Source: Bacillota bacterium
GTDB lineage: Bacteria; Bacillota_I; Bacilli_A; RF39; UBA660
NCBI GenBank assembly: GCA_003524085.1
Contig: DOEC01000021.1
Span: 70,477-134,476 of the forward strand
Direction: 5' to 3'
Length of the DNA: 64,000 nucleotides
The notes below the pieces were generated by a model. It was given only the letters and a program-made list of their open reading frames with translations, did not search any database and was not told the DNA's origin. Positions 1 through 64,000 of the stretch are shown piece after piece (position 1 is the stretch's first letter; every line of letters starts with the position of its first letter). The position numbers and the translations under genes are program-made.

Positions 1-822
1 TATAAAATCTATATCATGTATAATGTCCCAGTAAGGTCTAGTTTTAGTGTTTTTTGTAAAATCATATAGATATGCCATGTATATTAAGCCGTTTTTATTA
101 AGGTGATTTTGTAATTCATAGATGTTTTTTCTGAAACCTTTTATACTATCCGTATACATTTTTTCAATGAAACTTGATATGTTTGATAAGAATATGTAGT
201 CGTATTTTTCTTTAGTTAGGTTACTAACATTTCTTATGTCACTCGTTACAAATAAAGGGTTACAATTTTCAATATTAGATTTAATTAAATTATAGTTTTC
301 TACACTTCTTAAGTAATTGTTTGATAAAGATACTACTTTTTCTTTGTATTCGTCCATAGTAAATAAATTTTTTCTTATTATCAAACCACAGTTATCATAT
401 TCTTTATATAGTGTGTTCCAAAAAATGTATGAGTTTTCATTTAAATTATTTTTAATTTTGTTAAATGTTTCATGATTAAAAGAATTTTTATTTTTAAATA
501 GTCCCTTATTATATGTGAAGAAAGATAAAAATTCTTCAATTTGAAGAGATAATAATCCAGCAACTTTTAAGTCAAAATAGTATTTTACAAACGGATTGAT
601 ATCAAGTAAAGTAATATCTTTACATCCTAGTAAAAATACATTTAATATTTGGTCAGCACTTGAGCCAACTGTTAAAACTTTTTTATTTTTAAAATCTAAC
701 TTATTCATGTAGCCATTTAAGTTTTCTGTAGTAAACGGATATATTAAATTGTAACCCATGTGAGTGAATTTACTATAATTTATAACTTTTTTAGCTTTTT
801 CAATATCTTCATAAACATCCAT
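1..822 (-). CDS. Partial CDS running off the left edge. Hypothetical protein, possibly a SAM-dependent methyltransferase-like fold (very tentative).
   Basis: Reverse-complement reading gives an uninterrupted frame beginning MDVYEDIEKAKKVINY... with a GGAGGC ribosome-binding site upstream of the ATG (complement of 820-822). It is absent from the ORF track only because it leaves the window. It contains a VLTVGSSADQ...LLDINP stretch that weakly resembles a Rossmann motif. Confidence 0.45.
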   Translation of the reverse strand, partial: MDVYEDIEKAKKVINYSKFTHMGYNLIYPFTTENLNGYMNKLDFKNKKVLTVGSSADQILNVFLLGCKDITLLDINPFVKYYFDLKVAGLLSLQIEEFLSFFTYNKGLFKNKNSFNHETFNKIKNNLNENSYIFWNTLYKEYDNCGLIIRKNLFTMDEYKEKVVSLSNNYLRSVENYNLIKSNIENCNPLFVTSDIRNVSNLTKEKYDYIFLSNISSFIEKMYTDSIKGFRKNIYELQNHLNKNGLIYMAYLYDFTKNTKTRPYWDIIHDIDFI

Positions 823-1050
823 AACTGCCTCCGTTGTGTGTTAAATATCATACCACAATTTAAAGAAAAAAGATATAATTAATATTCACAAATATACTAA
901 AAGACAGATGTGTATTGATAAAATAAAATCAATATCATAAAAAACACCAACATAGTTTAGAAAAATAGATTAATCCTAGAAGTAATTAACAAACTATTGA
1001 TAAATAACATCATATTTGCTATAATTTAAGTATGGTAAAGGGTGTGTGAT

Positions 1051-1695
1051 ATGAAAAAGATAGTAATGTTAATAGTCATGATATTTAGTTTTAATATGAT
1101 TTTGAATGCTGAGTGTGATTATACTGAGAAAGTTAACTTAATTACTTTATCTAGTTATGTTGACTATAATTATGAATATATGAGCGATAATACTTTTAAA
1201 CTAACTTTTTATAATGTAACACCTGAAATGAAGTTAATTTATAATAATATAGAATATGCTCCAGCTAATGAAAGTGTGGAATTAAATTCACTAGAAGAAG
1301 GAAAAAGTATGAAAGTATCAATTAAGGGAAGTGATACTTCAGAATGTGCAATGCTAGATTTAAGAGTTATTAATTTGACTATTCCTTATGTTAACCCTTT
1401 TTATGGAAGTAATAGATGTATTGGACATGAAAGTTTGAATGTGTGTAGTAATAAGTTTTTACAATACAAGATAACTGAAAGTGAGTTTTTAAGACTTATT
1501 GATAAATCTGAAAATGATAACAAACCAGATGATGAAATTAATGATAAACCTGTAGTAAAAGAATTAACGTTTTTTGAAAAGGTAGTTGATTTTGCTAAAA
1601 AGGCATGGATACCAGTTCTTTTAGTAATTCTAACAAGTGGAATTACATTTGGTATTTTTAGTACAATTTATAGAAAAGTTAAACATGGAATATAA
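1051..1695 (+). CDS. Secreted or anchored protein (about 214 aa) with an N-terminal signal peptide and a C-terminal transmembrane anchor. Paralog of the next gene.
   Basis: ATG at 1051 sits behind an AAAGGG ribosome-binding site. The track start at 1042 is a GTG 9 nt upstream. Hydrophobic N-terminus MKKIVMLIVMIFSFNMILNA, C-terminal transmembrane stretch IPVLLVILTSGITFGIF followed by basic residues, and a shared NPFYG motif. Confidence 0.6.
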   Translation: MKKIVMLIVMIFSFNMILNAECDYTEKVNLITLSSYVDYNYEYMSDNTFKLTFYNVTPEMKLIYNNIEYAPANESVELNSLEEGKSMKVSIKGSDTSECAMLDLRVINLTIPYVNPFYGSNRCIGHESLNVCSNKFLQYKITESEFLRLIDKSENDNKPDDEINDKPVVKELTFFEKVVDFAKKAWIPVLLVILTSGITFGIFSTIYRKVKHGI

Positions 1696-1830
1696 AATAA
1701 AAAAATTTAAAATATAGGTAAAAACAATGCGTGAAATTGAATAGAATAGCGAAAAACTATTCTTTTTGTTATGTACAAACTAGAATAAATTTGTTATAAT
1801 TATTTTGTAATGATAGTGGAGGTAAGAGTT

Positions 1831-2463
1831 ATGAAAAAAATTTGTATGTTTTTAATGCTTACTATACTCATGAGTGTAAGTAAGTTAGAAGCAAGCTGTA
1901 ATGATTCACAGATACTTGCAAATGATATAGAATATTCAATATTTGAAAGTTATGACTATGATGATGTTAAAAGTGAAGTTGAGTTTTATGGCTTGAGTGA
2001 CGAGTTATATCTAGAAGTAACTAATGATTATAACGATGATGTGGACGTTTATACAAAAGATAATTTTACTGATGGAGTGTTAGTTATTCAAAGTAAAACT
2101 GTTACTGAGAAAATTAATTATTCAGCTAAAGTTTATACAACGGATACAAGTTGCTCTAATAAGATACTTAGGAATATAAATTTTAGTACAAATAAGTACA
2201 ATATATTTGTATCAAATGAAGTATGTAATGATAGGTATGATACAATAAAATATTGTAATCCATTTTATGATGTTAAAGATATGTCATTAACTGAGTTTAT
2301 TAAATTAGTAAATAAAGAAGCTGCTAAATTAGATGTACATTATACTTTTAAAGATTATGTAAAAATGTATTACTTGTACGTTTTAATACCATTTCTAGTG
2401 ATATCTATTGTTTATATAGTTAGAATTATTATATTTAAAAGGAGGAAGAAGCAATATGTATAA
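1831..2463 (+). CDS. Secreted or anchored protein with the same architecture as 1051..1695 (signal peptide plus C-terminal transmembrane anchor and KRRKK tail).
   Basis: Internal GGAGGT ribosome-binding site before the ATG at 1831. Hydrophobic N-terminus MKKICMFLMLTILMSV. CNPFYD motif as in the neighbour. Near-identical length. Confidence 0.6.
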   Translation: MKKICMFLMLTILMSVSKLEASCNDSQILANDIEYSIFESYDYDDVKSEVEFYGLSDELYLEVTNDYNDDVDVYTKDNFTDGVLVIQSKTVTEKINYSAKVYTTDTSCSNKILRNINFSTNKYNIFVSNEVCNDRYDTIKYCNPFYDVKDMSLTEFIKLVNKEAAKLDVHYTFKDYVKMYYLYVLIPFLVISIVYIVRIIIFKRRKKQYV

Positions 2464-5400
2464 GAAGTATTTAAAAATATTGTTATTAGCTGGTTTAACT
2501 TTAATTCCATTAAAGATTGATGCTCTTGCTGATACTCTTAAGATACAAGAAAATGGACATGTAAATCCTTTGTATGCTGACTATAATTGGTGGGATGGTA
2601 ATACTGAGGAAGGTTATTTAAGAGGAGAGTTGAAAAATGGTAAGTTAGTTTTAACAGCTGAAGCTAAAAAAGGTAAATACAATATTGAATGTAATCAAAA
2701 TAATTATCAATATTGGTATTATACTTGTCAGTCTACTTGTGGAATAGATATAACTAAACTTAGTAGTAGTTGGCAAAATCAAATATCTAGTTGTGGTAAA
2801 ACTACTAGATGGGGACTTACTAAATCGTTGAGTCAAAAAAATTGTAAAGAATCAGCTATAGGTACTAATAAAGCTTATTGTAACTTAAAATCTGGTGGAC
2901 AAATGAGATTTAATATATCAGAGTCTAACTTTATAAATCACGAAAGTCACTGTGGTAATGAAGCTGGATATATTGATCAAGTTAGATATGGCAAATGGGC
3001 TAAAGATTTAAATATGGATTCTACTTCTAATAAGAGTTATACTAAAGCACCTAATATAAAAAGATATTATTGTACATGGAGTTCTAGTACTAGTGGTACA
3101 ACTCAAACATCTAAAAAGAAACTAGTTCAAAATCAATATCAAACTTCTGATGGAGCAGCAGCTTACTGTGTAAACCCAGGTAGAATATTTAAGGCTCAAA
3201 ACTATAAATTAGCAGCAGAGTATGATGTTAGTAAGAAAGCTTGTACAAAGAGTAACTCTGATAAATCATGTGCACTTGCTGCAGCAGTAATGATTGGTAA
3301 TCAAGAATATAATGGAGACTATTTAACAATACTTACAGCATTAAGATTCTTAAGTGCGCATTATGGGGATAATGAAGGATGGTGGGAATCAGCTTCTTCT
3401 AAGAAATATCCTAATGCAAATATATATAAACATACAGTGGATGAAATAACAAATTATGGTTATGCAGGAGGGACAACTAAAACTAAAATTGGTGTTATAT
3501 ATGCAGACTCTACTTCTAGTACAGCTCTAGCTAATGCTATTTTGATATATAAAAAAGTAATGAGTGGATATGATATGTGGAGTCCTAGTGTAACTCATAA
3601 ACATTCTTCATATAATACTTATACTAAAACAGCAACTTTATCATTTGAAAGTAATTTCCCTACAGGTACAACAATTAGTAGTATAAAACTATCTAATGGA
3701 AAAGAAATACCTGCAGGAAATATAACATCTGCACCTTGTGAAAGTGATAATAGTAAGATGTGTATAACAGCGACTATACAATTAGAAGCAAATGAGTGTG
3801 TTAAAGTGAAAGCTGAAATATTTTATACAAATCCATATGATACAATATCTAAAATAGGATACTATAAAGCAATAGATAATCCTAGTAAATATCAAGATAT
3901 GTATGTATTTGATAGAAATGCTAAAGCAAGTGTAATGGTTACAAAAAAAACCGGAACAAACAACAATGCTTCAACTCAAGAATTTGATTTATGTGCACCT
4001 GATAATTCTTGTAGTATTGCTCCTGGCGGAAAATATATATGTAAAGATGGTAGTGAATGTACTAAAGAAAGATTTAGTGAAGAATGCGAAGAACCTACAG
4101 ATAATACATATTGTCCTAAACCTGAACTTGAAGAAAATATGCCAGATGACTGTGAAGACTCAACTACTGGTAGAATAGAAGATGCAACAATGTGTAATAT
4201 ACTTAACTCAGAAGATAAATACAAAGAAGAATATAGAAAGACTGAATATGAAAACGAATTTTGTAAAGTTTACTGTAGAGAAACATTAATATTTAGTTTT
4301 ATGGATAAAGAGACTGCTTATGCTGGACAAGCTTTTCAACATAGTGTAGGTAGTTATTATTCAGGTAAAGCTTACTTAAGTACAGTAATACTTTCTAGAA
4401 AACAATGTTCTAGTGAAGTTAATTATGATAACTGGTTAGCACAATATAAACAAGCAGATGCTAATGTATTAAGTACTTGGAATACATTAAAAGAATGGGA
4501 AGCATTTTATAATTTGAATGGTGGAACTTATACTGATTATGAAACCGATGATGGATGTAGTGCGGATCACTGTAGTTGTCCAGCTGGAGCAAAAATATAC
4601 ATGGAATGGAGTTACGCTTCATTTAATACGACTAATGCGAATGGATATACTAGTATGAGCGGCGAACATACAAAAACACGTTCTAGCAGCAGTTCTAGAT
4701 GTAGATCAGGTTCTCACTCTTGTAGATGTTGTCCATCAACTGATAAAGATGGAAAAACTACTTGGGGAAGTGAATGGTGTGAAACGTGTAGCTGTAGCTG
4801 TGCGAGTGATGCTGACGCTGGATATGTTAGTAGAAACTACTCTCGTGCATTAAATAATTATAAAAATGCACTAGAATATAGAGACAAACTATTATATCAA
4901 ATACAAGACTGTAACTTTATGAGCGATAATAATAACAATAACCGTGGTATAACTACAACGGCTGTATATACTAAAAATAAATATGGACCATATTATACAA
5001 CTAGCGCTAATGGAAACCATACAACTGGAGCTAATTTAAAAACTTACAAATCTATAGTTAATAATTACAAACCTGGAAATAAGATAGAAATAGACTATGA
5101 AGAAAACTATGGATATGGAGAAAATTATGATGTTGATATAGTTAATGAACAAACTAAAAACTATGCTGTTACAATTGGATATAGTGATAAAGAAGCTTGG
5201 AAAGACTATTGTAAGGGCGACTGTGATGGCTCTTTATACGACCTTAGTAGGACACCATATTTAACTAATGCAACCGATAATATTAATTATTGGACTTGTA
5301 CAGGAAGTGAAACTTCTGCAAGATGTACTAAGAATACATTAGTTATTCCTAAAAATAAACTAGCTAATATAGTAGTAGAAACTGAAACAGTACACTATCA

Positions 5401-6121
5401 AGATGCGGAATTTTATACTCAGGTGTTTACTGGTAAAACATCTACAAATAAGGATAATGTAGGATACTGGATAGAACTTGATAAACATATATATCCAGTA
5501 GGTGTTACTAGACTTACAGGTAACTATGGAATTAAGCTTGACTATAGTGACTTAGGTGAAAGTGGTAAACCTAATAATAGACATATGTCTGACGGTAATT
5601 ATACTTGTAGTTATGACGTAATAAACGAATTAACAATATATGACTGTAATGATGGATATCATGTATGTTATCCTTGTAGTGGAACTGAAGAAGAGTGTGA
5701 AGATTATAACTATGCAACAGGACTAGGTGTATACTTTAGAAATATAAATCTAAGTGATATATTTCCTAATTCAAAATTTAGTCCAAATTATTCTGATTTA
5801 AATAAAAATACTAGAAATATTGGGCAAAATTGGCTAACAACAAATGCTATACAAATTATTGACGAAATACAAAAATATGGAGAAAATGTATGGACTAAAA
5901 AAGAACCAATGTATAGTATTACATTAAGTCATGATGCAATGAAAACAATAAGAAATTATAATTCAAATAGTAATTATTTAGATTATTCACTTAACTGTGA
6001 TGAAAATTTAAGATGTACAAGTACTTTCTTAAATGAATTTAGAGCTAAGTATAGTAACTTATTTAGTAAGAATGTTAATATACCTAGCAATAACTTATAT
6101 TATTATAAAAGGAGTTGGTAG
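2456..6121 (+). CDS. Giant (1221 aa) secreted, Cys- and Ser/Thr/Asn/Tyr-rich surface protein, a putative adhesin or tip protein of the apparatus.
   Basis: AGGAGG ribosome-binding site. Signal peptide MYKKYLKILLLAGLTLIPLKIDALA. More than 60 Cys, including a dense cluster (CSCPAG, CRCCPS, CETCSCSCAS) around 4560-4810. No transmembrane anchor. Starts 8 nt before the upstream stop, indicating translational coupling. Confidence 0.65.
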   Translation: MYKKYLKILLLAGLTLIPLKIDALADTLKIQENGHVNPLYADYNWWDGNTEEGYLRGELKNGKLVLTAEAKKGKYNIECNQNNYQYWYYTCQSTCGIDITKLSSSWQNQISSCGKTTRWGLTKSLSQKNCKESAIGTNKAYCNLKSGGQMRFNISESNFINHESHCGNEAGYIDQVRYGKWAKDLNMDSTSNKSYTKAPNIKRYYCTWSSSTSGTTQTSKKKLVQNQYQTSDGAAAYCVNPGRIFKAQNYKLAAEYDVSKKACTKSNSDKSCALAAAVMIGNQEYNGDYLTILTALRFLSAHYGDNEGWWESASSKKYPNANIYKHTVDEITNYGYAGGTTKTKIGVIYADSTSSTALANAILIYKKVMSGYDMWSPSVTHKHSSYNTYTKTATLSFESNFPTGTTISSIKLSNGKEIPAGNITSAPCESDNSKMCITATIQLEANECVKVKAEIFYTNPYDTISKIGYYKAIDNPSKYQDMYVFDRNAKASVMVTKKTGTNNNASTQEFDLCAPDNSCSIAPGGKYICKDGSECTKERFSEECEEPTDNTYCPKPELEENMPDDCEDSTTGRIEDATMCNILNSEDKYKEEYRKTEYENEFCKVYCRETLIFSFMDKETAYAGQAFQHSVGSYYSGKAYLSTVILSRKQCSSEVNYDNWLAQYKQADANVLSTWNTLKEWEAFYNLNGGTYTDYETDDGCSADHCSCPAGAKIYMEWSYASFNTTNANGYTSMSGEHTKTRSSSSSRCRSGSHSCRCCPSTDKDGKTTWGSEWCETCSCSCASDADAGYVSRNYSRALNNYKNALEYRDKLLYQIQDCNFMSDNNNNNRGITTTAVYTKNKYGPYYTTSANGNHTTGANLKTYKSIVNNYKPGNKIEIDYEENYGYGENYDVDIVNEQTKNYAVTIGYSDKEAWKDYCKGDCDGSLYDLSRTPYLTNATDNINYWTCTGSETSARCTKNTLVIPKNKLANIVVETETVHYQDAEFYTQVFTGKTSTNKDNVGYWIELDKHIYPVGVTRLTGNYGIKLDYSDLGESGKPNNRHMSDGNYTCSYDVINELTIYDCNDGYHVCYPCSGTEEECEDYNYATGLGVYFRNINLSDIFPNSKFSPNYSDLNKNTRNIGQNWLTTNAIQIIDEIQKYGENVWTKKEPMYSITLSHDAMKTIRNYNSNSNYLDYSLNCDENLRCTSTFLNEFRAKYSNLFSKNVNIPSNNLYYYKRSW

Positions 6122-6124
6122 TAT

Positions 6125-7831
6125 ATGAAAGAAACTTTTTGGTCTTATTTGTTTATAGTACTAGGGCTCCTTACTATAGCAATTATGATACTTGTACAAA
6201 ACTTAACAAGCACAAGTGAAGAAAACTATTACTTAACTAAAGAAGTTATGGAAGCTTCTATGATAGACAGTATTGACTATGGCTTATATAGAAAAACTGG
6301 CGAGATAAGAATGATAGAAAGTAAGTTTGTTGAAAACTTTACTAGAAGATTTGCTGAAAGTATAAATGATAGTAAAGAGTATACATTAGATTTCTATGAG
6401 ATATACGAAAACCCACCTAAAGCTACAGTAGTTGTAAAAACTGAAACAGGTAGTCAAACTATAACAAGTGACTCAACTGTAAATTTTGATATAAGAACAG
6501 TAATGAGTGGAATACTTGAAACTAAGTATAGTCAGAATGATAGTGTTTTAGCAGTTGACTTAACAACTGACAAAGGTACTGTCTTAGGTAAAACAAAATA
6601 TACTAGTTATGAAGGAAGAGTAATCTTTGAAGTAAATGCACCAGTACCTTATGTAGTAGAAGGGTCTACTATAACATGTGGTGACAACGGCGTTAATATT
6701 GAAACAAAAGATAATCAAGTTATTATAAGTAATGTTAGAAGAAATACAAGCTGTAATGCCAAACTTGCTGTTGGAAAAAGTGTAACACTCACAATGAATA
6801 GTGGAACAGGACAGGTAATAGGAGACAAAATAAAAGCAGCGGTGCCAGGTGGAAGCGTGTCATTTGAAGCACAAGCAACTGATGGGTATACTTTGGAAAA
6901 TCCAACAGTAATATGTTCTGGTGGTGCTACTGGAAGTAGAAGTGGTAACAAAATAGTAGTAAGTAACGTAAACACAGATCAGATATGTGATGTTACTTTA
7001 AAACGTGGAAAATACAAGGTTACTATTAATGTAATAAATGGTGGTACTACTATGACTAACCCTGTTGAAGTGGAATATGGTGAAACAGCACAAATCCCTA
7101 TATATGCTAATATTGGATATACAACAAAAGATATGAAAGTAAGTTGCTCAAAAGGCGCAACTGCTACTTTAAACAATAATATTATTAATTTAAGTAATGT
7201 AGTAGGTAGTCAAACTTGTACCGTTAGTATTCCTGAAATAACTGCTGATAATTATCCTTATTTTGTTGCTAAGCCAGGTGGAAGATATGACGTTACAATT
7301 GTTAATAAACAATCAGGTACATCTAATGGAATGAAAACAACCTATGCTTATAATGGATATGATACTGAATATATTATTGATGGTCAAAGAAGGTCTTTTT
7401 CATCAAATGTTAATGGTGGAAGTGAAACTTATAACGGAGTAACTATTAGTATACTTGCAACAAATATAGGTGATTCTCTTGCAGTTAACTACATAATTAA
7501 AAATAATAGTAATTCAACAAAAAGCTATTCTGTTTCTTCAACAGCTGATATATATTTAGTAGGAAATGATCACATAGTACTTTATAAAGATAGTAATAAT
7601 AGAATGTATACAGCAAGATATGGTAATTATTGGGTTGAATATTTATTTGATCCTACTGCTACGACAACGTGGATTGGACATTACGGAAGTAGAATGCAAA
7701 ATAGATATAATAACTCTTCAAATAATTCGAGTACTTATGGAGAAGATTCTGGTTTAGCATTTAGTTGGAGTGGAACAATAGGTGCAGGAGAAACAATAGT
7801 TAAAACTGTGAGATATGTTATTCATTATTAA
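6125..7831 (+). CDS. Membrane-anchored (N-terminal transmembrane segment) protein with three internal Ig-like repeats.
   Basis: N-terminal transmembrane segment FWSYLFIVLGLLTIAIMILV. Roughly 55-aa repeats share the pattern C..G....(I/V).SNV....C (TITCGDNG...ISNVRRNTSC, TVICSGGATG...VSNVNTDQIC, MKVSCSKGA...LSNVVGSQTC). Hairpin plus T-run terminator at 7850-7888. Confidence 0.6.
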   Translation: MKETFWSYLFIVLGLLTIAIMILVQNLTSTSEENYYLTKEVMEASMIDSIDYGLYRKTGEIRMIESKFVENFTRRFAESINDSKEYTLDFYEIYENPPKATVVVKTETGSQTITSDSTVNFDIRTVMSGILETKYSQNDSVLAVDLTTDKGTVLGKTKYTSYEGRVIFEVNAPVPYVVEGSTITCGDNGVNIETKDNQVIISNVRRNTSCNAKLAVGKSVTLTMNSGTGQVIGDKIKAAVPGGSVSFEAQATDGYTLENPTVICSGGATGSRSGNKIVVSNVNTDQICDVTLKRGKYKVTINVINGGTTMTNPVEVEYGETAQIPIYANIGYTTKDMKVSCSKGATATLNNNIINLSNVVGSQTCTVSIPEITADNYPYFVAKPGGRYDVTIVNKQSGTSNGMKTTYAYNGYDTEYIIDGQRRSFSSNVNGGSETYNGVTISILATNIGDSLAVNYIIKNNSNSTKSYSVSSTADIYLVGNDHIVLYKDSNNRMYTARYGNYWVEYLFDPTATTTWIGHYGSRMQNRYNNSSNNSSTYGEDSGLAFSWSGTIGAGETIVKTVRYVIHY

Positions 7832-7911
7832 AAAAATAAAAAAAATTAATACTTATAATTGATTTTATAAGTATTTTTTTGTATAATTATATTTAGAATA
7901 AAGGAGGAGTT

Positions 7912-8712
7912 ATGAATAAGTTAATAATTTCATTAAAAAGATTTTTTAGTAATAAAAATACTGTTACTATTATTTGTGTGTTTGCAGCAGTTTTGGTGCT
8001 ATATTTTGGTTATAACTGGAGAATTAAACAGCAAACTAAACCTATTAAGGTTCCATATGCTAAGGTTGAAATACAACCTCGTACACAAATTACAGAAGAT
8101 ATGATAGGGTATTTAGAGATTCCTGGTAGCATGGTTAGTGATAATACTATTAAGTTTGCTAATGAAATAATAGGTAAGTATGCCAACTATAATACAGTTA
8201 TTCCTAAAGGAAGCGTATTTTATAGTAGTACTATTGTAACTTGGGAGCAAATGCCAGATTCAGCATGGGCTAATATTCCTAATGGATATACTGTAGTTAG
8301 TTTAAGTGTTAATACTGAAACTACATATGGTAACTCAATATTTCCAGGAAACTATATTGACTTATATTATAGTACACATGATGAAACTGGAAAGTTACTT
8401 TTAGGTAAACTTATTAAGAGTATTGAAGTACTTGCTGTAAAAGATGCAAGTGGAAACCATGTGTTTGAAAACAGTGGGGAATTAAAAGCACCTAACAGTT
8501 TAATATTTGCTGTACCAGAAAGCATGCATTTACTTCTTAGAAAAGCAAGTTACTTAAATGGTGAAATTATACCTGTACCAAGAAATAAAGAGTATAGTTT
8601 AAATCCTGAGGCAACTGAAGTAAGTAGTGAATATTTACAAAATTATATACTTAGTCAAACTGTTATATTGCCAGAACAAGCAAATGACAGTCAAATTTCA
8701 ACTATTGAGTAA
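7912..8712 (+). CDS. CpaB/RcpC-like Flp pilus assembly protein (N-terminal transmembrane segment plus SAF-like domain).
   Basis: 266 aa. Transmembrane stretch TVTIICVFAAVLVLYFGY followed by KVPYAKVEIQPRTQITEDMIGYLEIPG, typical of CpaB. Sits immediately upstream of the TadA/B/C genes. Confidence 0.55.
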   Translation: MNKLIISLKRFFSNKNTVTIICVFAAVLVLYFGYNWRIKQQTKPIKVPYAKVEIQPRTQITEDMIGYLEIPGSMVSDNTIKFANEIIGKYANYNTVIPKGSVFYSSTIVTWEQMPDSAWANIPNGYTVVSLSVNTETTYGNSIFPGNYIDLYYSTHDETGKLLLGKLIKSIEVLAVKDASGNHVFENSGELKAPNSLIFAVPESMHLLLRKASYLNGEIIPVPRNKEYSLNPEATEVSSEYLQNYILSQTVILPEQANDSQISTIE

Positions 8713-8744
8713 GTAAATAAAAAAAGAATAGAAAGGGAGATATT

Positions 8745-9842
8745 ATGAATAGCACAATATTTGATCAGATTAACTGGGGACCATTAAAAGAGTTTTTAGA
8801 TGATGATGATATTACAGATATATCTTATTCTAATGGTGGAAGAGTGTGGCTTAAGAGTTTAAGTAAAGGTGTTATAAGTGTAGAAAGACCTGATATAAAT
8901 AATGCTCTTATGGAAAAACTTGCGTTTCAGTGCTCTAACGTAATGGGTAAAACATTTAATATGGCTAGTCCGTTTTTGGATGCTGAAAGTGCAGAATTGC
9001 GTCTTAACTTTGTACATGACTCTATTGCTACAAATGGAATAGCTTGTGTTATTCGTAAGACTCCAGCTAAAATAAGACTTAATAAAGAAAAACTAATAAA
9101 TGAACACTATGTAAGTTTACCAATGCATGACTTTTTGTTTAAATGTGTTGAAGGACACTGTAACATTATAGTTAGTGGTGAAACTGGTAGTGGTAAAACA
9201 GAACTTGTTAAATATTTGGCAAGTCATACTAAAGAAAATGAGAAGATTATAACAATAGAAGATACTTTGGAACTACACCTTGACAAGATATTTCCTCATA
9301 GAGATATTGTTGCAATGAAGACTAACAATATAGCAAGTTATAGCGATGTACTAGTTACCTGCATGAGACAAAACCCTAGATGGATACTATTGTCAGAGGT
9401 TCGTAGTGCAGAAGCTGTTACTGCGGTTAGAAACTCAATTTCAAGTGGACACAACATATTAAGTACAATTCACTCAGATAAAGCAAGTGGTATTCCAATG
9501 CGTTTATATAGCTTACTTGAAACAAACCTAGATGTTGATCAATTCTTAAAAACAATACATAGATATATACACTTAGGTGTACATGTAAAAGGCTACATGA
9601 GTAAAAAGTATGGAAGATTCCAAAGAGAAATTGTTGAAGTAGCAGAATTTTATGTAGATGACGATAATGAAGCAAGATGTAATGTACTTTACTCTAAAGG
9701 AATGGATGGAGTGGAAGTATATCATAATCCAAGTAAGAGATTATTAGATTATTTGGATGCACAAGGTATTTATTTACCAAGGGAGACTTTTGTTAAAGAA
9801 AGTGAAACTTTAAAAGAAAGTGAAAATATAGAAATTATATAG
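8745..9842 (+). CDS. CpaF/TadA (VirB11/GspE-superfamily) secretion ATPase.
   Basis: 365 aa. Walker A VSGETGSGKTEL, Walker B IITIEDTLEL, then His-box-like region. The size and the two TadB/C-like genes that follow favour TadA over VirB11. Confidence 0.75.
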   Translation: MNSTIFDQINWGPLKEFLDDDDITDISYSNGGRVWLKSLSKGVISVERPDINNALMEKLAFQCSNVMGKTFNMASPFLDAESAELRLNFVHDSIATNGIACVIRKTPAKIRLNKEKLINEHYVSLPMHDFLFKCVEGHCNIIVSGETGSGKTELVKYLASHTKENEKIITIEDTLELHLDKIFPHRDIVAMKTNNIASYSDVLVTCMRQNPRWILLSEVRSAEAVTAVRNSISSGHNILSTIHSDKASGIPMRLYSLLETNLDVDQFLKTIHRYIHLGVHVKGYMSKKYGRFQREIVEVAEFYVDDDNEARCNVLYSKGMDGVEVYHNPSKRLLDYLDAQGIYLPRETFVKESETLKESENIEII

Positions 9843-9858
9843 ATTTAGGAGGTGACTT

Positions 9859-10758
9859 ATGTACTGGGAAATTGTTCTTATTCTTTTTATACTTCTGTTT
9901 ATGATTATTTATAGAAGAAGTAGTGGAGAGAAGTTTTATAAATATATTTCTAGAAGTGTCCTAAATATTTATGACAAGTATGCCCCTTATACATTTAAGA
10001 TGGTAAGAGAGAAAACAAAACAGTTAGGTCAAGAATATACACCTAGACAATATACTATTCAAGTAGCAATATTTGCAGGTGGTGCGGCTATAGTATCATA
10101 TTTATACTTTTATAGCTTAATTATTTCAATATTTTATGCAATTATAGCAGTTATGTTTATTCCTTATTTGGCATATTTAAGATGCAAAAAAGTTTACAGT
10201 GAATTTATATTTGAACAAATTCAAGTATATTCAACTAACGTTATTATGGAATTTAATACAACGCAGTCTTTTGTTAAATCACTTGAAGGCGTAAGAGATA
10301 GTGGAGTACTTGAAGATCCAATATTAAGTGACGTTAACGAAATGATTAGAATAGCTTATGCTAGTTCAACTATAGATGGTGCAATAGATTATATGAATAG
10401 TAAATATGACTATTATATTGTTAGAAATATGCATCAGTTGTTCTTACAGATTACTAATGAAGGGGCAAAAGATTCAGGTGAAGCACTAGAAGGCATGATG
10501 CAAGACATAGATAGCTTAGTAGAAAACGTGTATAGAGATAGAATGGATAGACAAAGTTTCCATACACATTTCTTAACATTCGGTGTATCATTATATTTCT
10601 TAATTGCATTATTACAAATATTACTTAATAATGAAACGTACATGGAGTTAATAAGCTTGTGGTATGTTAAAATACTACTACATGCAATAATAGTAATAAA
10701 TACGTATTTCTTAGTTAGTGGAGAAAAATATTATAATGAGGATGTGGGCGCAGAATGA
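9859..10758 (+). CDS. TadB-like (GspF/PilC-family) inner-membrane platform protein.
   Basis: 299 aa. N-terminal transmembrane segments, central cytoplasmic domain of about 110 aa and C-terminal transmembrane segments. Follows the TadA-like ATPase. Confidence 0.5.
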   Translation: MYWEIVLILFILLFMIIYRRSSGEKFYKYISRSVLNIYDKYAPYTFKMVREKTKQLGQEYTPRQYTIQVAIFAGGAAIVSYLYFYSLIISIFYAIIAVMFIPYLAYLRCKKVYSEFIFEQIQVYSTNVIMEFNTTQSFVKSLEGVRDSGVLEDPILSDVNEMIRIAYASSTIDGAIDYMNSKYDYYIVRNMHQLFLQITNEGAKDSGEALEGMMQDIDSLVENVYRDRMDRQSFHTHFLTFGVSLYFLIALLQILLNNETYMELISLWYVKILLHAIIVINTYFLVSGEKYYNEDVGAE

Positions 10759-11555
10759 TGTGGGAATTATTAATAGTTGCAGCATTACTTATTATAATAA
10801 TGCTAGCGCAAGGAAAAATTGATGGAAATAAATTTGTAAGAGATAATGAAAAGCTGTTCTTACTTTTAAAAGAAGATGATTATGACTTCTTAGTAATGGC
10901 TAAGTATGGTGAAGGAGTAGATGCAAAGTTACTTTTTGAAAAAAGAATTAAAGATGCTCTTGTTATACTAGTGGGTGTATTCTTCTTCATGTTAATGATG
11001 ACTAAAAAGTTGTCATTTCTAAACTTAATTATATGTTTTGCAGTTGCATACTTTATTTATAAAAGTGGATATTCTAACTTAAAAGCATATTATAAGAAAC
11101 ACTTGCACGAAATAGATTTATTACTTCCATATTATTTAAAGAGTTTGGAAATATTAATTCAACACTATACAGTTCCAGTTGCTTTAAGTAAAAGTATTGA
11201 TACAGCCCCAAGTATATTTAGAGAAGGTTTAAGAGAATTAACAGGTAAAATTAACGCAGGTGACTCTAGTATTGATCCATACATGGATTTTGCTATAAAA
11301 TATCCAGTAAGAGACTCAATGAGAATGATGAGACTTTTATATAGACTTGGTTTGGGTGATCAAGAAAGAAAACAAGAACAATTAATAGTATTCTCTAGAA
11401 CAATATCTAACTTACAAGCCAAAAGTAGGGAAACTAAATATAAAGAAAGACTTGAAAGAATGGAAAAGAAAACTATGGTTATGTTATCAACTACAGGTGT
11501 TGGTGTAATGCTTGTTTTACTTCTTTCAATTCTAAGAACATTTACAAATATGTAA
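10755..11555 (+). CDS. TadC-like (GspF/PilC-family) inner-membrane platform protein.
   Basis: 266 aa. Same topology as the previous gene, with a 4-nt overlap (ATGA-type coupling). Rho-independent terminator at 11555-11577. Confidence 0.5.
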   Translation: MMWELLIVAALLIIIMLAQGKIDGNKFVRDNEKLFLLLKEDDYDFLVMAKYGEGVDAKLLFEKRIKDALVILVGVFFFMLMMTKKLSFLNLIICFAVAYFIYKSGYSNLKAYYKKHLHEIDLLLPYYLKSLEILIQHYTVPVALSKSIDTAPSIFREGLRELTGKINAGDSSIDPYMDFAIKYPVRDSMRMMRLLYRLGLGDQERKQEQLIVFSRTISNLQAKSRETKYKERLERMEKKTMVMLSTTGVGVMLVLLLSILRTFTNM

Positions 11556-11577
11556 GCACATTTTGTGCTTTTTTTTG
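11555..11577 (+). terminator. Rho-independent terminator after the tadC-like gene.
   Basis: Hairpin agcaca-tttt-gtgct followed by T8. Confidence 0.6.
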
Positions 11578-11673
11578 TTGATGTAAAAACATCTTGAAAT
11601 CCGCTTGAAAATTTCACTTTTTTCTTTAAATATTATTTATTTTATACATTGTGTAAAATTTTATAAAAAAATC

Positions 11674-11702
11674 TTGATAAACACTAAAAAATCAAGTATA
11701 AT
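11674..11702 (+). promoter_or_regulatory. Consensus sigma-A promoter (TTGATA-17-TATAAT) overlapped by an inverted repeat, driving the pilin-like gene.
   Basis: ttgata(11674-11679)-17 nt-tataat(11697-11702). The spacer carries the inverted repeat tcttgat...atcaaga, a possible operator. Confidence 0.6.
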
Positions 11703-11734
11703 AATAAATGTAATATAGTAGAGGAGGAGATAAG

Positions 11735-11986
11735 ATGAAAGAAGCTACTGGTGAATTAAATATGACTGTTATTACAGTTGTTGCTATAGCTGCAATTGCT
11801 GGATTATTCTATGCATTCGTTTGGCCTATGATTCAAAGAAGTATTGTTCAAAATACTTGTAATACTATGGGTAATAATTGGACTGCACAAGAAACTACAA
11901 ACGGACAAGTTACTGCTGGTTGTCAAGCAGCAAAAAGTGATAATGCTGGTGGAACAAGTTGGCAATGTTGTCCGCCTACAAACTAA
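11735..11986 (+). CDS. Small pilin-like secreted protein (83 aa), a candidate Flp/Tad-type major pilin with a non-canonical leader.
   Basis: Strong promoter and GGAGGAG ribosome-binding site. Short charged leader MKEATGE followed by a hydrophobic helix LNMTVITVVAIAAIAGLFYAFVW. C-terminal Cys pairs (GCQ...QCCPP). Lies between TadC and the TadE-like gene. Confidence 0.4.
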   Translation: MKEATGELNMTVITVVAIAAIAGLFYAFVWPMIQRSIVQNTCNTMGNNWTAQETTNGQVTAGCQAAKSDNAGGTSWQCCPPTN

Positions 11987-12005
11987 TTAGAAAGAAGGTT
12001 AATGT

Positions 12006-12467
12006 ATGAGAGAAGCATTTGGTGGTTCATGGTTACTTGGTTTCGTGGCGCTATTCATAGTGCTTTTTTCTGCATACCTAGCAGTTTCTATTAATTATAC
12101 TAAAGCTTTTAAAGCTAAAAATAAAATTGTTAGTATAATTGAAGAAAATGAAGGGTTTTCTACTTCTACTGGAAATGTTGCTACTAAAACAGATAACGAT
12201 TTACAGAATAGTAGTAGAACAGAAGATAAAGTTTACTATTATTTAAAGAAATCAGGTTTTGCACTTGATACAGCTAGTTTAAGAGGAAGATGTCCTAATG
12301 GAAGTGATCCTTATACTGGGGGATATTGTGTACAAAAGATGTATACTAGTCAAGGAGCTTACTACAAAGTAACAACTTTTGTTAAACTAGAAATACCTGT
12401 TATATGGGTAAATATTACTGTCCCTGTTAAAGGAGAAACTAAAGTATTATATTATACTAGAGACTAA
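12006..12467 (+). CDS. TadE-like minor pilin or pseudopilin.
   Basis: 153 aa. N-terminus MREAFGGSWLLGFVALFIVLFSAYLAVSINYTKAF resembles the TadE N-terminal domain (short leader, transmembrane helix, then KAF). Confidence 0.4.
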   Translation: MREAFGGSWLLGFVALFIVLFSAYLAVSINYTKAFKAKNKIVSIIEENEGFSTSTGNVATKTDNDLQNSSRTEDKVYYYLKKSGFALDTASLRGRCPNGSDPYTGGYCVQKMYTSQGAYYKVTTFVKLEIPVIWVNITVPVKGETKVLYYTRD

Positions 12468-12478
12468 GGAGAAAACAT

Positions 12479-13462
12479 ATGAACGTAATAATAGCTAATA
12501 AATATAAAGAAATGTTAATGAACCTTGATATAGAAGTTATTAAGTCTATTGAGGGAGAATTTGATGTAGATGAAATTATAAACAATTTTACTAATTTCTA
12601 TTTTGATAGAATGATTTTAGATATTACTGCTATTAAAGATTATCAAGATTTGGACAACTTACAAAAGTTAAGTATAAATTTTGATATGAATAAAGTTATA
12701 CTTTTACTTGATAATAGTGAAGAAAGTAATACAAAAAGTTATTTGTCAAAACTAATTAGTATGGGAATTTATAATTTTACTAGAAATGTGGATGGTATTA
12801 AGTATTTACTTGATAACCCTAATACATATAGAGATGTTGCACATTTACATTCAGTAAACGAAACATCTACTAGTGAAGATGGAATAAGTAGTGTTACTAG
12901 AATAATTGGAGTGAAGTCTTTAACAGAAGGAGCAGGAGCTACAACGCTAGTTTATCTAATGAAAAAACACTTAGAAAGTAATTATAGTGTATGTGCACTT
13001 GAAGTAGATAAAAGAGACTTTGTATATTTTGATTCAAAAGACATGGAAAGTACTACTGGTGTAAATTTAGCTAAAGATATAATGAAAAAAAGAGACTATA
13101 ACGTAGTTTTAGTCGACTTAAATGGGTTTAGTGACCCAGAGGTATGTAATGAAGTACTTTATTTAGTAGAGCCATCTACAATTAAGTTAAATAAATTACT
13201 GATGAAAGATAGACATGCTTTTGAAAAAACTAAAAATGGTAAAGTTGTTTTAGTTAAGAGTAATATCAGTGATGGAGAAATTACTGAGTTCGAATACGAA
13301 ACAAAGTGTAAAGTATTTTATAACTTACCTAATATTGATGAAAGAAAAGAAGTTAGTAAAGATATAAATGGTTTGCTTGCTAAATTAGGTTTTATTAAGC
13401 AAAGTACAGGGGTTAGTAGTGATGATAGTAAAGGTAAATTACTAGGAATGTTTAAGTTTTAA
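12479..13462 (+). CDS. CpaE/TadZ-like protein: pseudo-receiver N-domain plus a MinD/ParA-like domain with a degenerate Walker A.
   Basis: 327 aa. N-terminal receiver-like fold (NVIIANKYKEMLMNLDIEV...). P-loop position reads GVKSLTEGAGATT instead of KGGxGKT. Confidence 0.4.
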   Translation: MNVIIANKYKEMLMNLDIEVIKSIEGEFDVDEIINNFTNFYFDRMILDITAIKDYQDLDNLQKLSINFDMNKVILLLDNSEESNTKSYLSKLISMGIYNFTRNVDGIKYLLDNPNTYRDVAHLHSVNETSTSEDGISSVTRIIGVKSLTEGAGATTLVYLMKKHLESNYSVCALEVDKRDFVYFDSKDMESTTGVNLAKDIMKKRDYNVVLVDLNGFSDPEVCNEVLYLVEPSTIKLNKLLMKDRHAFEKTKNGKVVLVKSNISDGEITEFEYETKCKVFYNLPNIDERKEVSKDINGLLAKLGFIKQSTGVSSDDSKGKLLGMFKF

Positions 13463-13515
13463 TGTAAGTATAATAAAAACGAGTTATTCGTTTTTTTAAT
13501 AGGAAGGAATTAATA

Positions 13516-15039
13516 ATGAAGAAAAAGATAGTAATAGTAATATTTATAAGTATAGCAATAATATTAGGCGGTGTTGGGTTGTATGTGAATTTAAATAAAG
13601 GAGAATCTAAGCCTAAAGAGGATAAGTTTTTAGAAGTGGATAATAACTTAGTAACTAAAAATATAATTAATAATAATGAACTAAGTGAGTTTGATTTATA
13701 TTTCTTAAATGAAATATCAAAAGATAAAAATACAGTTTATAGTCCAATGAGTATAAAATATGCTCTAAAATTAATTGACGATATGGCGAATGGCGAAAGT
13801 AAAGACCAAATAGCTAAAATACTTAATAACTATAAAATAACTAATTTTAATAATAATGATAATATCACTAATTTAAGTACTATATTTATAACTAATAATT
13901 TTAAGAATAGTGTAAATAAATCATTTAAAAGTGATGTAAATTCTGATATTGTTTACTTTAAAAATAATGAAGAAATAAACAAGTATATAAGTAATAAAAC
14001 TAATAACAAAATAACTAAAATAGTAGAAGGTGAAGAATATGACTTTATAGTAAACAATTCTTTATTAATAGATATGGAATGGAAAAATAGGATACAAGCA
14101 TTAGCAGAAACAAAACCATATTTTAATGTACATTATTCTCATGAAGATTTTAGTGCAACTGTAAGTAGTTTTGAAGAAAGAAAAGATAATTTTACTTTTA
14201 ATGATAAGAGTAATAAAGATTATGCTGAGTTTGCAAGTGTTATTAATAAATATGATATTATTAATACTATAGGTTTAGATAATATTAAGAATGATATATC
14301 CACAAGATATAATAATTGGTTAGCAAGTGGTAGTGAAAATGCTTGTGACACAATTGATACTACAGAAGAATACGTAAATAAGTATATTAGTGAAATAAGT
14401 GCTAATTATAAGAAGATAGATAGTTCAACAGATTATAGATATTACATTGACGATGAAGTTAAAGTGTTTTCTAAAGAATTAAAAGAGTATAATGGTACTA
14501 AACTAGAATATATTGGTATAATGCCTATAAAACAAGATTTAAATACTTATGCTAATAATTTAAGTGTAGATAAAATAAATAATTTAATAAATAGTTTGAT
14601 AAATATAGAGTATAATAACTTTGAAGAAGGATATATTACTTACATACATGGTAGAATACCTTTATTTAAATATAACTATGATTTAGAGTTAACCGATAAT
14701 CTTAAAAAATTAAATATACAAGATGTATTTAGTTATAGTAAATCTGACTTGAGTAACATATTTAAAACTAATGTATACTTAGACAATATCAAAAACTCTA
14801 CAGAAATATCATTTACAAATGATGGAATTAAAGCTTCTAGTATTACGAGTGCTTATGGTTATGGTGCAGGAGACTGTGGATTTGATTATCTATTTGAAGT
14901 ACCGGTAAAAGAAATAGATATGACTATAGATAAACCATTTATATATTTAATAAGAGATAAAAATACTAAAGAAGTATGGTTTATTGGTAGTGTTAATGAT
15001 GCAAGTGACTATGTCAAACAAATTAATAGTACTAAATAA
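13516..15039 (+). CDS. Membrane-anchored serpin (serine protease inhibitor family).
   Basis: N-terminal transmembrane segment IVIVIFISIAIILGGVGLYV. Serpin N-terminal motif NTVYSPMSIKYALKLIDDMANGESKDQIAKIL. C-terminal serpin signature PFIYLIRDKNTKEVWFIGSVNDAS preceded by a hinge and reactive-centre-loop-like GIKASSITSAYGYGAG. Terminator at about 13470-13497 upstream. Confidence 0.75.
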   Translation: MKKKIVIVIFISIAIILGGVGLYVNLNKGESKPKEDKFLEVDNNLVTKNIINNNELSEFDLYFLNEISKDKNTVYSPMSIKYALKLIDDMANGESKDQIAKILNNYKITNFNNNDNITNLSTIFITNNFKNSVNKSFKSDVNSDIVYFKNNEEINKYISNKTNNKITKIVEGEEYDFIVNNSLLIDMEWKNRIQALAETKPYFNVHYSHEDFSATVSSFEERKDNFTFNDKSNKDYAEFASVINKYDIINTIGLDNIKNDISTRYNNWLASGSENACDTIDTTEEYVNKYISEISANYKKIDSSTDYRYYIDDEVKVFSKELKEYNGTKLEYIGIMPIKQDLNTYANNLSVDKINNLINSLINIEYNNFEEGYITYIHGRIPLFKYNYDLELTDNLKKLNIQDVFSYSKSDLSNIFKTNVYLDNIKNSTEISFTNDGIKASSITSAYGYGAGDCGFDYLFEVPVKEIDMTIDKPFIYLIRDKNTKEVWFIGSVNDASDYVKQINSTK

Positions 15040-15144
15040 AGCAATTGAGTAAATAAAGCAAAGTGTGTAATTAATTAAGTACAAAATATTGACTTTTTGT
15101 ACTTAATATGGTATAATTATATTCAATTAAGGGGGTAAATTTTT

Positions 15145-15867
15145 ATGGAAATTAAAAATTTAAAAGAAAAATATGGTAGTAAAGTACTATCAACATTACT
15201 AGCTGGGTCTATTATGATGAGTATGGCAACTGCTACAAATGCAAAGGAAATTGAAAAGGAAGGTAAAAGTGATACTGTTTTAGAACAAGTTGATAATCAA
15301 TACAACGTTATTGTTAATGGTAGACTATTAAAAGTTAATGTATTAAATTATCATGCTGATACTTATTTACCTGTAAGACAAATAGTTGAAAGCGTTAATG
15401 GTGAAGTAAACTGGCAAAAGGCTATTACTTATATAACAATAAATGGAAAACAATATATGGTTTCTCCATATAGTAATTTACTAGGACTAGCTGATGAAGT
15501 AACTTCTGAAAGAGATATTATAGAGATGAGTAAAGAAGTAGTATATTATAATAATATGCTATATGCACCAATTGAAATGTTTAAAATAATTGGAAGTAAC
15601 ATTCAAATTAATGAAGATACTAAAACAGTTATTATATCAAAAGATTTAAATTATATTAATACTTTACAAAATTATAATTTACAAGAAAAGTTTGGAAAAA
15701 TAGTATATGATGGAGTAGAAATAGATCAAGAAACAGCAATTATATTACAACAAGATACAAATAACATTGTAATTGAAACAGTAGATGGATTATATATATA
15801 CTCATATCAATATATGTCTGAAATAGAATATCAAGGTAAATTTGATAATAAAGTATTAAGTAAATAG
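15145..15867 (+). CDS. Secreted protein with a copper-amine-oxidase N-terminal-like (stalk) domain.
   Basis: Signal peptide. VNGRLLKVNVLNYHADTYLPVRQIVESVNGEVNWQKAITYITINGKQYMV matches the clostridial Cu_amine_oxidN1 repeat. TTGACT-17-TATAAT promoter at 15097-15125. Confidence 0.5.
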   Translation: MEIKNLKEKYGSKVLSTLLAGSIMMSMATATNAKEIEKEGKSDTVLEQVDNQYNVIVNGRLLKVNVLNYHADTYLPVRQIVESVNGEVNWQKAITYITINGKQYMVSPYSNLLGLADEVTSERDIIEMSKEVVYYNNMLYAPIEMFKIIGSNIQINEDTKTVIISKDLNYINTLQNYNLQEKFGKIVYDGVEIDQETAIILQQDTNNIVIETVDGLYIYSYQYMSEIEYQGKFDNKVLSK

Positions 15868-15980
15868 TAAAAAATCATAATAAAATGTTGATTTTACTTA
15901 AATTATATGTAAACTTAACAAAAACATTTGACATTATTAGTATTTTATATTAAAATAATTATCAGAAAGAGGGAAGAAAT

Positions 15981-16337
15981 ATGAATTATTTATTTTTATT
16001 AGGAATGTGTAGCGATTTGAGTGTTGTGTGGACAATATTCGGATATATTATTTGGGGAATTAAGGTAGTAGTGCCTTTATTATTAATTATATCTGGTATG
16101 ATTACAATGGCTCATGCAGTTATGGAAAAAGATGAGAAGAAAATTAAAGATGCACAAAAATTATTGGTACAAAAGATAATCGCAGCTGTTATCGTTTATT
16201 TAGTAATAGCTTTAACTGGTGTTATAGTTAGCTTAGTTGCTAGTGGTGATTGGCAAAGTTGTGCAAATTGTGCATTCCATCCATTTGATAAATCAGCTGG
16301 TTGCGGAATAACTAAAACACCAATAGAAAATAACTAG
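15981..16337 (+). CDS. Small two-transmembrane-helix membrane protein, a VirB2/TrbC-like (pilin-like) candidate.
   Basis: 118 aa. Two hydrophobic helices separated by a Lys-rich loop (AHAVMEKDEKKIKDAQKLL), C-terminal Cys motif CANCAF. Architecture and length match T4SS VirB2/TrbC family. Terminator at 16349-16372. Confidence 0.4.
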   Translation: MNYLFLLGMCSDLSVVWTIFGYIIWGIKVVVPLLLIISGMITMAHAVMEKDEKKIKDAQKLLVQKIIAAVIVYLVIALTGVIVSLVASGDWQSCANCAFHPFDKSAGCGITKTPIENN

Positions 16338-16409
16338 AATTAGTAAATTAGCACTTTTATAAGTGCTTTTTTTATGATATAATGTTAAGTAGTGGGAGTG
16401 TGACTAGCT

Positions 16410-17828
16410 ATGAAAAAATATTTTAAATATTTATTAATTAGTATTTTCAGTTTTATTTGTTTGACAAATATTTTAAATGCCGAAACTTTAGAGTGTAGAT
16501 ATGCTTTTGAAGCAAATGGCAATAATGATGGAAAAAATGCATCAAAAATCAGACTTAAGTTTGATGTAAACACTTCTAATCAAACTTATACTGTTCAAGG
16601 AAGAGATGATGCTAATTTTGATCAATATAAAAATATGACTTATTGGAAACAAAGTTATAATGAAGGTAAAGATGGAACGAATAATTCATATACACCTTCA
16701 TCTTACAAAAATGATAATAATTTAGTAAAAGTAGCTTCTGGTGACTCTTTTTATTATGTTGTGTTTGGTACTAATAAACCGGGCATTATTGATACGACTG
16801 GATACATTGGCTCGATACGTGTCAATGGAGTACCTACTTATCAAGAATTATTTTCAAATGGTGTGAAATGTCCAAACCTTAGAGTCAGTTTAGATCACAA
16901 TTATGAAGAAAATGGAAAAATTAAAGGCACAGATATTTTTAGAGCTAAAGTTAATAAAGTAATGTATGATTTTGCTGTTATTTATACTAGTGTAGGAAAT
17001 GTTGGAATGACACAAATAACTAGTTCGGGAGAAAGTATCACGGGCGATCAAGACAACACCAATAATAAAACAACTTATAGGGCAGCTATAGATAGTACTT
17101 CAATTGCTAATTTGTATTCATTTCAACAAACTACTGTGTCTGAAATTAACATTATAACAACAGCCTATAGTGATGGAAAATATCATATAAAAATGAATGA
17201 AAGCTGTTCTTCAGGAAATAATTGTTATGTTAATGAAAACGATGATATTGTATGGAGTAATGGAAGTTATGTTATTTTTAAAGAAGACTGGAATTCTTTA
17301 AAAGCTAAAATGCCTTTTGATTCAAGTAAAACAGGACAACAGAGCGTTAGTTTATACATAACTCCAGTTCAAACAGGAGGATTTGGTAATTATAGATATT
17401 ATTATTCTGTGACAGCTAATGGAAATAGTAATAAAGAAGGTGTTACGAATACAGCGGAATCTTCGGAAGCTAATGGAAATTATGATATGGACACTGATCC
17501 TAAATTTAAAGTTATTGATAAAGTAGTAAGTTCAAATTTAGGAAGTTGTGTTAATTATTTAGGAGAGGCAAGTAACCCCGATTCTGTAGCTGGTTACTTA
17601 CAAAAAGCATTTAATATTATTAAAGTTGTGGCTATTTTATTAGCGATTGTGTTTAGTATGATAGATTTTAGTGGCGCAATTACTAGCGATAAAACAGATG
17701 TTAAAAAAACTGGATTAAAATGTGCTAAAAGATTAATAGTTGTGTTAGTACTATTACTTTTACCAACACTTATAGATATGGTTGGAAATATAATTGGAAT
17801 TACTGATATTCTATGTGGTATTAAATAG
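16410..17828 (+). CDS. Secreted protein with a large extracellular domain and a C-terminal VirB2/TrbC-like two-transmembrane module (paralogous to the end of 15981..16337).
   Basis: Signal peptide. C-terminal roughly 100 aa (AFNIIKVVAILLAIVFSMIDFSGAITSDKTDVKKTGLKCAKRLIVVLVLLLLPTLIDMVGNII) parallels the 118-aa protein helix-loop-helix pattern. Confidence 0.45.
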   Translation: MKKYFKYLLISIFSFICLTNILNAETLECRYAFEANGNNDGKNASKIRLKFDVNTSNQTYTVQGRDDANFDQYKNMTYWKQSYNEGKDGTNNSYTPSSYKNDNNLVKVASGDSFYYVVFGTNKPGIIDTTGYIGSIRVNGVPTYQELFSNGVKCPNLRVSLDHNYEENGKIKGTDIFRAKVNKVMYDFAVIYTSVGNVGMTQITSSGESITGDQDNTNNKTTYRAAIDSTSIANLYSFQQTTVSEINIITTAYSDGKYHIKMNESCSSGNNCYVNENDDIVWSNGSYVIFKEDWNSLKAKMPFDSSKTGQQSVSLYITPVQTGGFGNYRYYYSVTANGNSNKEGVTNTAESSEANGNYDMDTDPKFKVIDKVVSSNLGSCVNYLGEASNPDSVAGYLQKAFNIIKVVAILLAIVFSMIDFSGAITSDKTDVKKTGLKCAKRLIVVLVLLLLPTLIDMVGNIIGITDILCGIK

Positions 17829-17840
17829 GAAGGAGAATAT

Positions 17841-19898
17841 ATGAAGAAAGTATTATTAAATGGGTTTAGCTCACTTGGATTTGCAATACCAATTTTGTAC
17901 GAAATATTTGTATTAATAGATTCTTGGATTTATGCTTTAGCAGCATTTGCAATGCAAGCTTTCTTTGCTATTGCAAAATTACAGCTTTCAACAGAAAATA
18001 TAAGTGATATATCGTATATAACTTCTAGAATAATGTTATTATGTGGAGTGTATGCTTTATTTAAATTATCTATAACTTTAATAAATTATATAATTGATCC
18101 TAATAAAATAGAAAAGTCAGGAAAAACTGGAATAAAAGTTGTTCAAAAAATTGTAATTGCTGTTGTTTTACTAGCTTCAAGTAAATTTATTTTTGACGAG
18201 TTATTTGCATTTCAAAATGCCGTAATAGATAGTAATGTAATTCCTAAAATTATTTATGGAGATGCTAACTATAATGATGAAAATGACGGGGATATGGCTT
18301 TAACAAGTAAGAAGTTTGTTAATAGTGTATTCGTTACATTATTTGAGAATAATACAGCAGAAACTTCACCATCTGAAGCTGCAAAAACGGCAAAAAATAG
18401 AGTTTTACAAGGTGAATCAATATTACTATTGTCTCCTTATGCGTATGATGCTGGGTTTCATTACATTCCATTTGTAACTGGAATTGTTGGAATTTTACTT
18501 TGCTATTACTTCATTGCATTTGCATTTGAACTTGGAACTAGGATAATAAAATTATTTGCTTTACAGGTTATTTCACCTATACCAATTATTATGAGTATTG
18601 ATCCTTCTAGCAAGAGTGATAAGCTAGTTAATTTTGCTAAATTATATGGTGGCATTTATCTAAATGTTTTTGTAAGAATTTTAACTGTTTATGTTGCATT
18701 TGTGGCATTAAATTTAGTCACTTCAGTATTTGATGGAATAAACTGGTTAGCTAAAATTCTATTAATTATCGGAGTATTCCATGCTGCTAAAGAACTTCCT
18801 AAATTAATTGAAGACGCTTTAGGAATGAAGTTAGGGTTAGGTGATGCAGGGAAAGGATTTGGAGCAGTACTTATGGGAACTATTGCTGGAGGAGCTGGAC
18901 TTGTAGGTGGAGCTATTGCTGGTGGAATATCAGGCGGAGTCGGTGGTGCGTTAGGCGGAGCATTTACTGGTCTTACTACAGGTGTTACAAAAGGTGCTGC
19001 TGCTAAAAATGCTGTTGGTGTGATTGGTGCAAGTACCGGTGCAATAAAAGGTGGCTTTGGAATGGGTGCTAGAGTTGCTGGTGCTGGTGGACTTGGAGCA
19101 TTTATGGTAGGAGGAGTTGAAAACTTCTTTGGTGGTAAAGGAAGAGATGCTGCTACACTAGGCGATTTTGATAAACAAATTTCAAATACTGATAAGGCTA
19201 TAGAAAATGTTAGAAAAGGTATTAATTCTACTCAACAAAAAATTACAAATTCAAATGCTAACTTGAATGTTCAAAATCAAGCTGAAAATTTAAGAAAAAA
19301 CGTTGATAGTTTATTTGCTAGAAAATCTGGTTATGGAACTATGGACGAATTTATAAATAATAATAAAGATTATGTAGCTGCTAGAGAACTACTTGCAAAT
19401 GCACATCCTAATACACCTCAAGAAGATATAGACTACTTAAAACAAAATATGGAAAATGCAAGATTAAATGCTGCTAATCAATATAACCAAGCTAGAGACG
19501 ATTTCTATCAAAGTCATTTTGATGGAACTAAGGTTGACAACGACTTAGCGAGTGCAATTGATGACTACAATAATTATTGTATTGATAATGGTCTTGGTGC
19601 TGAAAGATTAATTAAAGGATACGAGAGTAATGTTGGTTTAACTAATGATGCGAAAGCATCTATAGAGACATTAAATGAAGAAGCTAGTAAAGCTATTCAA
19701 AGTGAAATTGCTCAATATCAACAACAAATTAATGCTGAAGAACTTAAAATTGAAAAGTATGAGCAGGATAAGAAAAATATTGAAGCACAAAAGAAAAATT
19801 ATGTTGAGAAAGATGCTGGATATCAAAGAAGAAATAAACGTGAAGAAAAACCGCAATATAGGTCTCGTAATGTAAACAACAATAACAATACTAATTAA
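17841..19898 (+). CDS. VirB6-like (TcpH/ConG-type) polytopic membrane protein with a Gly-rich segment and a Q/N/K-rich coiled-coil tail.
   Basis: 685 aa. At least 6 transmembrane helices in the first 330 aa. GGAGLVGGAIAGGISGGVGG Gly-zipper region. C-terminal coiled coil. Confidence 0.5.
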   Translation: MKKVLLNGFSSLGFAIPILYEIFVLIDSWIYALAAFAMQAFFAIAKLQLSTENISDISYITSRIMLLCGVYALFKLSITLINYIIDPNKIEKSGKTGIKVVQKIVIAVVLLASSKFIFDELFAFQNAVIDSNVIPKIIYGDANYNDENDGDMALTSKKFVNSVFVTLFENNTAETSPSEAAKTAKNRVLQGESILLLSPYAYDAGFHYIPFVTGIVGILLCYYFIAFAFELGTRIIKLFALQVISPIPIIMSIDPSSKSDKLVNFAKLYGGIYLNVFVRILTVYVAFVALNLVTSVFDGINWLAKILLIIGVFHAAKELPKLIEDALGMKLGLGDAGKGFGAVLMGTIAGGAGLVGGAIAGGISGGVGGALGGAFTGLTTGVTKGAAAKNAVGVIGASTGAIKGGFGMGARVAGAGGLGAFMVGGVENFFGGKGRDAATLGDFDKQISNTDKAIENVRKGINSTQQKITNSNANLNVQNQAENLRKNVDSLFARKSGYGTMDEFINNNKDYVAARELLANAHPNTPQEDIDYLKQNMENARLNAANQYNQARDDFYQSHFDGTKVDNDLASAIDDYNNYCIDNGLGAERLIKGYESNVGLTNDAKASIETLNEEASKAIQSEIAQYQQQINAEELKIEKYEQDKKNIEAQKKNYVEKDAGYQRRNKREEKPQYRSRNVNNNNNTN

Positions 19899-19920
19899 AT
19901 AAAGGAAAGGAAGAAAGAAT

Positions 19921-20238
19921 ATGAATAATATGTATATTATACCTGCTAATAGTAAAAATGGTAAGCTTATATTTAACATATTTAGAGGTATTGATTTAGT
20001 GGTATTCTTGTGTGGTGTGGGAGTAAGTTTACTATTATTTGTAGCAATACAAGCTACTACAATGACTACAACAATAATAAAGATACTACCAATTTGTGTA
20101 TGTACTTTCTTGGTAGTACCTATACCATTTTATCATAACGTAATGTGTTTTATAAAAGAATTATACTTGTTTTTAGCAAATAGAAGAGTATATTATTGGA
20201 AAGGATGGTGTGTTAGAAGTGAGTACAGTGAGAAGTAA
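19921..20238 (+). CDS. VirB3-like small membrane protein (2 transmembrane helices).
   Basis: 105 aa. Two hydrophobic helices. Sits directly upstream of, and overlaps, the VirB4 N-terminal ORF, as in Gram-positive T4SS (TcpE, PrgI position). Confidence 0.4.
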   Translation: MNNMYIIPANSKNGKLIFNIFRGIDLVVFLCGVGVSLLLFVAIQATTMTTTIIKILPICVCTFLVVPIPFYHNVMCFIKELYLFLANRRVYYWKGWCVRSEYSEK

Positions 20239-20770
20239 AAATACAGAAGATTGGCTACCTATTAGGTCTATACTAAATGGTGCTATACAACTTGATGATG
20301 GAATGCAAGTAACAGGTGTTAAAGTACAACCTAAGAATATATTTATTATGGATAATGATAGTCAAAGAAACGTTATATATAATTTAAGAAATCTATATAA
20401 TAGCATTGATTATGAATTTAGTATTATTGTAGCAGATAGACCAGTTGATATTAATGTTTATTTAAGTCAATTACAGCTTTTATACAATAACGTACAAACT
20501 CCAGTTTTGAAGAAACTTGTTATGCAAGACATCAATAAGGCAAATCTATTTATGAGTAAGGAAGTAGGTGTAGCTGATACAGAATATTACTTACTATTCA
20601 GGGAGAGAAGACCTGAGATAATGCAAAAAAGAATACAAAACTTAATAAGTGGTTTTGCAACATGTGGGTTAGTTGCTAGTCAAACTAGTAATGATGATTT
20701 AAGAGTATTACTTGATGGATTTTTAAATGATGGAAGTAGAACTGAATTTGGGACGGTGATGGGTTCATGA
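20210..20770 (+). CDS. VirB4-family ATPase, N-terminal domain as a separate ORF.
   Basis: 186 aa. GTG start at 20210 (or 20219) overlaps the upstream gene by 29 nt. Ends with TGA overlapping the ATG of the next ORF (gttcATGAac). Confidence 0.5.
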   Translation: MLEVSTVRSKNTEDWLPIRSILNGAIQLDDGMQVTGVKVQPKNIFIMDNDSQRNVIYNLRNLYNSIDYEFSIIVADRPVDINVYLSQLQLLYNNVQTPVLKKLVMQDINKANLFMSKEVGVADTEYYLLFRERRPEIMQKRIQNLISGFATCGLVASQTSNDDLRVLLDGFLNDGSRTEFGTVMGS

Positions 20771-22542
20771 ACTTAAAAAGTCAATTAGCACCAAAAGGGC
20801 TAGAATTTAATGCAGGGGATATGGTTATAAGTGGAAAGTATTGTTGTTTCTTAACTATTATTAGTTATCCTAAAATGATAAACGAGGGATACTTAGCTAA
20901 TTTAACACAATATAGTGGAATTAAGGTAATTATTAAACACATTCCAATAGAGTTTTCAGTATTAAGTAAAATGCTTAATAAAGAAATAGCTGATATGAAA
21001 ATGAAATATCAAAACGAACATGACAGAACTATTCAAGAAAGAATTAGACAAGACTACGAAAGTATAGAAAACTTTATTACAATGCTTACAAGTACTCAAG
21101 CTAGAATATTTGACTTTCAAATGCACGTTATGGTATTGGCTGACTCAAAAGAAGAATTAGAAAATAAAAAGGTTCAAGTAAAGAACTACTTAGATGCTAT
21201 GGGAATGAAAGGCACAATACTTAGATATGAACAAGAGAAAATTTTAAAAAGTTGTTTACCAATATTTCCAGACTCAGATATTGAAGAGAGAATTGGAACA
21301 CCTATTCCAAGTGTTACTATGAGTGCGATGTATCCATTTGTATTTGATAGTATCAAGGACCCTGGGTTATCTTGTTTACTAGGTGTAGACTTTTCTGGAG
21401 GTATTATATTATTTAATCAATTCTTATATCAGATTAAGAAAGAGTTTAATAGAAATAATGCCAATATGATAATTTTAGGTACATCAGGTAGTGGTAAATC
21501 TACTGCTGCTAAGATACTTTTAAGAAGTAATATTAGAAATGGACACAAAATAGTTGCAATTGACCCAGAAGGTGAGCTAGAAGACATGACTAGACTTTAT
21601 GGAGGAGACTTCATTAATCTAGGATTAGGTGGAGACTACGGAATGATAAATCCACTTGAAGTAATAGCTGACTCTGATATTGAAGATGGTGGAGGGAATG
21701 CTGTTTTAACAAGAACATTACAGTCTCTTAAAGCTTTCATGAAGTACTATAGTCCTGATATAGAAGAAGACGTACTTACTTTGTTTAGTGAAGTAGTACA
21801 AGATACTTATAAGAGATATAAGATAGACTATGAAACAGACTTTAGTAAGTTTACTAGTGAAGACTATCCAACATTTGACGATGTGTATGCTACTATTAAA
21901 GGAAGACTTTTATCAATGGTAGAAGCTACTCGTGAAAAAGAAGTAATGGAAAAACTTGAGTTAAAAGTTAGACCTTTAACAAAAGAATTAAGATATTACT
22001 TTACTGGGCATACAACAGTAGAACCTAATAGTGACTTTATAGTATTTAATATAAGAGAATTAATGAATAGTGATGCTAATATAAGAAATGCTTTATTCTT
22101 TAACATATTAAAGCATGCATGGGGTTTATGTTTAGACAAAGACACTAATACAATACTTATGGTAGATGAAGCACATACCCTTCTAGCAGACAGAAATACT
22201 TTGGGAGCAGAATTCTTAGCCCAAGTACAAAGAAGAAGCAGAAAATATAACACAGGTACAATAATTATTACACAACAACCTACTGACTTTGCAAGCCCTG
22301 AGGTAATCGTACATGGTAAAGCAATATTTGATAATGCAAGTTACTATTTAGTAATGGGCTTAAAGAAGCAAGCAGTTGAAGATTTAGCAAGATTAATAGA
22401 TTTAAATGATCAAGAAAAAGAAAGTATTAAAAGATATAATCAAGGAGAAGCTTTATTTGTATGTGGAACGCGTAGAATGAGAATTAATGTAATAGCGACT
22501 CAAGAAGAACTAGACTCATTTGGTTCTGGTGGAGGATTATAG
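20767..22542 (+). CDS. VirB4-family (TcpF/PrgJ/ConE-like) T4SS ATPase, C-terminal ATPase portion.
   Basis: 591 aa. Walker A GTSGSGKSTAAK, Walker B ILMVDEAHTLL, and a motif typical of the VirB4/TraC C-terminal domain (IIITQQPTDF). Confidence 0.75.
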   Translation: MNLKSQLAPKGLEFNAGDMVISGKYCCFLTIISYPKMINEGYLANLTQYSGIKVIIKHIPIEFSVLSKMLNKEIADMKMKYQNEHDRTIQERIRQDYESIENFITMLTSTQARIFDFQMHVMVLADSKEELENKKVQVKNYLDAMGMKGTILRYEQEKILKSCLPIFPDSDIEERIGTPIPSVTMSAMYPFVFDSIKDPGLSCLLGVDFSGGIILFNQFLYQIKKEFNRNNANMIILGTSGSGKSTAAKILLRSNIRNGHKIVAIDPEGELEDMTRLYGGDFINLGLGGDYGMINPLEVIADSDIEDGGGNAVLTRTLQSLKAFMKYYSPDIEEDVLTLFSEVVQDTYKRYKIDYETDFSKFTSEDYPTFDDVYATIKGRLLSMVEATREKEVMEKLELKVRPLTKELRYYFTGHTTVEPNSDFIVFNIRELMNSDANIRNALFFNILKHAWGLCLDKDTNTILMVDEAHTLLADRNTLGAEFLAQVQRRSRKYNTGTIIITQQPTDFASPEVIVHGKAIFDNASYYLVMGLKKQAVEDLARLIDLNDQEKESIKRYNQGEALFVCGTRRMRINVIATQEELDSFGSGGGL

Positions 22543-22556
22543 TTAAGAGGTATATT

Positions 22557-25196
22557 ATGGATGATAAGGAGAAGAACTTAATTAATAGTGAAAATTTAAA
22601 TTCACAAAATAATGTGGGTTCTTTTCCTTTACATAATAATACATTTGTGAATAGTACTGATAAATCTGATATTAATAATAGAATAAATAATACTAAAGGT
22701 AGAAATTTACAAAATAATATGGAAAGTAGAGAAACTAGTAATACAAGTTTAGGAGCAGATTCTTTAGAAAAAAAAGATAAACTAGATAAAGGCTCTTTAG
22801 GAAAAAATGCTTTAAATAGTGCGGGGAATGCTCTTTTAAGTAAGGCAAGTGAAGATGATGGAATAGTTGGAGATACTGCAAAAGGAATACGTGCTGTAAA
22901 CAAAGGTGTAAAGGCAACTAAAACTAGTGTAAAGGCCATTAAGGCATTAATAACTCTTTTAAGTGGGCCAGTTGGATGGGTTCTTGGTATATTTGCTGGG
23001 GTAATGTTACTAATTTTCTTAATCGTAATTGTATATCATACAATAATAAGCTCGTTAAGTATGAAGTTTAATTTAACTGGAAAAGATAGTTACGAAGTAT
23101 TTAAAGAGAAGTATGAAGAAGCAATGTCTAGAGGAGATATAGATAGTTTGTATGAAAGCGCTGATGGAATAGACTGTGGAGAGAGAAGCTTTTTTACTAA
23201 AATTAAAAATTTCTTTGGAGTATATCAGATAGAAAATCCTACTGAATTATGTTTATATGTTAAAAAGACACTTGAAGAAAAAGAAACATTACCTGGTATA
23301 ACAACACTTAGTCCTGGATATTTTTTAAGTAGTTTATATTATGCGTATGATACTCAAAATGTTAAAGAAAATGGTGAACTATTTATTAAAGTACCTGATG
23401 CAAGTGGTTTAGAAAGTGATGATAAAAACTACGTTGCACCAACTGACTTAGATGCAATTAGTACACTTTTTGTTACAAAGATTTATGAAAAAAAAGATTT
23501 AGATAAATTAATAGATGAGTATATTTTAAAGTATGACTTAAAAAGTTATGGGCTTACTCCTTATAAGTTAGTAATCGATTATGATGAAGAGGGCAATGAA
23601 ATAGGAAGACACTGTGATGCTTTTAGTGCACCTATTAACTATCAAACAAGTGAAAGTAAGTTTAATTTATATTTAAGATATGGGGAAAATATAAGTGAAA
23701 GCTATCAATATGATAACAATATTATTAGAACGTATGAATTAACAAGTAGTGAATGCTATGACAATATAGGTGTAGCTAAACCTAGTCTAGCTAAGTATGA
23801 TGTTAAACTTGATTTAACAAGCGAGGAAGAAAAGATACCTAGTATAGATGGATATACTTATGAAGATGGATTTATTTATGATACATATCCTAGGTATAAG
23901 GCTGAATATAATTTAGATGGTGTTAAACCAGCATTTGATTATAAAGTGGCTAGGGATATTGAAAATATTATGGATAGCAGAGTTAGTTCTAGACAAGACT
24001 ATATAAACTATTTACTAGGATACCCTAACACAGTTAAAACAAATTTAGCTCTTTATTCAGGAAATTGTACGTATACAGTTGGCAACAGAGATGTAAGTAA
24101 TTTAAAAGTAAGACTTATTCACAAAAAAAATAGTGCACTGCCTGATGTAGAAGTGAATGCTGCTGTTCCTAATCAAGAATTAATTGATTTTGAAAAGTAT
24201 GTACTAGGAGTAGTGTATGCTGAAAATGGTGGGGCACCTGATGAAGCAATGAAAGCACAAGCAATCGCGGCTAGAACTTATGCTTTTAACCGTGGTACTA
24301 TAAAAGAAGAAAATGGTGAGGTTGTCCTTGAAATATCAAGTAGTACTTGGGATCAAACATATTGTGATCCTGATAAAGGATGTGACATATGTACTTCAGC
24401 ACTAGACCAAAGTGTGCAAACTGTAATGACAAAAGGTACAGTACCAGAAGGGGCTAGTTGTACTCATTGGAAAGGTCCTTTAGAAAACGATTCTCGTATT
24501 AGAAAAGCTGTTAAAGCAGTATCTGGAATAATACTTACTGACACTTCAGGAAATCCTGCTGGAGTAGGATACACTAGTACTACTCAAAATAGTTGGAATT
24601 CTTTGGCTAATCAAGGAAGTGATTATGTAGAATTAATAAGAAGCTCTTATGGCGGAGAATACATTTTAAGTAATCCATCATGTAGCTTTGCAAGTGGCGA
24701 CTGGGATAAATGGAGACAAAGTAGTAGTGAATGGGGAAGTATTATGTTATCAACTAAAAATATGTCTAGTGTAGGATGTTTTATAACCGCGCATGCTAAA
24801 GCTATTGCTAAAAGTGGTGCTCAAGTAAAAGTAGCTAACTTTAACCCAGGAACATTTGTAAATACAATTAAAGCTAATGGATGTTTAGACGGAAATAACT
24901 TGGTAAGTGCTTGTGCTTTAAAATCAGTTTTAGTTAATGATTATGAACGAAAGAGTAGTGCTTTAAGTGGGTCGCTTGAAAATAAAGCAAATGTAATCGC
25001 CGGTTATATTAATAATGGATATGAAGTAATTCTTAGAGTTAAATCACCAGACCCTAGACAACACTGGGTACTTGTAACTGGAGTAAGCGGAAGTACTATA
25101 TATATGTCTGATACAGCAAGTGATGCTAATATAGTAGTACCTTTCTATAATGCTAATGAAGTAGTTTATATGATTGCTTATAGATTTGATATTTAG
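22557..25196 (+). CDS. VirB1-type bifunctional cell-wall hydrolase: membrane anchor, SpoIID/LytB-like domain and a C-terminal papain-like (CHAP/NlpC-P60/C39-like) cysteine peptidase.
   Basis: 879 aa. Transmembrane segment GWVLGIFAGVMLLIFLIVIV. SpoIID signature VVYAENGGAPDEAMKAQAIAARTYAFNRG. C-terminal Cys (SSVGCFITAHAK) and His (RQHWVLVTG) arranged as a papain-like dyad. Confidence 0.6.
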   Translation: MDDKEKNLINSENLNSQNNVGSFPLHNNTFVNSTDKSDINNRINNTKGRNLQNNMESRETSNTSLGADSLEKKDKLDKGSLGKNALNSAGNALLSKASEDDGIVGDTAKGIRAVNKGVKATKTSVKAIKALITLLSGPVGWVLGIFAGVMLLIFLIVIVYHTIISSLSMKFNLTGKDSYEVFKEKYEEAMSRGDIDSLYESADGIDCGERSFFTKIKNFFGVYQIENPTELCLYVKKTLEEKETLPGITTLSPGYFLSSLYYAYDTQNVKENGELFIKVPDASGLESDDKNYVAPTDLDAISTLFVTKIYEKKDLDKLIDEYILKYDLKSYGLTPYKLVIDYDEEGNEIGRHCDAFSAPINYQTSESKFNLYLRYGENISESYQYDNNIIRTYELTSSECYDNIGVAKPSLAKYDVKLDLTSEEEKIPSIDGYTYEDGFIYDTYPRYKAEYNLDGVKPAFDYKVARDIENIMDSRVSSRQDYINYLLGYPNTVKTNLALYSGNCTYTVGNRDVSNLKVRLIHKKNSALPDVEVNAAVPNQELIDFEKYVLGVVYAENGGAPDEAMKAQAIAARTYAFNRGTIKEENGEVVLEISSSTWDQTYCDPDKGCDICTSALDQSVQTVMTKGTVPEGASCTHWKGPLENDSRIRKAVKAVSGIILTDTSGNPAGVGYTSTTQNSWNSLANQGSDYVELIRSSYGGEYILSNPSCSFASGDWDKWRQSSSEWGSIMLSTKNMSSVGCFITAHAKAIAKSGAQVKVANFNPGTFVNTIKANGCLDGNNLVSACALKSVLVNDYERKSSALSGSLENKANVIAGYINNGYEVILRVKSPDPRQHWVLVTGVSGSTIYMSDTASDANIVVPFYNANEVVYMIAYRFDI

Positions 25197-25204
25197 GAGA
25201 AGAT

Positions 25205-25975
25205 ATGGAAAAAAAGAATAATAAGTTTGAAGTTACAATTATATTTATAGTTATTGTATTTTCTATTATTATGTATGGATTATATTTAGTAGTAAACGAG
25301 TATTATAAAAAGTATGCGTTTACACTAATTACTAGTCCATTGACAATATTAGAATGCAAGAAATGGGACTGCACAGATAAGACTAGTGAAGTAAGTAAGT
25401 ATAATAATAAAGAATACAACACTAATATTGATGGAAAAGATATTGGAAAAAATACTATGTATTATGATTCATTTCAAAAGAGGTTTTATATATTTGATTA
25501 TAAAGATAATAGTATTAAATATAATAATAGTTTCTATATGTATGAAGGTAGTATTAGTGGAATACTCTTAGATAAAAACGAAGTTAGTACTCTTGAATTA
25601 GAGACTATTAAGTCTAAATTAAAATTAAAATTTAGTTTAAATCAAGTAACATATAGTGAGAAAGTAATGATGGACTTTGACGCGGACAGTAATATTGAAG
25701 AAGTGTATTCTGTTATTGGTGGGGCTCTTAATTATTACTTTAGTTATCTTGTATATAATAAGGAAGAAAAGTATTATATTTTATACAAAAGTGAAGAAAA
25801 TGATATAACTAAATTTAGTGCAGGAACTATTAGTAATGCGTTAGATATATTTAATGATGGTAAAAAGGAATTTATATACCACATAAGTTATTATGACGAA
25901 ATAGGGGAATGCAATGTTCTTTATAGAATTAAAGGTAAAAAATTTGTAAATGTTAATGAGTGTAACGTTAAATAG
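25205..25975 (+). CDS. Bitopic membrane protein (N-terminal transmembrane segment plus about 220-aa extracytoplasmic domain), a possible VirB8/TcpC-like component.
   Basis: Transmembrane segment VTIIFIVIVFSIIMYGLYLVV. Follows the hydrolase by 8 nt. Assignment is from topology and position only. Confidence 0.3.
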   Translation: MEKKNNKFEVTIIFIVIVFSIIMYGLYLVVNEYYKKYAFTLITSPLTILECKKWDCTDKTSEVSKYNNKEYNTNIDGKDIGKNTMYYDSFQKRFYIFDYKDNSIKYNNSFYMYEGSISGILLDKNEVSTLELETIKSKLKLKFSLNQVTYSEKVMMDFDADSNIEEVYSVIGGALNYYFSYLVYNKEEKYYILYKSEENDITKFSAGTISNALDIFNDGKKEFIYHISYYDEIGECNVLYRIKGKKFVNVNECNVK

Positions 25976-26084
25976 TTACACTTTTTTTAGTTTGCTAACT
26001 GGCAAAATTGCAATAGACTAAATACTAATGATTTTCTCTTTCTATTTTGTTTTAAACGTGTTACAATATTAATGGGGAAATGAT

Positions 26085-26930
26085 ATGAAAAGTTACTTTA
26101 ATAATGAAGAATATATATATATTAAATCGTTTTTAAGAACAAACCCTAGTGAAGCTTTGATTAGAACAGAAGAATATATAAAGAAATATCCAAATGACTA
26201 TATTGCAGGTGTGTTCTATTCTAAAGTTTTAAAAGTATTGGGTAGTTTTAGTGAGGCTTTATATGTTTTAGGTAACATAGAAGAAAGGTATACTTCCAAT
26301 AAAAAGTTATTTAATGATTTTGCTAAGTATAATATTATAGAAGAGAAAGTACTTTATAATAAATTAAGATGTCTAAGTTATTTAGAAGATTTTGATAAAG
26401 TAGAAGAACTATTAAATGAAAACAGAAAATATTTAATAAATCCTAAATTTGGGTATTTTAGTAATTTAGTTAAATATTCTAAGATGGAAAACATTAACTT
26501 TAATGCTAGCTATAGATTAGAACAATTATTTAATTATAGTGACGAAGAGTTTTTAAGTCATATATCAAAACATATGTATAGTAGAGTGGAAGACTATGAT
26601 GTAATTAGTACATTTAATGAAGATTTTCCTTTTGATAAAGTTTTTTATGAAGTAAAGAAGAAAATACTCTTTTGTAAAGCGTATTATTTTGGAACATATG
26701 AAGATGTGTATATATTTAAGTATGATAAATGTGGCGTTACTAATGGTAAAATAAGTGATTATTTTTTGGTTATTACTTTTCATAATACTAATAAGTATAT
26801 TTCAATGTACCCATGTAACTCAAGTAGTAACTTTAATTATGTTGACTTAAATTATTTGAAAATTCCAAGTACAAGTAATGTCAAAAGACTTAGTCAAATA
26901 GATAAGTTTAATATGAAATATAAAAAATAA
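26085..26930 (+). CDS. Hypothetical cytoplasmic protein (281 aa), possibly helical-repeat.
   Basis: Intact ORF. No transmembrane segment or recognisable motif. Confidence 0.4.
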   Translation: MKSYFNNEEYIYIKSFLRTNPSEALIRTEEYIKKYPNDYIAGVFYSKVLKVLGSFSEALYVLGNIEERYTSNKKLFNDFAKYNIIEEKVLYNKLRCLSYLEDFDKVEELLNENRKYLINPKFGYFSNLVKYSKMENINFNASYRLEQLFNYSDEEFLSHISKHMYSRVEDYDVISTFNEDFPFDKVFYEVKKKILFCKAYYFGTYEDVYIFKYDKCGVTNGKISDYFLVITFHNTNKYISMYPCNSSSNFNYVDLNYLKIPSTSNVKRLSQIDKFNMKYKK

Positions 26931-27109
26931 GTAAACTAAAAAAAACAGTTGTTAAAACATATAATTTAGTTTATACTACTAGTAAAAATGAAAACAATAC
27001 AGCAGCGCCAAGTCCATCTAATCCAACTGAAACACAACAACCTAATCAAAATGGCAATTATGTATTTAATCAGAATGGAAAGTATTTTGAGTTTCCTACA
27101 ACTTATAGA

Positions 27110-27493
27110 GTGTATGTAGATAAAGATAAGACTATTTATGTAGGAAAAAATATTGATGACAAAGGAGCATTAATTCCATATATAATGATAGAAAAATATA
27201 AAAATTATACTGACCCTTTAGTACTATTAAATGATGTTACAACAGAGTTAAATAAAGCTTATGGAGATGTAAAAATTTTATTAAATCAACTATCAGGATA
27301 CGTAGGAGATAAGTTAACTTATGGAAGTATGTTTTCTTATACAAGTAGTGGTCACTTAGTAATAGATAACAGATATACATTTTTAGTAGGTAATAGTATG
27401 TATTTAGTTACTACTAAAGAAGAAAATGAGAATTCAACTGAAATAAATAATGTTTGTGCTTTGATTATTAAGACTTTAAAGGAGGTAAATTAG
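27110..27493 (+). CDS. Hypothetical protein. The frame is open from 26924 and may be a frameshifted continuation of 26085..26930.
   Basis: The only in-frame start is GTG at 27110 with no ribosome-binding site. The open frame begins 6 nt before the upstream TAA, inside an A6/A8 tract. Confidence 0.3.
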   Translation: MYVDKDKTIYVGKNIDDKGALIPYIMIEKYKNYTDPLVLLNDVTTELNKAYGDVKILLNQLSGYVGDKLTYGSMFSYTSSGHLVIDNRYTFLVGNSMYLVTTKEENENSTEINNVCALIIKTLKEVN

Positions 27494-27494
27494 C

Positions 27495-28646
27495 ATGGCT
27501 TTAATTAAATGTGAAGAGTGTGGAAAAGAGATATCTAGTAGTGCTAAAGAGTGCCCACATTGTGGATATAAGAGTGATTCTAAAGTATGTCCAGACTGTG
27601 GTAAAAAAGTAAGTGAAGGAATGGATAGTTGTCCATCTTGTGGATGTCCATTAAAAAAGAAAACTAGTAAGATTATTAGTGATAACTTAGATAAAATAAC
27701 TGGTGCTAGAAGTGAAAGCTATGTTACTTTTAAAGATTTATTTAAAGATACTTTTAAAAAACATAGCGAGGAAGAATTAGACGATGTGTTTATTTGTGGA
27801 GGTAAAAATACTACACCTAAAGTAAGTGAAGTTGACCCACATAATGCTAAAGCTTGGGTATATTTTAAGATGTTAGTATTCTTTATAATTGCTTATATAC
27901 CTACAAGAATAGGCTTTATTACATATGGTAATGCTAACTTCTTACCCGCAATGATAATGCTTGCTGCTTTCGCTGTTCCTGTAACTGTTTTAATATTCTT
28001 CTTTGAAATAAATGTATTTAGAAACATGCCTTTTTATAAGGTAATGAAATACTTTATATTAGGTGGTGCACTTAGTTTAATAGTTGCAATATTGTTTTTC
28101 TCACTTGATTTTAATACAGATATTTCAACATTTGATGGAGCACTTATGGTTGGTGTAATAGAAGAAGTAGCTAAAGCAGTAGTTGTTGCATTCTTCTTAT
28201 TTAAAGAAAAGAGAAGTAATTATATATTAGATGGCTTACTAATAGGTGCGGCAGTAGGAGCAGGTTTTGCAGCGTTTGAAACTGCTGGCTATATTTTAAA
28301 CTATGGCTTAAAAGGTGGACTACAAAGTATGTTAGAAGTTATAAAGGTAAGAGGTATTTTAGCGCCTGGTGGACACGTTGCATGGGCTGCAATTGAAGGA
28401 GCTGCTTTAATGTATGTTAAAGGTTTGGATAAACTTGACAAAAAACACTTAAATGATAAAAGATTTTTACTTATTTGCTTAATACCAATTGTACTTCATG
28501 GTGTTTGGGATATGCCAATTAATTTACCTTATTATATATTACCACTTACTTTAACTGTACTTGCTTGGGTAGTTATAATATACTTTGTAAATTTAGGTTT
28601 AAAACAAGTTGACGAAGCTAAGGCTTATTATAAAAATAAAGAGTAA
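27495..28646 (+). CDS. PrsW-family intramembrane protease with an N-terminal double zinc-ribbon.
   Basis: N-terminal CEECGKE...CPHCGY...CPDCGK...CPSCGC. Transmembrane core with EEVAK (EExxK), FAAFETAGY, HVAWAAIEGA and HGVWDM motifs characteristic of PrsW/YpdC. Confidence 0.5.
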   Translation: MALIKCEECGKEISSSAKECPHCGYKSDSKVCPDCGKKVSEGMDSCPSCGCPLKKKTSKIISDNLDKITGARSESYVTFKDLFKDTFKKHSEEELDDVFICGGKNTTPKVSEVDPHNAKAWVYFKMLVFFIIAYIPTRIGFITYGNANFLPAMIMLAAFAVPVTVLIFFFEINVFRNMPFYKVMKYFILGGALSLIVAILFFSLDFNTDISTFDGALMVGVIEEVAKAVVVAFFLFKEKRSNYILDGLLIGAAVGAGFAAFETAGYILNYGLKGGLQSMLEVIKVRGILAPGGHVAWAAIEGAALMYVKGLDKLDKKHLNDKRFLLICLIPIVLHGVWDMPINLPYYILPLTLTVLAWVVIIYFVNLGLKQVDEAKAYYKNKE

Positions 28647-28746
28647 TTAAAAAATGAATGGCATTATAAATATGCCATTTTTTTTGGCGTTTTAACCTTG
28701 ACAATTATTTAATTATTTTGTAAAATTATTCTAGGATAGAGGTGTA

Positions 28747-29751
28747 ATGATGAAAGGTAAAAAAGATTTAACTTTAATAACTCAATTAGTGTTATCAATT
28801 TTGATATTTATTGGTGGAGTTACTATAATGATTTTCAAGAGTTTTGGTTTAATTGATATGGTATTATATGGGAGTATTATCTTCTTTATATTAGCATTTT
28901 TTGGAGTAATTTGTTACTTTATTAGAAGAAGAGAAGGAGACTATGAAATCTTATTATTTAGTTTGATAAGTATACTTACTGCAACATTCATGTTTATATT
29001 TAAAAATGAAGATGCAGCAATGATATTAGGTGCTGGATTAACAATATTTAATATTTTAGTAATAGCTAATAGAATTTATAAAATAGTTACTTATAAAAAT
29101 CAAGATAATTTTATGTGGAGTGTTAAATTTATTGGAACATTTTTAATAGGTTTCTTAGCAATATTAACTTGTGTAAATCTATATAAAGAAATTTCAGTTC
29201 AAACTTTAATGTTAGGATACTACTTCACTTGTTTAGGTGTAATTATGACTATAGAAAATTTAGTTGAATTATTTGTAACAAAAGATAAGTTCGATAAATT
29301 TGTTTCTAAAGTTGTTGAAAATGAATATAAAAACTTAGAAATGGTTGATGCTATTAATGAAGAAAACAAACCTGAAGTTAAAGAAGTAAGTGTTGTAATT
29401 GAAAAGAAAAGAGGAAGAAAACCTAAAATTGAAGTTAATGGTAAAGATGTAAATAAAGAAATTAAAAAAGAAGTTAAGAAAGTTAAAAAAGAATTAAAAC
29501 CAGCTACAAAAGAACTTAAGAAAAAAGCAAAACCTGTAGTTAAAGCTATAGAGAAAGAAACTAAGCCTTTAAAGAAGAAGATTGAAAAAGAGATTAAACC
29601 TGTTAAGAAAGAAGTTAAAAAAACAGTTAAATCTGCTAAAAAGACAGTAAATAAAGCTAAAAGAGAAGTAAAGAAAGCTGTTATTAAAGAAGAAATAAAA
29701 AAAGAGATAAAGGAAGTAAAGAAAAAAGGTAGACCTAAGAAGACTAATTAG
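28747..29751 (+). CDS. Polytopic membrane protein with a Lys/Glu-rich (KKEVKK-type) low-complexity C-terminal tail.
   Basis: About 6 transmembrane helices, then repeats KEIKKEVKKVKKELKP... Hairpin terminator at 29727-29763. Confidence 0.45.
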   Translation: MMKGKKDLTLITQLVLSILIFIGGVTIMIFKSFGLIDMVLYGSIIFFILAFFGVICYFIRRREGDYEILLFSLISILTATFMFIFKNEDAAMILGAGLTIFNILVIANRIYKIVTYKNQDNFMWSVKFIGTFLIGFLAILTCVNLYKEISVQTLMLGYYFTCLGVIMTIENLVELFVTKDKFDKFVSKVVENEYKNLEMVDAINEENKPEVKEVSVVIEKKRGRKPKIEVNGKDVNKEIKKEVKKVKKELKPATKELKKKAKPVVKAIEKETKPLKKKIEKEIKPVKKEVKKTVKSAKKTVNKAKREVKKAVIKEEIKKEIKEVKKKGRPKKTN

Positions 29752-29801
29752 GTCTTTTTCTTTTGTAGTTTAATATATTTTATTAAGGGGGAATTTATAA
29801 T

Positions 29802-30065
29802 ATGGATATTATTAAGGTATCTAGTAAAAGTGTACCACAGAAAGTTGCTGGTGCTTTAGCAAATTTGTTTAGAGAAAGTATAGATGAGGTTGAAATGCAA
29901 GCAATTGGTGCTGGAGCTTTAAATCAAGCAATTAAAGGAATTATAATAGCAAGAGGCTATGTAGCGCCTACTGGAAAGAATTTAGTCTGTACTCCTGCGT
30001 TTAGTGATATCTTAGTAGATGGAGAAGAAAGAACTGCTATTAAATTAATTGTTGAGGCTAAATAA
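29802..30065 (+). CDS. spoVS: Stage V sporulation protein S.
   Basis: 87 aa. MDIIKVSSKSVPQKVAGALA...IGAGALNQAIKGIIIARGYVAP...CTPAFSDILVDGEERTAIKLIVEAK is near-identical in pattern to Bacillus SpoVS. Confidence 0.85.
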   Translation: MDIIKVSSKSVPQKVAGALANLFRESIDEVEMQAIGAGALNQAIKGIIIARGYVAPTGKNLVCTPAFSDILVDGEERTAIKLIVEAK

Positions 30066-30087
30066 GCCTTTTTTTGTTTTAGTAAAT

Positions 30088-30174
30088 TTGGAATAACACT
30101 TCCTAAACTCGGAATGAAAAGTGCTAAATCTTGGAATAAACACTTTCTAAACTCGGAATGTAAGGCGTCAAATC
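30088..30174 (+). repeat. Two tandem direct repeats of about 44 bp (ttggaataaCACTTtCTAAACTCGGAATG...aaatc) upstream of a promoter.
   Basis: Copy 1 at 30088-30130 and copy 2 at 30131-30174. A third partial tcggaat follows at 30175-30181. Confidence 0.6.
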
Positions 30175-30186
30175 TCGGAATTGATG

Positions 30187-30215
30187 TTGATAAAACTACA
30201 AAATAGTTGTATAAT
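30187..30215 (+). promoter_or_regulatory. Sigma-A promoter TTGATA-17-TATAAT for the DUF4143 ATPase gene.
   Basis: ttgata at 30187-30192 and tataat at 30210-30215. This excludes the GTG at 30220 as a start. Confidence 0.6.
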
Positions 30216-30237
30216 ATAAGTGAAAGTTGGTGGAAAT

Positions 30238-31455
30238 ATGATTGAAAGAGAAGCAAAAGAAACAATTAGTGAAATTGCAGAGGCGTTTAAAGTTTTATTA
30301 GTAACTGGTCCGAGACAAGTTGGTAAAACTACGCTTTTAAAAAGTATTATGCCTGAAAATATGAATTATGTAACATTAGACGATAAAGTAACAAGAGAAT
30401 TAGCGCAAAATGACCCTAAATTATTTTTAGAAGAACACCCATATCCTTTATTAATTGATGAAGTACAATATGCACCAGATTTATTTTCATATATCAAAAT
30501 AAAGGTAGATGAAATAAAAGAACCTAGTATGTATTGGTTAACAGGAAGTCAACAATTTAAGCTTATGAAAAACGTACAAGAGTCACTTGCCGGAAGAGTT
30601 GGAATTGTTAAACTTAATAGTCTGACTTATAATGAGATAAATAATAAAAATTCTGTAAATGTTATGTTTGACCCTAAAAATTTTGTTGATACTAGTATAA
30701 TTGATGTTAATACTTTATATGAAAATATTTTTAAAGGTGGCATGCCTGAACTTTATGTAAATGAGAAAATGAAAAGATATTATTTCTTTAATAGTTATAT
30801 TGAGACATATTTAACTAAAGATGTTGAAAATATTATTAGTATCACAAACACTGAAACATTTAAAAATTTTATGATAACTATTGCGAGTAGAAATGGAGAA
30901 CAACTTAACTATAGTAAAATTGGAAGTGAAGTTGGAATAACAGATAAAACTGTAAAAGCATGGCTTAATATTTTGGTAACTAGTGGGATAGTTTATTTGT
31001 TAACATCATATAATTTAAGTAGAGAAAAAAGAGTTAATCATATGCCAAAAATAGTTTGGATGGATACAGGATTATGTGCTTTTTTAGCAGGATATGAAGA
31101 TGCAAGAACTCTTCAAATGAGTGCAAGTGCAGGACATTATTTAAAAACATACGTTATTAGTGAAATTATTAAAAGTTATAATGCTCACGGTATGGAAGCA
31201 AATATTAGTTATTTTAGAGATAAAGATAAACACGAAATTGATTTAGTATTTTTTAATGCAACGGAGATATATCCATTTGAAATAAAGAAAACGGCTAGTC
31301 CAACTAGAGAAATGTTGTCTTCATTTAAATATTTAAATGACACTAAAAAGAAGGTTATGCCTGGTGGAATAATTTGCTTATGTGATAAACTTATGAGAAT
31401 AGAAGAAAATAACTATTGTATACCAATTTCTTCAGTGATAAACATTAAAAAGTAA
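30238..31455 (+). CDS. AAA-family ATPase (AAA_14 plus DUF4143-type).
   Basis: Walker A LVTGPRQVGKTTLLK. The start is moved to ATG 30238 (ribosome-binding site GGTGG) because the promoter -10 abuts the track start. Confidence 0.7.
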   Translation: MIEREAKETISEIAEAFKVLLVTGPRQVGKTTLLKSIMPENMNYVTLDDKVTRELAQNDPKLFLEEHPYPLLIDEVQYAPDLFSYIKIKVDEIKEPSMYWLTGSQQFKLMKNVQESLAGRVGIVKLNSLTYNEINNKNSVNVMFDPKNFVDTSIIDVNTLYENIFKGGMPELYVNEKMKRYYFFNSYIETYLTKDVENIISITNTETFKNFMITIASRNGEQLNYSKIGSEVGITDKTVKAWLNILVTSGIVYLLTSYNLSREKRVNHMPKIVWMDTGLCAFLAGYEDARTLQMSASAGHYLKTYVISEIIKSYNAHGMEANISYFRDKDKHEIDLVFFNATEIYPFEIKKTASPTREMLSSFKYLNDTKKKVMPGGIICLCDKLMRIEENNYCIPISSVINIKK

Positions 31456-31578
31456 TATTAAAAAAATTATTACTTTTTTCTTTTGTTCGCTTGACATAAC
31501 AATAAATGTTTGCTATTATATTAATGTTCTTGAATAAAAAGAAAAGAAATGTGAATATTAAAAAAGAGGTTATGTATT

Positions 31579-34389
31579 ATGGATAAAATTGTTATTAAAG
31601 GAGCAAGAGAAAATAATTTAAAGAATATTGATATTGAGATACCTAAAAATAAGCTTGTTGTTATGACAGGTGTAAGTGGAAGTGGTAAATCTAGTTTGGC
31701 ATTTGATACAATATACGCTGAAGGTCAAAGAAGATATGTTGAAAGTTTAAGTGCATATGCTAGACAATTTTTGGGGGCTAGTGAAAAGCCAGAAGTGGAC
31801 TCCATTGATGGGTTAAGTCCAAGTATTAGTATAGACCAAAAGACTACTAATAAAAACCCTAGAAGTACAGTTGGTACAGTTACTGAAATATATGATTATT
31901 TGAGACTTTTATTTGCAAGAATTGGTGTACCATATTGTCCTAAACATAAAGTACCTATTAAGAGTCAGTCTATTGAAGAAATGGTTAATAAGATAATGGA
32001 CTTTAATGAAGGTACTAAAATAGAAATAATGGCACCTATTGCTAGGGGAGAAAAAGGTACGTTTAAGGACTTATTTGAAGATTTAAGAAAAGATGGATAC
32101 TCTAGAATAAAGGTTGATGGAATGACTAGAGACTTATCTGAAGATATAGTTCTTGAAAAAAATGTTAAGCACATAATATCACTTGTGGTTGACAGACTTG
32201 TTGTAAATGAAAAGTCAAGAAGTAGACTTTTTGAAGCAATAGAATTATCTTGTAAAATGGCAGGTGGAAAAGTACTAATAAATGTCGTTGGAGACAAGGA
32301 AATACTAATGAGTGAGAACTACGCTTGTACAGAATGTGACTATAGTTTAGAAGAACTAGAACCACGTATGTTTTCATTTAATAGTCCTTATGGAGCTTGC
32401 CCTGAGTGTAAAGGACTTGGCGTTAAATTGTCAATTGACCCAGACCTATTAATACCTAATAAAAACTTATCTATTAAAGAAGGTGCAGTAGAAAGTTTTC
32501 AAAGTGGAGAAACTTTAAGTATTTATTTCAGGAAACTAGATAGTGTATGTAAATACTATAACATTGACTTAAATAAACCAGTAAAAGATTTTACTAAAGA
32601 AGAATATAATACTATATTCTATGGTTCTAAAGATAAAATACATTTTAATGTTAAAACTAGAAGTGGTAGTATTTTAAAGAGTTATGACTATTTTGAAGGA
32701 ATTATAACTAATTTAGAAAGAAGATACATGGAAACTAATAGTCCAAGTATAAGACTTTGGATAGAAAGTTACATGAAAGAAAGTGCGTGTCCTATTTGTA
32801 AAGGTAAAAGACTAAGTGAAAAGATTCTAAATGTATTCATTAATAAAATGAATATCTATGATATTACAAGTTTAAGTATAAGAAATTTAGTAGAGTTTTT
32901 TGATAATATTAAGCTTACTAAAAAGGAAGAAGAGATATCATTCTTGATTTTGAAAGAGATTAGAGAGAGACTTCACTTTTTACAAAATGTAGGACTAGAC
33001 TATTTAACACTTGCAAGAAGTGCTTCTAGTTTAAGTGGTGGAGAAAGTCAAAGAATTAGATTAGCTACTCAAATAGGAAGTAAGTTAAGCGGGATACTTT
33101 ATGTACTTGATGAACCTAGTATTGGATTACATCAAAGGGATAATGATAAACTTATAAACAGTTTGAAAGAAATGAGAGATTTAGGTAATACTCTTATAGT
33201 AGTAGAGCATGATACTGATACAATGTTAGCAAGTGACTATTTAATAGATATCGGTCCGGGTGCTGGAACTCTTGGAGGATACGTTGTTGCTGCTGGTACT
33301 CCAGAAGAAGTAATGAAAAACAAGAATAGTTTAACAGGTAAATATTTAAGTGGTGTGTTAAAAATAGATGTACCTAAAAAACGTAGGAAAGGAAATGGAG
33401 AATTTATAGAGATTAAAGGTGCAGAAGAACATAACTTAAAGAAAGTAAATGTTAAGTTTCCTAAGGGTACTTTAACTTGTGTTACTGGAGTAAGTGGAAG
33501 TGGTAAATCAAGTTTAGTTAATGAAATACTATATAAAAAGTTATCAAGTACTATTTATAAATCAAAAGAAATACCAGGTAAATTTAAGAGTATTAGTGGT
33601 ATAGATGATGTTGATAAAGTTGTTTATATTAGTCAAGATCCAATTGGAAGAACACCAAGAAGTAATCCAGCTACTTATGTAGGATTATTTGATTTAATAA
33701 GAGATGTGTTTACAGAGACTAAGGAAGCTAAGTTAAGAGGTTACACTAAAAGCAGATTTAGCTTTAATGTAAAAGGTGGAAGATGTGAAGCATGTCAGGG
33801 TGATGGAGTTAAAAAGATAGAAATGCATTTCTTGCCTGATGTGTATGTTCCATGTGACGTATGTCATGGTAAAAAATATAATAAAGAGACACTAAATATC
33901 AAGTTTAAAGGTTTGAGTATTGCAGATGTTCTTGATTTAAGAGTAGATGAAGCTTTAGAAGTATTTGAAAATGTTCCTAAAATTAAGAGAATACTAGATA
34001 CTATGCATGATGTAGGACTCGGTTATGTAAAGCTTGGACAAAATGCAGTTACTTTGTCTGGTGGAGAAGCTTGCCGTGTTAAACTAGCTAAAGAACTTCA
34101 AAAAAGACCTACTGGAAAAAGTGTGTACATACTAGATGAGCCTAGCACAGGACTTCATATAGATGACATTAAGAAACTTCTAGTTATACTTAACAGAATA
34201 GTAGATAACGGGGATACTGTTATAGTAATCGAGCACAATTTGGATATAATTAAAGTAGCTGACTACATTATAGACTTAGGACCCGAAGGTGGAGACTTTG
34301 GTGGTAAGATAGTTGCAACTGGAACACCTGAACAAGTAAGTAAAAATAAAAACAGCTATACTGGAATGTATTTAAAAAAATATTTATAA
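31579..34389 (+). CDS. uvrA: Excinuclease ABC subunit A.
   Basis: 936 aa. Two ABC modules (GVSGSGKSSLAFDT, GVSGSGKSSLVNE), LSGGE signatures and zinc-finger Cys clusters (CPKH...C, CEACQGDG...CDVCHG). Confidence 0.95.
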   Translation: MDKIVIKGARENNLKNIDIEIPKNKLVVMTGVSGSGKSSLAFDTIYAEGQRRYVESLSAYARQFLGASEKPEVDSIDGLSPSISIDQKTTNKNPRSTVGTVTEIYDYLRLLFARIGVPYCPKHKVPIKSQSIEEMVNKIMDFNEGTKIEIMAPIARGEKGTFKDLFEDLRKDGYSRIKVDGMTRDLSEDIVLEKNVKHIISLVVDRLVVNEKSRSRLFEAIELSCKMAGGKVLINVVGDKEILMSENYACTECDYSLEELEPRMFSFNSPYGACPECKGLGVKLSIDPDLLIPNKNLSIKEGAVESFQSGETLSIYFRKLDSVCKYYNIDLNKPVKDFTKEEYNTIFYGSKDKIHFNVKTRSGSILKSYDYFEGIITNLERRYMETNSPSIRLWIESYMKESACPICKGKRLSEKILNVFINKMNIYDITSLSIRNLVEFFDNIKLTKKEEEISFLILKEIRERLHFLQNVGLDYLTLARSASSLSGGESQRIRLATQIGSKLSGILYVLDEPSIGLHQRDNDKLINSLKEMRDLGNTLIVVEHDTDTMLASDYLIDIGPGAGTLGGYVVAAGTPEEVMKNKNSLTGKYLSGVLKIDVPKKRRKGNGEFIEIKGAEEHNLKKVNVKFPKGTLTCVTGVSGSGKSSLVNEILYKKLSSTIYKSKEIPGKFKSISGIDDVDKVVYISQDPIGRTPRSNPATYVGLFDLIRDVFTETKEAKLRGYTKSRFSFNVKGGRCEACQGDGVKKIEMHFLPDVYVPCDVCHGKKYNKETLNIKFKGLSIADVLDLRVDEALEVFENVPKIKRILDTMHDVGLGYVKLGQNAVTLSGGEACRVKLAKELQKRPTGKSVYILDEPSTGLHIDDIKKLLVILNRIVDNGDTVIVIEHNLDIIKVADYIIDLGPEGGDFGGKIVATGTPEQVSKNKNSYTGMYLKKYL

Positions 34390-34573
34390 AAGCACTTAGA
34401 AAATAAGTGTTTTTTCTTGTAAAAAGTACGAAGTTATTCACAATTTTAAGAGATTTTGAAAATTGATAGTAAACAAGTGAAAAATGAATAAAAAAAGTAG
34501 TGAAAAGTTAGTGAACACACTTGTAAAAAAATAATTAATTTAATATAATTAGTATAGGAAGAAGGAGTATGAG

Positions 34574-34957
34574 ATGAATATTAAGAAAAAAGAATTTGTG
34601 ACTTTTGTTTTAGAAATTTTAACTGGAGCCTTATCACTAATGATAGCTAGTTATCTGTTTAAAAGTTTTTATGTTGAGAATTTTTGGTATGCTTGTTTAG
34701 CTAGTGTAATTATTAGTGTAATAAGTGTGTACTTAAAACCACTTCTAGAATTTATTGCTTTACCAATAAACATTTTAACAATGGGTTTAACTACACCTTT
34801 AATAAATGTTGTAATACTTAAAATTACCAATTTAATATTAGGAAGTAAGTTTGTTGTTAATGGATGGATTATTCCAATATTTATAGCAATATTTATAAGT
34901 GTAGTAAATGTATTATTAAATAACTTAATAGTAGATAAATATAAAGAAAGAAGGTAA
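34574..34957 (+). CDS. DUF360/YvlD-family (phage-holin-4 superfamily) small membrane protein.
   Basis: 127 aa, 4 transmembrane helices. Position downstream of uvrA mirrors B. subtilis yvlD. Confidence 0.5.
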   Translation: MNIKKKEFVTFVLEILTGALSLMIASYLFKSFYVENFWYACLASVIISVISVYLKPLLEFIALPINILTMGLTTPLINVVILKITNLILGSKFVVNGWIIPIFIAIFISVVNVLLNNLIVDKYKERR

Positions 34958-34960
34958 TTT

Positions 34961-35785
34961 ATGAATCCAGTAGCATTTACAATAGGGAGTTTTGAAATTA
35001 AGTGGTATAGCATTTTTATACTTGCAGCAATTTTAATTTGTTATATTCTTATTAACGGAGAAGCTAAGAAGTTTAATATTAAAAAAGAATTTATAACTAA
35101 CTTACTTTTCTGGGCAATAATTGTAGGTATTATAGGTGCAAGATTATACTATTGTATGTTTAATTATGAATACTATAGTAAACACCTAGTAGAAATACTA
35201 TATGTATGGGAAGGTGGACTTGCCATACATGGTGGTATAATATTTGGCGGAATTGCTAGTATAATATACTGTAAAAAATATGGGGTATCAGTGTATAGAA
35301 TGTTTGATATAATAGCGCCTTATTTATTAATTGCTCAGGCGTTAGGTAGATGGGGTAACTTCTTTAATGGAGAAGTATATGGTTCTATTACAACAATAGA
35401 GCATTTACAAAGTTTAAAGTTTATTCCAGAGTTTATAATATATGGTATGAATATAAATGGAGTAACATATACACCACTATTTTATTACGAGTCTTTATGG
35501 TGTTTAGCAGGTTTTGTTATCTTGTTATTAATTAGAAAATTTAAATATACTCGCCTTGGATGGCAATTTGGTGGATACTTGATTTGGTATAGTGTTGGTA
35601 GATTTATCTTTGAAGGAATGAGAGATGCTAAATACAATTTGATGTTAGGAAATGTTAAAGTAGCGCAGCTTGTAAGTATAGTGTTTATAATCGTAGGAGT
35701 TATAATCATTTTACTTCAAGCTAGAAAACCAAAATTAACTGAAATGTATAATGATACTGAAAAAGTAGAAATGGTTTATTTTTAA
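34961..35785 (+). CDS. lgt: Prolipoprotein diacylglyceryl transferase.
   Basis: Lgt signature GRWGNFFNGE, polytopic. Confidence 0.85.
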   Translation: MNPVAFTIGSFEIKWYSIFILAAILICYILINGEAKKFNIKKEFITNLLFWAIIVGIIGARLYYCMFNYEYYSKHLVEILYVWEGGLAIHGGIIFGGIASIIYCKKYGVSVYRMFDIIAPYLLIAQALGRWGNFFNGEVYGSITTIEHLQSLKFIPEFIIYGMNINGVTYTPLFYYESLWCLAGFVILLLIRKFKYTRLGWQFGGYLIWYSVGRFIFEGMRDAKYNLMLGNVKVAQLVSIVFIIVGVIIILLQARKPKLTEMYNDTEKVEMVYF

Positions 35786-35799
35786 AAAAAGGAGGTTTT

Positions 35800-36678
35800 A
35801 TGTACGACTTAATAATTATAGGAATGGGGCCAAGTGGCATGAGTGCTGCTCTTTATGCAAAAAGGAGTAACTTAAATACTTTGATACTTGAAAAAAATAG
35901 TCCTGGAGGACTTGTTAATACAACAAATAAGATAGACAATTATTTAGGGATTCCAGATGTTACTGGGCCAGAATTGGCTTACAAGATGTTTAAGCACGTA
36001 AGTGAAATGAATATTCCTTTTAAAATAGAAGAAGTTAATAATGTAGTTAAAGAAAAAGATTTATTTAAAGTAACTACAAATAAGAGTGAATATACTACAA
36101 AAAGTGTTATAGTTAGTAGTGGAAGAAGTCCTAAAAAGACACCTTTTGAAGAAAAAGTATCCACTTTAAAACTTAGTAGATGTGCTATATGTGATGCACC
36201 TTTATATAAAGATAAAGATGTAGTAGTACTAGGTGGAGGAGACTCTTCAGTAGAAGAAAGTATTTACTTAGCTAACATTTCAAAGAACGTTAAAATTATT
36301 TCTAGAAGTGAAATAAAGGGTAAACTTAAAAGTGAACTAGAAAGTTACTCTAATATTGAAGTAATAGAAAATGCTAATATTGAAGATATCAAATTTGACG
36401 ATGACGTTTATAAACTAATAGTTAATGGTAAAGAAATAATAGCTAATGGAGTATTTAGTTATATTGGTTTTACTACAAGTACTGGCTACTTAGAAAACTT
36501 AGGGGTAAATATGGAAAACGGTTACATCATTACAAGTGATGGAAGTACAAATATTGCTGGGTTATATGCATGTGGTGATATTATTAAAAAGAGTTTGTAT
36601 CAAATAGTGACTGCTGTTAGTGAAGGAGCAAAGTGTGCAGTATTAGCAAATAACTATATAAGGGGGCTAAATAAATGA
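35800..36678 (+). CDS. trxB: Thioredoxin-reductase-like FAD/NAD(P) oxidoreductase.
   Basis: GMGPSGMSAALYA FAD motif, VLGGGDSSVEE NAD(P) motif, redox CAIC pair. Confidence 0.65.
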   Translation: MYDLIIIGMGPSGMSAALYAKRSNLNTLILEKNSPGGLVNTTNKIDNYLGIPDVTGPELAYKMFKHVSEMNIPFKIEEVNNVVKEKDLFKVTTNKSEYTTKSVIVSSGRSPKKTPFEEKVSTLKLSRCAICDAPLYKDKDVVVLGGGDSSVEESIYLANISKNVKIISRSEIKGKLKSELESYSNIEVIENANIEDIKFDDDVYKLIVNGKEIIANGVFSYIGFTTSTGYLENLGVNMENGYIITSDGSTNIAGLYACGDIIKKSLYQIVTAVSEGAKCAVLANNYIRGLNK

Positions 36679-37373
36679 AAATAGTAGGAAAGAATGCAGC
36701 AAGAGAAATATTAAATAGTTCTAATATAATAGAATGTATTTATTTAAATGAGAACTTTAATAATAGTGAAATACTTAAACTTATTAATAAAAGACATATT
36801 ACACCAATATATAAAAGTATGAGTGAAATGGATAAACTTAGTAAAGAAGTGCATCAAGGTATAATTATTGAAGCAGAAGACTATGAGTACTTTAGTTTTG
36901 AAGACATCAAGAATGATAGTAAAGCTAATTTTATAGTTATATTAGACCATATAGAAGACCCAAGAAACTTCGGCGCAATTATAAGAACATGTGAATGTGC
37001 TGGAGTAGATTATATAATTATTCCAAATAAAAGAACAACACTAGTTACTAGTACAGTTATGAAAACTTCAAGTGGTGCTCTTACTAATCAAAAAGTAGCT
37101 TTGGTATCTAATTTAAATAACACAATTTCTAAATTAAAAGAACTAGGCTACTGGATAGTTGGAAGTGACGCTGAAGGAACAGATTACAAAAGTATTGATT
37201 ATACAGGAAAAGTGGCATTAATTATTGGAAGTGAAGGTTTTGGACTAAAAGAACTTGTAAGAAAAAATTGTGACTTTATTGCAAGTATTCCACTTAAGGG
37301 AAAAGTAAATAGTTTAAATGCGTCCGTTGCAGCAGGTATACTTATCTATGAAGTAGTAAGGAATAGAAAATGA
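36675..37373 (+). CDS. TrmH/SpoU-family RNA 2'-O-methyltransferase (RlmB/YacO-like).
   Basis: Motifs LDHIEDPRNFGAIIRTCECAG, ALIIGSEGFGL and NSLNASVAAGILIYE. Precedes a sigH-like gene as in Bacillus. Confidence 0.8.
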   Translation: MKIVGKNAAREILNSSNIIECIYLNENFNNSEILKLINKRHITPIYKSMSEMDKLSKEVHQGIIIEAEDYEYFSFEDIKNDSKANFIVILDHIEDPRNFGAIIRTCECAGVDYIIIPNKRTTLVTSTVMKTSSGALTNQKVALVSNLNNTISKLKELGYWIVGSDAEGTDYKSIDYTGKVALIIGSEGFGLKELVRKNCDFIASIPLKGKVNSLNASVAAGILIYEVVRNRK

Positions 37374-37930
37374 CAACAGAAGAGTTAGTATGTCTTGCTA
37401 GAAATAACGACGAATTAGCACTTAAAGAAATAATTAATATGTATAATCAAATATTAAAAATAAATGTATCTAAATATTTAAGAGCTGCAAGTAAGTGTGG
37501 ACTAGAGTATAGTGACTTATATCAAGAAAGTTTAGTTGGCTTAATTGAAGCAATAAAGCTATTTGATGAAACTAAAAATAAGAAATTTAGTACAATTATA
37601 ACACTAATTGTTAATAGAAAACTACAAGATTTGATTAAGAATAATAATAGAAAAAAGAATAATGTTTTAAATGAAGCAATCTCTTTAGATAATGATAGTC
37701 TAGGATTTTATAATATTCTTAGTACAAGTGGAAATATTATAGATAAAGTAATTAATAGTGAAACAGATAAAGAAATAAAAGAATATTTAACAATAGAAGA
37801 AATAAAAGTGTATGAGTTAAAAAAAGAAGGTAGAAGTAATAGTGATATATCTAAAATACTTGATAAACCTTATAAAAACATAACCAATACAATTTCTAGA
37901 ATTAAATGTAAGTTAATCAGTTTAGATTAG
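37370..37930 (+). CDS. Sigma-70-family sigma factor, SigH-like by size and position.
   Basis: 186 aa. Region 2 motif SDLYQESLVGLIEAIKLFD and region 4 helix-turn-helix near the C-terminus. Confidence 0.6.
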   Translation: MTTEELVCLARNNDELALKEIINMYNQILKINVSKYLRAASKCGLEYSDLYQESLVGLIEAIKLFDETKNKKFSTIITLIVNRKLQDLIKNNNRKKNNVLNEAISLDNDSLGFYNILSTSGNIIDKVINSETDKEIKEYLTIEEIKVYELKKEGRSNSDISKILDKPYKNITNTISRIKCKLISLD

Positions 37931-38133
37931 CTTATTTTTTTGTGAATTTTATAGTAGTAATTTTAAAATGCGTATTTAAAAGTAAAATTTATTTCAAGTG
38001 GATACTATTAATACTTTTAAAAAAAGTATTAATGTTGGTTAAAGTGATGACTTTTTTTAGGAAATTTGATACAATTGAATTGTAAAAAAATTAATAAATA
38101 TTTAAACAAGACTAAATTGAAAGGAGTAAGGTT

Positions 38134-39273
38134 ATGAAATTAGAAGAATATAAAGCAGGAGAATATAAACAAGGAAATGGATATAAAGCTTTTTTACCAA
38201 GTAATATTAATTATAACTGGGGATGGGATGATACGAAATTAGATTCTTTGCTTGCTGAAGCAAATAGACAAATTGGAGAATTAAATGCCTATTCACTATT
38301 GCTTCCTAATGTTGATTTATATATTAAAATGCACGTAAAAATAGAAGCAAATAAATCTAGTAGAATCGAAGGAACTAAAACAACTATTGAAGAGGATTTA
38401 TCTGAATTACGGGATATAAACCCTGAAAAGAGAGATGACTGGGAAGAAGTTCAAAATTATGTCAAAGCAACTGATTATGGTGTTGCTAGAATTAGTGAAG
38501 GATTTCCGGTGTGCAATAGATTATTTAGAGAAATACATAAAATATTATTAACTGGTGTAAGGGGAGAAAAAAAGACACCAGGAGAATTTAGAATATCACA
38601 AAATTGGATTGGCGGAACAATGCCTTCAACTGCTGCATATGTACCACCTCTTGTAGAGGATTTATCTGATTGTTTAAAAGATTTGGAATTGTTTATCAAT
38701 AATGAAGATATAGATACACCAGATTTAATAAAAATTGCTATGATTCATTATCAATTCGAATCAATACATCCATTTTTGGACGGAAATGGCAGAATTGGAA
38801 GATTGTTAATTCCATTATATCTTCAGAGTAAAAAATATCTAGATAATCCATGTTTATATATATCTTACTTTTTTGAAAAAAACAGAGATTTATATTATCA
38901 AAAATTAAATGATGTTAGAGTTAAAAACGATATTATTGGATGGATAAAATTTTTCTTAGAGGGAATAATTGAAACTGCTGAAATAGCAAAGAAAAAATTT
39001 AAAAAAGTTGTAGAACTTACAAAGAAAGTAGAATCACAATTAACAAATTTAGGTGTAAAATATGATAACGCAAAAAAAATTGTTGATTATTTTTATAATG
39101 AACCTTGCTCATCAAGAAAAAAAATATCAGAAGCATTAAAAATGCCTGAATCTACTGTTAATGGTGTTATTAGTGAATTGAAATTAGCTAATATAATACA
39201 AGAGACAACAGGCTTTAGCAGAAATCAAATATTTGTATTTTCTGAGTATGTATCGATATTTTTATCAGAATAA
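38134..39273 (+). CDS. Fic-family protein (AMPylator-type).
   Basis: Canonical Fic motif HPFLDGNGRIGRLL. N-terminal Fic_N-like region and C-terminal wHTH. Confidence 0.85.
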   Translation: MKLEEYKAGEYKQGNGYKAFLPSNINYNWGWDDTKLDSLLAEANRQIGELNAYSLLLPNVDLYIKMHVKIEANKSSRIEGTKTTIEEDLSELRDINPEKRDDWEEVQNYVKATDYGVARISEGFPVCNRLFREIHKILLTGVRGEKKTPGEFRISQNWIGGTMPSTAAYVPPLVEDLSDCLKDLELFINNEDIDTPDLIKIAMIHYQFESIHPFLDGNGRIGRLLIPLYLQSKKYLDNPCLYISYFFEKNRDLYYQKLNDVRVKNDIIGWIKFFLEGIIETAEIAKKKFKKVVELTKKVESQLTNLGVKYDNAKKIVDYFYNEPCSSRKKISEALKMPESTVNGVISELKLANIIQETTGFSRNQIFVFSEYVSIFLSE

Positions 39274-39393
39274 TTTATAGAACGAAAAAATGAAAAAATT
39301 CGTTCCATGGAAATTTATAGAACGAAAAAATGAAAAAATTCGTTCCATAGAAATTTATAGAACGAAAAAATGAAAAAATTCGTTCCATGGAGA
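39274..39393 (+). repeat. Three perfect-to-near-perfect tandem 40-bp repeats, each containing a hairpin (gaacgaa...ttcgttc), plus a degenerate fourth copy to about 39415.
   Basis: Unit tttatagaacgaaaaaatgaaaaaattcgttccatggaaa at 39274, 39314 and 39354. Begins 1 nt after the fic stop. Confidence 0.8.
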
Positions 39394-39426
39394 TTTATAG
39401 AATAAAAAGTGAATTGTAAAAATCAA

Positions 39427-39460
39427 ATAACCAAACTTAAAGGAGTTGGTTATTTTTTTG
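39427..39460 (+). terminator. Rho-independent terminator.
   Basis: ataaccaa-(11 nt loop)-ttggttat followed by T7. Confidence 0.7.
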
Positions 39461-39631
39461 TAAATAAAAATTATTTTTAATATGTGTGTTGAATGCATAG
39501 GACAAAATATTATTTAAAACTTTTTTTGAGATTCATAAGATGTTCAAACTGAAATTTTTAAATATCATATATTAAAATAAGACTTTTAAATAGATAAAAA
39601 GTATTGTATAATTAACTAGGAGAGTGATTAT

Positions 39632-40888
39632 ATGAAAATACCTTTTAAAAGAGGAAATATTTTACTACCTAAAAACACTGATATGACAAAGTGGAGTGTA
39701 GTAGCTTGTGATCAATATACAAGTGAGCCTGAATATTGGAATAGTGTAAGAGAAATTGTGGGAAGTAACCCTTCAACACTTAATCTGACACTACCTGAAA
39801 TTTATTTAGAAGAAAGTGATGTTGAAGAAAGAATTAAAAAGATTAATCAAAATATGGAAGAGTTAGTTAATATGGACTTTTTTAATGAATACAGTGACTC
39901 TATGATATATTTAGAGAGAACTCAAGAAGATGGTAAAGTAAGAGAAGGACTTATGGGTATAGTTGACTTAGAAGATTATAGTTATGAAAAGGGTAGTCAA
40001 ACTTTAATAAGAGCTACAGAAAAGACTGTTATTGAAAGAATTCCACCAAGAGTTAAAGTAAGAGAAAATGCTCTATTAGAGTTACCACATATTATGATTT
40101 TAATAGATGATGAAAAGAAGAATATTATTGAAAGTTTAAAAAATAAAGTTACAGAAAGTGATATAGTATATGATTTTGATTTAATGAAAAATGGTGGACA
40201 TATTAAGGGATATTTACTTAATAATGAAACTATGGATGAAGTAGATGAACGTTTAGAATGCTTAGCAGATAAAGATTACTTTGAAAATAAATATGGAGTA
40301 AAAGATAAAGGAATACTACTTTTTGCAATGGGAGATGGGAATCACTCACTTGCTACTGCAAAAGCTTGTTATGAAAATTTAAAGAAAGAAATAGGAGAAA
40401 AAGCACTAAGTAGTAAAAGTAGATACGCTTTAGTTGAACTAGTTAATTTACATTCTGATGCATTAGAATTTGAAGCTATCAACAGAGTTATATTTAATAC
40501 AGATAAAGATAAATTACTAAATAGTTTAAAAGAATACTACACTATTAATAAAGAAGGAAATGGACAAGAGTTTAGAGTAGTAACAGATAGTATTGACGAA
40601 GCGTGGTATATTGAAAACCCTAAAAGCAATATAGCAGTTGGTAGTATTCAAATGTTTTTAGACGATTATTTAAAAGATAATGTTGGGAAGATAGATTATA
40701 TTCATGGAGAAGATGTTACCAAGAGTCTTGCAAGTAAAGATAATAATGTAGGATTTATATTTGATGCAATGGCTAAAGAAGACTTATTTAAAACAGTTAT
40801 ATTAGATGGAGCACTTCCTAGAAAGACATTCTCTATGGGACACGCTAATGACAAGAGATATTATCTTGAAGCTAGAAAAATAAAATAA
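39632..40888 (+). CDS. DUF1015-family conserved hypothetical protein.
   Basis: 418 aa. N-terminal PFKRGNILLPK...KWSVVACDQYTSEPEYW matches my recollection of the DUF1015 family start. Confidence 0.5.
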   Translation: MKIPFKRGNILLPKNTDMTKWSVVACDQYTSEPEYWNSVREIVGSNPSTLNLTLPEIYLEESDVEERIKKINQNMEELVNMDFFNEYSDSMIYLERTQEDGKVREGLMGIVDLEDYSYEKGSQTLIRATEKTVIERIPPRVKVRENALLELPHIMILIDDEKKNIIESLKNKVTESDIVYDFDLMKNGGHIKGYLLNNETMDEVDERLECLADKDYFENKYGVKDKGILLFAMGDGNHSLATAKACYENLKKEIGEKALSSKSRYALVELVNLHSDALEFEAINRVIFNTDKDKLLNSLKEYYTINKEGNGQEFRVVTDSIDEAWYIENPKSNIAVGSIQMFLDDYLKDNVGKIDYIHGEDVTKSLASKDNNVGFIFDAMAKEDLFKTVILDGALPRKTFSMGHANDKRYYLEARKIK

Positions 40889-41050
40889 AACAAAAATATT
40901 TAAGATTAAAACGGTATTCAAAGTAAAATTTGATGCTGTTTTTTCATGTGAAATTTGACTTAAAAGCGATTTTGTGGTATATTTATGTAGTCGTTCAAAA
41001 CTTTATTTTAATTTATAATAAATTCATAATAAAAAGGAAGGTGTTATTTT

Positions 41051-42700
41051 ATGAATAAAATAAGAGTGTTTAGTCTTGGTGGACTAAATGAAAACGGAAA
41101 AAATTTGTATGTAATAGAAATTAATAATAGAATATTACTTTTTGATGCAGGGCTTAAGTATGCTAATGAAAAAATGCTTGGTGTAGATTATGTAATTCCA
41201 GATATTACTTATCTAGTTAAAAATAAAAAGAGAATAGCAGGTCTTTTTATAAGTCATGCTCATTATGAAAATATGGGATGTTTAACAGATATAATCAAGC
41301 AAATACCAGACTTGCATGTTTTTGCAACTAATTACACATCTAAAATTATAGAAATAGAAGCAAATGAAGCAGGTGTTAATATACCTAACTTACATGTAAT
41401 CAAGCCATATAGAAGAGTTGATTTTAAAGAATTTAGTGTATTTCCATTTAGTGTAAGCCATAGTGTACCAGAAAGTGTTGGCTTTAGTATAAATACACCA
41501 AATGGCGCAATAGTGTATATGACTGACTTTGTAATAGATAGTACTATGAATGGAATGTATGATATGGACTTGGGTAAACTTGCTTATATTGGTAAACAAG
41601 GTGTATTAATGCTTATGAATGAAAGTGTGTTCAGTGAGAAAGTTGGTTTTACTAGTCCTAATCATAAGCTTGATAAATACTTTAAAGATGTTGTTGAAAA
41701 AAGTGAAGGAAGAATTATATTTAGTATACTACCACTTCATTTATTAACTATCCAAAATATATTTGATGCAATAAAAGGTACAAATAGAAAAGTAGTTGTA
41801 ATGGGAAAATACTTACAAAATATTATTGACATGGCTATTAGAGAAAAATACTTATTTGTTGATGATGATGTAATTGGAGACTTAAGAAATTTAAGAGATA
41901 AAGATAGTGTTATTTTAGTAAGTAATGACAGAGAAAGTCCATATTATAACTTGAGTAGAATAGTAAATGGATATGATAAATATGTAACTTTAGAAAGTAA
42001 TGACTCAATATGTTTTGCTGACCCATCTTATGAAGCGCAAGAGTTAACTAGTGTTAGAATTAAAAATGATATCGCTATACACGGAGTTAGAATATTTGAT
42101 GTACCAAAAAACAAAAGTGTTAGACTTCATGCATCAAGTCAAGATTTAATGCTTATGGTAAAAATATTTAATCCAAAATACTATATGCCTATTAAAGGAG
42201 AATATCGTTATCAAGTTAACAATGCAAAACTTGCTTTATCAGTGGGTATACCAAAGGAAAACATTTTACTTAAAGAAAACGGAGATGTTGTTACTATAAT
42301 TGATGGTGAGTTAAAAGATAAATTTGAACATATTAATGTAGATGATGTACTAATTGATGGAAAGAGTTCAAATGACGTAGGTGAATTAGTTTTAAAAGAT
42401 AGAGAAATGCTTGGTAATAATGGTTTGATCCTTGTTTCTGCAACTGTTGATAAGAAAACTAAAACTATTAAAAATGGTCCTGAAGTTATTACAAGAGGAT
42501 TTATTATTACAAAAGATGAAACTGACGTAATAGATGAGATTAAGAAAAGAAGTATAGAAGTGTTAAAAGCTAATACACATAATGGAAAGTATGCTGATTA
42601 TACAAAGATTAGAACTGAAGTTAGAGATACAGTTGGAAGTTATATTTATAGATTAACAGAAAGTAAACCTGTTATTTTAACAGTTATACAGGAGGTATAG
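41051..42700 (+). CDS. RNase J-family metallo-beta-lactamase/beta-CASP ribonuclease with a degenerate metal-binding motif II.
   Basis: 549 aa, collinear with RNase J1 (IRVFSLGGLNENGKN...GVDYVIPDITYLVKN), but HxHxDH is replaced by HAHYEN. Confidence 0.75.
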   Translation: MNKIRVFSLGGLNENGKNLYVIEINNRILLFDAGLKYANEKMLGVDYVIPDITYLVKNKKRIAGLFISHAHYENMGCLTDIIKQIPDLHVFATNYTSKIIEIEANEAGVNIPNLHVIKPYRRVDFKEFSVFPFSVSHSVPESVGFSINTPNGAIVYMTDFVIDSTMNGMYDMDLGKLAYIGKQGVLMLMNESVFSEKVGFTSPNHKLDKYFKDVVEKSEGRIIFSILPLHLLTIQNIFDAIKGTNRKVVVMGKYLQNIIDMAIREKYLFVDDDVIGDLRNLRDKDSVILVSNDRESPYYNLSRIVNGYDKYVTLESNDSICFADPSYEAQELTSVRIKNDIAIHGVRIFDVPKNKSVRLHASSQDLMLMVKIFNPKYYMPIKGEYRYQVNNAKLALSVGIPKENILLKENGDVVTIIDGELKDKFEHINVDDVLIDGKSSNDVGELVLKDREMLGNNGLILVSATVDKKTKTIKNGPEVITRGFIITKDETDVIDEIKKRSIEVLKANTHNGKYADYTKIRTEVRDTVGSYIYRLTESKPVILTVIQEV

Positions 42701-42701
42701 T

Positions 42702-43826
42702 ATGATATATTTAGACTATAGTGCAACAACTCCAGTAAACGATAGTGTACTAGATAGTTATATTAAAACAACTACGGAGTATATAGCTAATGCTAACTCA
42801 ATACATAATTTAGGTGTTAAAAGTAAAGAATTAATGATGAAAGCTACTAAACAAATTGCTAATATGCTAGGATGTAACTTTAATGAAATAATATACACAA
42901 GTGGCGCTAGTGAGAGTAATAGTACTGCAATAAAAGGAATAGCTTTCAAATATGCTAACCGAGGTAAACACATAATAACAAGTTATTATGAACACAAAAG
43001 TGTAGTAGAAAATATGGATTATTTAAGTACTTTAGGATATGAAATTAGTTATGTTAACTTAAATAGTGATGGAAGTATTGACTTAAAACATTTAGAAAGT
43101 TTAATAAGAGAAGATACTATATTAGTAAGTATATGTGCAGTAAATAGTGAAGTTGGGTTTAAGGCTCCACTAAAAACTATAAGACAAATTATTAATAAAA
43201 AGAATAGTAAGGTAGTATTTCATAGTGATATGACTCAAGCTCTTGGTAAAATTCATGTTAACTTAAGTGATGTTGATTTGGCTAGTATGTCTAGTCATAA
43301 AATATATGCTCCAAAGGGAATTGGTTTACTTTATAAAAAGAATGGAATAGAAATAATTCCATTAATATATGGTTTAACTGATAATTGTCCTTATAGGGGT
43401 GGAACACCAGCACTTCCTTTAATCGTAAGTTTTAGTAAAGCAGTAAGGCTTGCTATTGAAAGTTTAGATGAGAACATAAAGAAATGTGAAGAGTTAAACA
43501 CTATGTTAAAAGAAGGACTTAGTGACTTACCAGTTAACATAAACTCTAATAATATATGTGTGCCTCAAATATTTAATTTAAGTCTTAAAAAGATAAAGAG
43601 TGAAACTTTTGTAAGAGCTATAGAAAAAGATGAAATATATATAAGTACTACTACAGCTTGTTCAAGTAACGAACCATCTAGTATACTAAAACATATAACT
43701 AGTGATAAAGAAGTAAATTCTACTAGTATAAGAATAAGTATAAGCCATTTGACTACAAAAGAAGAAATAAATAAATTTATAGTAAGTTTTCATAAAACAT
43801 ATAAAGAGTTACTATTAAAGGAGTAA
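42702..43826 (+). CDS. Class V aminotransferase, cysteine desulfurase (NifS/NifZ-like), paired with thiI.
   Basis: PLP-Lys motif SSHKIYAPKG, active-site Cys in TTACSSNEPS. 1-nt gap after the RNase J gene and a thiI gene downstream. Confidence 0.75.
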   Translation: MIYLDYSATTPVNDSVLDSYIKTTTEYIANANSIHNLGVKSKELMMKATKQIANMLGCNFNEIIYTSGASESNSTAIKGIAFKYANRGKHIITSYYEHKSVVENMDYLSTLGYEISYVNLNSDGSIDLKHLESLIREDTILVSICAVNSEVGFKAPLKTIRQIINKKNSKVVFHSDMTQALGKIHVNLSDVDLASMSSHKIYAPKGIGLLYKKNGIEIIPLIYGLTDNCPYRGGTPALPLIVSFSKAVRLAIESLDENIKKCEELNTMLKEGLSDLPVNINSNNICVPQIFNLSLKKIKSETFVRAIEKDEIYISTTTACSSNEPSSILKHITSDKEVNSTSIRISISHLTTKEEINKFIVSFHKTYKELLLKE

Positions 43827-43830
43827 ATGT

Positions 43831-45000
43831 ATGAAAGAAGTAATAATGATTAAATATGCAGAGTTAACTACTAAAAAAGATAATAGGAATTTCTTTATAA
43901 ATACTTTAGAAAAGAATGTGTTATCTTGTTTAGATGGGTTAAATCCAACTATTAAGAAAGACTACTATAGAATGTTTATATATGTTAGTGATATAGAAAG
44001 TAGTATTAGCAAGCTTAGCAAAGTTTTTGGTATTCATGAAATAGTAAGGTGTGTGTTTACAGAAGACGCTAGTTTAGAAAATATTGAGAATATTAGTAAG
44101 ACTTTGATTAAAGAAGGAAGTGCATTTAAAGTTATTACTAATAGAAGTGATAAAACGTATCCAATTAATAGTATGGAGTTATCTAGAATGGTTGGTGCTT
44201 ATTTACTTAAAAATGTTCCTAACTTAAAAGTAGATGTGCATAAGCCTAGTGTTATAGTTAATATTGAAATAAGAAGAGAAGGAGTATATTTGTATTCTAG
44301 TGGAATACCTGGAATGGGAGGATATCCTACAGGTACTCTTGGAAAAGCACTTCTTATGTTAAGTGGTGGGATTGACTCAGTTGTTGCTGGTTTCTTAACT
44401 ATGAAAAGAGGAGTTAAGTTAGATTTTCTTTATTTTGAAAGTTTACCTCATACAAGTTTAGAAGCAAGAGATAAAGTAATTAGTCTTGCTAAAATACTTA
44501 AGAGTTATGGAAATACTGGAAAACTACTAGTTGTACCTTTTACTAAAATTCAAGAAACTATTTATAAAGAAATGAAAGGCGACTACATGATTACGATGAT
44601 GAGAAGGCAAATGTATAAAATTGCTACAAAAGTTGCAAAAATGAGAAATGCTAATGCGATAGTAAATGGGGAGAGTATTGGTCAAGTAGCAAGTCAAACA
44701 TTAACTAGTATGAAAGCAGTAAATGATGTAACAAATTATCCTATAATTAGACCACTTGCAAGTTTTGATAAGTTAGAAATAATGGATATAGCAAGGAAAA
44801 TTGGTAGTTATGATATAAGTATACTTCCTTATATTGACTGCTGTACTGTGTTTGTGCCTCCTCATCCAGTAATTAACCCAAGACTAGATGTGGCAAGAAG
44901 CGAAGAAGAAAAGATGGACGAAAGCTTGCTAGATGAAGCTATAAAAAATATAATTAAAATTGATTTAAACGAAGAAAGCCTAGATAATGATTTACTTTAG
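43831..45000 (+). CDS. thiI: tRNA 4-thiouridine synthase.
   Basis: THUMP-like N-terminus and PP-loop LLMLSGGIDSVVAG. Confidence 0.8.
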   Translation: MKEVIMIKYAELTTKKDNRNFFINTLEKNVLSCLDGLNPTIKKDYYRMFIYVSDIESSISKLSKVFGIHEIVRCVFTEDASLENIENISKTLIKEGSAFKVITNRSDKTYPINSMELSRMVGAYLLKNVPNLKVDVHKPSVIVNIEIRREGVYLYSSGIPGMGGYPTGTLGKALLMLSGGIDSVVAGFLTMKRGVKLDFLYFESLPHTSLEARDKVISLAKILKSYGNTGKLLVVPFTKIQETIYKEMKGDYMITMMRRQMYKIATKVAKMRNANAIVNGESIGQVASQTLTSMKAVNDVTNYPIIRPLASFDKLEIMDIARKIGSYDISILPYIDCCTVFVPPHPVINPRLDVARSEEEKMDESLLDEAIKNIIKIDLNEESLDNDLL

Positions 45001-45052
45001 GTTTCTTTTTTTGAAAAAAAATGATAAAATTAATACGAAGGAAAGTGATTAT

Positions 45053-45703
45053 ATGAAAGATAAATTCAATTTGACTTTAGAAGAAAATGTATTTTTAGCA
45101 AAAAAACAACTTGTTTCAAGTATTTATATGGGAGCAAAAATAGAAGGTTTAAATGTTACATTTCCTGAAACTCAAACTATTTTAGATGGAGTAAATGTGC
45201 CAAATGTTAAATTAGATGAAATAAACACAATACTAAATTTAAGAGATGCTTGGAAGTATGTACTTGATAATATAAAAGAAGAAGTTACTTTAGACTTTAT
45301 ATTAAAAGTAAACTCGTATGTAAGTAGAAATGAGTCATTATCTTGGGGAGAATTAAGAACAGGTAATGTAGGTATTTCAGGCACTGATTACATTCCTAAA
45401 ATTCCAGAAGAGAACGTAGTTAAAGAAGATATTAAAAATATATTAGAAATTCCAGATATAACATTAAGAAGTATTAAATATATGCTTTATGGAATGAGAA
45501 ATCAATTATTTTGGGATGGTAATAAAAGAACAAGTATGATTATTGCTAATAAAATAATGATTATGAATGGTAAGGGTATAATTTTAGTTAAGGATGATGA
45601 TTTATTAGAATTTAACAAACTTTTAACAGAATATTATACTACTGGAGTAGATATTAAGATAATAGAATTTTTATACAACAAGTGTGTTTATGGTTTAGAA
45701 TAG
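45053..45703 (+). CDS. Fic/Doc-family protein with a degenerate active-site motif.
   Basis: Ribosome-binding site plus ATG at 45053. The motif position reads LFWDGNKRTSMIIA (GNKRT retained, HPF replaced by LFW). Confidence 0.4.
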   Translation: MKDKFNLTLEENVFLAKKQLVSSIYMGAKIEGLNVTFPETQTILDGVNVPNVKLDEINTILNLRDAWKYVLDNIKEEVTLDFILKVNSYVSRNESLSWGELRTGNVGISGTDYIPKIPEENVVKEDIKNILEIPDITLRSIKYMLYGMRNQLFWDGNKRTSMIIANKIMIMNGKGIILVKDDDLLEFNKLLTEYYTTGVDIKIIEFLYNKCVYGLE

Positions 45704-45973
45704 GCTTTGTAGTAAAGTCTATTTTTTTCTTGTTTTGAGTGTAAATGTATGATATTATTATATTGGATATACAATATGTAAACCAAATTTATAAGTTTAT
45801 TGCTTTAAATAGTTAAAAATTTGTATAAAATGTAATGTGTAAAATTTAAGTGTTGAATTTTGTTAAAAAAAGATACATGAGTAAGGTTTTAGGGTATAAC
45901 TATAAAATGCATATTTTAAAATGTGATATACTTCTTTTAGAGAAAATAGATGGTTATTTGAAGGAGGAATTTT

Positions 45974-46378
45974 ATGTTAAAAAAAATAATAATATTTTCG
46001 TTTTTTGCTTTGATTTTAGGTTGTGTAGGACTTAAGGCTTCAAATGCTGAAACTATATCACTTTGTGTAGATAAAATTGAATATGGCAATTTTAATAGAA
46101 AAATAGGATACTATAATAAAAATACTGGAACCGCACAAAAAATTAAATTAAATAGTGCGTTCACTTCATTAACAAACCCTTGTAATAGTTGTGTTATTGG
46201 ATTTAAATTATTTATGAAAGATGGAACATCATTCACAGGAGTATCACTAACAGCTGGAAATTCAACTTATTTTAATTCAGATAGTGCTAAAACTGGCGAC
46301 TACAAAATGGGATTTATGAGAGCAGATTTTAGTGCTCTTAAAACTAATGCAGATATAGACTGGACAATAAATTGGTAA
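45974..46378 (+). CDS. Small lipoprotein.
   Basis: Signal peptide with lipobox LILGC. 134 aa. Confidence 0.5.
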   Translation: MLKKIIIFSFFALILGCVGLKASNAETISLCVDKIEYGNFNRKIGYYNKNTGTAQKIKLNSAFTSLTNPCNSCVIGFKLFMKDGTSFTGVSLTAGNSTYFNSDSAKTGDYKMGFMRADFSALKTNADIDWTINW

Positions 46379-46421
46379 ATTGAATTAGAACCATTTATTT
46401 TCTCAAAATAATGGAGGATTT

Positions 46422-47339
46422 ATGTTAAAATTAAAGAAATTTTTAAATGAAAATAAAGTTGCTATTATAATATTTTCTATACTTTTATTTATAGTGATGT
46501 ATTCATGTTTTAAATATATTAGAAACGATATTAAAGTAAAAGAAGGTAGAGAAGAGAGAACTACATATTGTAAAAGTGACGAAGTAAAAGAAAGTGAAAA
46601 ATTATCTTGTGAACAATATATTGAAGCAATTACAAATGAAGAAATAAAGACTGAATTTTATAGTATGTTTGGCGATATTTTGGTGTTTGATATTCATTAT
46701 CTTAATTTTATTGCATTTCTTGTAGTTATAATTCCTTCTTTATATTGTGTGTCAAATTATTTGTATAACAGAGTAATAACAAACTGTTTAACTAGACAAA
46801 GTTATAAAAGTTTTATAAAAGATTTTATAAGAAAAGCGTATAAGTATTATTTTATCTTACCTATAATAATAGGATTGTTAATACTAATTTGTTTATTTTA
46901 TTCAGAAATGGACCCCTCTTATTCGCTTAGTAATAATTACAGTATATGGCGAAGTAATTTGATTTTTAAACCAGTTTTGTTTGTATTTTTATATTTAATA
47001 AATATAACCATATATTCGTTATCATACATCAATATATCGTTAATAGTGCTTAGAAAACAACAAAATATTATAAAAGCTATTATACTTTCTGTACTAGTAT
47101 TTGTAGGAATAGAAGTGTTTTTAGAAATTGTTGTAAATGGTTTAATATTTGGTTTAGTATTTAAAAGTGAAGTTGGTAATATCTTTAATATTATGAACTT
47201 GCTTATATTTAATATAAATTATGGAGTTAGCAAATTATTAATTTTTACTATTAGTTTTTTCTTGTTAACGTTTATACTTGTGTTAATACTATATAAGAAT
47301 AAAGAAAAATTAATAATAGATTGTGAAAAAAATAATTAA
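46422..47339 (+). CDS. Polytopic membrane protein (ABC-2-type permease-like).
   Basis: 305 aa, at least 6 transmembrane helices. Directly upstream of the ABC ATPase. Confidence 0.45.
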   Translation: MLKLKKFLNENKVAIIIFSILLFIVMYSCFKYIRNDIKVKEGREERTTYCKSDEVKESEKLSCEQYIEAITNEEIKTEFYSMFGDILVFDIHYLNFIAFLVVIIPSLYCVSNYLYNRVITNCLTRQSYKSFIKDFIRKAYKYYFILPIIIGLLILICLFYSEMDPSYSLSNNYSIWRSNLIFKPVLFVFLYLINITIYSLSYINISLIVLRKQQNIIKAIILSVLVFVGIEVFLEIVVNGLIFGLVFKSEVGNIFNIMNLLIFNINYGVSKLLIFTISFFLLTFILVLILYKNKEKLIIDCEKNN

Positions 47340-47351
47340 GGAGAGAGAATT

Positions 47352-47990
47352 ATGAAAATTGAAGTAAAAAATGTATGTAAAAAATTTAAAAATGAAGAGG
47401 TATTAAAAAATGTTAATGTAACTTTTGAAAGTGGTAAAATATATGGCTTTAGGGGTAAAAATGGAAGTGGTAAAAGTGTGCTTTTAAAAATTATGTGTGG
47501 CTTATATGCTCCAACAAGTGGGGAAGTATTATATGATGGTGTTAACTATAACATGGAGAATAAATTTGTACCAAGTGTAAGAGCTTTGATAGAAAAGCCT
47601 AATTTCTTTCCTAATTTGTCAGGTTATGAAAATTTAAAATTGTTAAGTGAAATTCAAAATAAAATAACTGATAAAGAAATAAATGAGACCTTAGAGAGTG
47701 TTAATTTAATAAATGAAAAAGATAAAAAGTATTCTAATTATTCACTTGGTATGAAACAAAAATTAGGAGTTGCACAGGCACTTATGGAAGATCCTGAAGT
47801 TATAATATTAGATGAACCTTTTAACGGAATAGAAAATGCAAGTGTAGAAAAGATCATAGATGTTTTAAAGAAGAAAAAGAGTGAAGGTAAAATAATAATT
47901 GTTGCATCACATTATATGGAAGAATTATCAAATTTGTGTGATAAAATTTATTCATTTGATATGGGAGAAGTAAGTAATTATGAAGACTAA
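47352..47990 (+). CDS. ABC transporter ATP-binding protein.
   Basis: Walker A GKNGSGKS, signature LSLGMKQKL, Walker B IILDEP. Confidence 0.85.
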   Translation: MKIEVKNVCKKFKNEEVLKNVNVTFESGKIYGFRGKNGSGKSVLLKIMCGLYAPTSGEVLYDGVNYNMENKFVPSVRALIEKPNFFPNLSGYENLKLLSEIQNKITDKEINETLESVNLINEKDKKYSNYSLGMKQKLGVAQALMEDPEVIILDEPFNGIENASVEKIIDVLKKKKSEGKIIIVASHYMEELSNLCDKIYSFDMGEVSNYED

Positions 47991-57128: not shown

Positions 57129-58157
57129 ATGTTGGAAAGCAATGATAAGTATTTTGAAATATTAAACGATATCAAGAGAACTCTAGTTGTAACTAGAAAT
57201 AAAATAGTAGAAAATGCTAATAAGGAATTAATATTAATGTATTATAGTATTGGTTCAAAGTTAATTATGAATAATAAATGGGGTTCGTCATTTATAGATA
57301 AACTGGCAAGAGATTTAAAAATGGAATTTCCTACAATTAAAGGACTGTCTGCAAGAAATTTAAGGTATATGCAGAAATTTGCAAGTGAATATGATAATGA
57401 CGAATTTTTGCAAGGGGTCCTTGCAAAATTATCTTGGAATCACAACCAAATATTGATGGATAGGCTTAAAGACAAAGAAATTAGAAAGTGGTATGCAAAA
57501 GAAATACTGGAAAATAGCTGGTCAGTTTCAATATTGACTCACCAAATAGAAAGCAAATTGTATGAAAGACAAGCTATAATGGAAAATAAAACTTTTAACT
57601 TTGATAAAATAATTTCTTCACCTAATAATGAAAGAATGAAGGAACTATTAAAGAACCCTTATATTTTTGATTTTATAACAGCTGACAAAGAACTAAAGGA
57701 AGTGGATATAGAAAAAGAATTAACTTCTAATATAACTAAGTTATTATTAGAACTAGGTAGTGGTTTTGCTTTTGTTGGAAGGCAGTATCATTTAGAGATA
57801 GAAGACGAAGACTATTATATAGACTTACTGTTTTATAACCTAAAACTTAAAAGTTATGTTGTTATAGAACTTAAAACAACTAAATTTAAACCTGAATATA
57901 TTGGTAAACTTAACTTCTATTTAAATGCAGTGGATAAATTTGTTAAAAGTGAAGAAGATAATCCAACATTTGGAATACTTTTATGTAAGAGTAATAAAAA
58001 AATTACAGCAGAGTTATCTTTAAAAGACGTTAACAAGCCAATTGGTGTTAGTGAATATAAAATATTGTCTGAAATACCTGAATATCTAGAAAGCACCTTG
58101 CCTAGTATAGAAGATATTGAAAAAAGACTGGAAGCTAATGATATATACGAAATATAG
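57129..58157 (+). CDS. YhcG/DUF1016-family PDDEXK nuclease-like protein (paralog B).
   Basis: WGSSFIDKLARDLKMEFPTIKGLSARNLRYMQKFASEY and IDLLFYNLKLKSYVVIELK motifs. Confidence 0.6.
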   Translation: MLESNDKYFEILNDIKRTLVVTRNKIVENANKELILMYYSIGSKLIMNNKWGSSFIDKLARDLKMEFPTIKGLSARNLRYMQKFASEYDNDEFLQGVLAKLSWNHNQILMDRLKDKEIRKWYAKEILENSWSVSILTHQIESKLYERQAIMENKTFNFDKIISSPNNERMKELLKNPYIFDFITADKELKEVDIEKELTSNITKLLLELGSGFAFVGRQYHLEIEDEDYYIDLLFYNLKLKSYVVIELKTTKFKPEYIGKLNFYLNAVDKFVKSEEDNPTFGILLCKSNKKITAELSLKDVNKPIGVSEYKILSEIPEYLESTLPSIEDIEKRLEANDIYEI

Positions 58158-58247
58158 TAAGGTTGAAGCTAATAACATAAAATTTCTTTTAATTGACTTT
58201 TCTACCATTTTTGTTTATAATTAAGTTATGATAAGGAAGGTGCGCTG

Positions 58248-58883
58248 GTGAAGAAGAAAAAAGGTTTTACTTTAACTGAAATATTAGTAGTAATTGTATT
58301 AATTGGCGTAATAATGGCAATTGCTATACCTAGTGTAGTAGAAGTAAGAAAAAGAATTAATAAGAGATTACTTTCTGAAAAAAAGCAAGAAATACTAGTT
58401 GCAGCTCAACTTTATGGAAATGATAGAAAATTAACAACTGATACATATATTAATGTTTATACTTTATTAGAAGACTATATTAAAAGAGATGTTGACCCTA
58501 ACAATACTAACTGTAAAGGCTCTAATACAACAAATGGATGTATAATAAATCCAGTGGACGATACAAGTATGAATAATGATAGAATATTAATAAGAGTAAA
58601 CGGCAAAAGCTTAGTTGCTGTGTGGGATGATGGAAGTGTAATAGGTGGACTTGAACCATCAAATTTAGTAGAAATAGTAAAATCAAACTTAAATTGTACT
58701 GAACAAAATAAGAAAGTAGATGAAGGAAAATGTGTGTATGGTTTAGATAATACGACTGATCCAAATAATTATTTATACTATAGTGGAATAATGTGGAGAG
58801 TACTAGGAGTATATAAAATAGATAACAAAGAAGTTGCTAAACTAATATCAAATGATAATGTAGTTTGGGAAATAAGTGCTTAA
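58248..58883 (+). CDS. Type IV pilin / ComGC-like prepilin.
   Basis: KKKKG|FTLTEILVVIVLIGVIMAIAIP is a canonical class III prepilin leader with Glu at +5. Confidence 0.8.
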   Translation: MKKKKGFTLTEILVVIVLIGVIMAIAIPSVVEVRKRINKRLLSEKKQEILVAAQLYGNDRKLTTDTYINVYTLLEDYIKRDVDPNNTNCKGSNTTNGCIINPVDDTSMNNDRILIRVNGKSLVAVWDDGSVIGGLEPSNLVEIVKSNLNCTEQNKKVDEGKCVYGLDNTTDPNNYLYYSGIMWRVLGVYKIDNKEVAKLISNDNVVWEISA

Positions 58884-58951
58884 AAGCACTTTTAATTTTT
58901 GAATATTTGTGATAAAATAGAGAACAATTAATTTTGGAAAGGGGAAAAATT

Positions 58952-60253
58952 ATGAAAACAATATGTTTAGTAGGAAAACCTAATGTTGGTAAAAGTACTT
59001 TATTTAATAGACTTGTTGGAAAGAAAATATCTATAATTGAAGATATACCAGGTGTTACAAGAGATAGAATTTATAGTAAAGCTACATATAATGATACATC
59101 TTTTTATTTAATAGATACTGGTGGAATAGACTATAGTGAAGGAACTTTTAACGACGAGATAAAAGCGCAAGTAATGATAGGAATTGACGAAAGTGACGTT
59201 ATTATCTTTGTAGTGGATGGTAAAGAAGGAGTTACTTCTAATGATTTATTAATAAGAGATATGTTAAGAAAGACTAATAAAAAAGTAATCGTGGCAATTA
59301 ATAAAGTGGATAATAAACTTACTGAAGAGAATATTTATGACTTTTATACACTTGGATTTGACTATTATATTCCAATATCTGCAGAACATAATGTAGGAAT
59401 AAATAAACTTATGGAAGAGGCAACATCTGACTTTAATTTGGAAGAAGAAAGAGTTGATGATAGACTTAAATTTAGTGTAATAGGTAGACCTAATGTTGGT
59501 AAATCCAGTTTAGTAAATGCTTTGTTAAATGAAGACAGAGTAATAGTAAGTGATGTAGCTGGTACTACAAGAGACGCAATTGATACAACTTTAACTTATG
59601 ATAAAAATGAGTATGTTTTAATTGATACAGCTGGACTTAGAAAAAAAGGTAAGATATATGAGAGTGTAGAAAAGTATAGTTTACTAAGAAGTATGAAAGC
59701 AATTGATAGAAGTGACGTGTGTATTCTTGTAATTAATGCTTCAGAAGGTATAATTGAACATGATAAACATATTGCTGGATATGCAATTGAAGCAGGTAAA
59801 GCTTTAGTACTTGTGGTTAATAAATGGGATACAGTAGATAATAAAGATGAAGAAATGAAGTTATGGAAAAAGAAGATTAAAGATAATTTTCAATTTATGC
59901 CTTATGTTAAAGTATGCTTTTTAAGTGCTAAAACTAGAAAAAGAATAAATACACTTATGCCTTTAGTACTTGAAAGTTATGCTAATGCTACTAAAGAAAT
60001 AAAGACAAACGTTATAAATGAAATTATATTAGATGCATTTATAGAAACTCCACCACCATCTTATAAGGGTAGAAGACTTAAAATTTATTTTGCACATCAA
60101 AGTGGAACTAAGCCACCAAAATTTGATATAGAAGTTAATTCTAAAGGACTAATACACTTTAGTTATGAAAGATATTTAGAAAATAAGATAAGAAGTAATA
60201 TAGATTTTAGTGGTACGCCAATTATTCTTAACTTTAAAAATAAAGGCGAGTAA
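58952..60253 (+). CDS. der: GTPase Der (EngA), double GTP-binding domain.
   Basis: Two G-domains (GKPNVGKSTLFN and GRPNVGKSSLVN) plus a KH-like C-terminus. Start placed at ATG 58952 behind a GGAAAGGGG ribosome-binding site. Confidence 0.9.
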   Translation: MKTICLVGKPNVGKSTLFNRLVGKKISIIEDIPGVTRDRIYSKATYNDTSFYLIDTGGIDYSEGTFNDEIKAQVMIGIDESDVIIFVVDGKEGVTSNDLLIRDMLRKTNKKVIVAINKVDNKLTEENIYDFYTLGFDYYIPISAEHNVGINKLMEEATSDFNLEEERVDDRLKFSVIGRPNVGKSSLVNALLNEDRVIVSDVAGTTRDAIDTTLTYDKNEYVLIDTAGLRKKGKIYESVEKYSLLRSMKAIDRSDVCILVINASEGIIEHDKHIAGYAIEAGKALVLVVNKWDTVDNKDEEMKLWKKKIKDNFQFMPYVKVCFLSAKTRKRINTLMPLVLESYANATKEIKTNVINEIILDAFIETPPPSYKGRRLKIYFAHQSGTKPPKFDIEVNSKGLIHFSYERYLENKIRSNIDFSGTPIILNFKNKGE

Positions 60254-60364
60254 GTCTTGCATAAAGTTAAATAGTTTAGTATAATGTATATAGAGGAGAA
60301 ATCTTCATATAATAAAAAAGGAACATTTAATTTCACAGTTAAGTGTCACCTGTTGTTTGTAATT

Positions 60365-60401
60365 AAAAAAGCACCATCAATGGCGAATCAGGTGCTTTTT
60401 T
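60365..60401. terminator. Bidirectional rho-independent terminator (A-run/hairpin/T-run).
   Basis: aaaaaagcacc-atcaatggcgaatca-ggtgctttttt. Serves der on the plus strand and the small minus-strand ORF. Confidence 0.7.
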
Positions 60402-60425
60402 ATTTTTGTTTGATTATAATGAATA

Positions 60426-60479
60426 TTAATAAAAAATAATTATGATTAATGCTGTTATTAAGAAGTCTTTTTTTGACAT
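60426..60479 (-). CDS. 17-aa hydrophobic peptide (MSKKDFLITALIIIIFY), a candidate small membrane or toxin-like peptide.
   Basis: Perfect AGGAGGTGA ribosome-binding site 8 nt upstream, its own TTGATT-17-TATAAT promoter (minus strand, about 60510-60540) and a terminator immediately downstream. Confidence 0.4.
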   Translation of the reverse strand: MSKKDFLITALIIIIFY

Positions 60480-60766
60480 AATTATCACCTCCTAAAAGAA
60501 ACTCGGTGACACCTAACAAATTAAATATTCCATGTATAAATTATAACATAGTTGATAAGTTAAATCAATATAAAAAAGAACAAATTTTTGTGTATTTGCG
60601 TAACCTTATTTATCTAAGAATACATTGCAAATGGTTGCACTAAAAAAATAACTTGCAATTTAAGTAAAGTTACTGTATAATTAGTTATGTAAGTTTTTTC
60701 AAGGTCTTTAGATACTCCAACTTTTGACTATGATTAAACGGTTATATTATGAAAGGAGAAATTAAA

Positions 60767-61036
60767 ATGGCTTTAACAAAAGAAGTAAAATCTGCTATTG
60801 TAAAAGAATATCAAAGAGATGCAAAGGATACTGGTAGTGTTGAAGTTCAAGTTGCTATTTTAACTGAAGAAATTAAAGTTTTAACTGAACATTTAAAGGA
60901 ACATATCCATGACTTCCACTCAAAAAGAGGACTTTTACAAAAAGTAGGTAAAAGAAGAAGTTTATTAGATTATCTAAGGAAAACAGATGTTGTTAGATAT
61001 CGTGAACTTATTAGTAAATTAGGATTAAGAAAGTAG
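60767..61036 (+). CDS. rpsO: 30S ribosomal protein S15.
   Basis: [16 protein letters not shown]... 89 aa. AAAGGAG ribosome-binding site. TTGCAA-17-TATAAT promoter at about 60653-60681. Confidence 0.9.
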
Positions 61037-61081
61037 GCACTTTGTTTTAAGTGTCTATTTTTTTGGAAAGAAGGAAAATAT

Positions 61082-63238
61082 ATGAGAAAAGATTTTGAGT
61101 ATGAATTTTTAGGAAAGAAAATAGTAGTGGAAACTGGAGAACTTGCAAAACAAGCTAATGGAGCAGTTTTAGTTAGATATGAAGATACAGTAATACTTAG
61201 TACTGCTGTTATGAGTAATAACGTTAGTACTGCAGACTTTTTTCCACTTACAATACTATATCAAGAAAAATTATATTCAGTAGGTAAAATACCAGGTGGA
61301 TTTATAAAAAGAGAAGGCCGTCCAACTGATGCGGCTACATTAACTGCAAGAGTTATTGATAGACCAATAAGGCCAATGTTTGATGAAAACTTCAGAAATG
61401 AAGTGCAAGTTGTTAACACAGTGTTAAGTGTTGACAATGATTATACTCCAGAAATGACTGCACTTTTTGGAACAAGTTTAGCTCTTGGAATAAGTAGTAT
61501 TCCATTTGATGGACCAGTTGCAGGTGTTAAAGTTGGTAAAATTGACGGGGTACTTAAAGTTAATCCAACAGTAGAAGAGATGGAAAGAAGTACAATTGAT
61601 TTAACAGTTGCTGGTACTAAAAACGCTATAAACATGGTTGAAAGTGGTAGTAAAGAAGTATCAGAAGAAGAAATGTTAGAAGCCTTAATGTTTGGTCATG
61701 AACATATTAAAGAATTATGTTTAATACAAGAAGATATTATTAATGAAGTTGGTAAAGAAAAAATAAGTGTAGAACTTGCATCTCTTGACCCTGAAATAGT
61801 TAATGAAGTAGAAAGTGACATTAAGAATGATATGGTTATGGCTATCCAAATTAAAGACAAACTAGAAAAATATGCTAGAATTGACGAGTTAAAAGAAAGA
61901 GCAATAACTAATTATACAGAGAAACATGCTGAAAGTGAAACTTTAGAAAGCGAATTAAAGCAAGTTAAAAAGATAGCTGATAATATAGAAGCAACTGAAG
62001 TAAGAAGATTAATAACTGATGAGAAAGTAAGACCTGACGGAAGAGGTATGACTGAGATAAGAGAGTTATCTACAAGAAAAGACTTACTTCCAAGAACTCA
62101 CGGAAGTGCATTATTTACTCGTGGGCAAACTCAAGCACTTGCAATAACTACATTAGGTGCTTTAGGAGAACATCAAATACTTGACGGTATTATGCCAGAA
62201 GACGAGAAAAGATTTATGTTCCATTATAACTTCCCAGCATTTAGTGTTGGTGAAACTGGTAGATATGGTGCCCCTGGTAGACGTGAAATCGGTCATGGTG
62301 CACTTGCTGAAAGAGCACTACTTCAAGTAATGCCAGATGAAGCAGAATTTCCTTATACAGTTCGTGTAGTAAGTGAAGTACTTGAAAGTAATGGTTCATC
62401 ATCTCAAGCAAGTATATGTGCAGGATGCATGAGTTTAATGACTGCAGGTGTTCCAATAAAAGCACCAGTAGCTGGTATTGCAATGGGACTAATTACTGAA
62501 GACGGTACATGCGACTCAAACTACACAATACTTACTGATATACAAGGACTTGAAGATCATATGGGAGATATGGACTTTAAGGTAGCTGGTACTAGAAAAG
62601 GTATAACTGCACTTCAAATGGATATCAAAATTAAAGGTATTACAAAAAATATCTTCAAGGAAGCCCTAGCGCAAGCAAAAACTGCTAGAATGGAAATACT
62701 TGACGTTATGGAAAAAGAAATAGCTGAACCTAGAAAAGAATTAAGTCCTTATGCACCAAAGATTAAGACAATGCAGATTAATCCAGATAAGATTAAAGAT
62801 GTAATTGGTCGTGGTGGAGAAATGATTACTAAGATTATCCTAGAAAGTTCAGGTGTTAATACAGTTAACGATAAAGACGCTGTTAAAATTGATATAGAAG
62901 ATGATGGAAGAGTAATAGCATACCATACAGACTATGCAATAATTGATAAAGCGCTTGCTATGATAGAAGAAGTAGTAAGAGAAGTTGAAATTGGTAAAGT
63001 TTATACGGGTAAAGTTAAGACAATTGAAGACTTCGGATGCTTTGTAGAATTATGGCCTGGTTGTGAAGGACTTGTACACGTAAGTCAACTTGATGTAAAA
63101 CGTGTTGAGAAACCTAGCGATGTAGTTAAAGTAGGAGACGAAATCGTGGTAAAAGCAACTGGATTTGATAAACGTGGTAAATTAAATCTTTCAAGAAAAG
63201 AAGTATTAATGGGTAATAAAGACAAGGAAGAAAATTAA
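61082..63238 (+). CDS. pnp: Polynucleotide phosphorylase.
   Basis: Two RNase PH domains, KH domain and C-terminal S1 domain ([20 protein letters not shown]). Confidence 0.95.
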
Positions 63239-63262
63239 TTCTTCCTTTTTAAAGGAGAATGT

Positions 63263-63778
63263 ATGATAAATGTAGTTTTATATGAACCAGAAATACCAGC
63301 AAACACTGGAAATATTATGAGAACTTGTGTTGCAACAAATACTAAGTTACACTTAATTAAACCGTTGGGCTTTAGTTTAGAAGATAAATATGTTAAAAGA
63401 AGTGGAGTAAATTATATAGATAAGTGTGACTATACAGTTTATGAAAATATTGATGACTTCTTTAGTAAAAACAATGGAACTTTCTACTTTCTAACAAGAT
63501 ATGGTACTAAACCACACACTAGTTTTGACTATTCAAATAAAGAAGAGAACATCTATTTCTTCTTTGGAAAAGAAAGTACTGGAATTCCTTTAGATATACT
63601 AAAAGAACATTTAGATAATTGCATGAGAATACCTATGACTAGTAATGTGCGTGCATTAAACGTAAGTAACTCAGTTGCAGTAATGGTTTATGAAGCATTA
63701 AGACAACAAGACTTTAACGATTTGTTAAGATACGAACCACATAAAGATAAAGATATCATAGCGAATTATCACGAATAA
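63263..63778 (+). CDS. SpoU-family tRNA 2'-O-methyltransferase (TrmL/CspR-like).
   Basis: 171 aa. Motifs EPEIPANTGNIMRTC, FFFGKESTGIP and LNVSNSVAVMVYEA. Confidence 0.7.
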   Translation: MINVVLYEPEIPANTGNIMRTCVATNTKLHLIKPLGFSLEDKYVKRSGVNYIDKCDYTVYENIDDFFSKNNGTFYFLTRYGTKPHTSFDYSNKEENIYFFFGKESTGIPLDILKEHLDNCMRIPMTSNVRALNVSNSVAVMVYEALRQQDFNDLLRYEPHKDKDIIANYHE

Positions 63779-63821
63779 AAATGTTTTACAATTAAAGAAA
63801 AACATGATATAATTTAATCAT

Positions 63822-64000
63822 TAATTGCATGAAGAAGTAAAAGTAGTTTTATATCTAATTTATAGAGAGTTAACATTTGGTGGAAGTTAACAATTGGAAT
63901 AAAAATGAAATACATACTTTTTAGATTAATAGGTTACGCTTTATAGTAAATGAGTATAAAATAAGGTGGTACCACGAATATTTCGTCCTTTGGTAGCCAT
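63822..64000 (+). promoter_or_regulatory. T-box riboswitch leader (partial, runs off the window).
   Basis: Extended -10 promoter TGATATAAT at 63804-63812. AGAGAG box at 63864-63869. gttaac/gttaac stem with GGTGGAA loop. T-box sequence AAGGTGGTACCACG at 63963-63976, close to the consensus AGGGTGGTACCGCG. Confidence 0.55.

Follow-up and report, generated by a model that had tools for sequence, protein, structure and literature searches.

A chromosomal gene block of the Bacilli that is probably a domesticated mating-pair-formation apparatus of the pLS20, pXO2/pAW63 and pBMB67 class

The stretch of DNA analysed here, 64 kb in length and referred to as the window, contains a gene block in which a preliminary description had recognised both Tad/Flp-like and T4SS-like parts. 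Profile matches bore this out, and all open reading frames (ORFs) of this single co-directional block were recovered with the coordinates and strand originally assigned, the first one starting at ATG 1051, not at GTG 1042. Genes and their products are referred to by their first coordinate:

1051–1695, + strand: 214-aa protein with signal peptide and C-terminal membrane anchor (topology)
1810–2463, +: 217-aa anchored protein of the same topology, marginal paralogue of 1051
2456–6121, +: 1221-aa secreted protein with 48 cysteines (signal peptide, Cys count)
6125–7831, +: DUF5411 N-terminal domain (aa 1–135, PF17424, pilin-like N-terminal helix) plus species-specific beta-rich extension
7912–8712, +: CpaB/RcpC-like bitopic protein (PF16976, TIGR03177)
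8745–9842, +: 365-aa CpaF/VirB11-family secretion ATPase (T2SSE)
9859–10758, +: TadB-like platform protein with a GspF/PilC-fold cytoplasmic domain (fold)
10755–11555, +: putative TadC-like second platform protein, 4-nt overlap with 9859 (topology, weak alignment)
11735–11986, +: 83-aa pilin-like protein with its own promoter-like site (N-terminus 'MKEATG-ELNMTVITVV...')
12006–12467, +: 153-aa minor-pilin-like protein (N-terminal motif, helix)
12479–13462, +: 327-aa cytoplasmic protein, possibly TadZ/CpaE-type, degenerate Walker A (motif, weak hhalign)
13516–15867, +: strain-variable insert outside the core, with membrane-anchored serpin (13516–15039) and Cu_amine_oxidN1 protein (15145–15867)
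15981–16337, +: 118-aa putative VirB2-like two-helix membrane protein (two TM segments), own promoter-like site and terminator-like hairpin
16410–17828, +: 472-aa secreted ectodomain fused to a putative C-terminal VirB2-like hairpin (alignment with 15981)
17841–19898, +: extended VirB6-like polytopic protein with Gly-rich linker and coiled-coil tail (NF045890, pLS20_p028; multiple TM segments)
19921–20238, +: 105-aa putative VirB3-like protein with two TM segments (topology, position directly 5' of VirB4)
20210–20770, +: VirB4 N-terminal domain as a separate ORF (NF045975)
20767–22542, +: VirB4 ATPase, ATGA overlap with 20210 (NF045975, PDB 4ag5)
22557–25196, +: 879-aa cell-wall hydrolase with membrane anchor, taking the VirB1 role; SpoIID-type domain (PF08486) and probable C-terminal Cys/His peptidase
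25205–25975, +: 256-aa bitopic protein with FG-GAP-like propeller blades, in the slot of pLS20 gene 55
26085–26930, +: 281-aa cytoplasmic protein outside the conserved core

At the upstream end, neither 1051 nor 1810 had a family match in profile searches. Their topologies are alike; the paralogy proposed in the preliminary description is marginal (BLASTP E 0.005). The metagenome collection lists the exact 1051 protein sequence for 145 blocks, and the loci from other species start downstream of this gene. The 2456 protein found no match in Pfam, NCBIfam, PADLOC or PDB; its counterpart in another species, CAG:628, is 38% identical across the C-terminal third. It holds the slot in which the plasmid operons have their large adhesin/surface protein (Tie, 768 aa, in pLS20; a 1426-aa protein in pBT9727), and sequence homology to either of these was not detectable.

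The Tad side of the block has genuine counterparts of CpaB/RcpC, of the CpaF-like ATPase and of a GspF/PilC-fold platform protein. The CpaB-like 7912 exceeds the Pfam gathering score for PF16976 (31.1 versus 28.8 bits), matches TIGR03177 (E 3e-12) and aligns over its full length with the SAF/RcpC protein of pBMB67 (30% identity, E 7.5e-29). The ATPase 8745 matches T2SSE in Pfam (E 5e-27), and its top PDB relative is CpaF (E 8.8e-21), with FlaI and VirB11 behind; it is short (365 aa) and scores far under every NCBIfam equivalog cut-off. Its best-ranked plasmid matches listed come from Gram-positive plasmids, annotated as 'CpaF/VirB11 family'; among the top ones listed are Bacillus and Enterococcus plasmid ATPases at 32–34% identity, and direct comparison gave 31% identity to the pBT9727 ATPase (E 9e-38) and E 1e-34 for that of pBMB67. 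The DUF5411 domain of 6125 (PF17424, E 9.8e-54 in Pfam), to which the CAG:628 counterpart of 135 aa is confined, has plasmid relatives as well: a DUF5411-like ORF lies directly 5' of the T2SSE ATPase in pBT9727 (E 0.0017; BLASTP E 0.002 for a 127-aa protein) and three genes upstream of it in pBMB67 (E 8.9e-6).

Neither platform protein has a T2SSF match in Pfam. For 10755, topology and an alignment to a 248-aa pBT9727 protein (hhalign E 1.4e-4) hint at a TadC-like role, and a 244-aa pBMB67 protein was also detected (tblastn 1.2e-4). At their N-termini, the products of 6125, 11735 and 12006 all have an M-K/R-E-A/T-x-G/W motif ahead of a hydrophobic helix, on which grounds we tentatively call them pilin-like; the canonical Flp G/XXXXEY motif is absent from 11735, and a distant stand-alone locus encodes the comparable N-terminus 'VKDYTG-ELVLVGLL'. 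A promoter-like site at 11674–11702, preceded by a terminator-like hairpin (11554–11570), serves 11735. Profile searches gave no family match for 12006, which sits where plasmids have a DUF4320 protein or gene 40. Finally, 12479 is a possible TadZ/CpaE-type protein, judging from a degenerate Walker A ('TEGAGATT', within a conserved 'G-x-K-x-x-T-x-x-AGATT') and an alignment in this region to the AAA_31 protein of pBMB67 (hhalign E 0.0037); comparisons with PDB and with MinD were not significant. Its counterpart in a distant locus (L015) is 45% identical and has a VirB6-like gene directly 3'.

On the T4SS side, a pLS20_p028-type VirB6 and a VirB4 split into 186 and 591 aa are likewise genuine. 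The VirB6-like 17841 matches NF045890 at profile positions 65–373 of 377 (E 3e-9) and, along a short stretch, the extended VirB6 of pBatNRS213 (hhalign 2.5e-4), an annotated example of the pLS20-family operon. The two VirB4 ORFs together cover NF045975, as expected from the split proposed earlier: 20210 aligns with positions 101–277 (E 1.6e-14) and 20767 with positions 294–891 (E 7e-106), and the C-terminal domain of the latter matches the VirB4 structure PDB 4ag5 (E 1e-57). Homologues of 20210 have a PF26593 (TraC-like) match on record, and 20210 itself is 32% identical to a 227-aa ORF of pBMB67 (E 2.7e-18); VirB4 also matches the pBMB67 C-domain (1e-76) and pBT9727 VirB4 (7.6e-28). The split is kept in all loci examined and is ancestral to the pLS20/pXO2/pBMB67-type group. 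The assignment of 19921 as VirB3-like is tentative, coming from its two TM segments and its place before VirB4, where pLS20 has gene 50 (103 aa, two TM) and pBT9727 a DUF5592 protein (104 aa); profile searches yielded no family match of its own.

The hydrolase 22557 has a TM segment at aa 127–171, its SpoIID domain at aa 542–661 (PF08486, E 1.4e-11) and a weak Peptidase_C39-like match at the C-terminus (0.048); the search gave no assignment for the N-terminal ectodomain (aa 170–540). The 25205 protein, put forward earlier as a bitopic candidate, has an FG-GAP propeller-like fold rather than that of VirB8, and no VirB8-like component was found in the block. The adjoining 26085 is missing between the orthologues of 25205 and 28747 in CAG:628, displaced in another locus (L011) and absent from the other species examined. 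Taken together, the initial component calls hold for CpaB, the CpaF-like ATPase, both VirB4 halves, VirB6, the hydrolase, the serpin and the Cu_amine_oxidN1 protein, and are tentative for TadC, the pilins, TadZ, VirB2 and VirB3.

Two regions vary between strains. The serpin (E 1e-34) and the Cu_amine_oxidN1 protein (E 7e-9, both in profile searches) are indeed interleaved as described before, yet form an insert outside the core, where GC falls to ∼23%. This insert is absent from CAG:628 and from a locus of the same or a very close species (L007), and its site holds a different 229-aa gene plus Cu_amine_oxidN1 in L009 and a 94-aa ORF in L011. Directly downstream, the exposed cassette of 15981, 16410 and 17841 is hypervariable even among strains of one species, with 34–61% identity between strains that share 97–100% in other block genes: 61% for 15981 in strains otherwise 99–100% identical, 54% for the VirB6-like 17841 and 34% for 16410, the most variable gene of the block (dN/dS 0.51). 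The 15981 gene is flanked by a promoter-like site (15928–15956) and a terminator-like hairpin (16350–16367). PF18895 is the commonest Pfam match among its homologues (7 of 11; best E 0.0031, all under the gathering score), and the C-terminal 100 aa of 16410 align in register with it, which may mark both as VirB2-like. The pBT9727 counterpart of 15981 matches the TrbC/VirB2 family (3e-13), and 16410 occupies the slot of pLS20 gene 46 (439 aa, C-terminal TM).

The block as a whole is conserved in other species, and purifying selection on its ATPase and platform genes is strong. In CAG:628 it occupies the same chromosomal position, with spoVS downstream, and the VirB4 ATPase is 97% identical at the amino-acid level (dN/dS 0.04). 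Values of dN/dS are 0.04–0.06 for VirB4, 0.08 for the ATPase, and 0.10 for both the TadB-like and VirB3-like proteins, compared with 0.07 for spoVS; motor and platform genes overall range from 0.04 to 0.13 at dS 0.5–1.4. Core ORFs are intact in all loci examined, and the exact VirB4 and exact ATPase sequences each occur on about 1000 contigs.

As noted previously, transfer genes are absent: homology, tRNA and repeat searches of the 64-kb window turned up neither a coupling protein nor a relaxase, integrase, tRNA or att repeat, and no convincing flanking repeats surround the block. No mobility genes were found in the 10 kb upstream, recovered from six metagenome contigs, which carry aminoacyl-tRNA synthetase-domain, F420_ligase-domain, MGDG_synth and DUF3419 genes. 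The flanks are housekeeping genes, and the block is therefore not an ordinary ICE, in line with the initial view. A prepilin peptidase is also lacking from the locus.

Two premises of the preliminary description did not survive comparison with the literature. Gram-positive conjugative T4SSs were said to lack a VirB11-family ATPase, whereas gene 37 of the pLS20 family is explicitly stated to be a VirB11 homologue; it is followed by two membrane proteins of unknown function (genes 38, 39), and genes 37–39 share an operon with VirD4, extended VirB6, VirB4, VirB8 and VirB1 (PMC8557374). VirB11, VirB4 and VirD4 homologues were described for pAW63, pXO2 and pBT9727 as early as 2005 (PMC1196294). Nor is the architecture undescribed, since the window is collinear with the pLS20, pXO2/pAW63/pBT9727 and pBMB67 operons, from which the combination of Tad-like and T4SS parts was already known. 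The sizes and topologies of pLS20 genes 34–55 parallel those of ORFs 2456–25975, in the same order: a large surface/adhesion protein, a small N-anchored protein, the VirB11/CpaF-family ATPase, two polytopic proteins with a 4-nt overlap, small N-anchored proteins, a small two-TM protein, a ∼440-aa protein with C-terminal TM, extended VirB6 (pLS20_p028 family), a 103-aa two-TM protein, a ∼190-aa protein, a ∼630-aa VirB4, a hydrolase and a ∼260-aa N-terminally anchored protein. Most non-ATPase correspondences with this family are positional, without significant sequence match, and the plasmid correspondences of 2456, 11735, 12006, 15981, 16410, 19921 and 25205 are tentative, reflecting position, size and topology or weak hhalign alignments (E 1e-4 to 2e-2). 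The same collinear array in pBT9727 includes the DUF5411-like ORF ahead of the ATPase, a TrbC/VirB2 pilin, an annotated p028-type VirB6 and a split VirB4. pBMB67 shares DUF5411, RcpC/SAF, AAA_31, T2SSE, two membrane proteins and DUF4320 as well as VirB2-like, TrbL, PrgI and split VirB4 proteins; there, the Tad-like module lies ∼9 kb from relaxase, VirD4, VirB6, VirB3 and split VirB4, in an order opposite to that of the window.

Compared with the pLS20 family, the window is without VirD4 (gene 48), gene 47, the NTF2-type VirB8 (gene 53), Aux1, Aux2 and the relaxase, has additional CpaB-like and TadZ-like genes, carries a SpoIID instead of a lysozyme domain in its hydrolase, and is chromosomal rather than plasmid-borne. 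The pXO2, pAW63, pBT9727 and pBMB67 plasmids, too, carry VirD4 and a MOBP relaxase. Identity to Bacillus cereus group plasmids is low (21–32% for matching ATPase, CpaB-like and VirB4 proteins). Because VirB4 favours the Mycoplasma-ICE model (7e-106, against 7e-53 for the CD1110 model), with identities of <30% to Bacillus plasmid proteins, these plasmid families are architectural relatives and not close kin. Tad/Flp systems (Caulobacter Cpa, Aggregatibacter Tad, Bifidobacterium Tad) resemble the block in their CpaF-like ATPase, CpaB/RcpC, small pilins and two single-domain GspF-fold platform proteins, and differ from it in T2SSF matches, the Flp motif, the prepilin peptidase and ATPase length.

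A function in protein secretion, adhesion or holdfast formation, as first proposed, is possible. The nearest relatives of the block are DNA-transfer machines, and we read it, with a probability of roughly 0.65, as a vertically inherited version, now chromosomal, of the mating-pair-formation (MPF) apparatus known from the pLS20, pXO2/pAW63 and pBMB67 class, from which DNA-processing and recruiting genes and a recognisable VirB8 have gone. On this reading, the plasmid class natively consists of two sub-modules. One is a type-IV-filament, Tad-like unit made up of a CpaF/'VirB11-like' ATPase, a pair of GspF-fold platform proteins, small pilin-like proteins and DUF5411, to which some members add CpaB and a CpaE/TadZ-type protein; just upstream of it lies a large surface protein. 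The other is a monoderm T4SS channel of VirB2-like protein, extended VirB6, VirB3, split VirB4 and wall hydrolase.

Alternatively, the block might still serve DNA conjugation, the coupling protein and relaxase being encoded elsewhere in the genome (our scan covered 64 kb plus 10 kb upstream) or on mobilisable elements, with MPF acting in trans, in Hfr-like chromosomal transfer or as an IME helper. Architecturally, the block most resembles plasmids whose conjugation is reported or putatively annotated, the best VirB4 match is the Mycoplasma ICE family, and Mycoplasma ICEs bring about chromosomal transfer with no classical relaxase. However, neither plasmid VirD4 nor the MobP3 relaxase has a homologue in the 64-kb window, which also offers no further P-loop candidate, and the slot that VirD4 occupies within the plasmid operons, between the gene 46/47 equivalents and VirB6, is closed in each relative examined, so that we deem this rather unlikely.

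The block could also consist of two independent neighbours, a stand-alone DUF5411-type pilus locus of Tad-like kind and, next to it, what is left of a T4SS, given that Tad-like modules without T4SS occur in other lineages (L017–L019) and that the two modules are set apart by a variable insertion site and by distinct promoter-like and terminator-like signals. Yet their adjacency is retained in the L015 lineage, only 26–45% identical, and inside single plasmid conjugation operons, and purifying selection is equally strong on both, making this a distinctly doubtful account. Lower still we rate a Tad/T4SS chimera not described before, without kinship to conjugation systems, that would secrete proteins or provide adhesion or a holdfast: while both part sets, the missing transfer genes and the large Cys-rich and FG-GAP-like surface proteins would suit it, the same combination and gene order are published for the plasmids above, which means that the architecture came down from conjugation systems instead of being a new assembly. 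That an integrated plasmid or ICE is decaying here and has no present function is strongly disfavoured, as the loss of VirD4, relaxase and recognisable VirB8 and a 1221-aa gene broken into two ORFs on one contig (L001) are outweighed by intact core ORFs, a position conserved across species and the low dN/dS of motor and platform genes.

In the domesticated MPF apparatus that we favour, the Tad-like motor would assemble a short filament of the 83-aa pilin and minor pilins, cell contact may be made by the large Cys-rich protein as an adhesin, and VirB4, VirB3 and VirB6 would form, with the hydrolase, a wall-spanning conduit carrying VirB2-like subunits. Having no coupling protein and relaxase of its own, such a machine could not self-mobilise and would therefore serve a host function dependent on both contact and a conduit. 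Coupling-protein-independent DNA import or exchange, or surface attachment, appear to be the likeliest functions, with ComB of H. pylori, archaeal Ced and Ups pili and the T4SS of Patescibacteria as comparable cases. In Sulfolobales, Ups pili mediate specific cell contact and a Ced conduit with VirB4/VirB6/VirB2-like parts moves DNA without relaxase or coupling protein (PMC9905601, PMC11823120); these archaeal systems reside in separate loci, and the likeness is a functional analogy only. Relaxase-less chromosomal T4SSs have precedents in Patescibacteria, where T4SS and type IV pili both matter for lifestyle (PMC12102498, PMC12857230). The Saccharibacteria systems of this different phylum are likewise monoderm, chromosomal and mostly without relaxase, with an MPF-FATA-related VirB4, VirB6, VirB3, VirB1-like proteins and variable VirB2-like (PF18895) pilins; a VirD4-like gene is reported for the Saccharibacteria locus, and a Tad-like module in the same operon is not mentioned (PMC12857230).

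In summary, what sets this block apart from its plasmid relatives is its housekeeping context, its conservation across species, the variable cassette and insert, and the absence, in this lineage, of VirD4 as coupling protein, of the relaxase with its auxiliaries and of any recognisable VirB8, the remainder being intact. In a common uncultured gut bacterium of the Bacilli, strong selection maintains the cell-surface half of a Bacillus-plasmid-type conjugation machine at a fixed chromosomal site.

On its sequence, the gene block at 1051-26930 appears to be a functional chromosomal copy of a mating-pair-formation (MPF) apparatus of the pLS20 and pXO2/pAW63 plasmid class, maintained under purifying selection. 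It has no coupling protein or relaxase of its own, and its exposed parts are hypervariable. The preliminary description had noted Tad-like and type IV secretion system (T4SS) parts in one array devoid of transfer genes and took this for a new architecture; the observation and the missing transfer genes hold, the novelty does not.

Genes of the block by start coordinate (all plus strand) with, where available, protein identity to close contigs L009 and L010 (cassette exceptions), aa identity to Clostridium sp. CAG:628, and dN/dS (Nei-Gojobori, spoVS as comparison gene)
2456: 1221-aa Cys-rich protein
6125: DUF5411 protein
7912: CpaB-like protein
8745: CpaF/VirB11-family ATPase; CAG:628 91%; dN/dS 0.08
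9859: TadB-like platform protein; CAG:628 82-84% (both platform proteins); dN/dS 0.10
10755: TadC-like platform protein; dN/dS 0.13
11735: pilin-like protein
12006: minor pilin-like protein
12479: TadZ-like protein
13516-15867: serpin and Cu_amine_oxidN1 genes
15981: VirB2-like protein; L009/L010 61%
16410: protein with VirB2-like C-terminus; L009/L010 34%; CAG:628 36%; dN/dS 0.51
17841: VirB6-like protein; L009/L010 54%; CAG:628 46%; dN/dS 0.37
19921: VirB3-like protein; dN/dS 0.10
20210 and 20767: split VirB4; CAG:628 97%; dN/dS 0.04-0.06
22557: hydrolase; CAG:628 51%; dN/dS 0.40
25205: bitopic protein
spoVS (comparison): dN/dS 0.07

Every gene across 1051-34389 lies on the plus strand of this window of ~28% G+C. 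The ORF list drawn up earlier proved accurate on checking, except that the first ORF begins at ATG 1051 rather than GTG 1042; the product from this ATG recurs exactly in 145 blocks of the metagenome collection. The ATPase, VirB4 and 1221-aa sequences are identical to proteins of 'MAG TPA: Firmicutes bacterium' (HBP13073, HBP13076, HBP13089), and the exact ATPase and VirB4 sequences occur in ~1000 contigs each, the longest >1 Mb; contig names indicate human gut origin. Relatives carry the labels 'uncultured Bacilli bacterium', 'Tenericutes bacterium' or 'Clostridium sp. CAG:628', and a scan of the genome collection returned two loci only. Thirteen of the 22 block ORFs had no Pfam or NCBIfam match even at E up to 10, and the 1221-aa protein had no relative in PDB, Pfam or PADLOC. 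On one 598-kb metagenome contig (L001, 11406-15126) the gene for this protein is called as two ORFs of 685 and 400 aa, which reflects a genuine break in the gene or else faulty assembly.

The closest plasmid VirB4 genes lie on Bacillus thuringiensis plasmids. In pBMB67, the T4SS part comprises a MobP3 relaxase, VirD4, a VirB2-like small protein, TrbL/VirB6 and PrgI/VirB3, together with a VirB4 match (1e-76) and a 227-aa ORF 32% identical to 20210 (2.7e-18). Its Tad-like part, ~9 kb beyond on the same strand, holds a DUF5411 protein (8.9e-6), a SAF/RcpC protein 30% identical to 7912 (7.5e-29), an AAA_31 protein, a T2SSE ATPase (1e-34), two membrane proteins, one of them matching 10755 (1.2e-4), a small protein and a DUF4320 protein. 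In pBT9727, a pXO2/pAW63 family plasmid, both part sets form a single co-directional array: a 1426-aa surface protein; small ORFs, one with a weak DUF5411 match (0.0017; BLASTP 0.002 to 6125); a T2SSE ATPase 31% identical to 8745 (9e-38); 277-aa and 248-aa membrane proteins (hhalign E 0.006 and 1.4e-4 against the window counterparts); small ORFs including a TrbC/VirB2 pilin; a 664-aa protein, VirD4 and a pLS20_p028 VirB6; and finally small ORFs, a 104-aa DUF5592 protein, a 222-aa ORF, VirB4, a lysozyme/C40 hydrolase and a 202-aa protein. The pilin (16221-16502, minus strand, of the pBT9727 locus L021) exceeds two Pfam thresholds (PF04956, 3e-13; PF18895, 1e-6). The order also matches that of the pLS20 family, of which pBatNRS213 is an annotated example.

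Conjugation genes of pLS20 (gene table of PMC8557374)
34: Tie adhesin, 768 aa
36: 126 aa, N-terminal TM
37: putative VirB11, 402 aa
38: 268 aa, N- and C-terminal TMs
39: 243 aa
40: 120 aa
41: 47 aa
45: 76 aa, two TMs
46: 439 aa, C-terminal TM
47: 361 aa
48: VirD4
49: extended VirB6
50: 103 aa, two TMs
51: 192 aa
52: VirB4, 631 aa
53: VirB8
54: VirB1
55: 269 aa, N-terminal TM
56-58: Aux1, Aux2, relaxase

Set side by side with pBT9727, pBatNRS213 and pLS20, window ORFs 2456-25975 follow the pLS20 order gene for gene; the window lacks genes 47, 48, 53 and the relaxase set, and carries CpaB-like and TadZ-like genes in addition. The earlier premise that Gram-positive conjugative T4SS lack a VirB11-family ATPase is contradicted by the pLS20 plasmids, which encode a VirB11 homologue unlike other Gram-positive T4SS studied (PMC8557374), and by pAW63, for which VirB11, VirB4 and VirD4 homologues were reported in 2005 (PMC1196294). 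Because these reports exist, the architecture must be regarded as known, and the claim that it had not been described falls. The locus is a variant of it: chromosomal, without coupling protein or relaxase, with CpaB- and TadZ-like genes and a hypervariable cassette. Literature on Tad/VirB4 hybrids, CAG-628, RF39 and DUF4320 yielded no description of this particular locus.

Within the T4SS module, 20210 and 20767 jointly cover the VirB4 model NF045975 (1.6e-14 and 7e-106), the latter matching PDB 4ag5 at 1e-57. The separate upstream ORF for the N-terminal domain also occurs in pBMB67, pBT9727 and pLS20, and the two ORFs, joined by an ATGA overlap, are arranged alike in every locus examined; since the split is conserved and present in plasmids, a frameshift pseudogene was rejected. 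The extended VirB6 of the pLS20_p028 family is represented by 17841 (NF045890, E 3e-9, profile positions 65-373 of 377), whose score of 36 bits lies below the equivalog cut-off of 150 and therefore denotes homology, not equivalence. In 22557, a SpoIID-type domain is accompanied by a probable C-terminal Cys/His peptidase (weak match). The two-helix hairpins of 15981 and of the last 100 residues of 16410 align in register; PF18895 (T4SS_pilin) is the commonest Pfam match among their homologues, every match being sub-threshold, and the VirB2-like profile did not align significantly with the pBT9727 TrbC pilin (hhalign). Only size, two TM segments and position make 19921 VirB3-like. The 25205 product is bitopic, as had been proposed, and its predicted model (pLDDT 79) looks like the FG-GAP propeller blades of integrin-alpha rather than a VirB8 fold; neither it nor 22557 matched the VirB8-like protein of pBatNRS213 (hhalign), and an NTF2-fold VirB8-like protein was not found in the block.

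On the Tad-like side, 7912 is a RcpC/CpaB protein (PF16976, above the Pfam gathering threshold) and 8745 a TadA/CpaF-type T2SSE ATPase (5e-27, Pfam), below all NCBIfam equivalog cut-offs, with CpaF as its best PDB relative (8.8e-21), FlaI lower and VirB11 at 5e-14. As in pLS20/pXO2-type operons, the ATPase gene is followed by two for polytopic membrane proteins; 9859 and 10755 have a topology compatible with TadB and TadC and no T2SSF match in Pfam or NCBIfam profile searches. Their profiles do not align significantly with each other (hhalign). An exhaustive representative search resolved the TadB-like family into one tight cluster and a few distant ones, with no member matching T2SSF, and TadB-, TadC-, TadZ-, VirB2- and VirB6-like profiles, built from 4-11 sequences each, returned nothing useful from PDB sequences. 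A common M-K/R-E-A/T-x-G/W start followed by a hydrophobic helix is shared by 11735, 12006 and the DUF5411 domain of 6125. The Flp G/XXXXEY processing motif is absent (11735 reads 'TG-ELNMTV', without EY), as is any polytopic aspartic-peptidase candidate for TadV within the block; a prepilin peptidase could be encoded elsewhere in the genome. In 12479, a Walker A-like motif is conserved with its lysines lost; matches to the AdeR receiver (0.03), McdA (1.2) and, by hhalign, the pBMB67 AAA_31 protein (0.0037) were weak, and hhalign against E. coli MinD (approximate query sequence) aligned the Walker B strand alone, not significantly. Immediately upstream of 11735 and 15981 lie 11-of-12 sigma-70-like promoter matches (11674-11702; 15928-15956), with terminator-like hairpins at 11554-11570 and 16350-16367, signals as might be expected for abundantly made subunits; promoter and terminator counts overall were not above chance.

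As the preliminary description had stated, the window is free of relaxase, coupling protein, integrase, tRNA genes and att-like repeats, and the reading as an integrative conjugative element was rejected. By tblastn with the pBT9727 and pBMB67 proteins, no VirD4 homologue was present in the 64 kb, where P-loop cross-matches fell on VirB4 only; Walker A proteins there are confined to the two machine ATPases, a DUF4143 ATPase, UvrA, an ABC protein and two GTPases. The MobP3 relaxase had no match in the window, and the block and the 10 kb upstream contain no relaxase domain. On six independent contigs, these 10 kb carry aminoacyl-tRNA synthetase-domain, F420_ligase-domain, MGDG_synth and DUF3419 genes, and PrsW, SpoVS and UvrA follow downstream, so that housekeeping genes flank the block on both sides, as had been supposed. 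We consider doubtful a conjugation machine acting in trans, with its coupling protein and relaxase encoded outside the 64-kb window and the 10 kb upstream; for a machine that needs no coupling protein, ComB is a comparable case.

Several smaller features lie in or near the downstream flank. No Rfam element or regulatory RNA was detected in positions 1-32000. At 26967-27493, the window lacks ~200 bp present in contigs L007 and L009, and a 236-aa Zn-ribbon (UPF0547) gene is therefore cut to a 127-aa ORF (27110-27493); BLAST segments overlap by 19 bp at the junction (26967-26985). Lys-rich repeats in 21-nt phase occupy 29463-29724, the 3' part of gene 28747, and two copies of a 43-nt direct repeat, 84% identical, lie between spoVS and 30220 (30095-30181). 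The AAA_14/DUF4143 ATPase at 30220-31455 matches the PADLOC candidate defence family PDC-S01 (6e-103), and a 56%-identical copy sits elsewhere in L011, between the 25205 and 26085 orthologues.

The loci of distant TadB-like members (L017-L019, one in NCBI assembly GCA_028686295.1) combine a T2SSE ATPase and a pair of platform-like proteins with pilin-like ORFs of 52-60 aa, an 833-1305-aa protein and a DUF5411-like ORF, and no T4SS genes were seen in their available sequence. An uncharacterised CpaF, PilC/GspF and DUF5411 system was likewise noted in gut Clostridia by a genomic-context study (PMC9523054). Such stand-alone loci are what two merely adjacent machines would lead one to expect; the shared order in the plasmids speaks for a joint unit, and we find mere adjacency unlikely. 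A truly new secretion or holdfast chimera, suggested by the mixture of parts, appears more improbable still given the plasmid precedents. In light of the stand-alone loci, we favour a reading of the block as a pair of cooperating sub-modules that the plasmid class carries jointly, over that of a unique chimera.

The entire array, gene lengths included, is found again in CAG:628 (L008) and in metagenome lineages L011 and L013. In CAG:628, spoVS again lies downstream; 26085 is not conserved there. The distant L015 (26-45% identical) still has CpaB-, TadB-, TadC- and 12479-like genes, with a VirB6-like gene immediately after them. With core dN/dS close to that of spoVS, a decaying remnant, which the missing transfer genes might have suggested, is hardly tenable. 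The VirB4 C-domain (20767-22542 versus L008) has a dS of 0.45, below the ~1.0-1.4 of its neighbours, and that of the ATPase is also low (0.66); codon-level constraint or between-species recombination could account for this.

Contigs L009 and L010 share 97-100% protein and 98.3-99.1% DNA identity with the alignable parts of the block, the VirB2-like, 16410 and VirB6-like genes excepted. Divergent DNA relative to L009, L010 and L007 spans 13467-19745, with similarity undetectable at 16462-17594 (the 16410 ectodomain) and 19217-19745 (the VirB6 tail), a pattern that marks this stretch as an allelic hypervariable cassette within one species; the DNA flanking it is 98.6-99.1% identical. Between the two modules, serpin and Cu_amine_oxidN1 are found in a slot of variable content where GC drops to ~23%; it is empty in L007 and CAG:628, and holds a 229-aa gene plus Cu_amine_oxidN1 in L009 and a 94-aa ORF in L011.

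In the mechanism we propose, the CpaF-like ATPase, working with both GspF-fold proteins, would assemble a short filament from 11735 and the minor pilin-like 12006 and 6125, with the Cys-rich 1221-aa protein as candidate adhesin. VirB4, VirB3, VirB6 and the hydrolase would form a wall-spanning conduit decorated with VirB2-like subunits, and the apparatus may serve contact-dependent exchange or DNA import with no need for a coupling protein.

We tentatively assign a probability of about 0.3 to two linked claims taken jointly, namely that a conjugation apparatus has been domesticated in gut Bacilli and that the pLS20/pXO2 class contains a Tad-like motor. According to the first, a plasmid-type apparatus would now be a vertically inherited host organelle in a prevalent uncultured low-GC gut Bacilli lineage, for cell-cell contact and coupling-protein-independent exchange of macromolecules, probably DNA. 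It would be a Bacillota counterpart of archaeal Ced with Ups pili, a comparable case of contact and DNA import, and of the Patescibacteria T4SS, which is relaxase-less and has variable VirB2 arrays, a parallel that is functional and architectural only (PMC12102498). The swappable VirB2-like/ectodomain/VirB6 cassette would determine partner specificity or help to escape phage or host immunity. According to the second, the 'VirB11-like' ATPase of the class would in fact drive a Tad-like type-IV-filament sub-machine made of GspF-fold platforms, pilins, DUF5411, CpaB and CpaE; pilus building by the class would follow, against what is usually held of Gram-positive conjugation.

The architecture itself is not new, and two points merit follow-up: its proposed domestication by a prevalent lineage of the gut, and the presence of a probable Tad-like sub-machine within the conjugation operon of a Gram-positive model. 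The statement of recent reviews can already be corrected, in that some Gram-positive T4SS have a VirB11/CpaF-family ATPase and pBT9727 a TrbC/VirB2-family pilin. In the table of PMC8557374, genes 38-41 are entered as 'unknown'. A testable idea is that B. subtilis pLS20 genes 36-41 (ATPase, two GspF-fold proteins, small pilin-like proteins), now annotated 'unknown' in a genetically manipulable model system, would form a Tad-like filament module. If the domestication is true, an organism found in about a thousand gut-metagenome contigs would join Patescibacteria as a second and independent example of monoderm cells that kept a conjugation machine for a host function.
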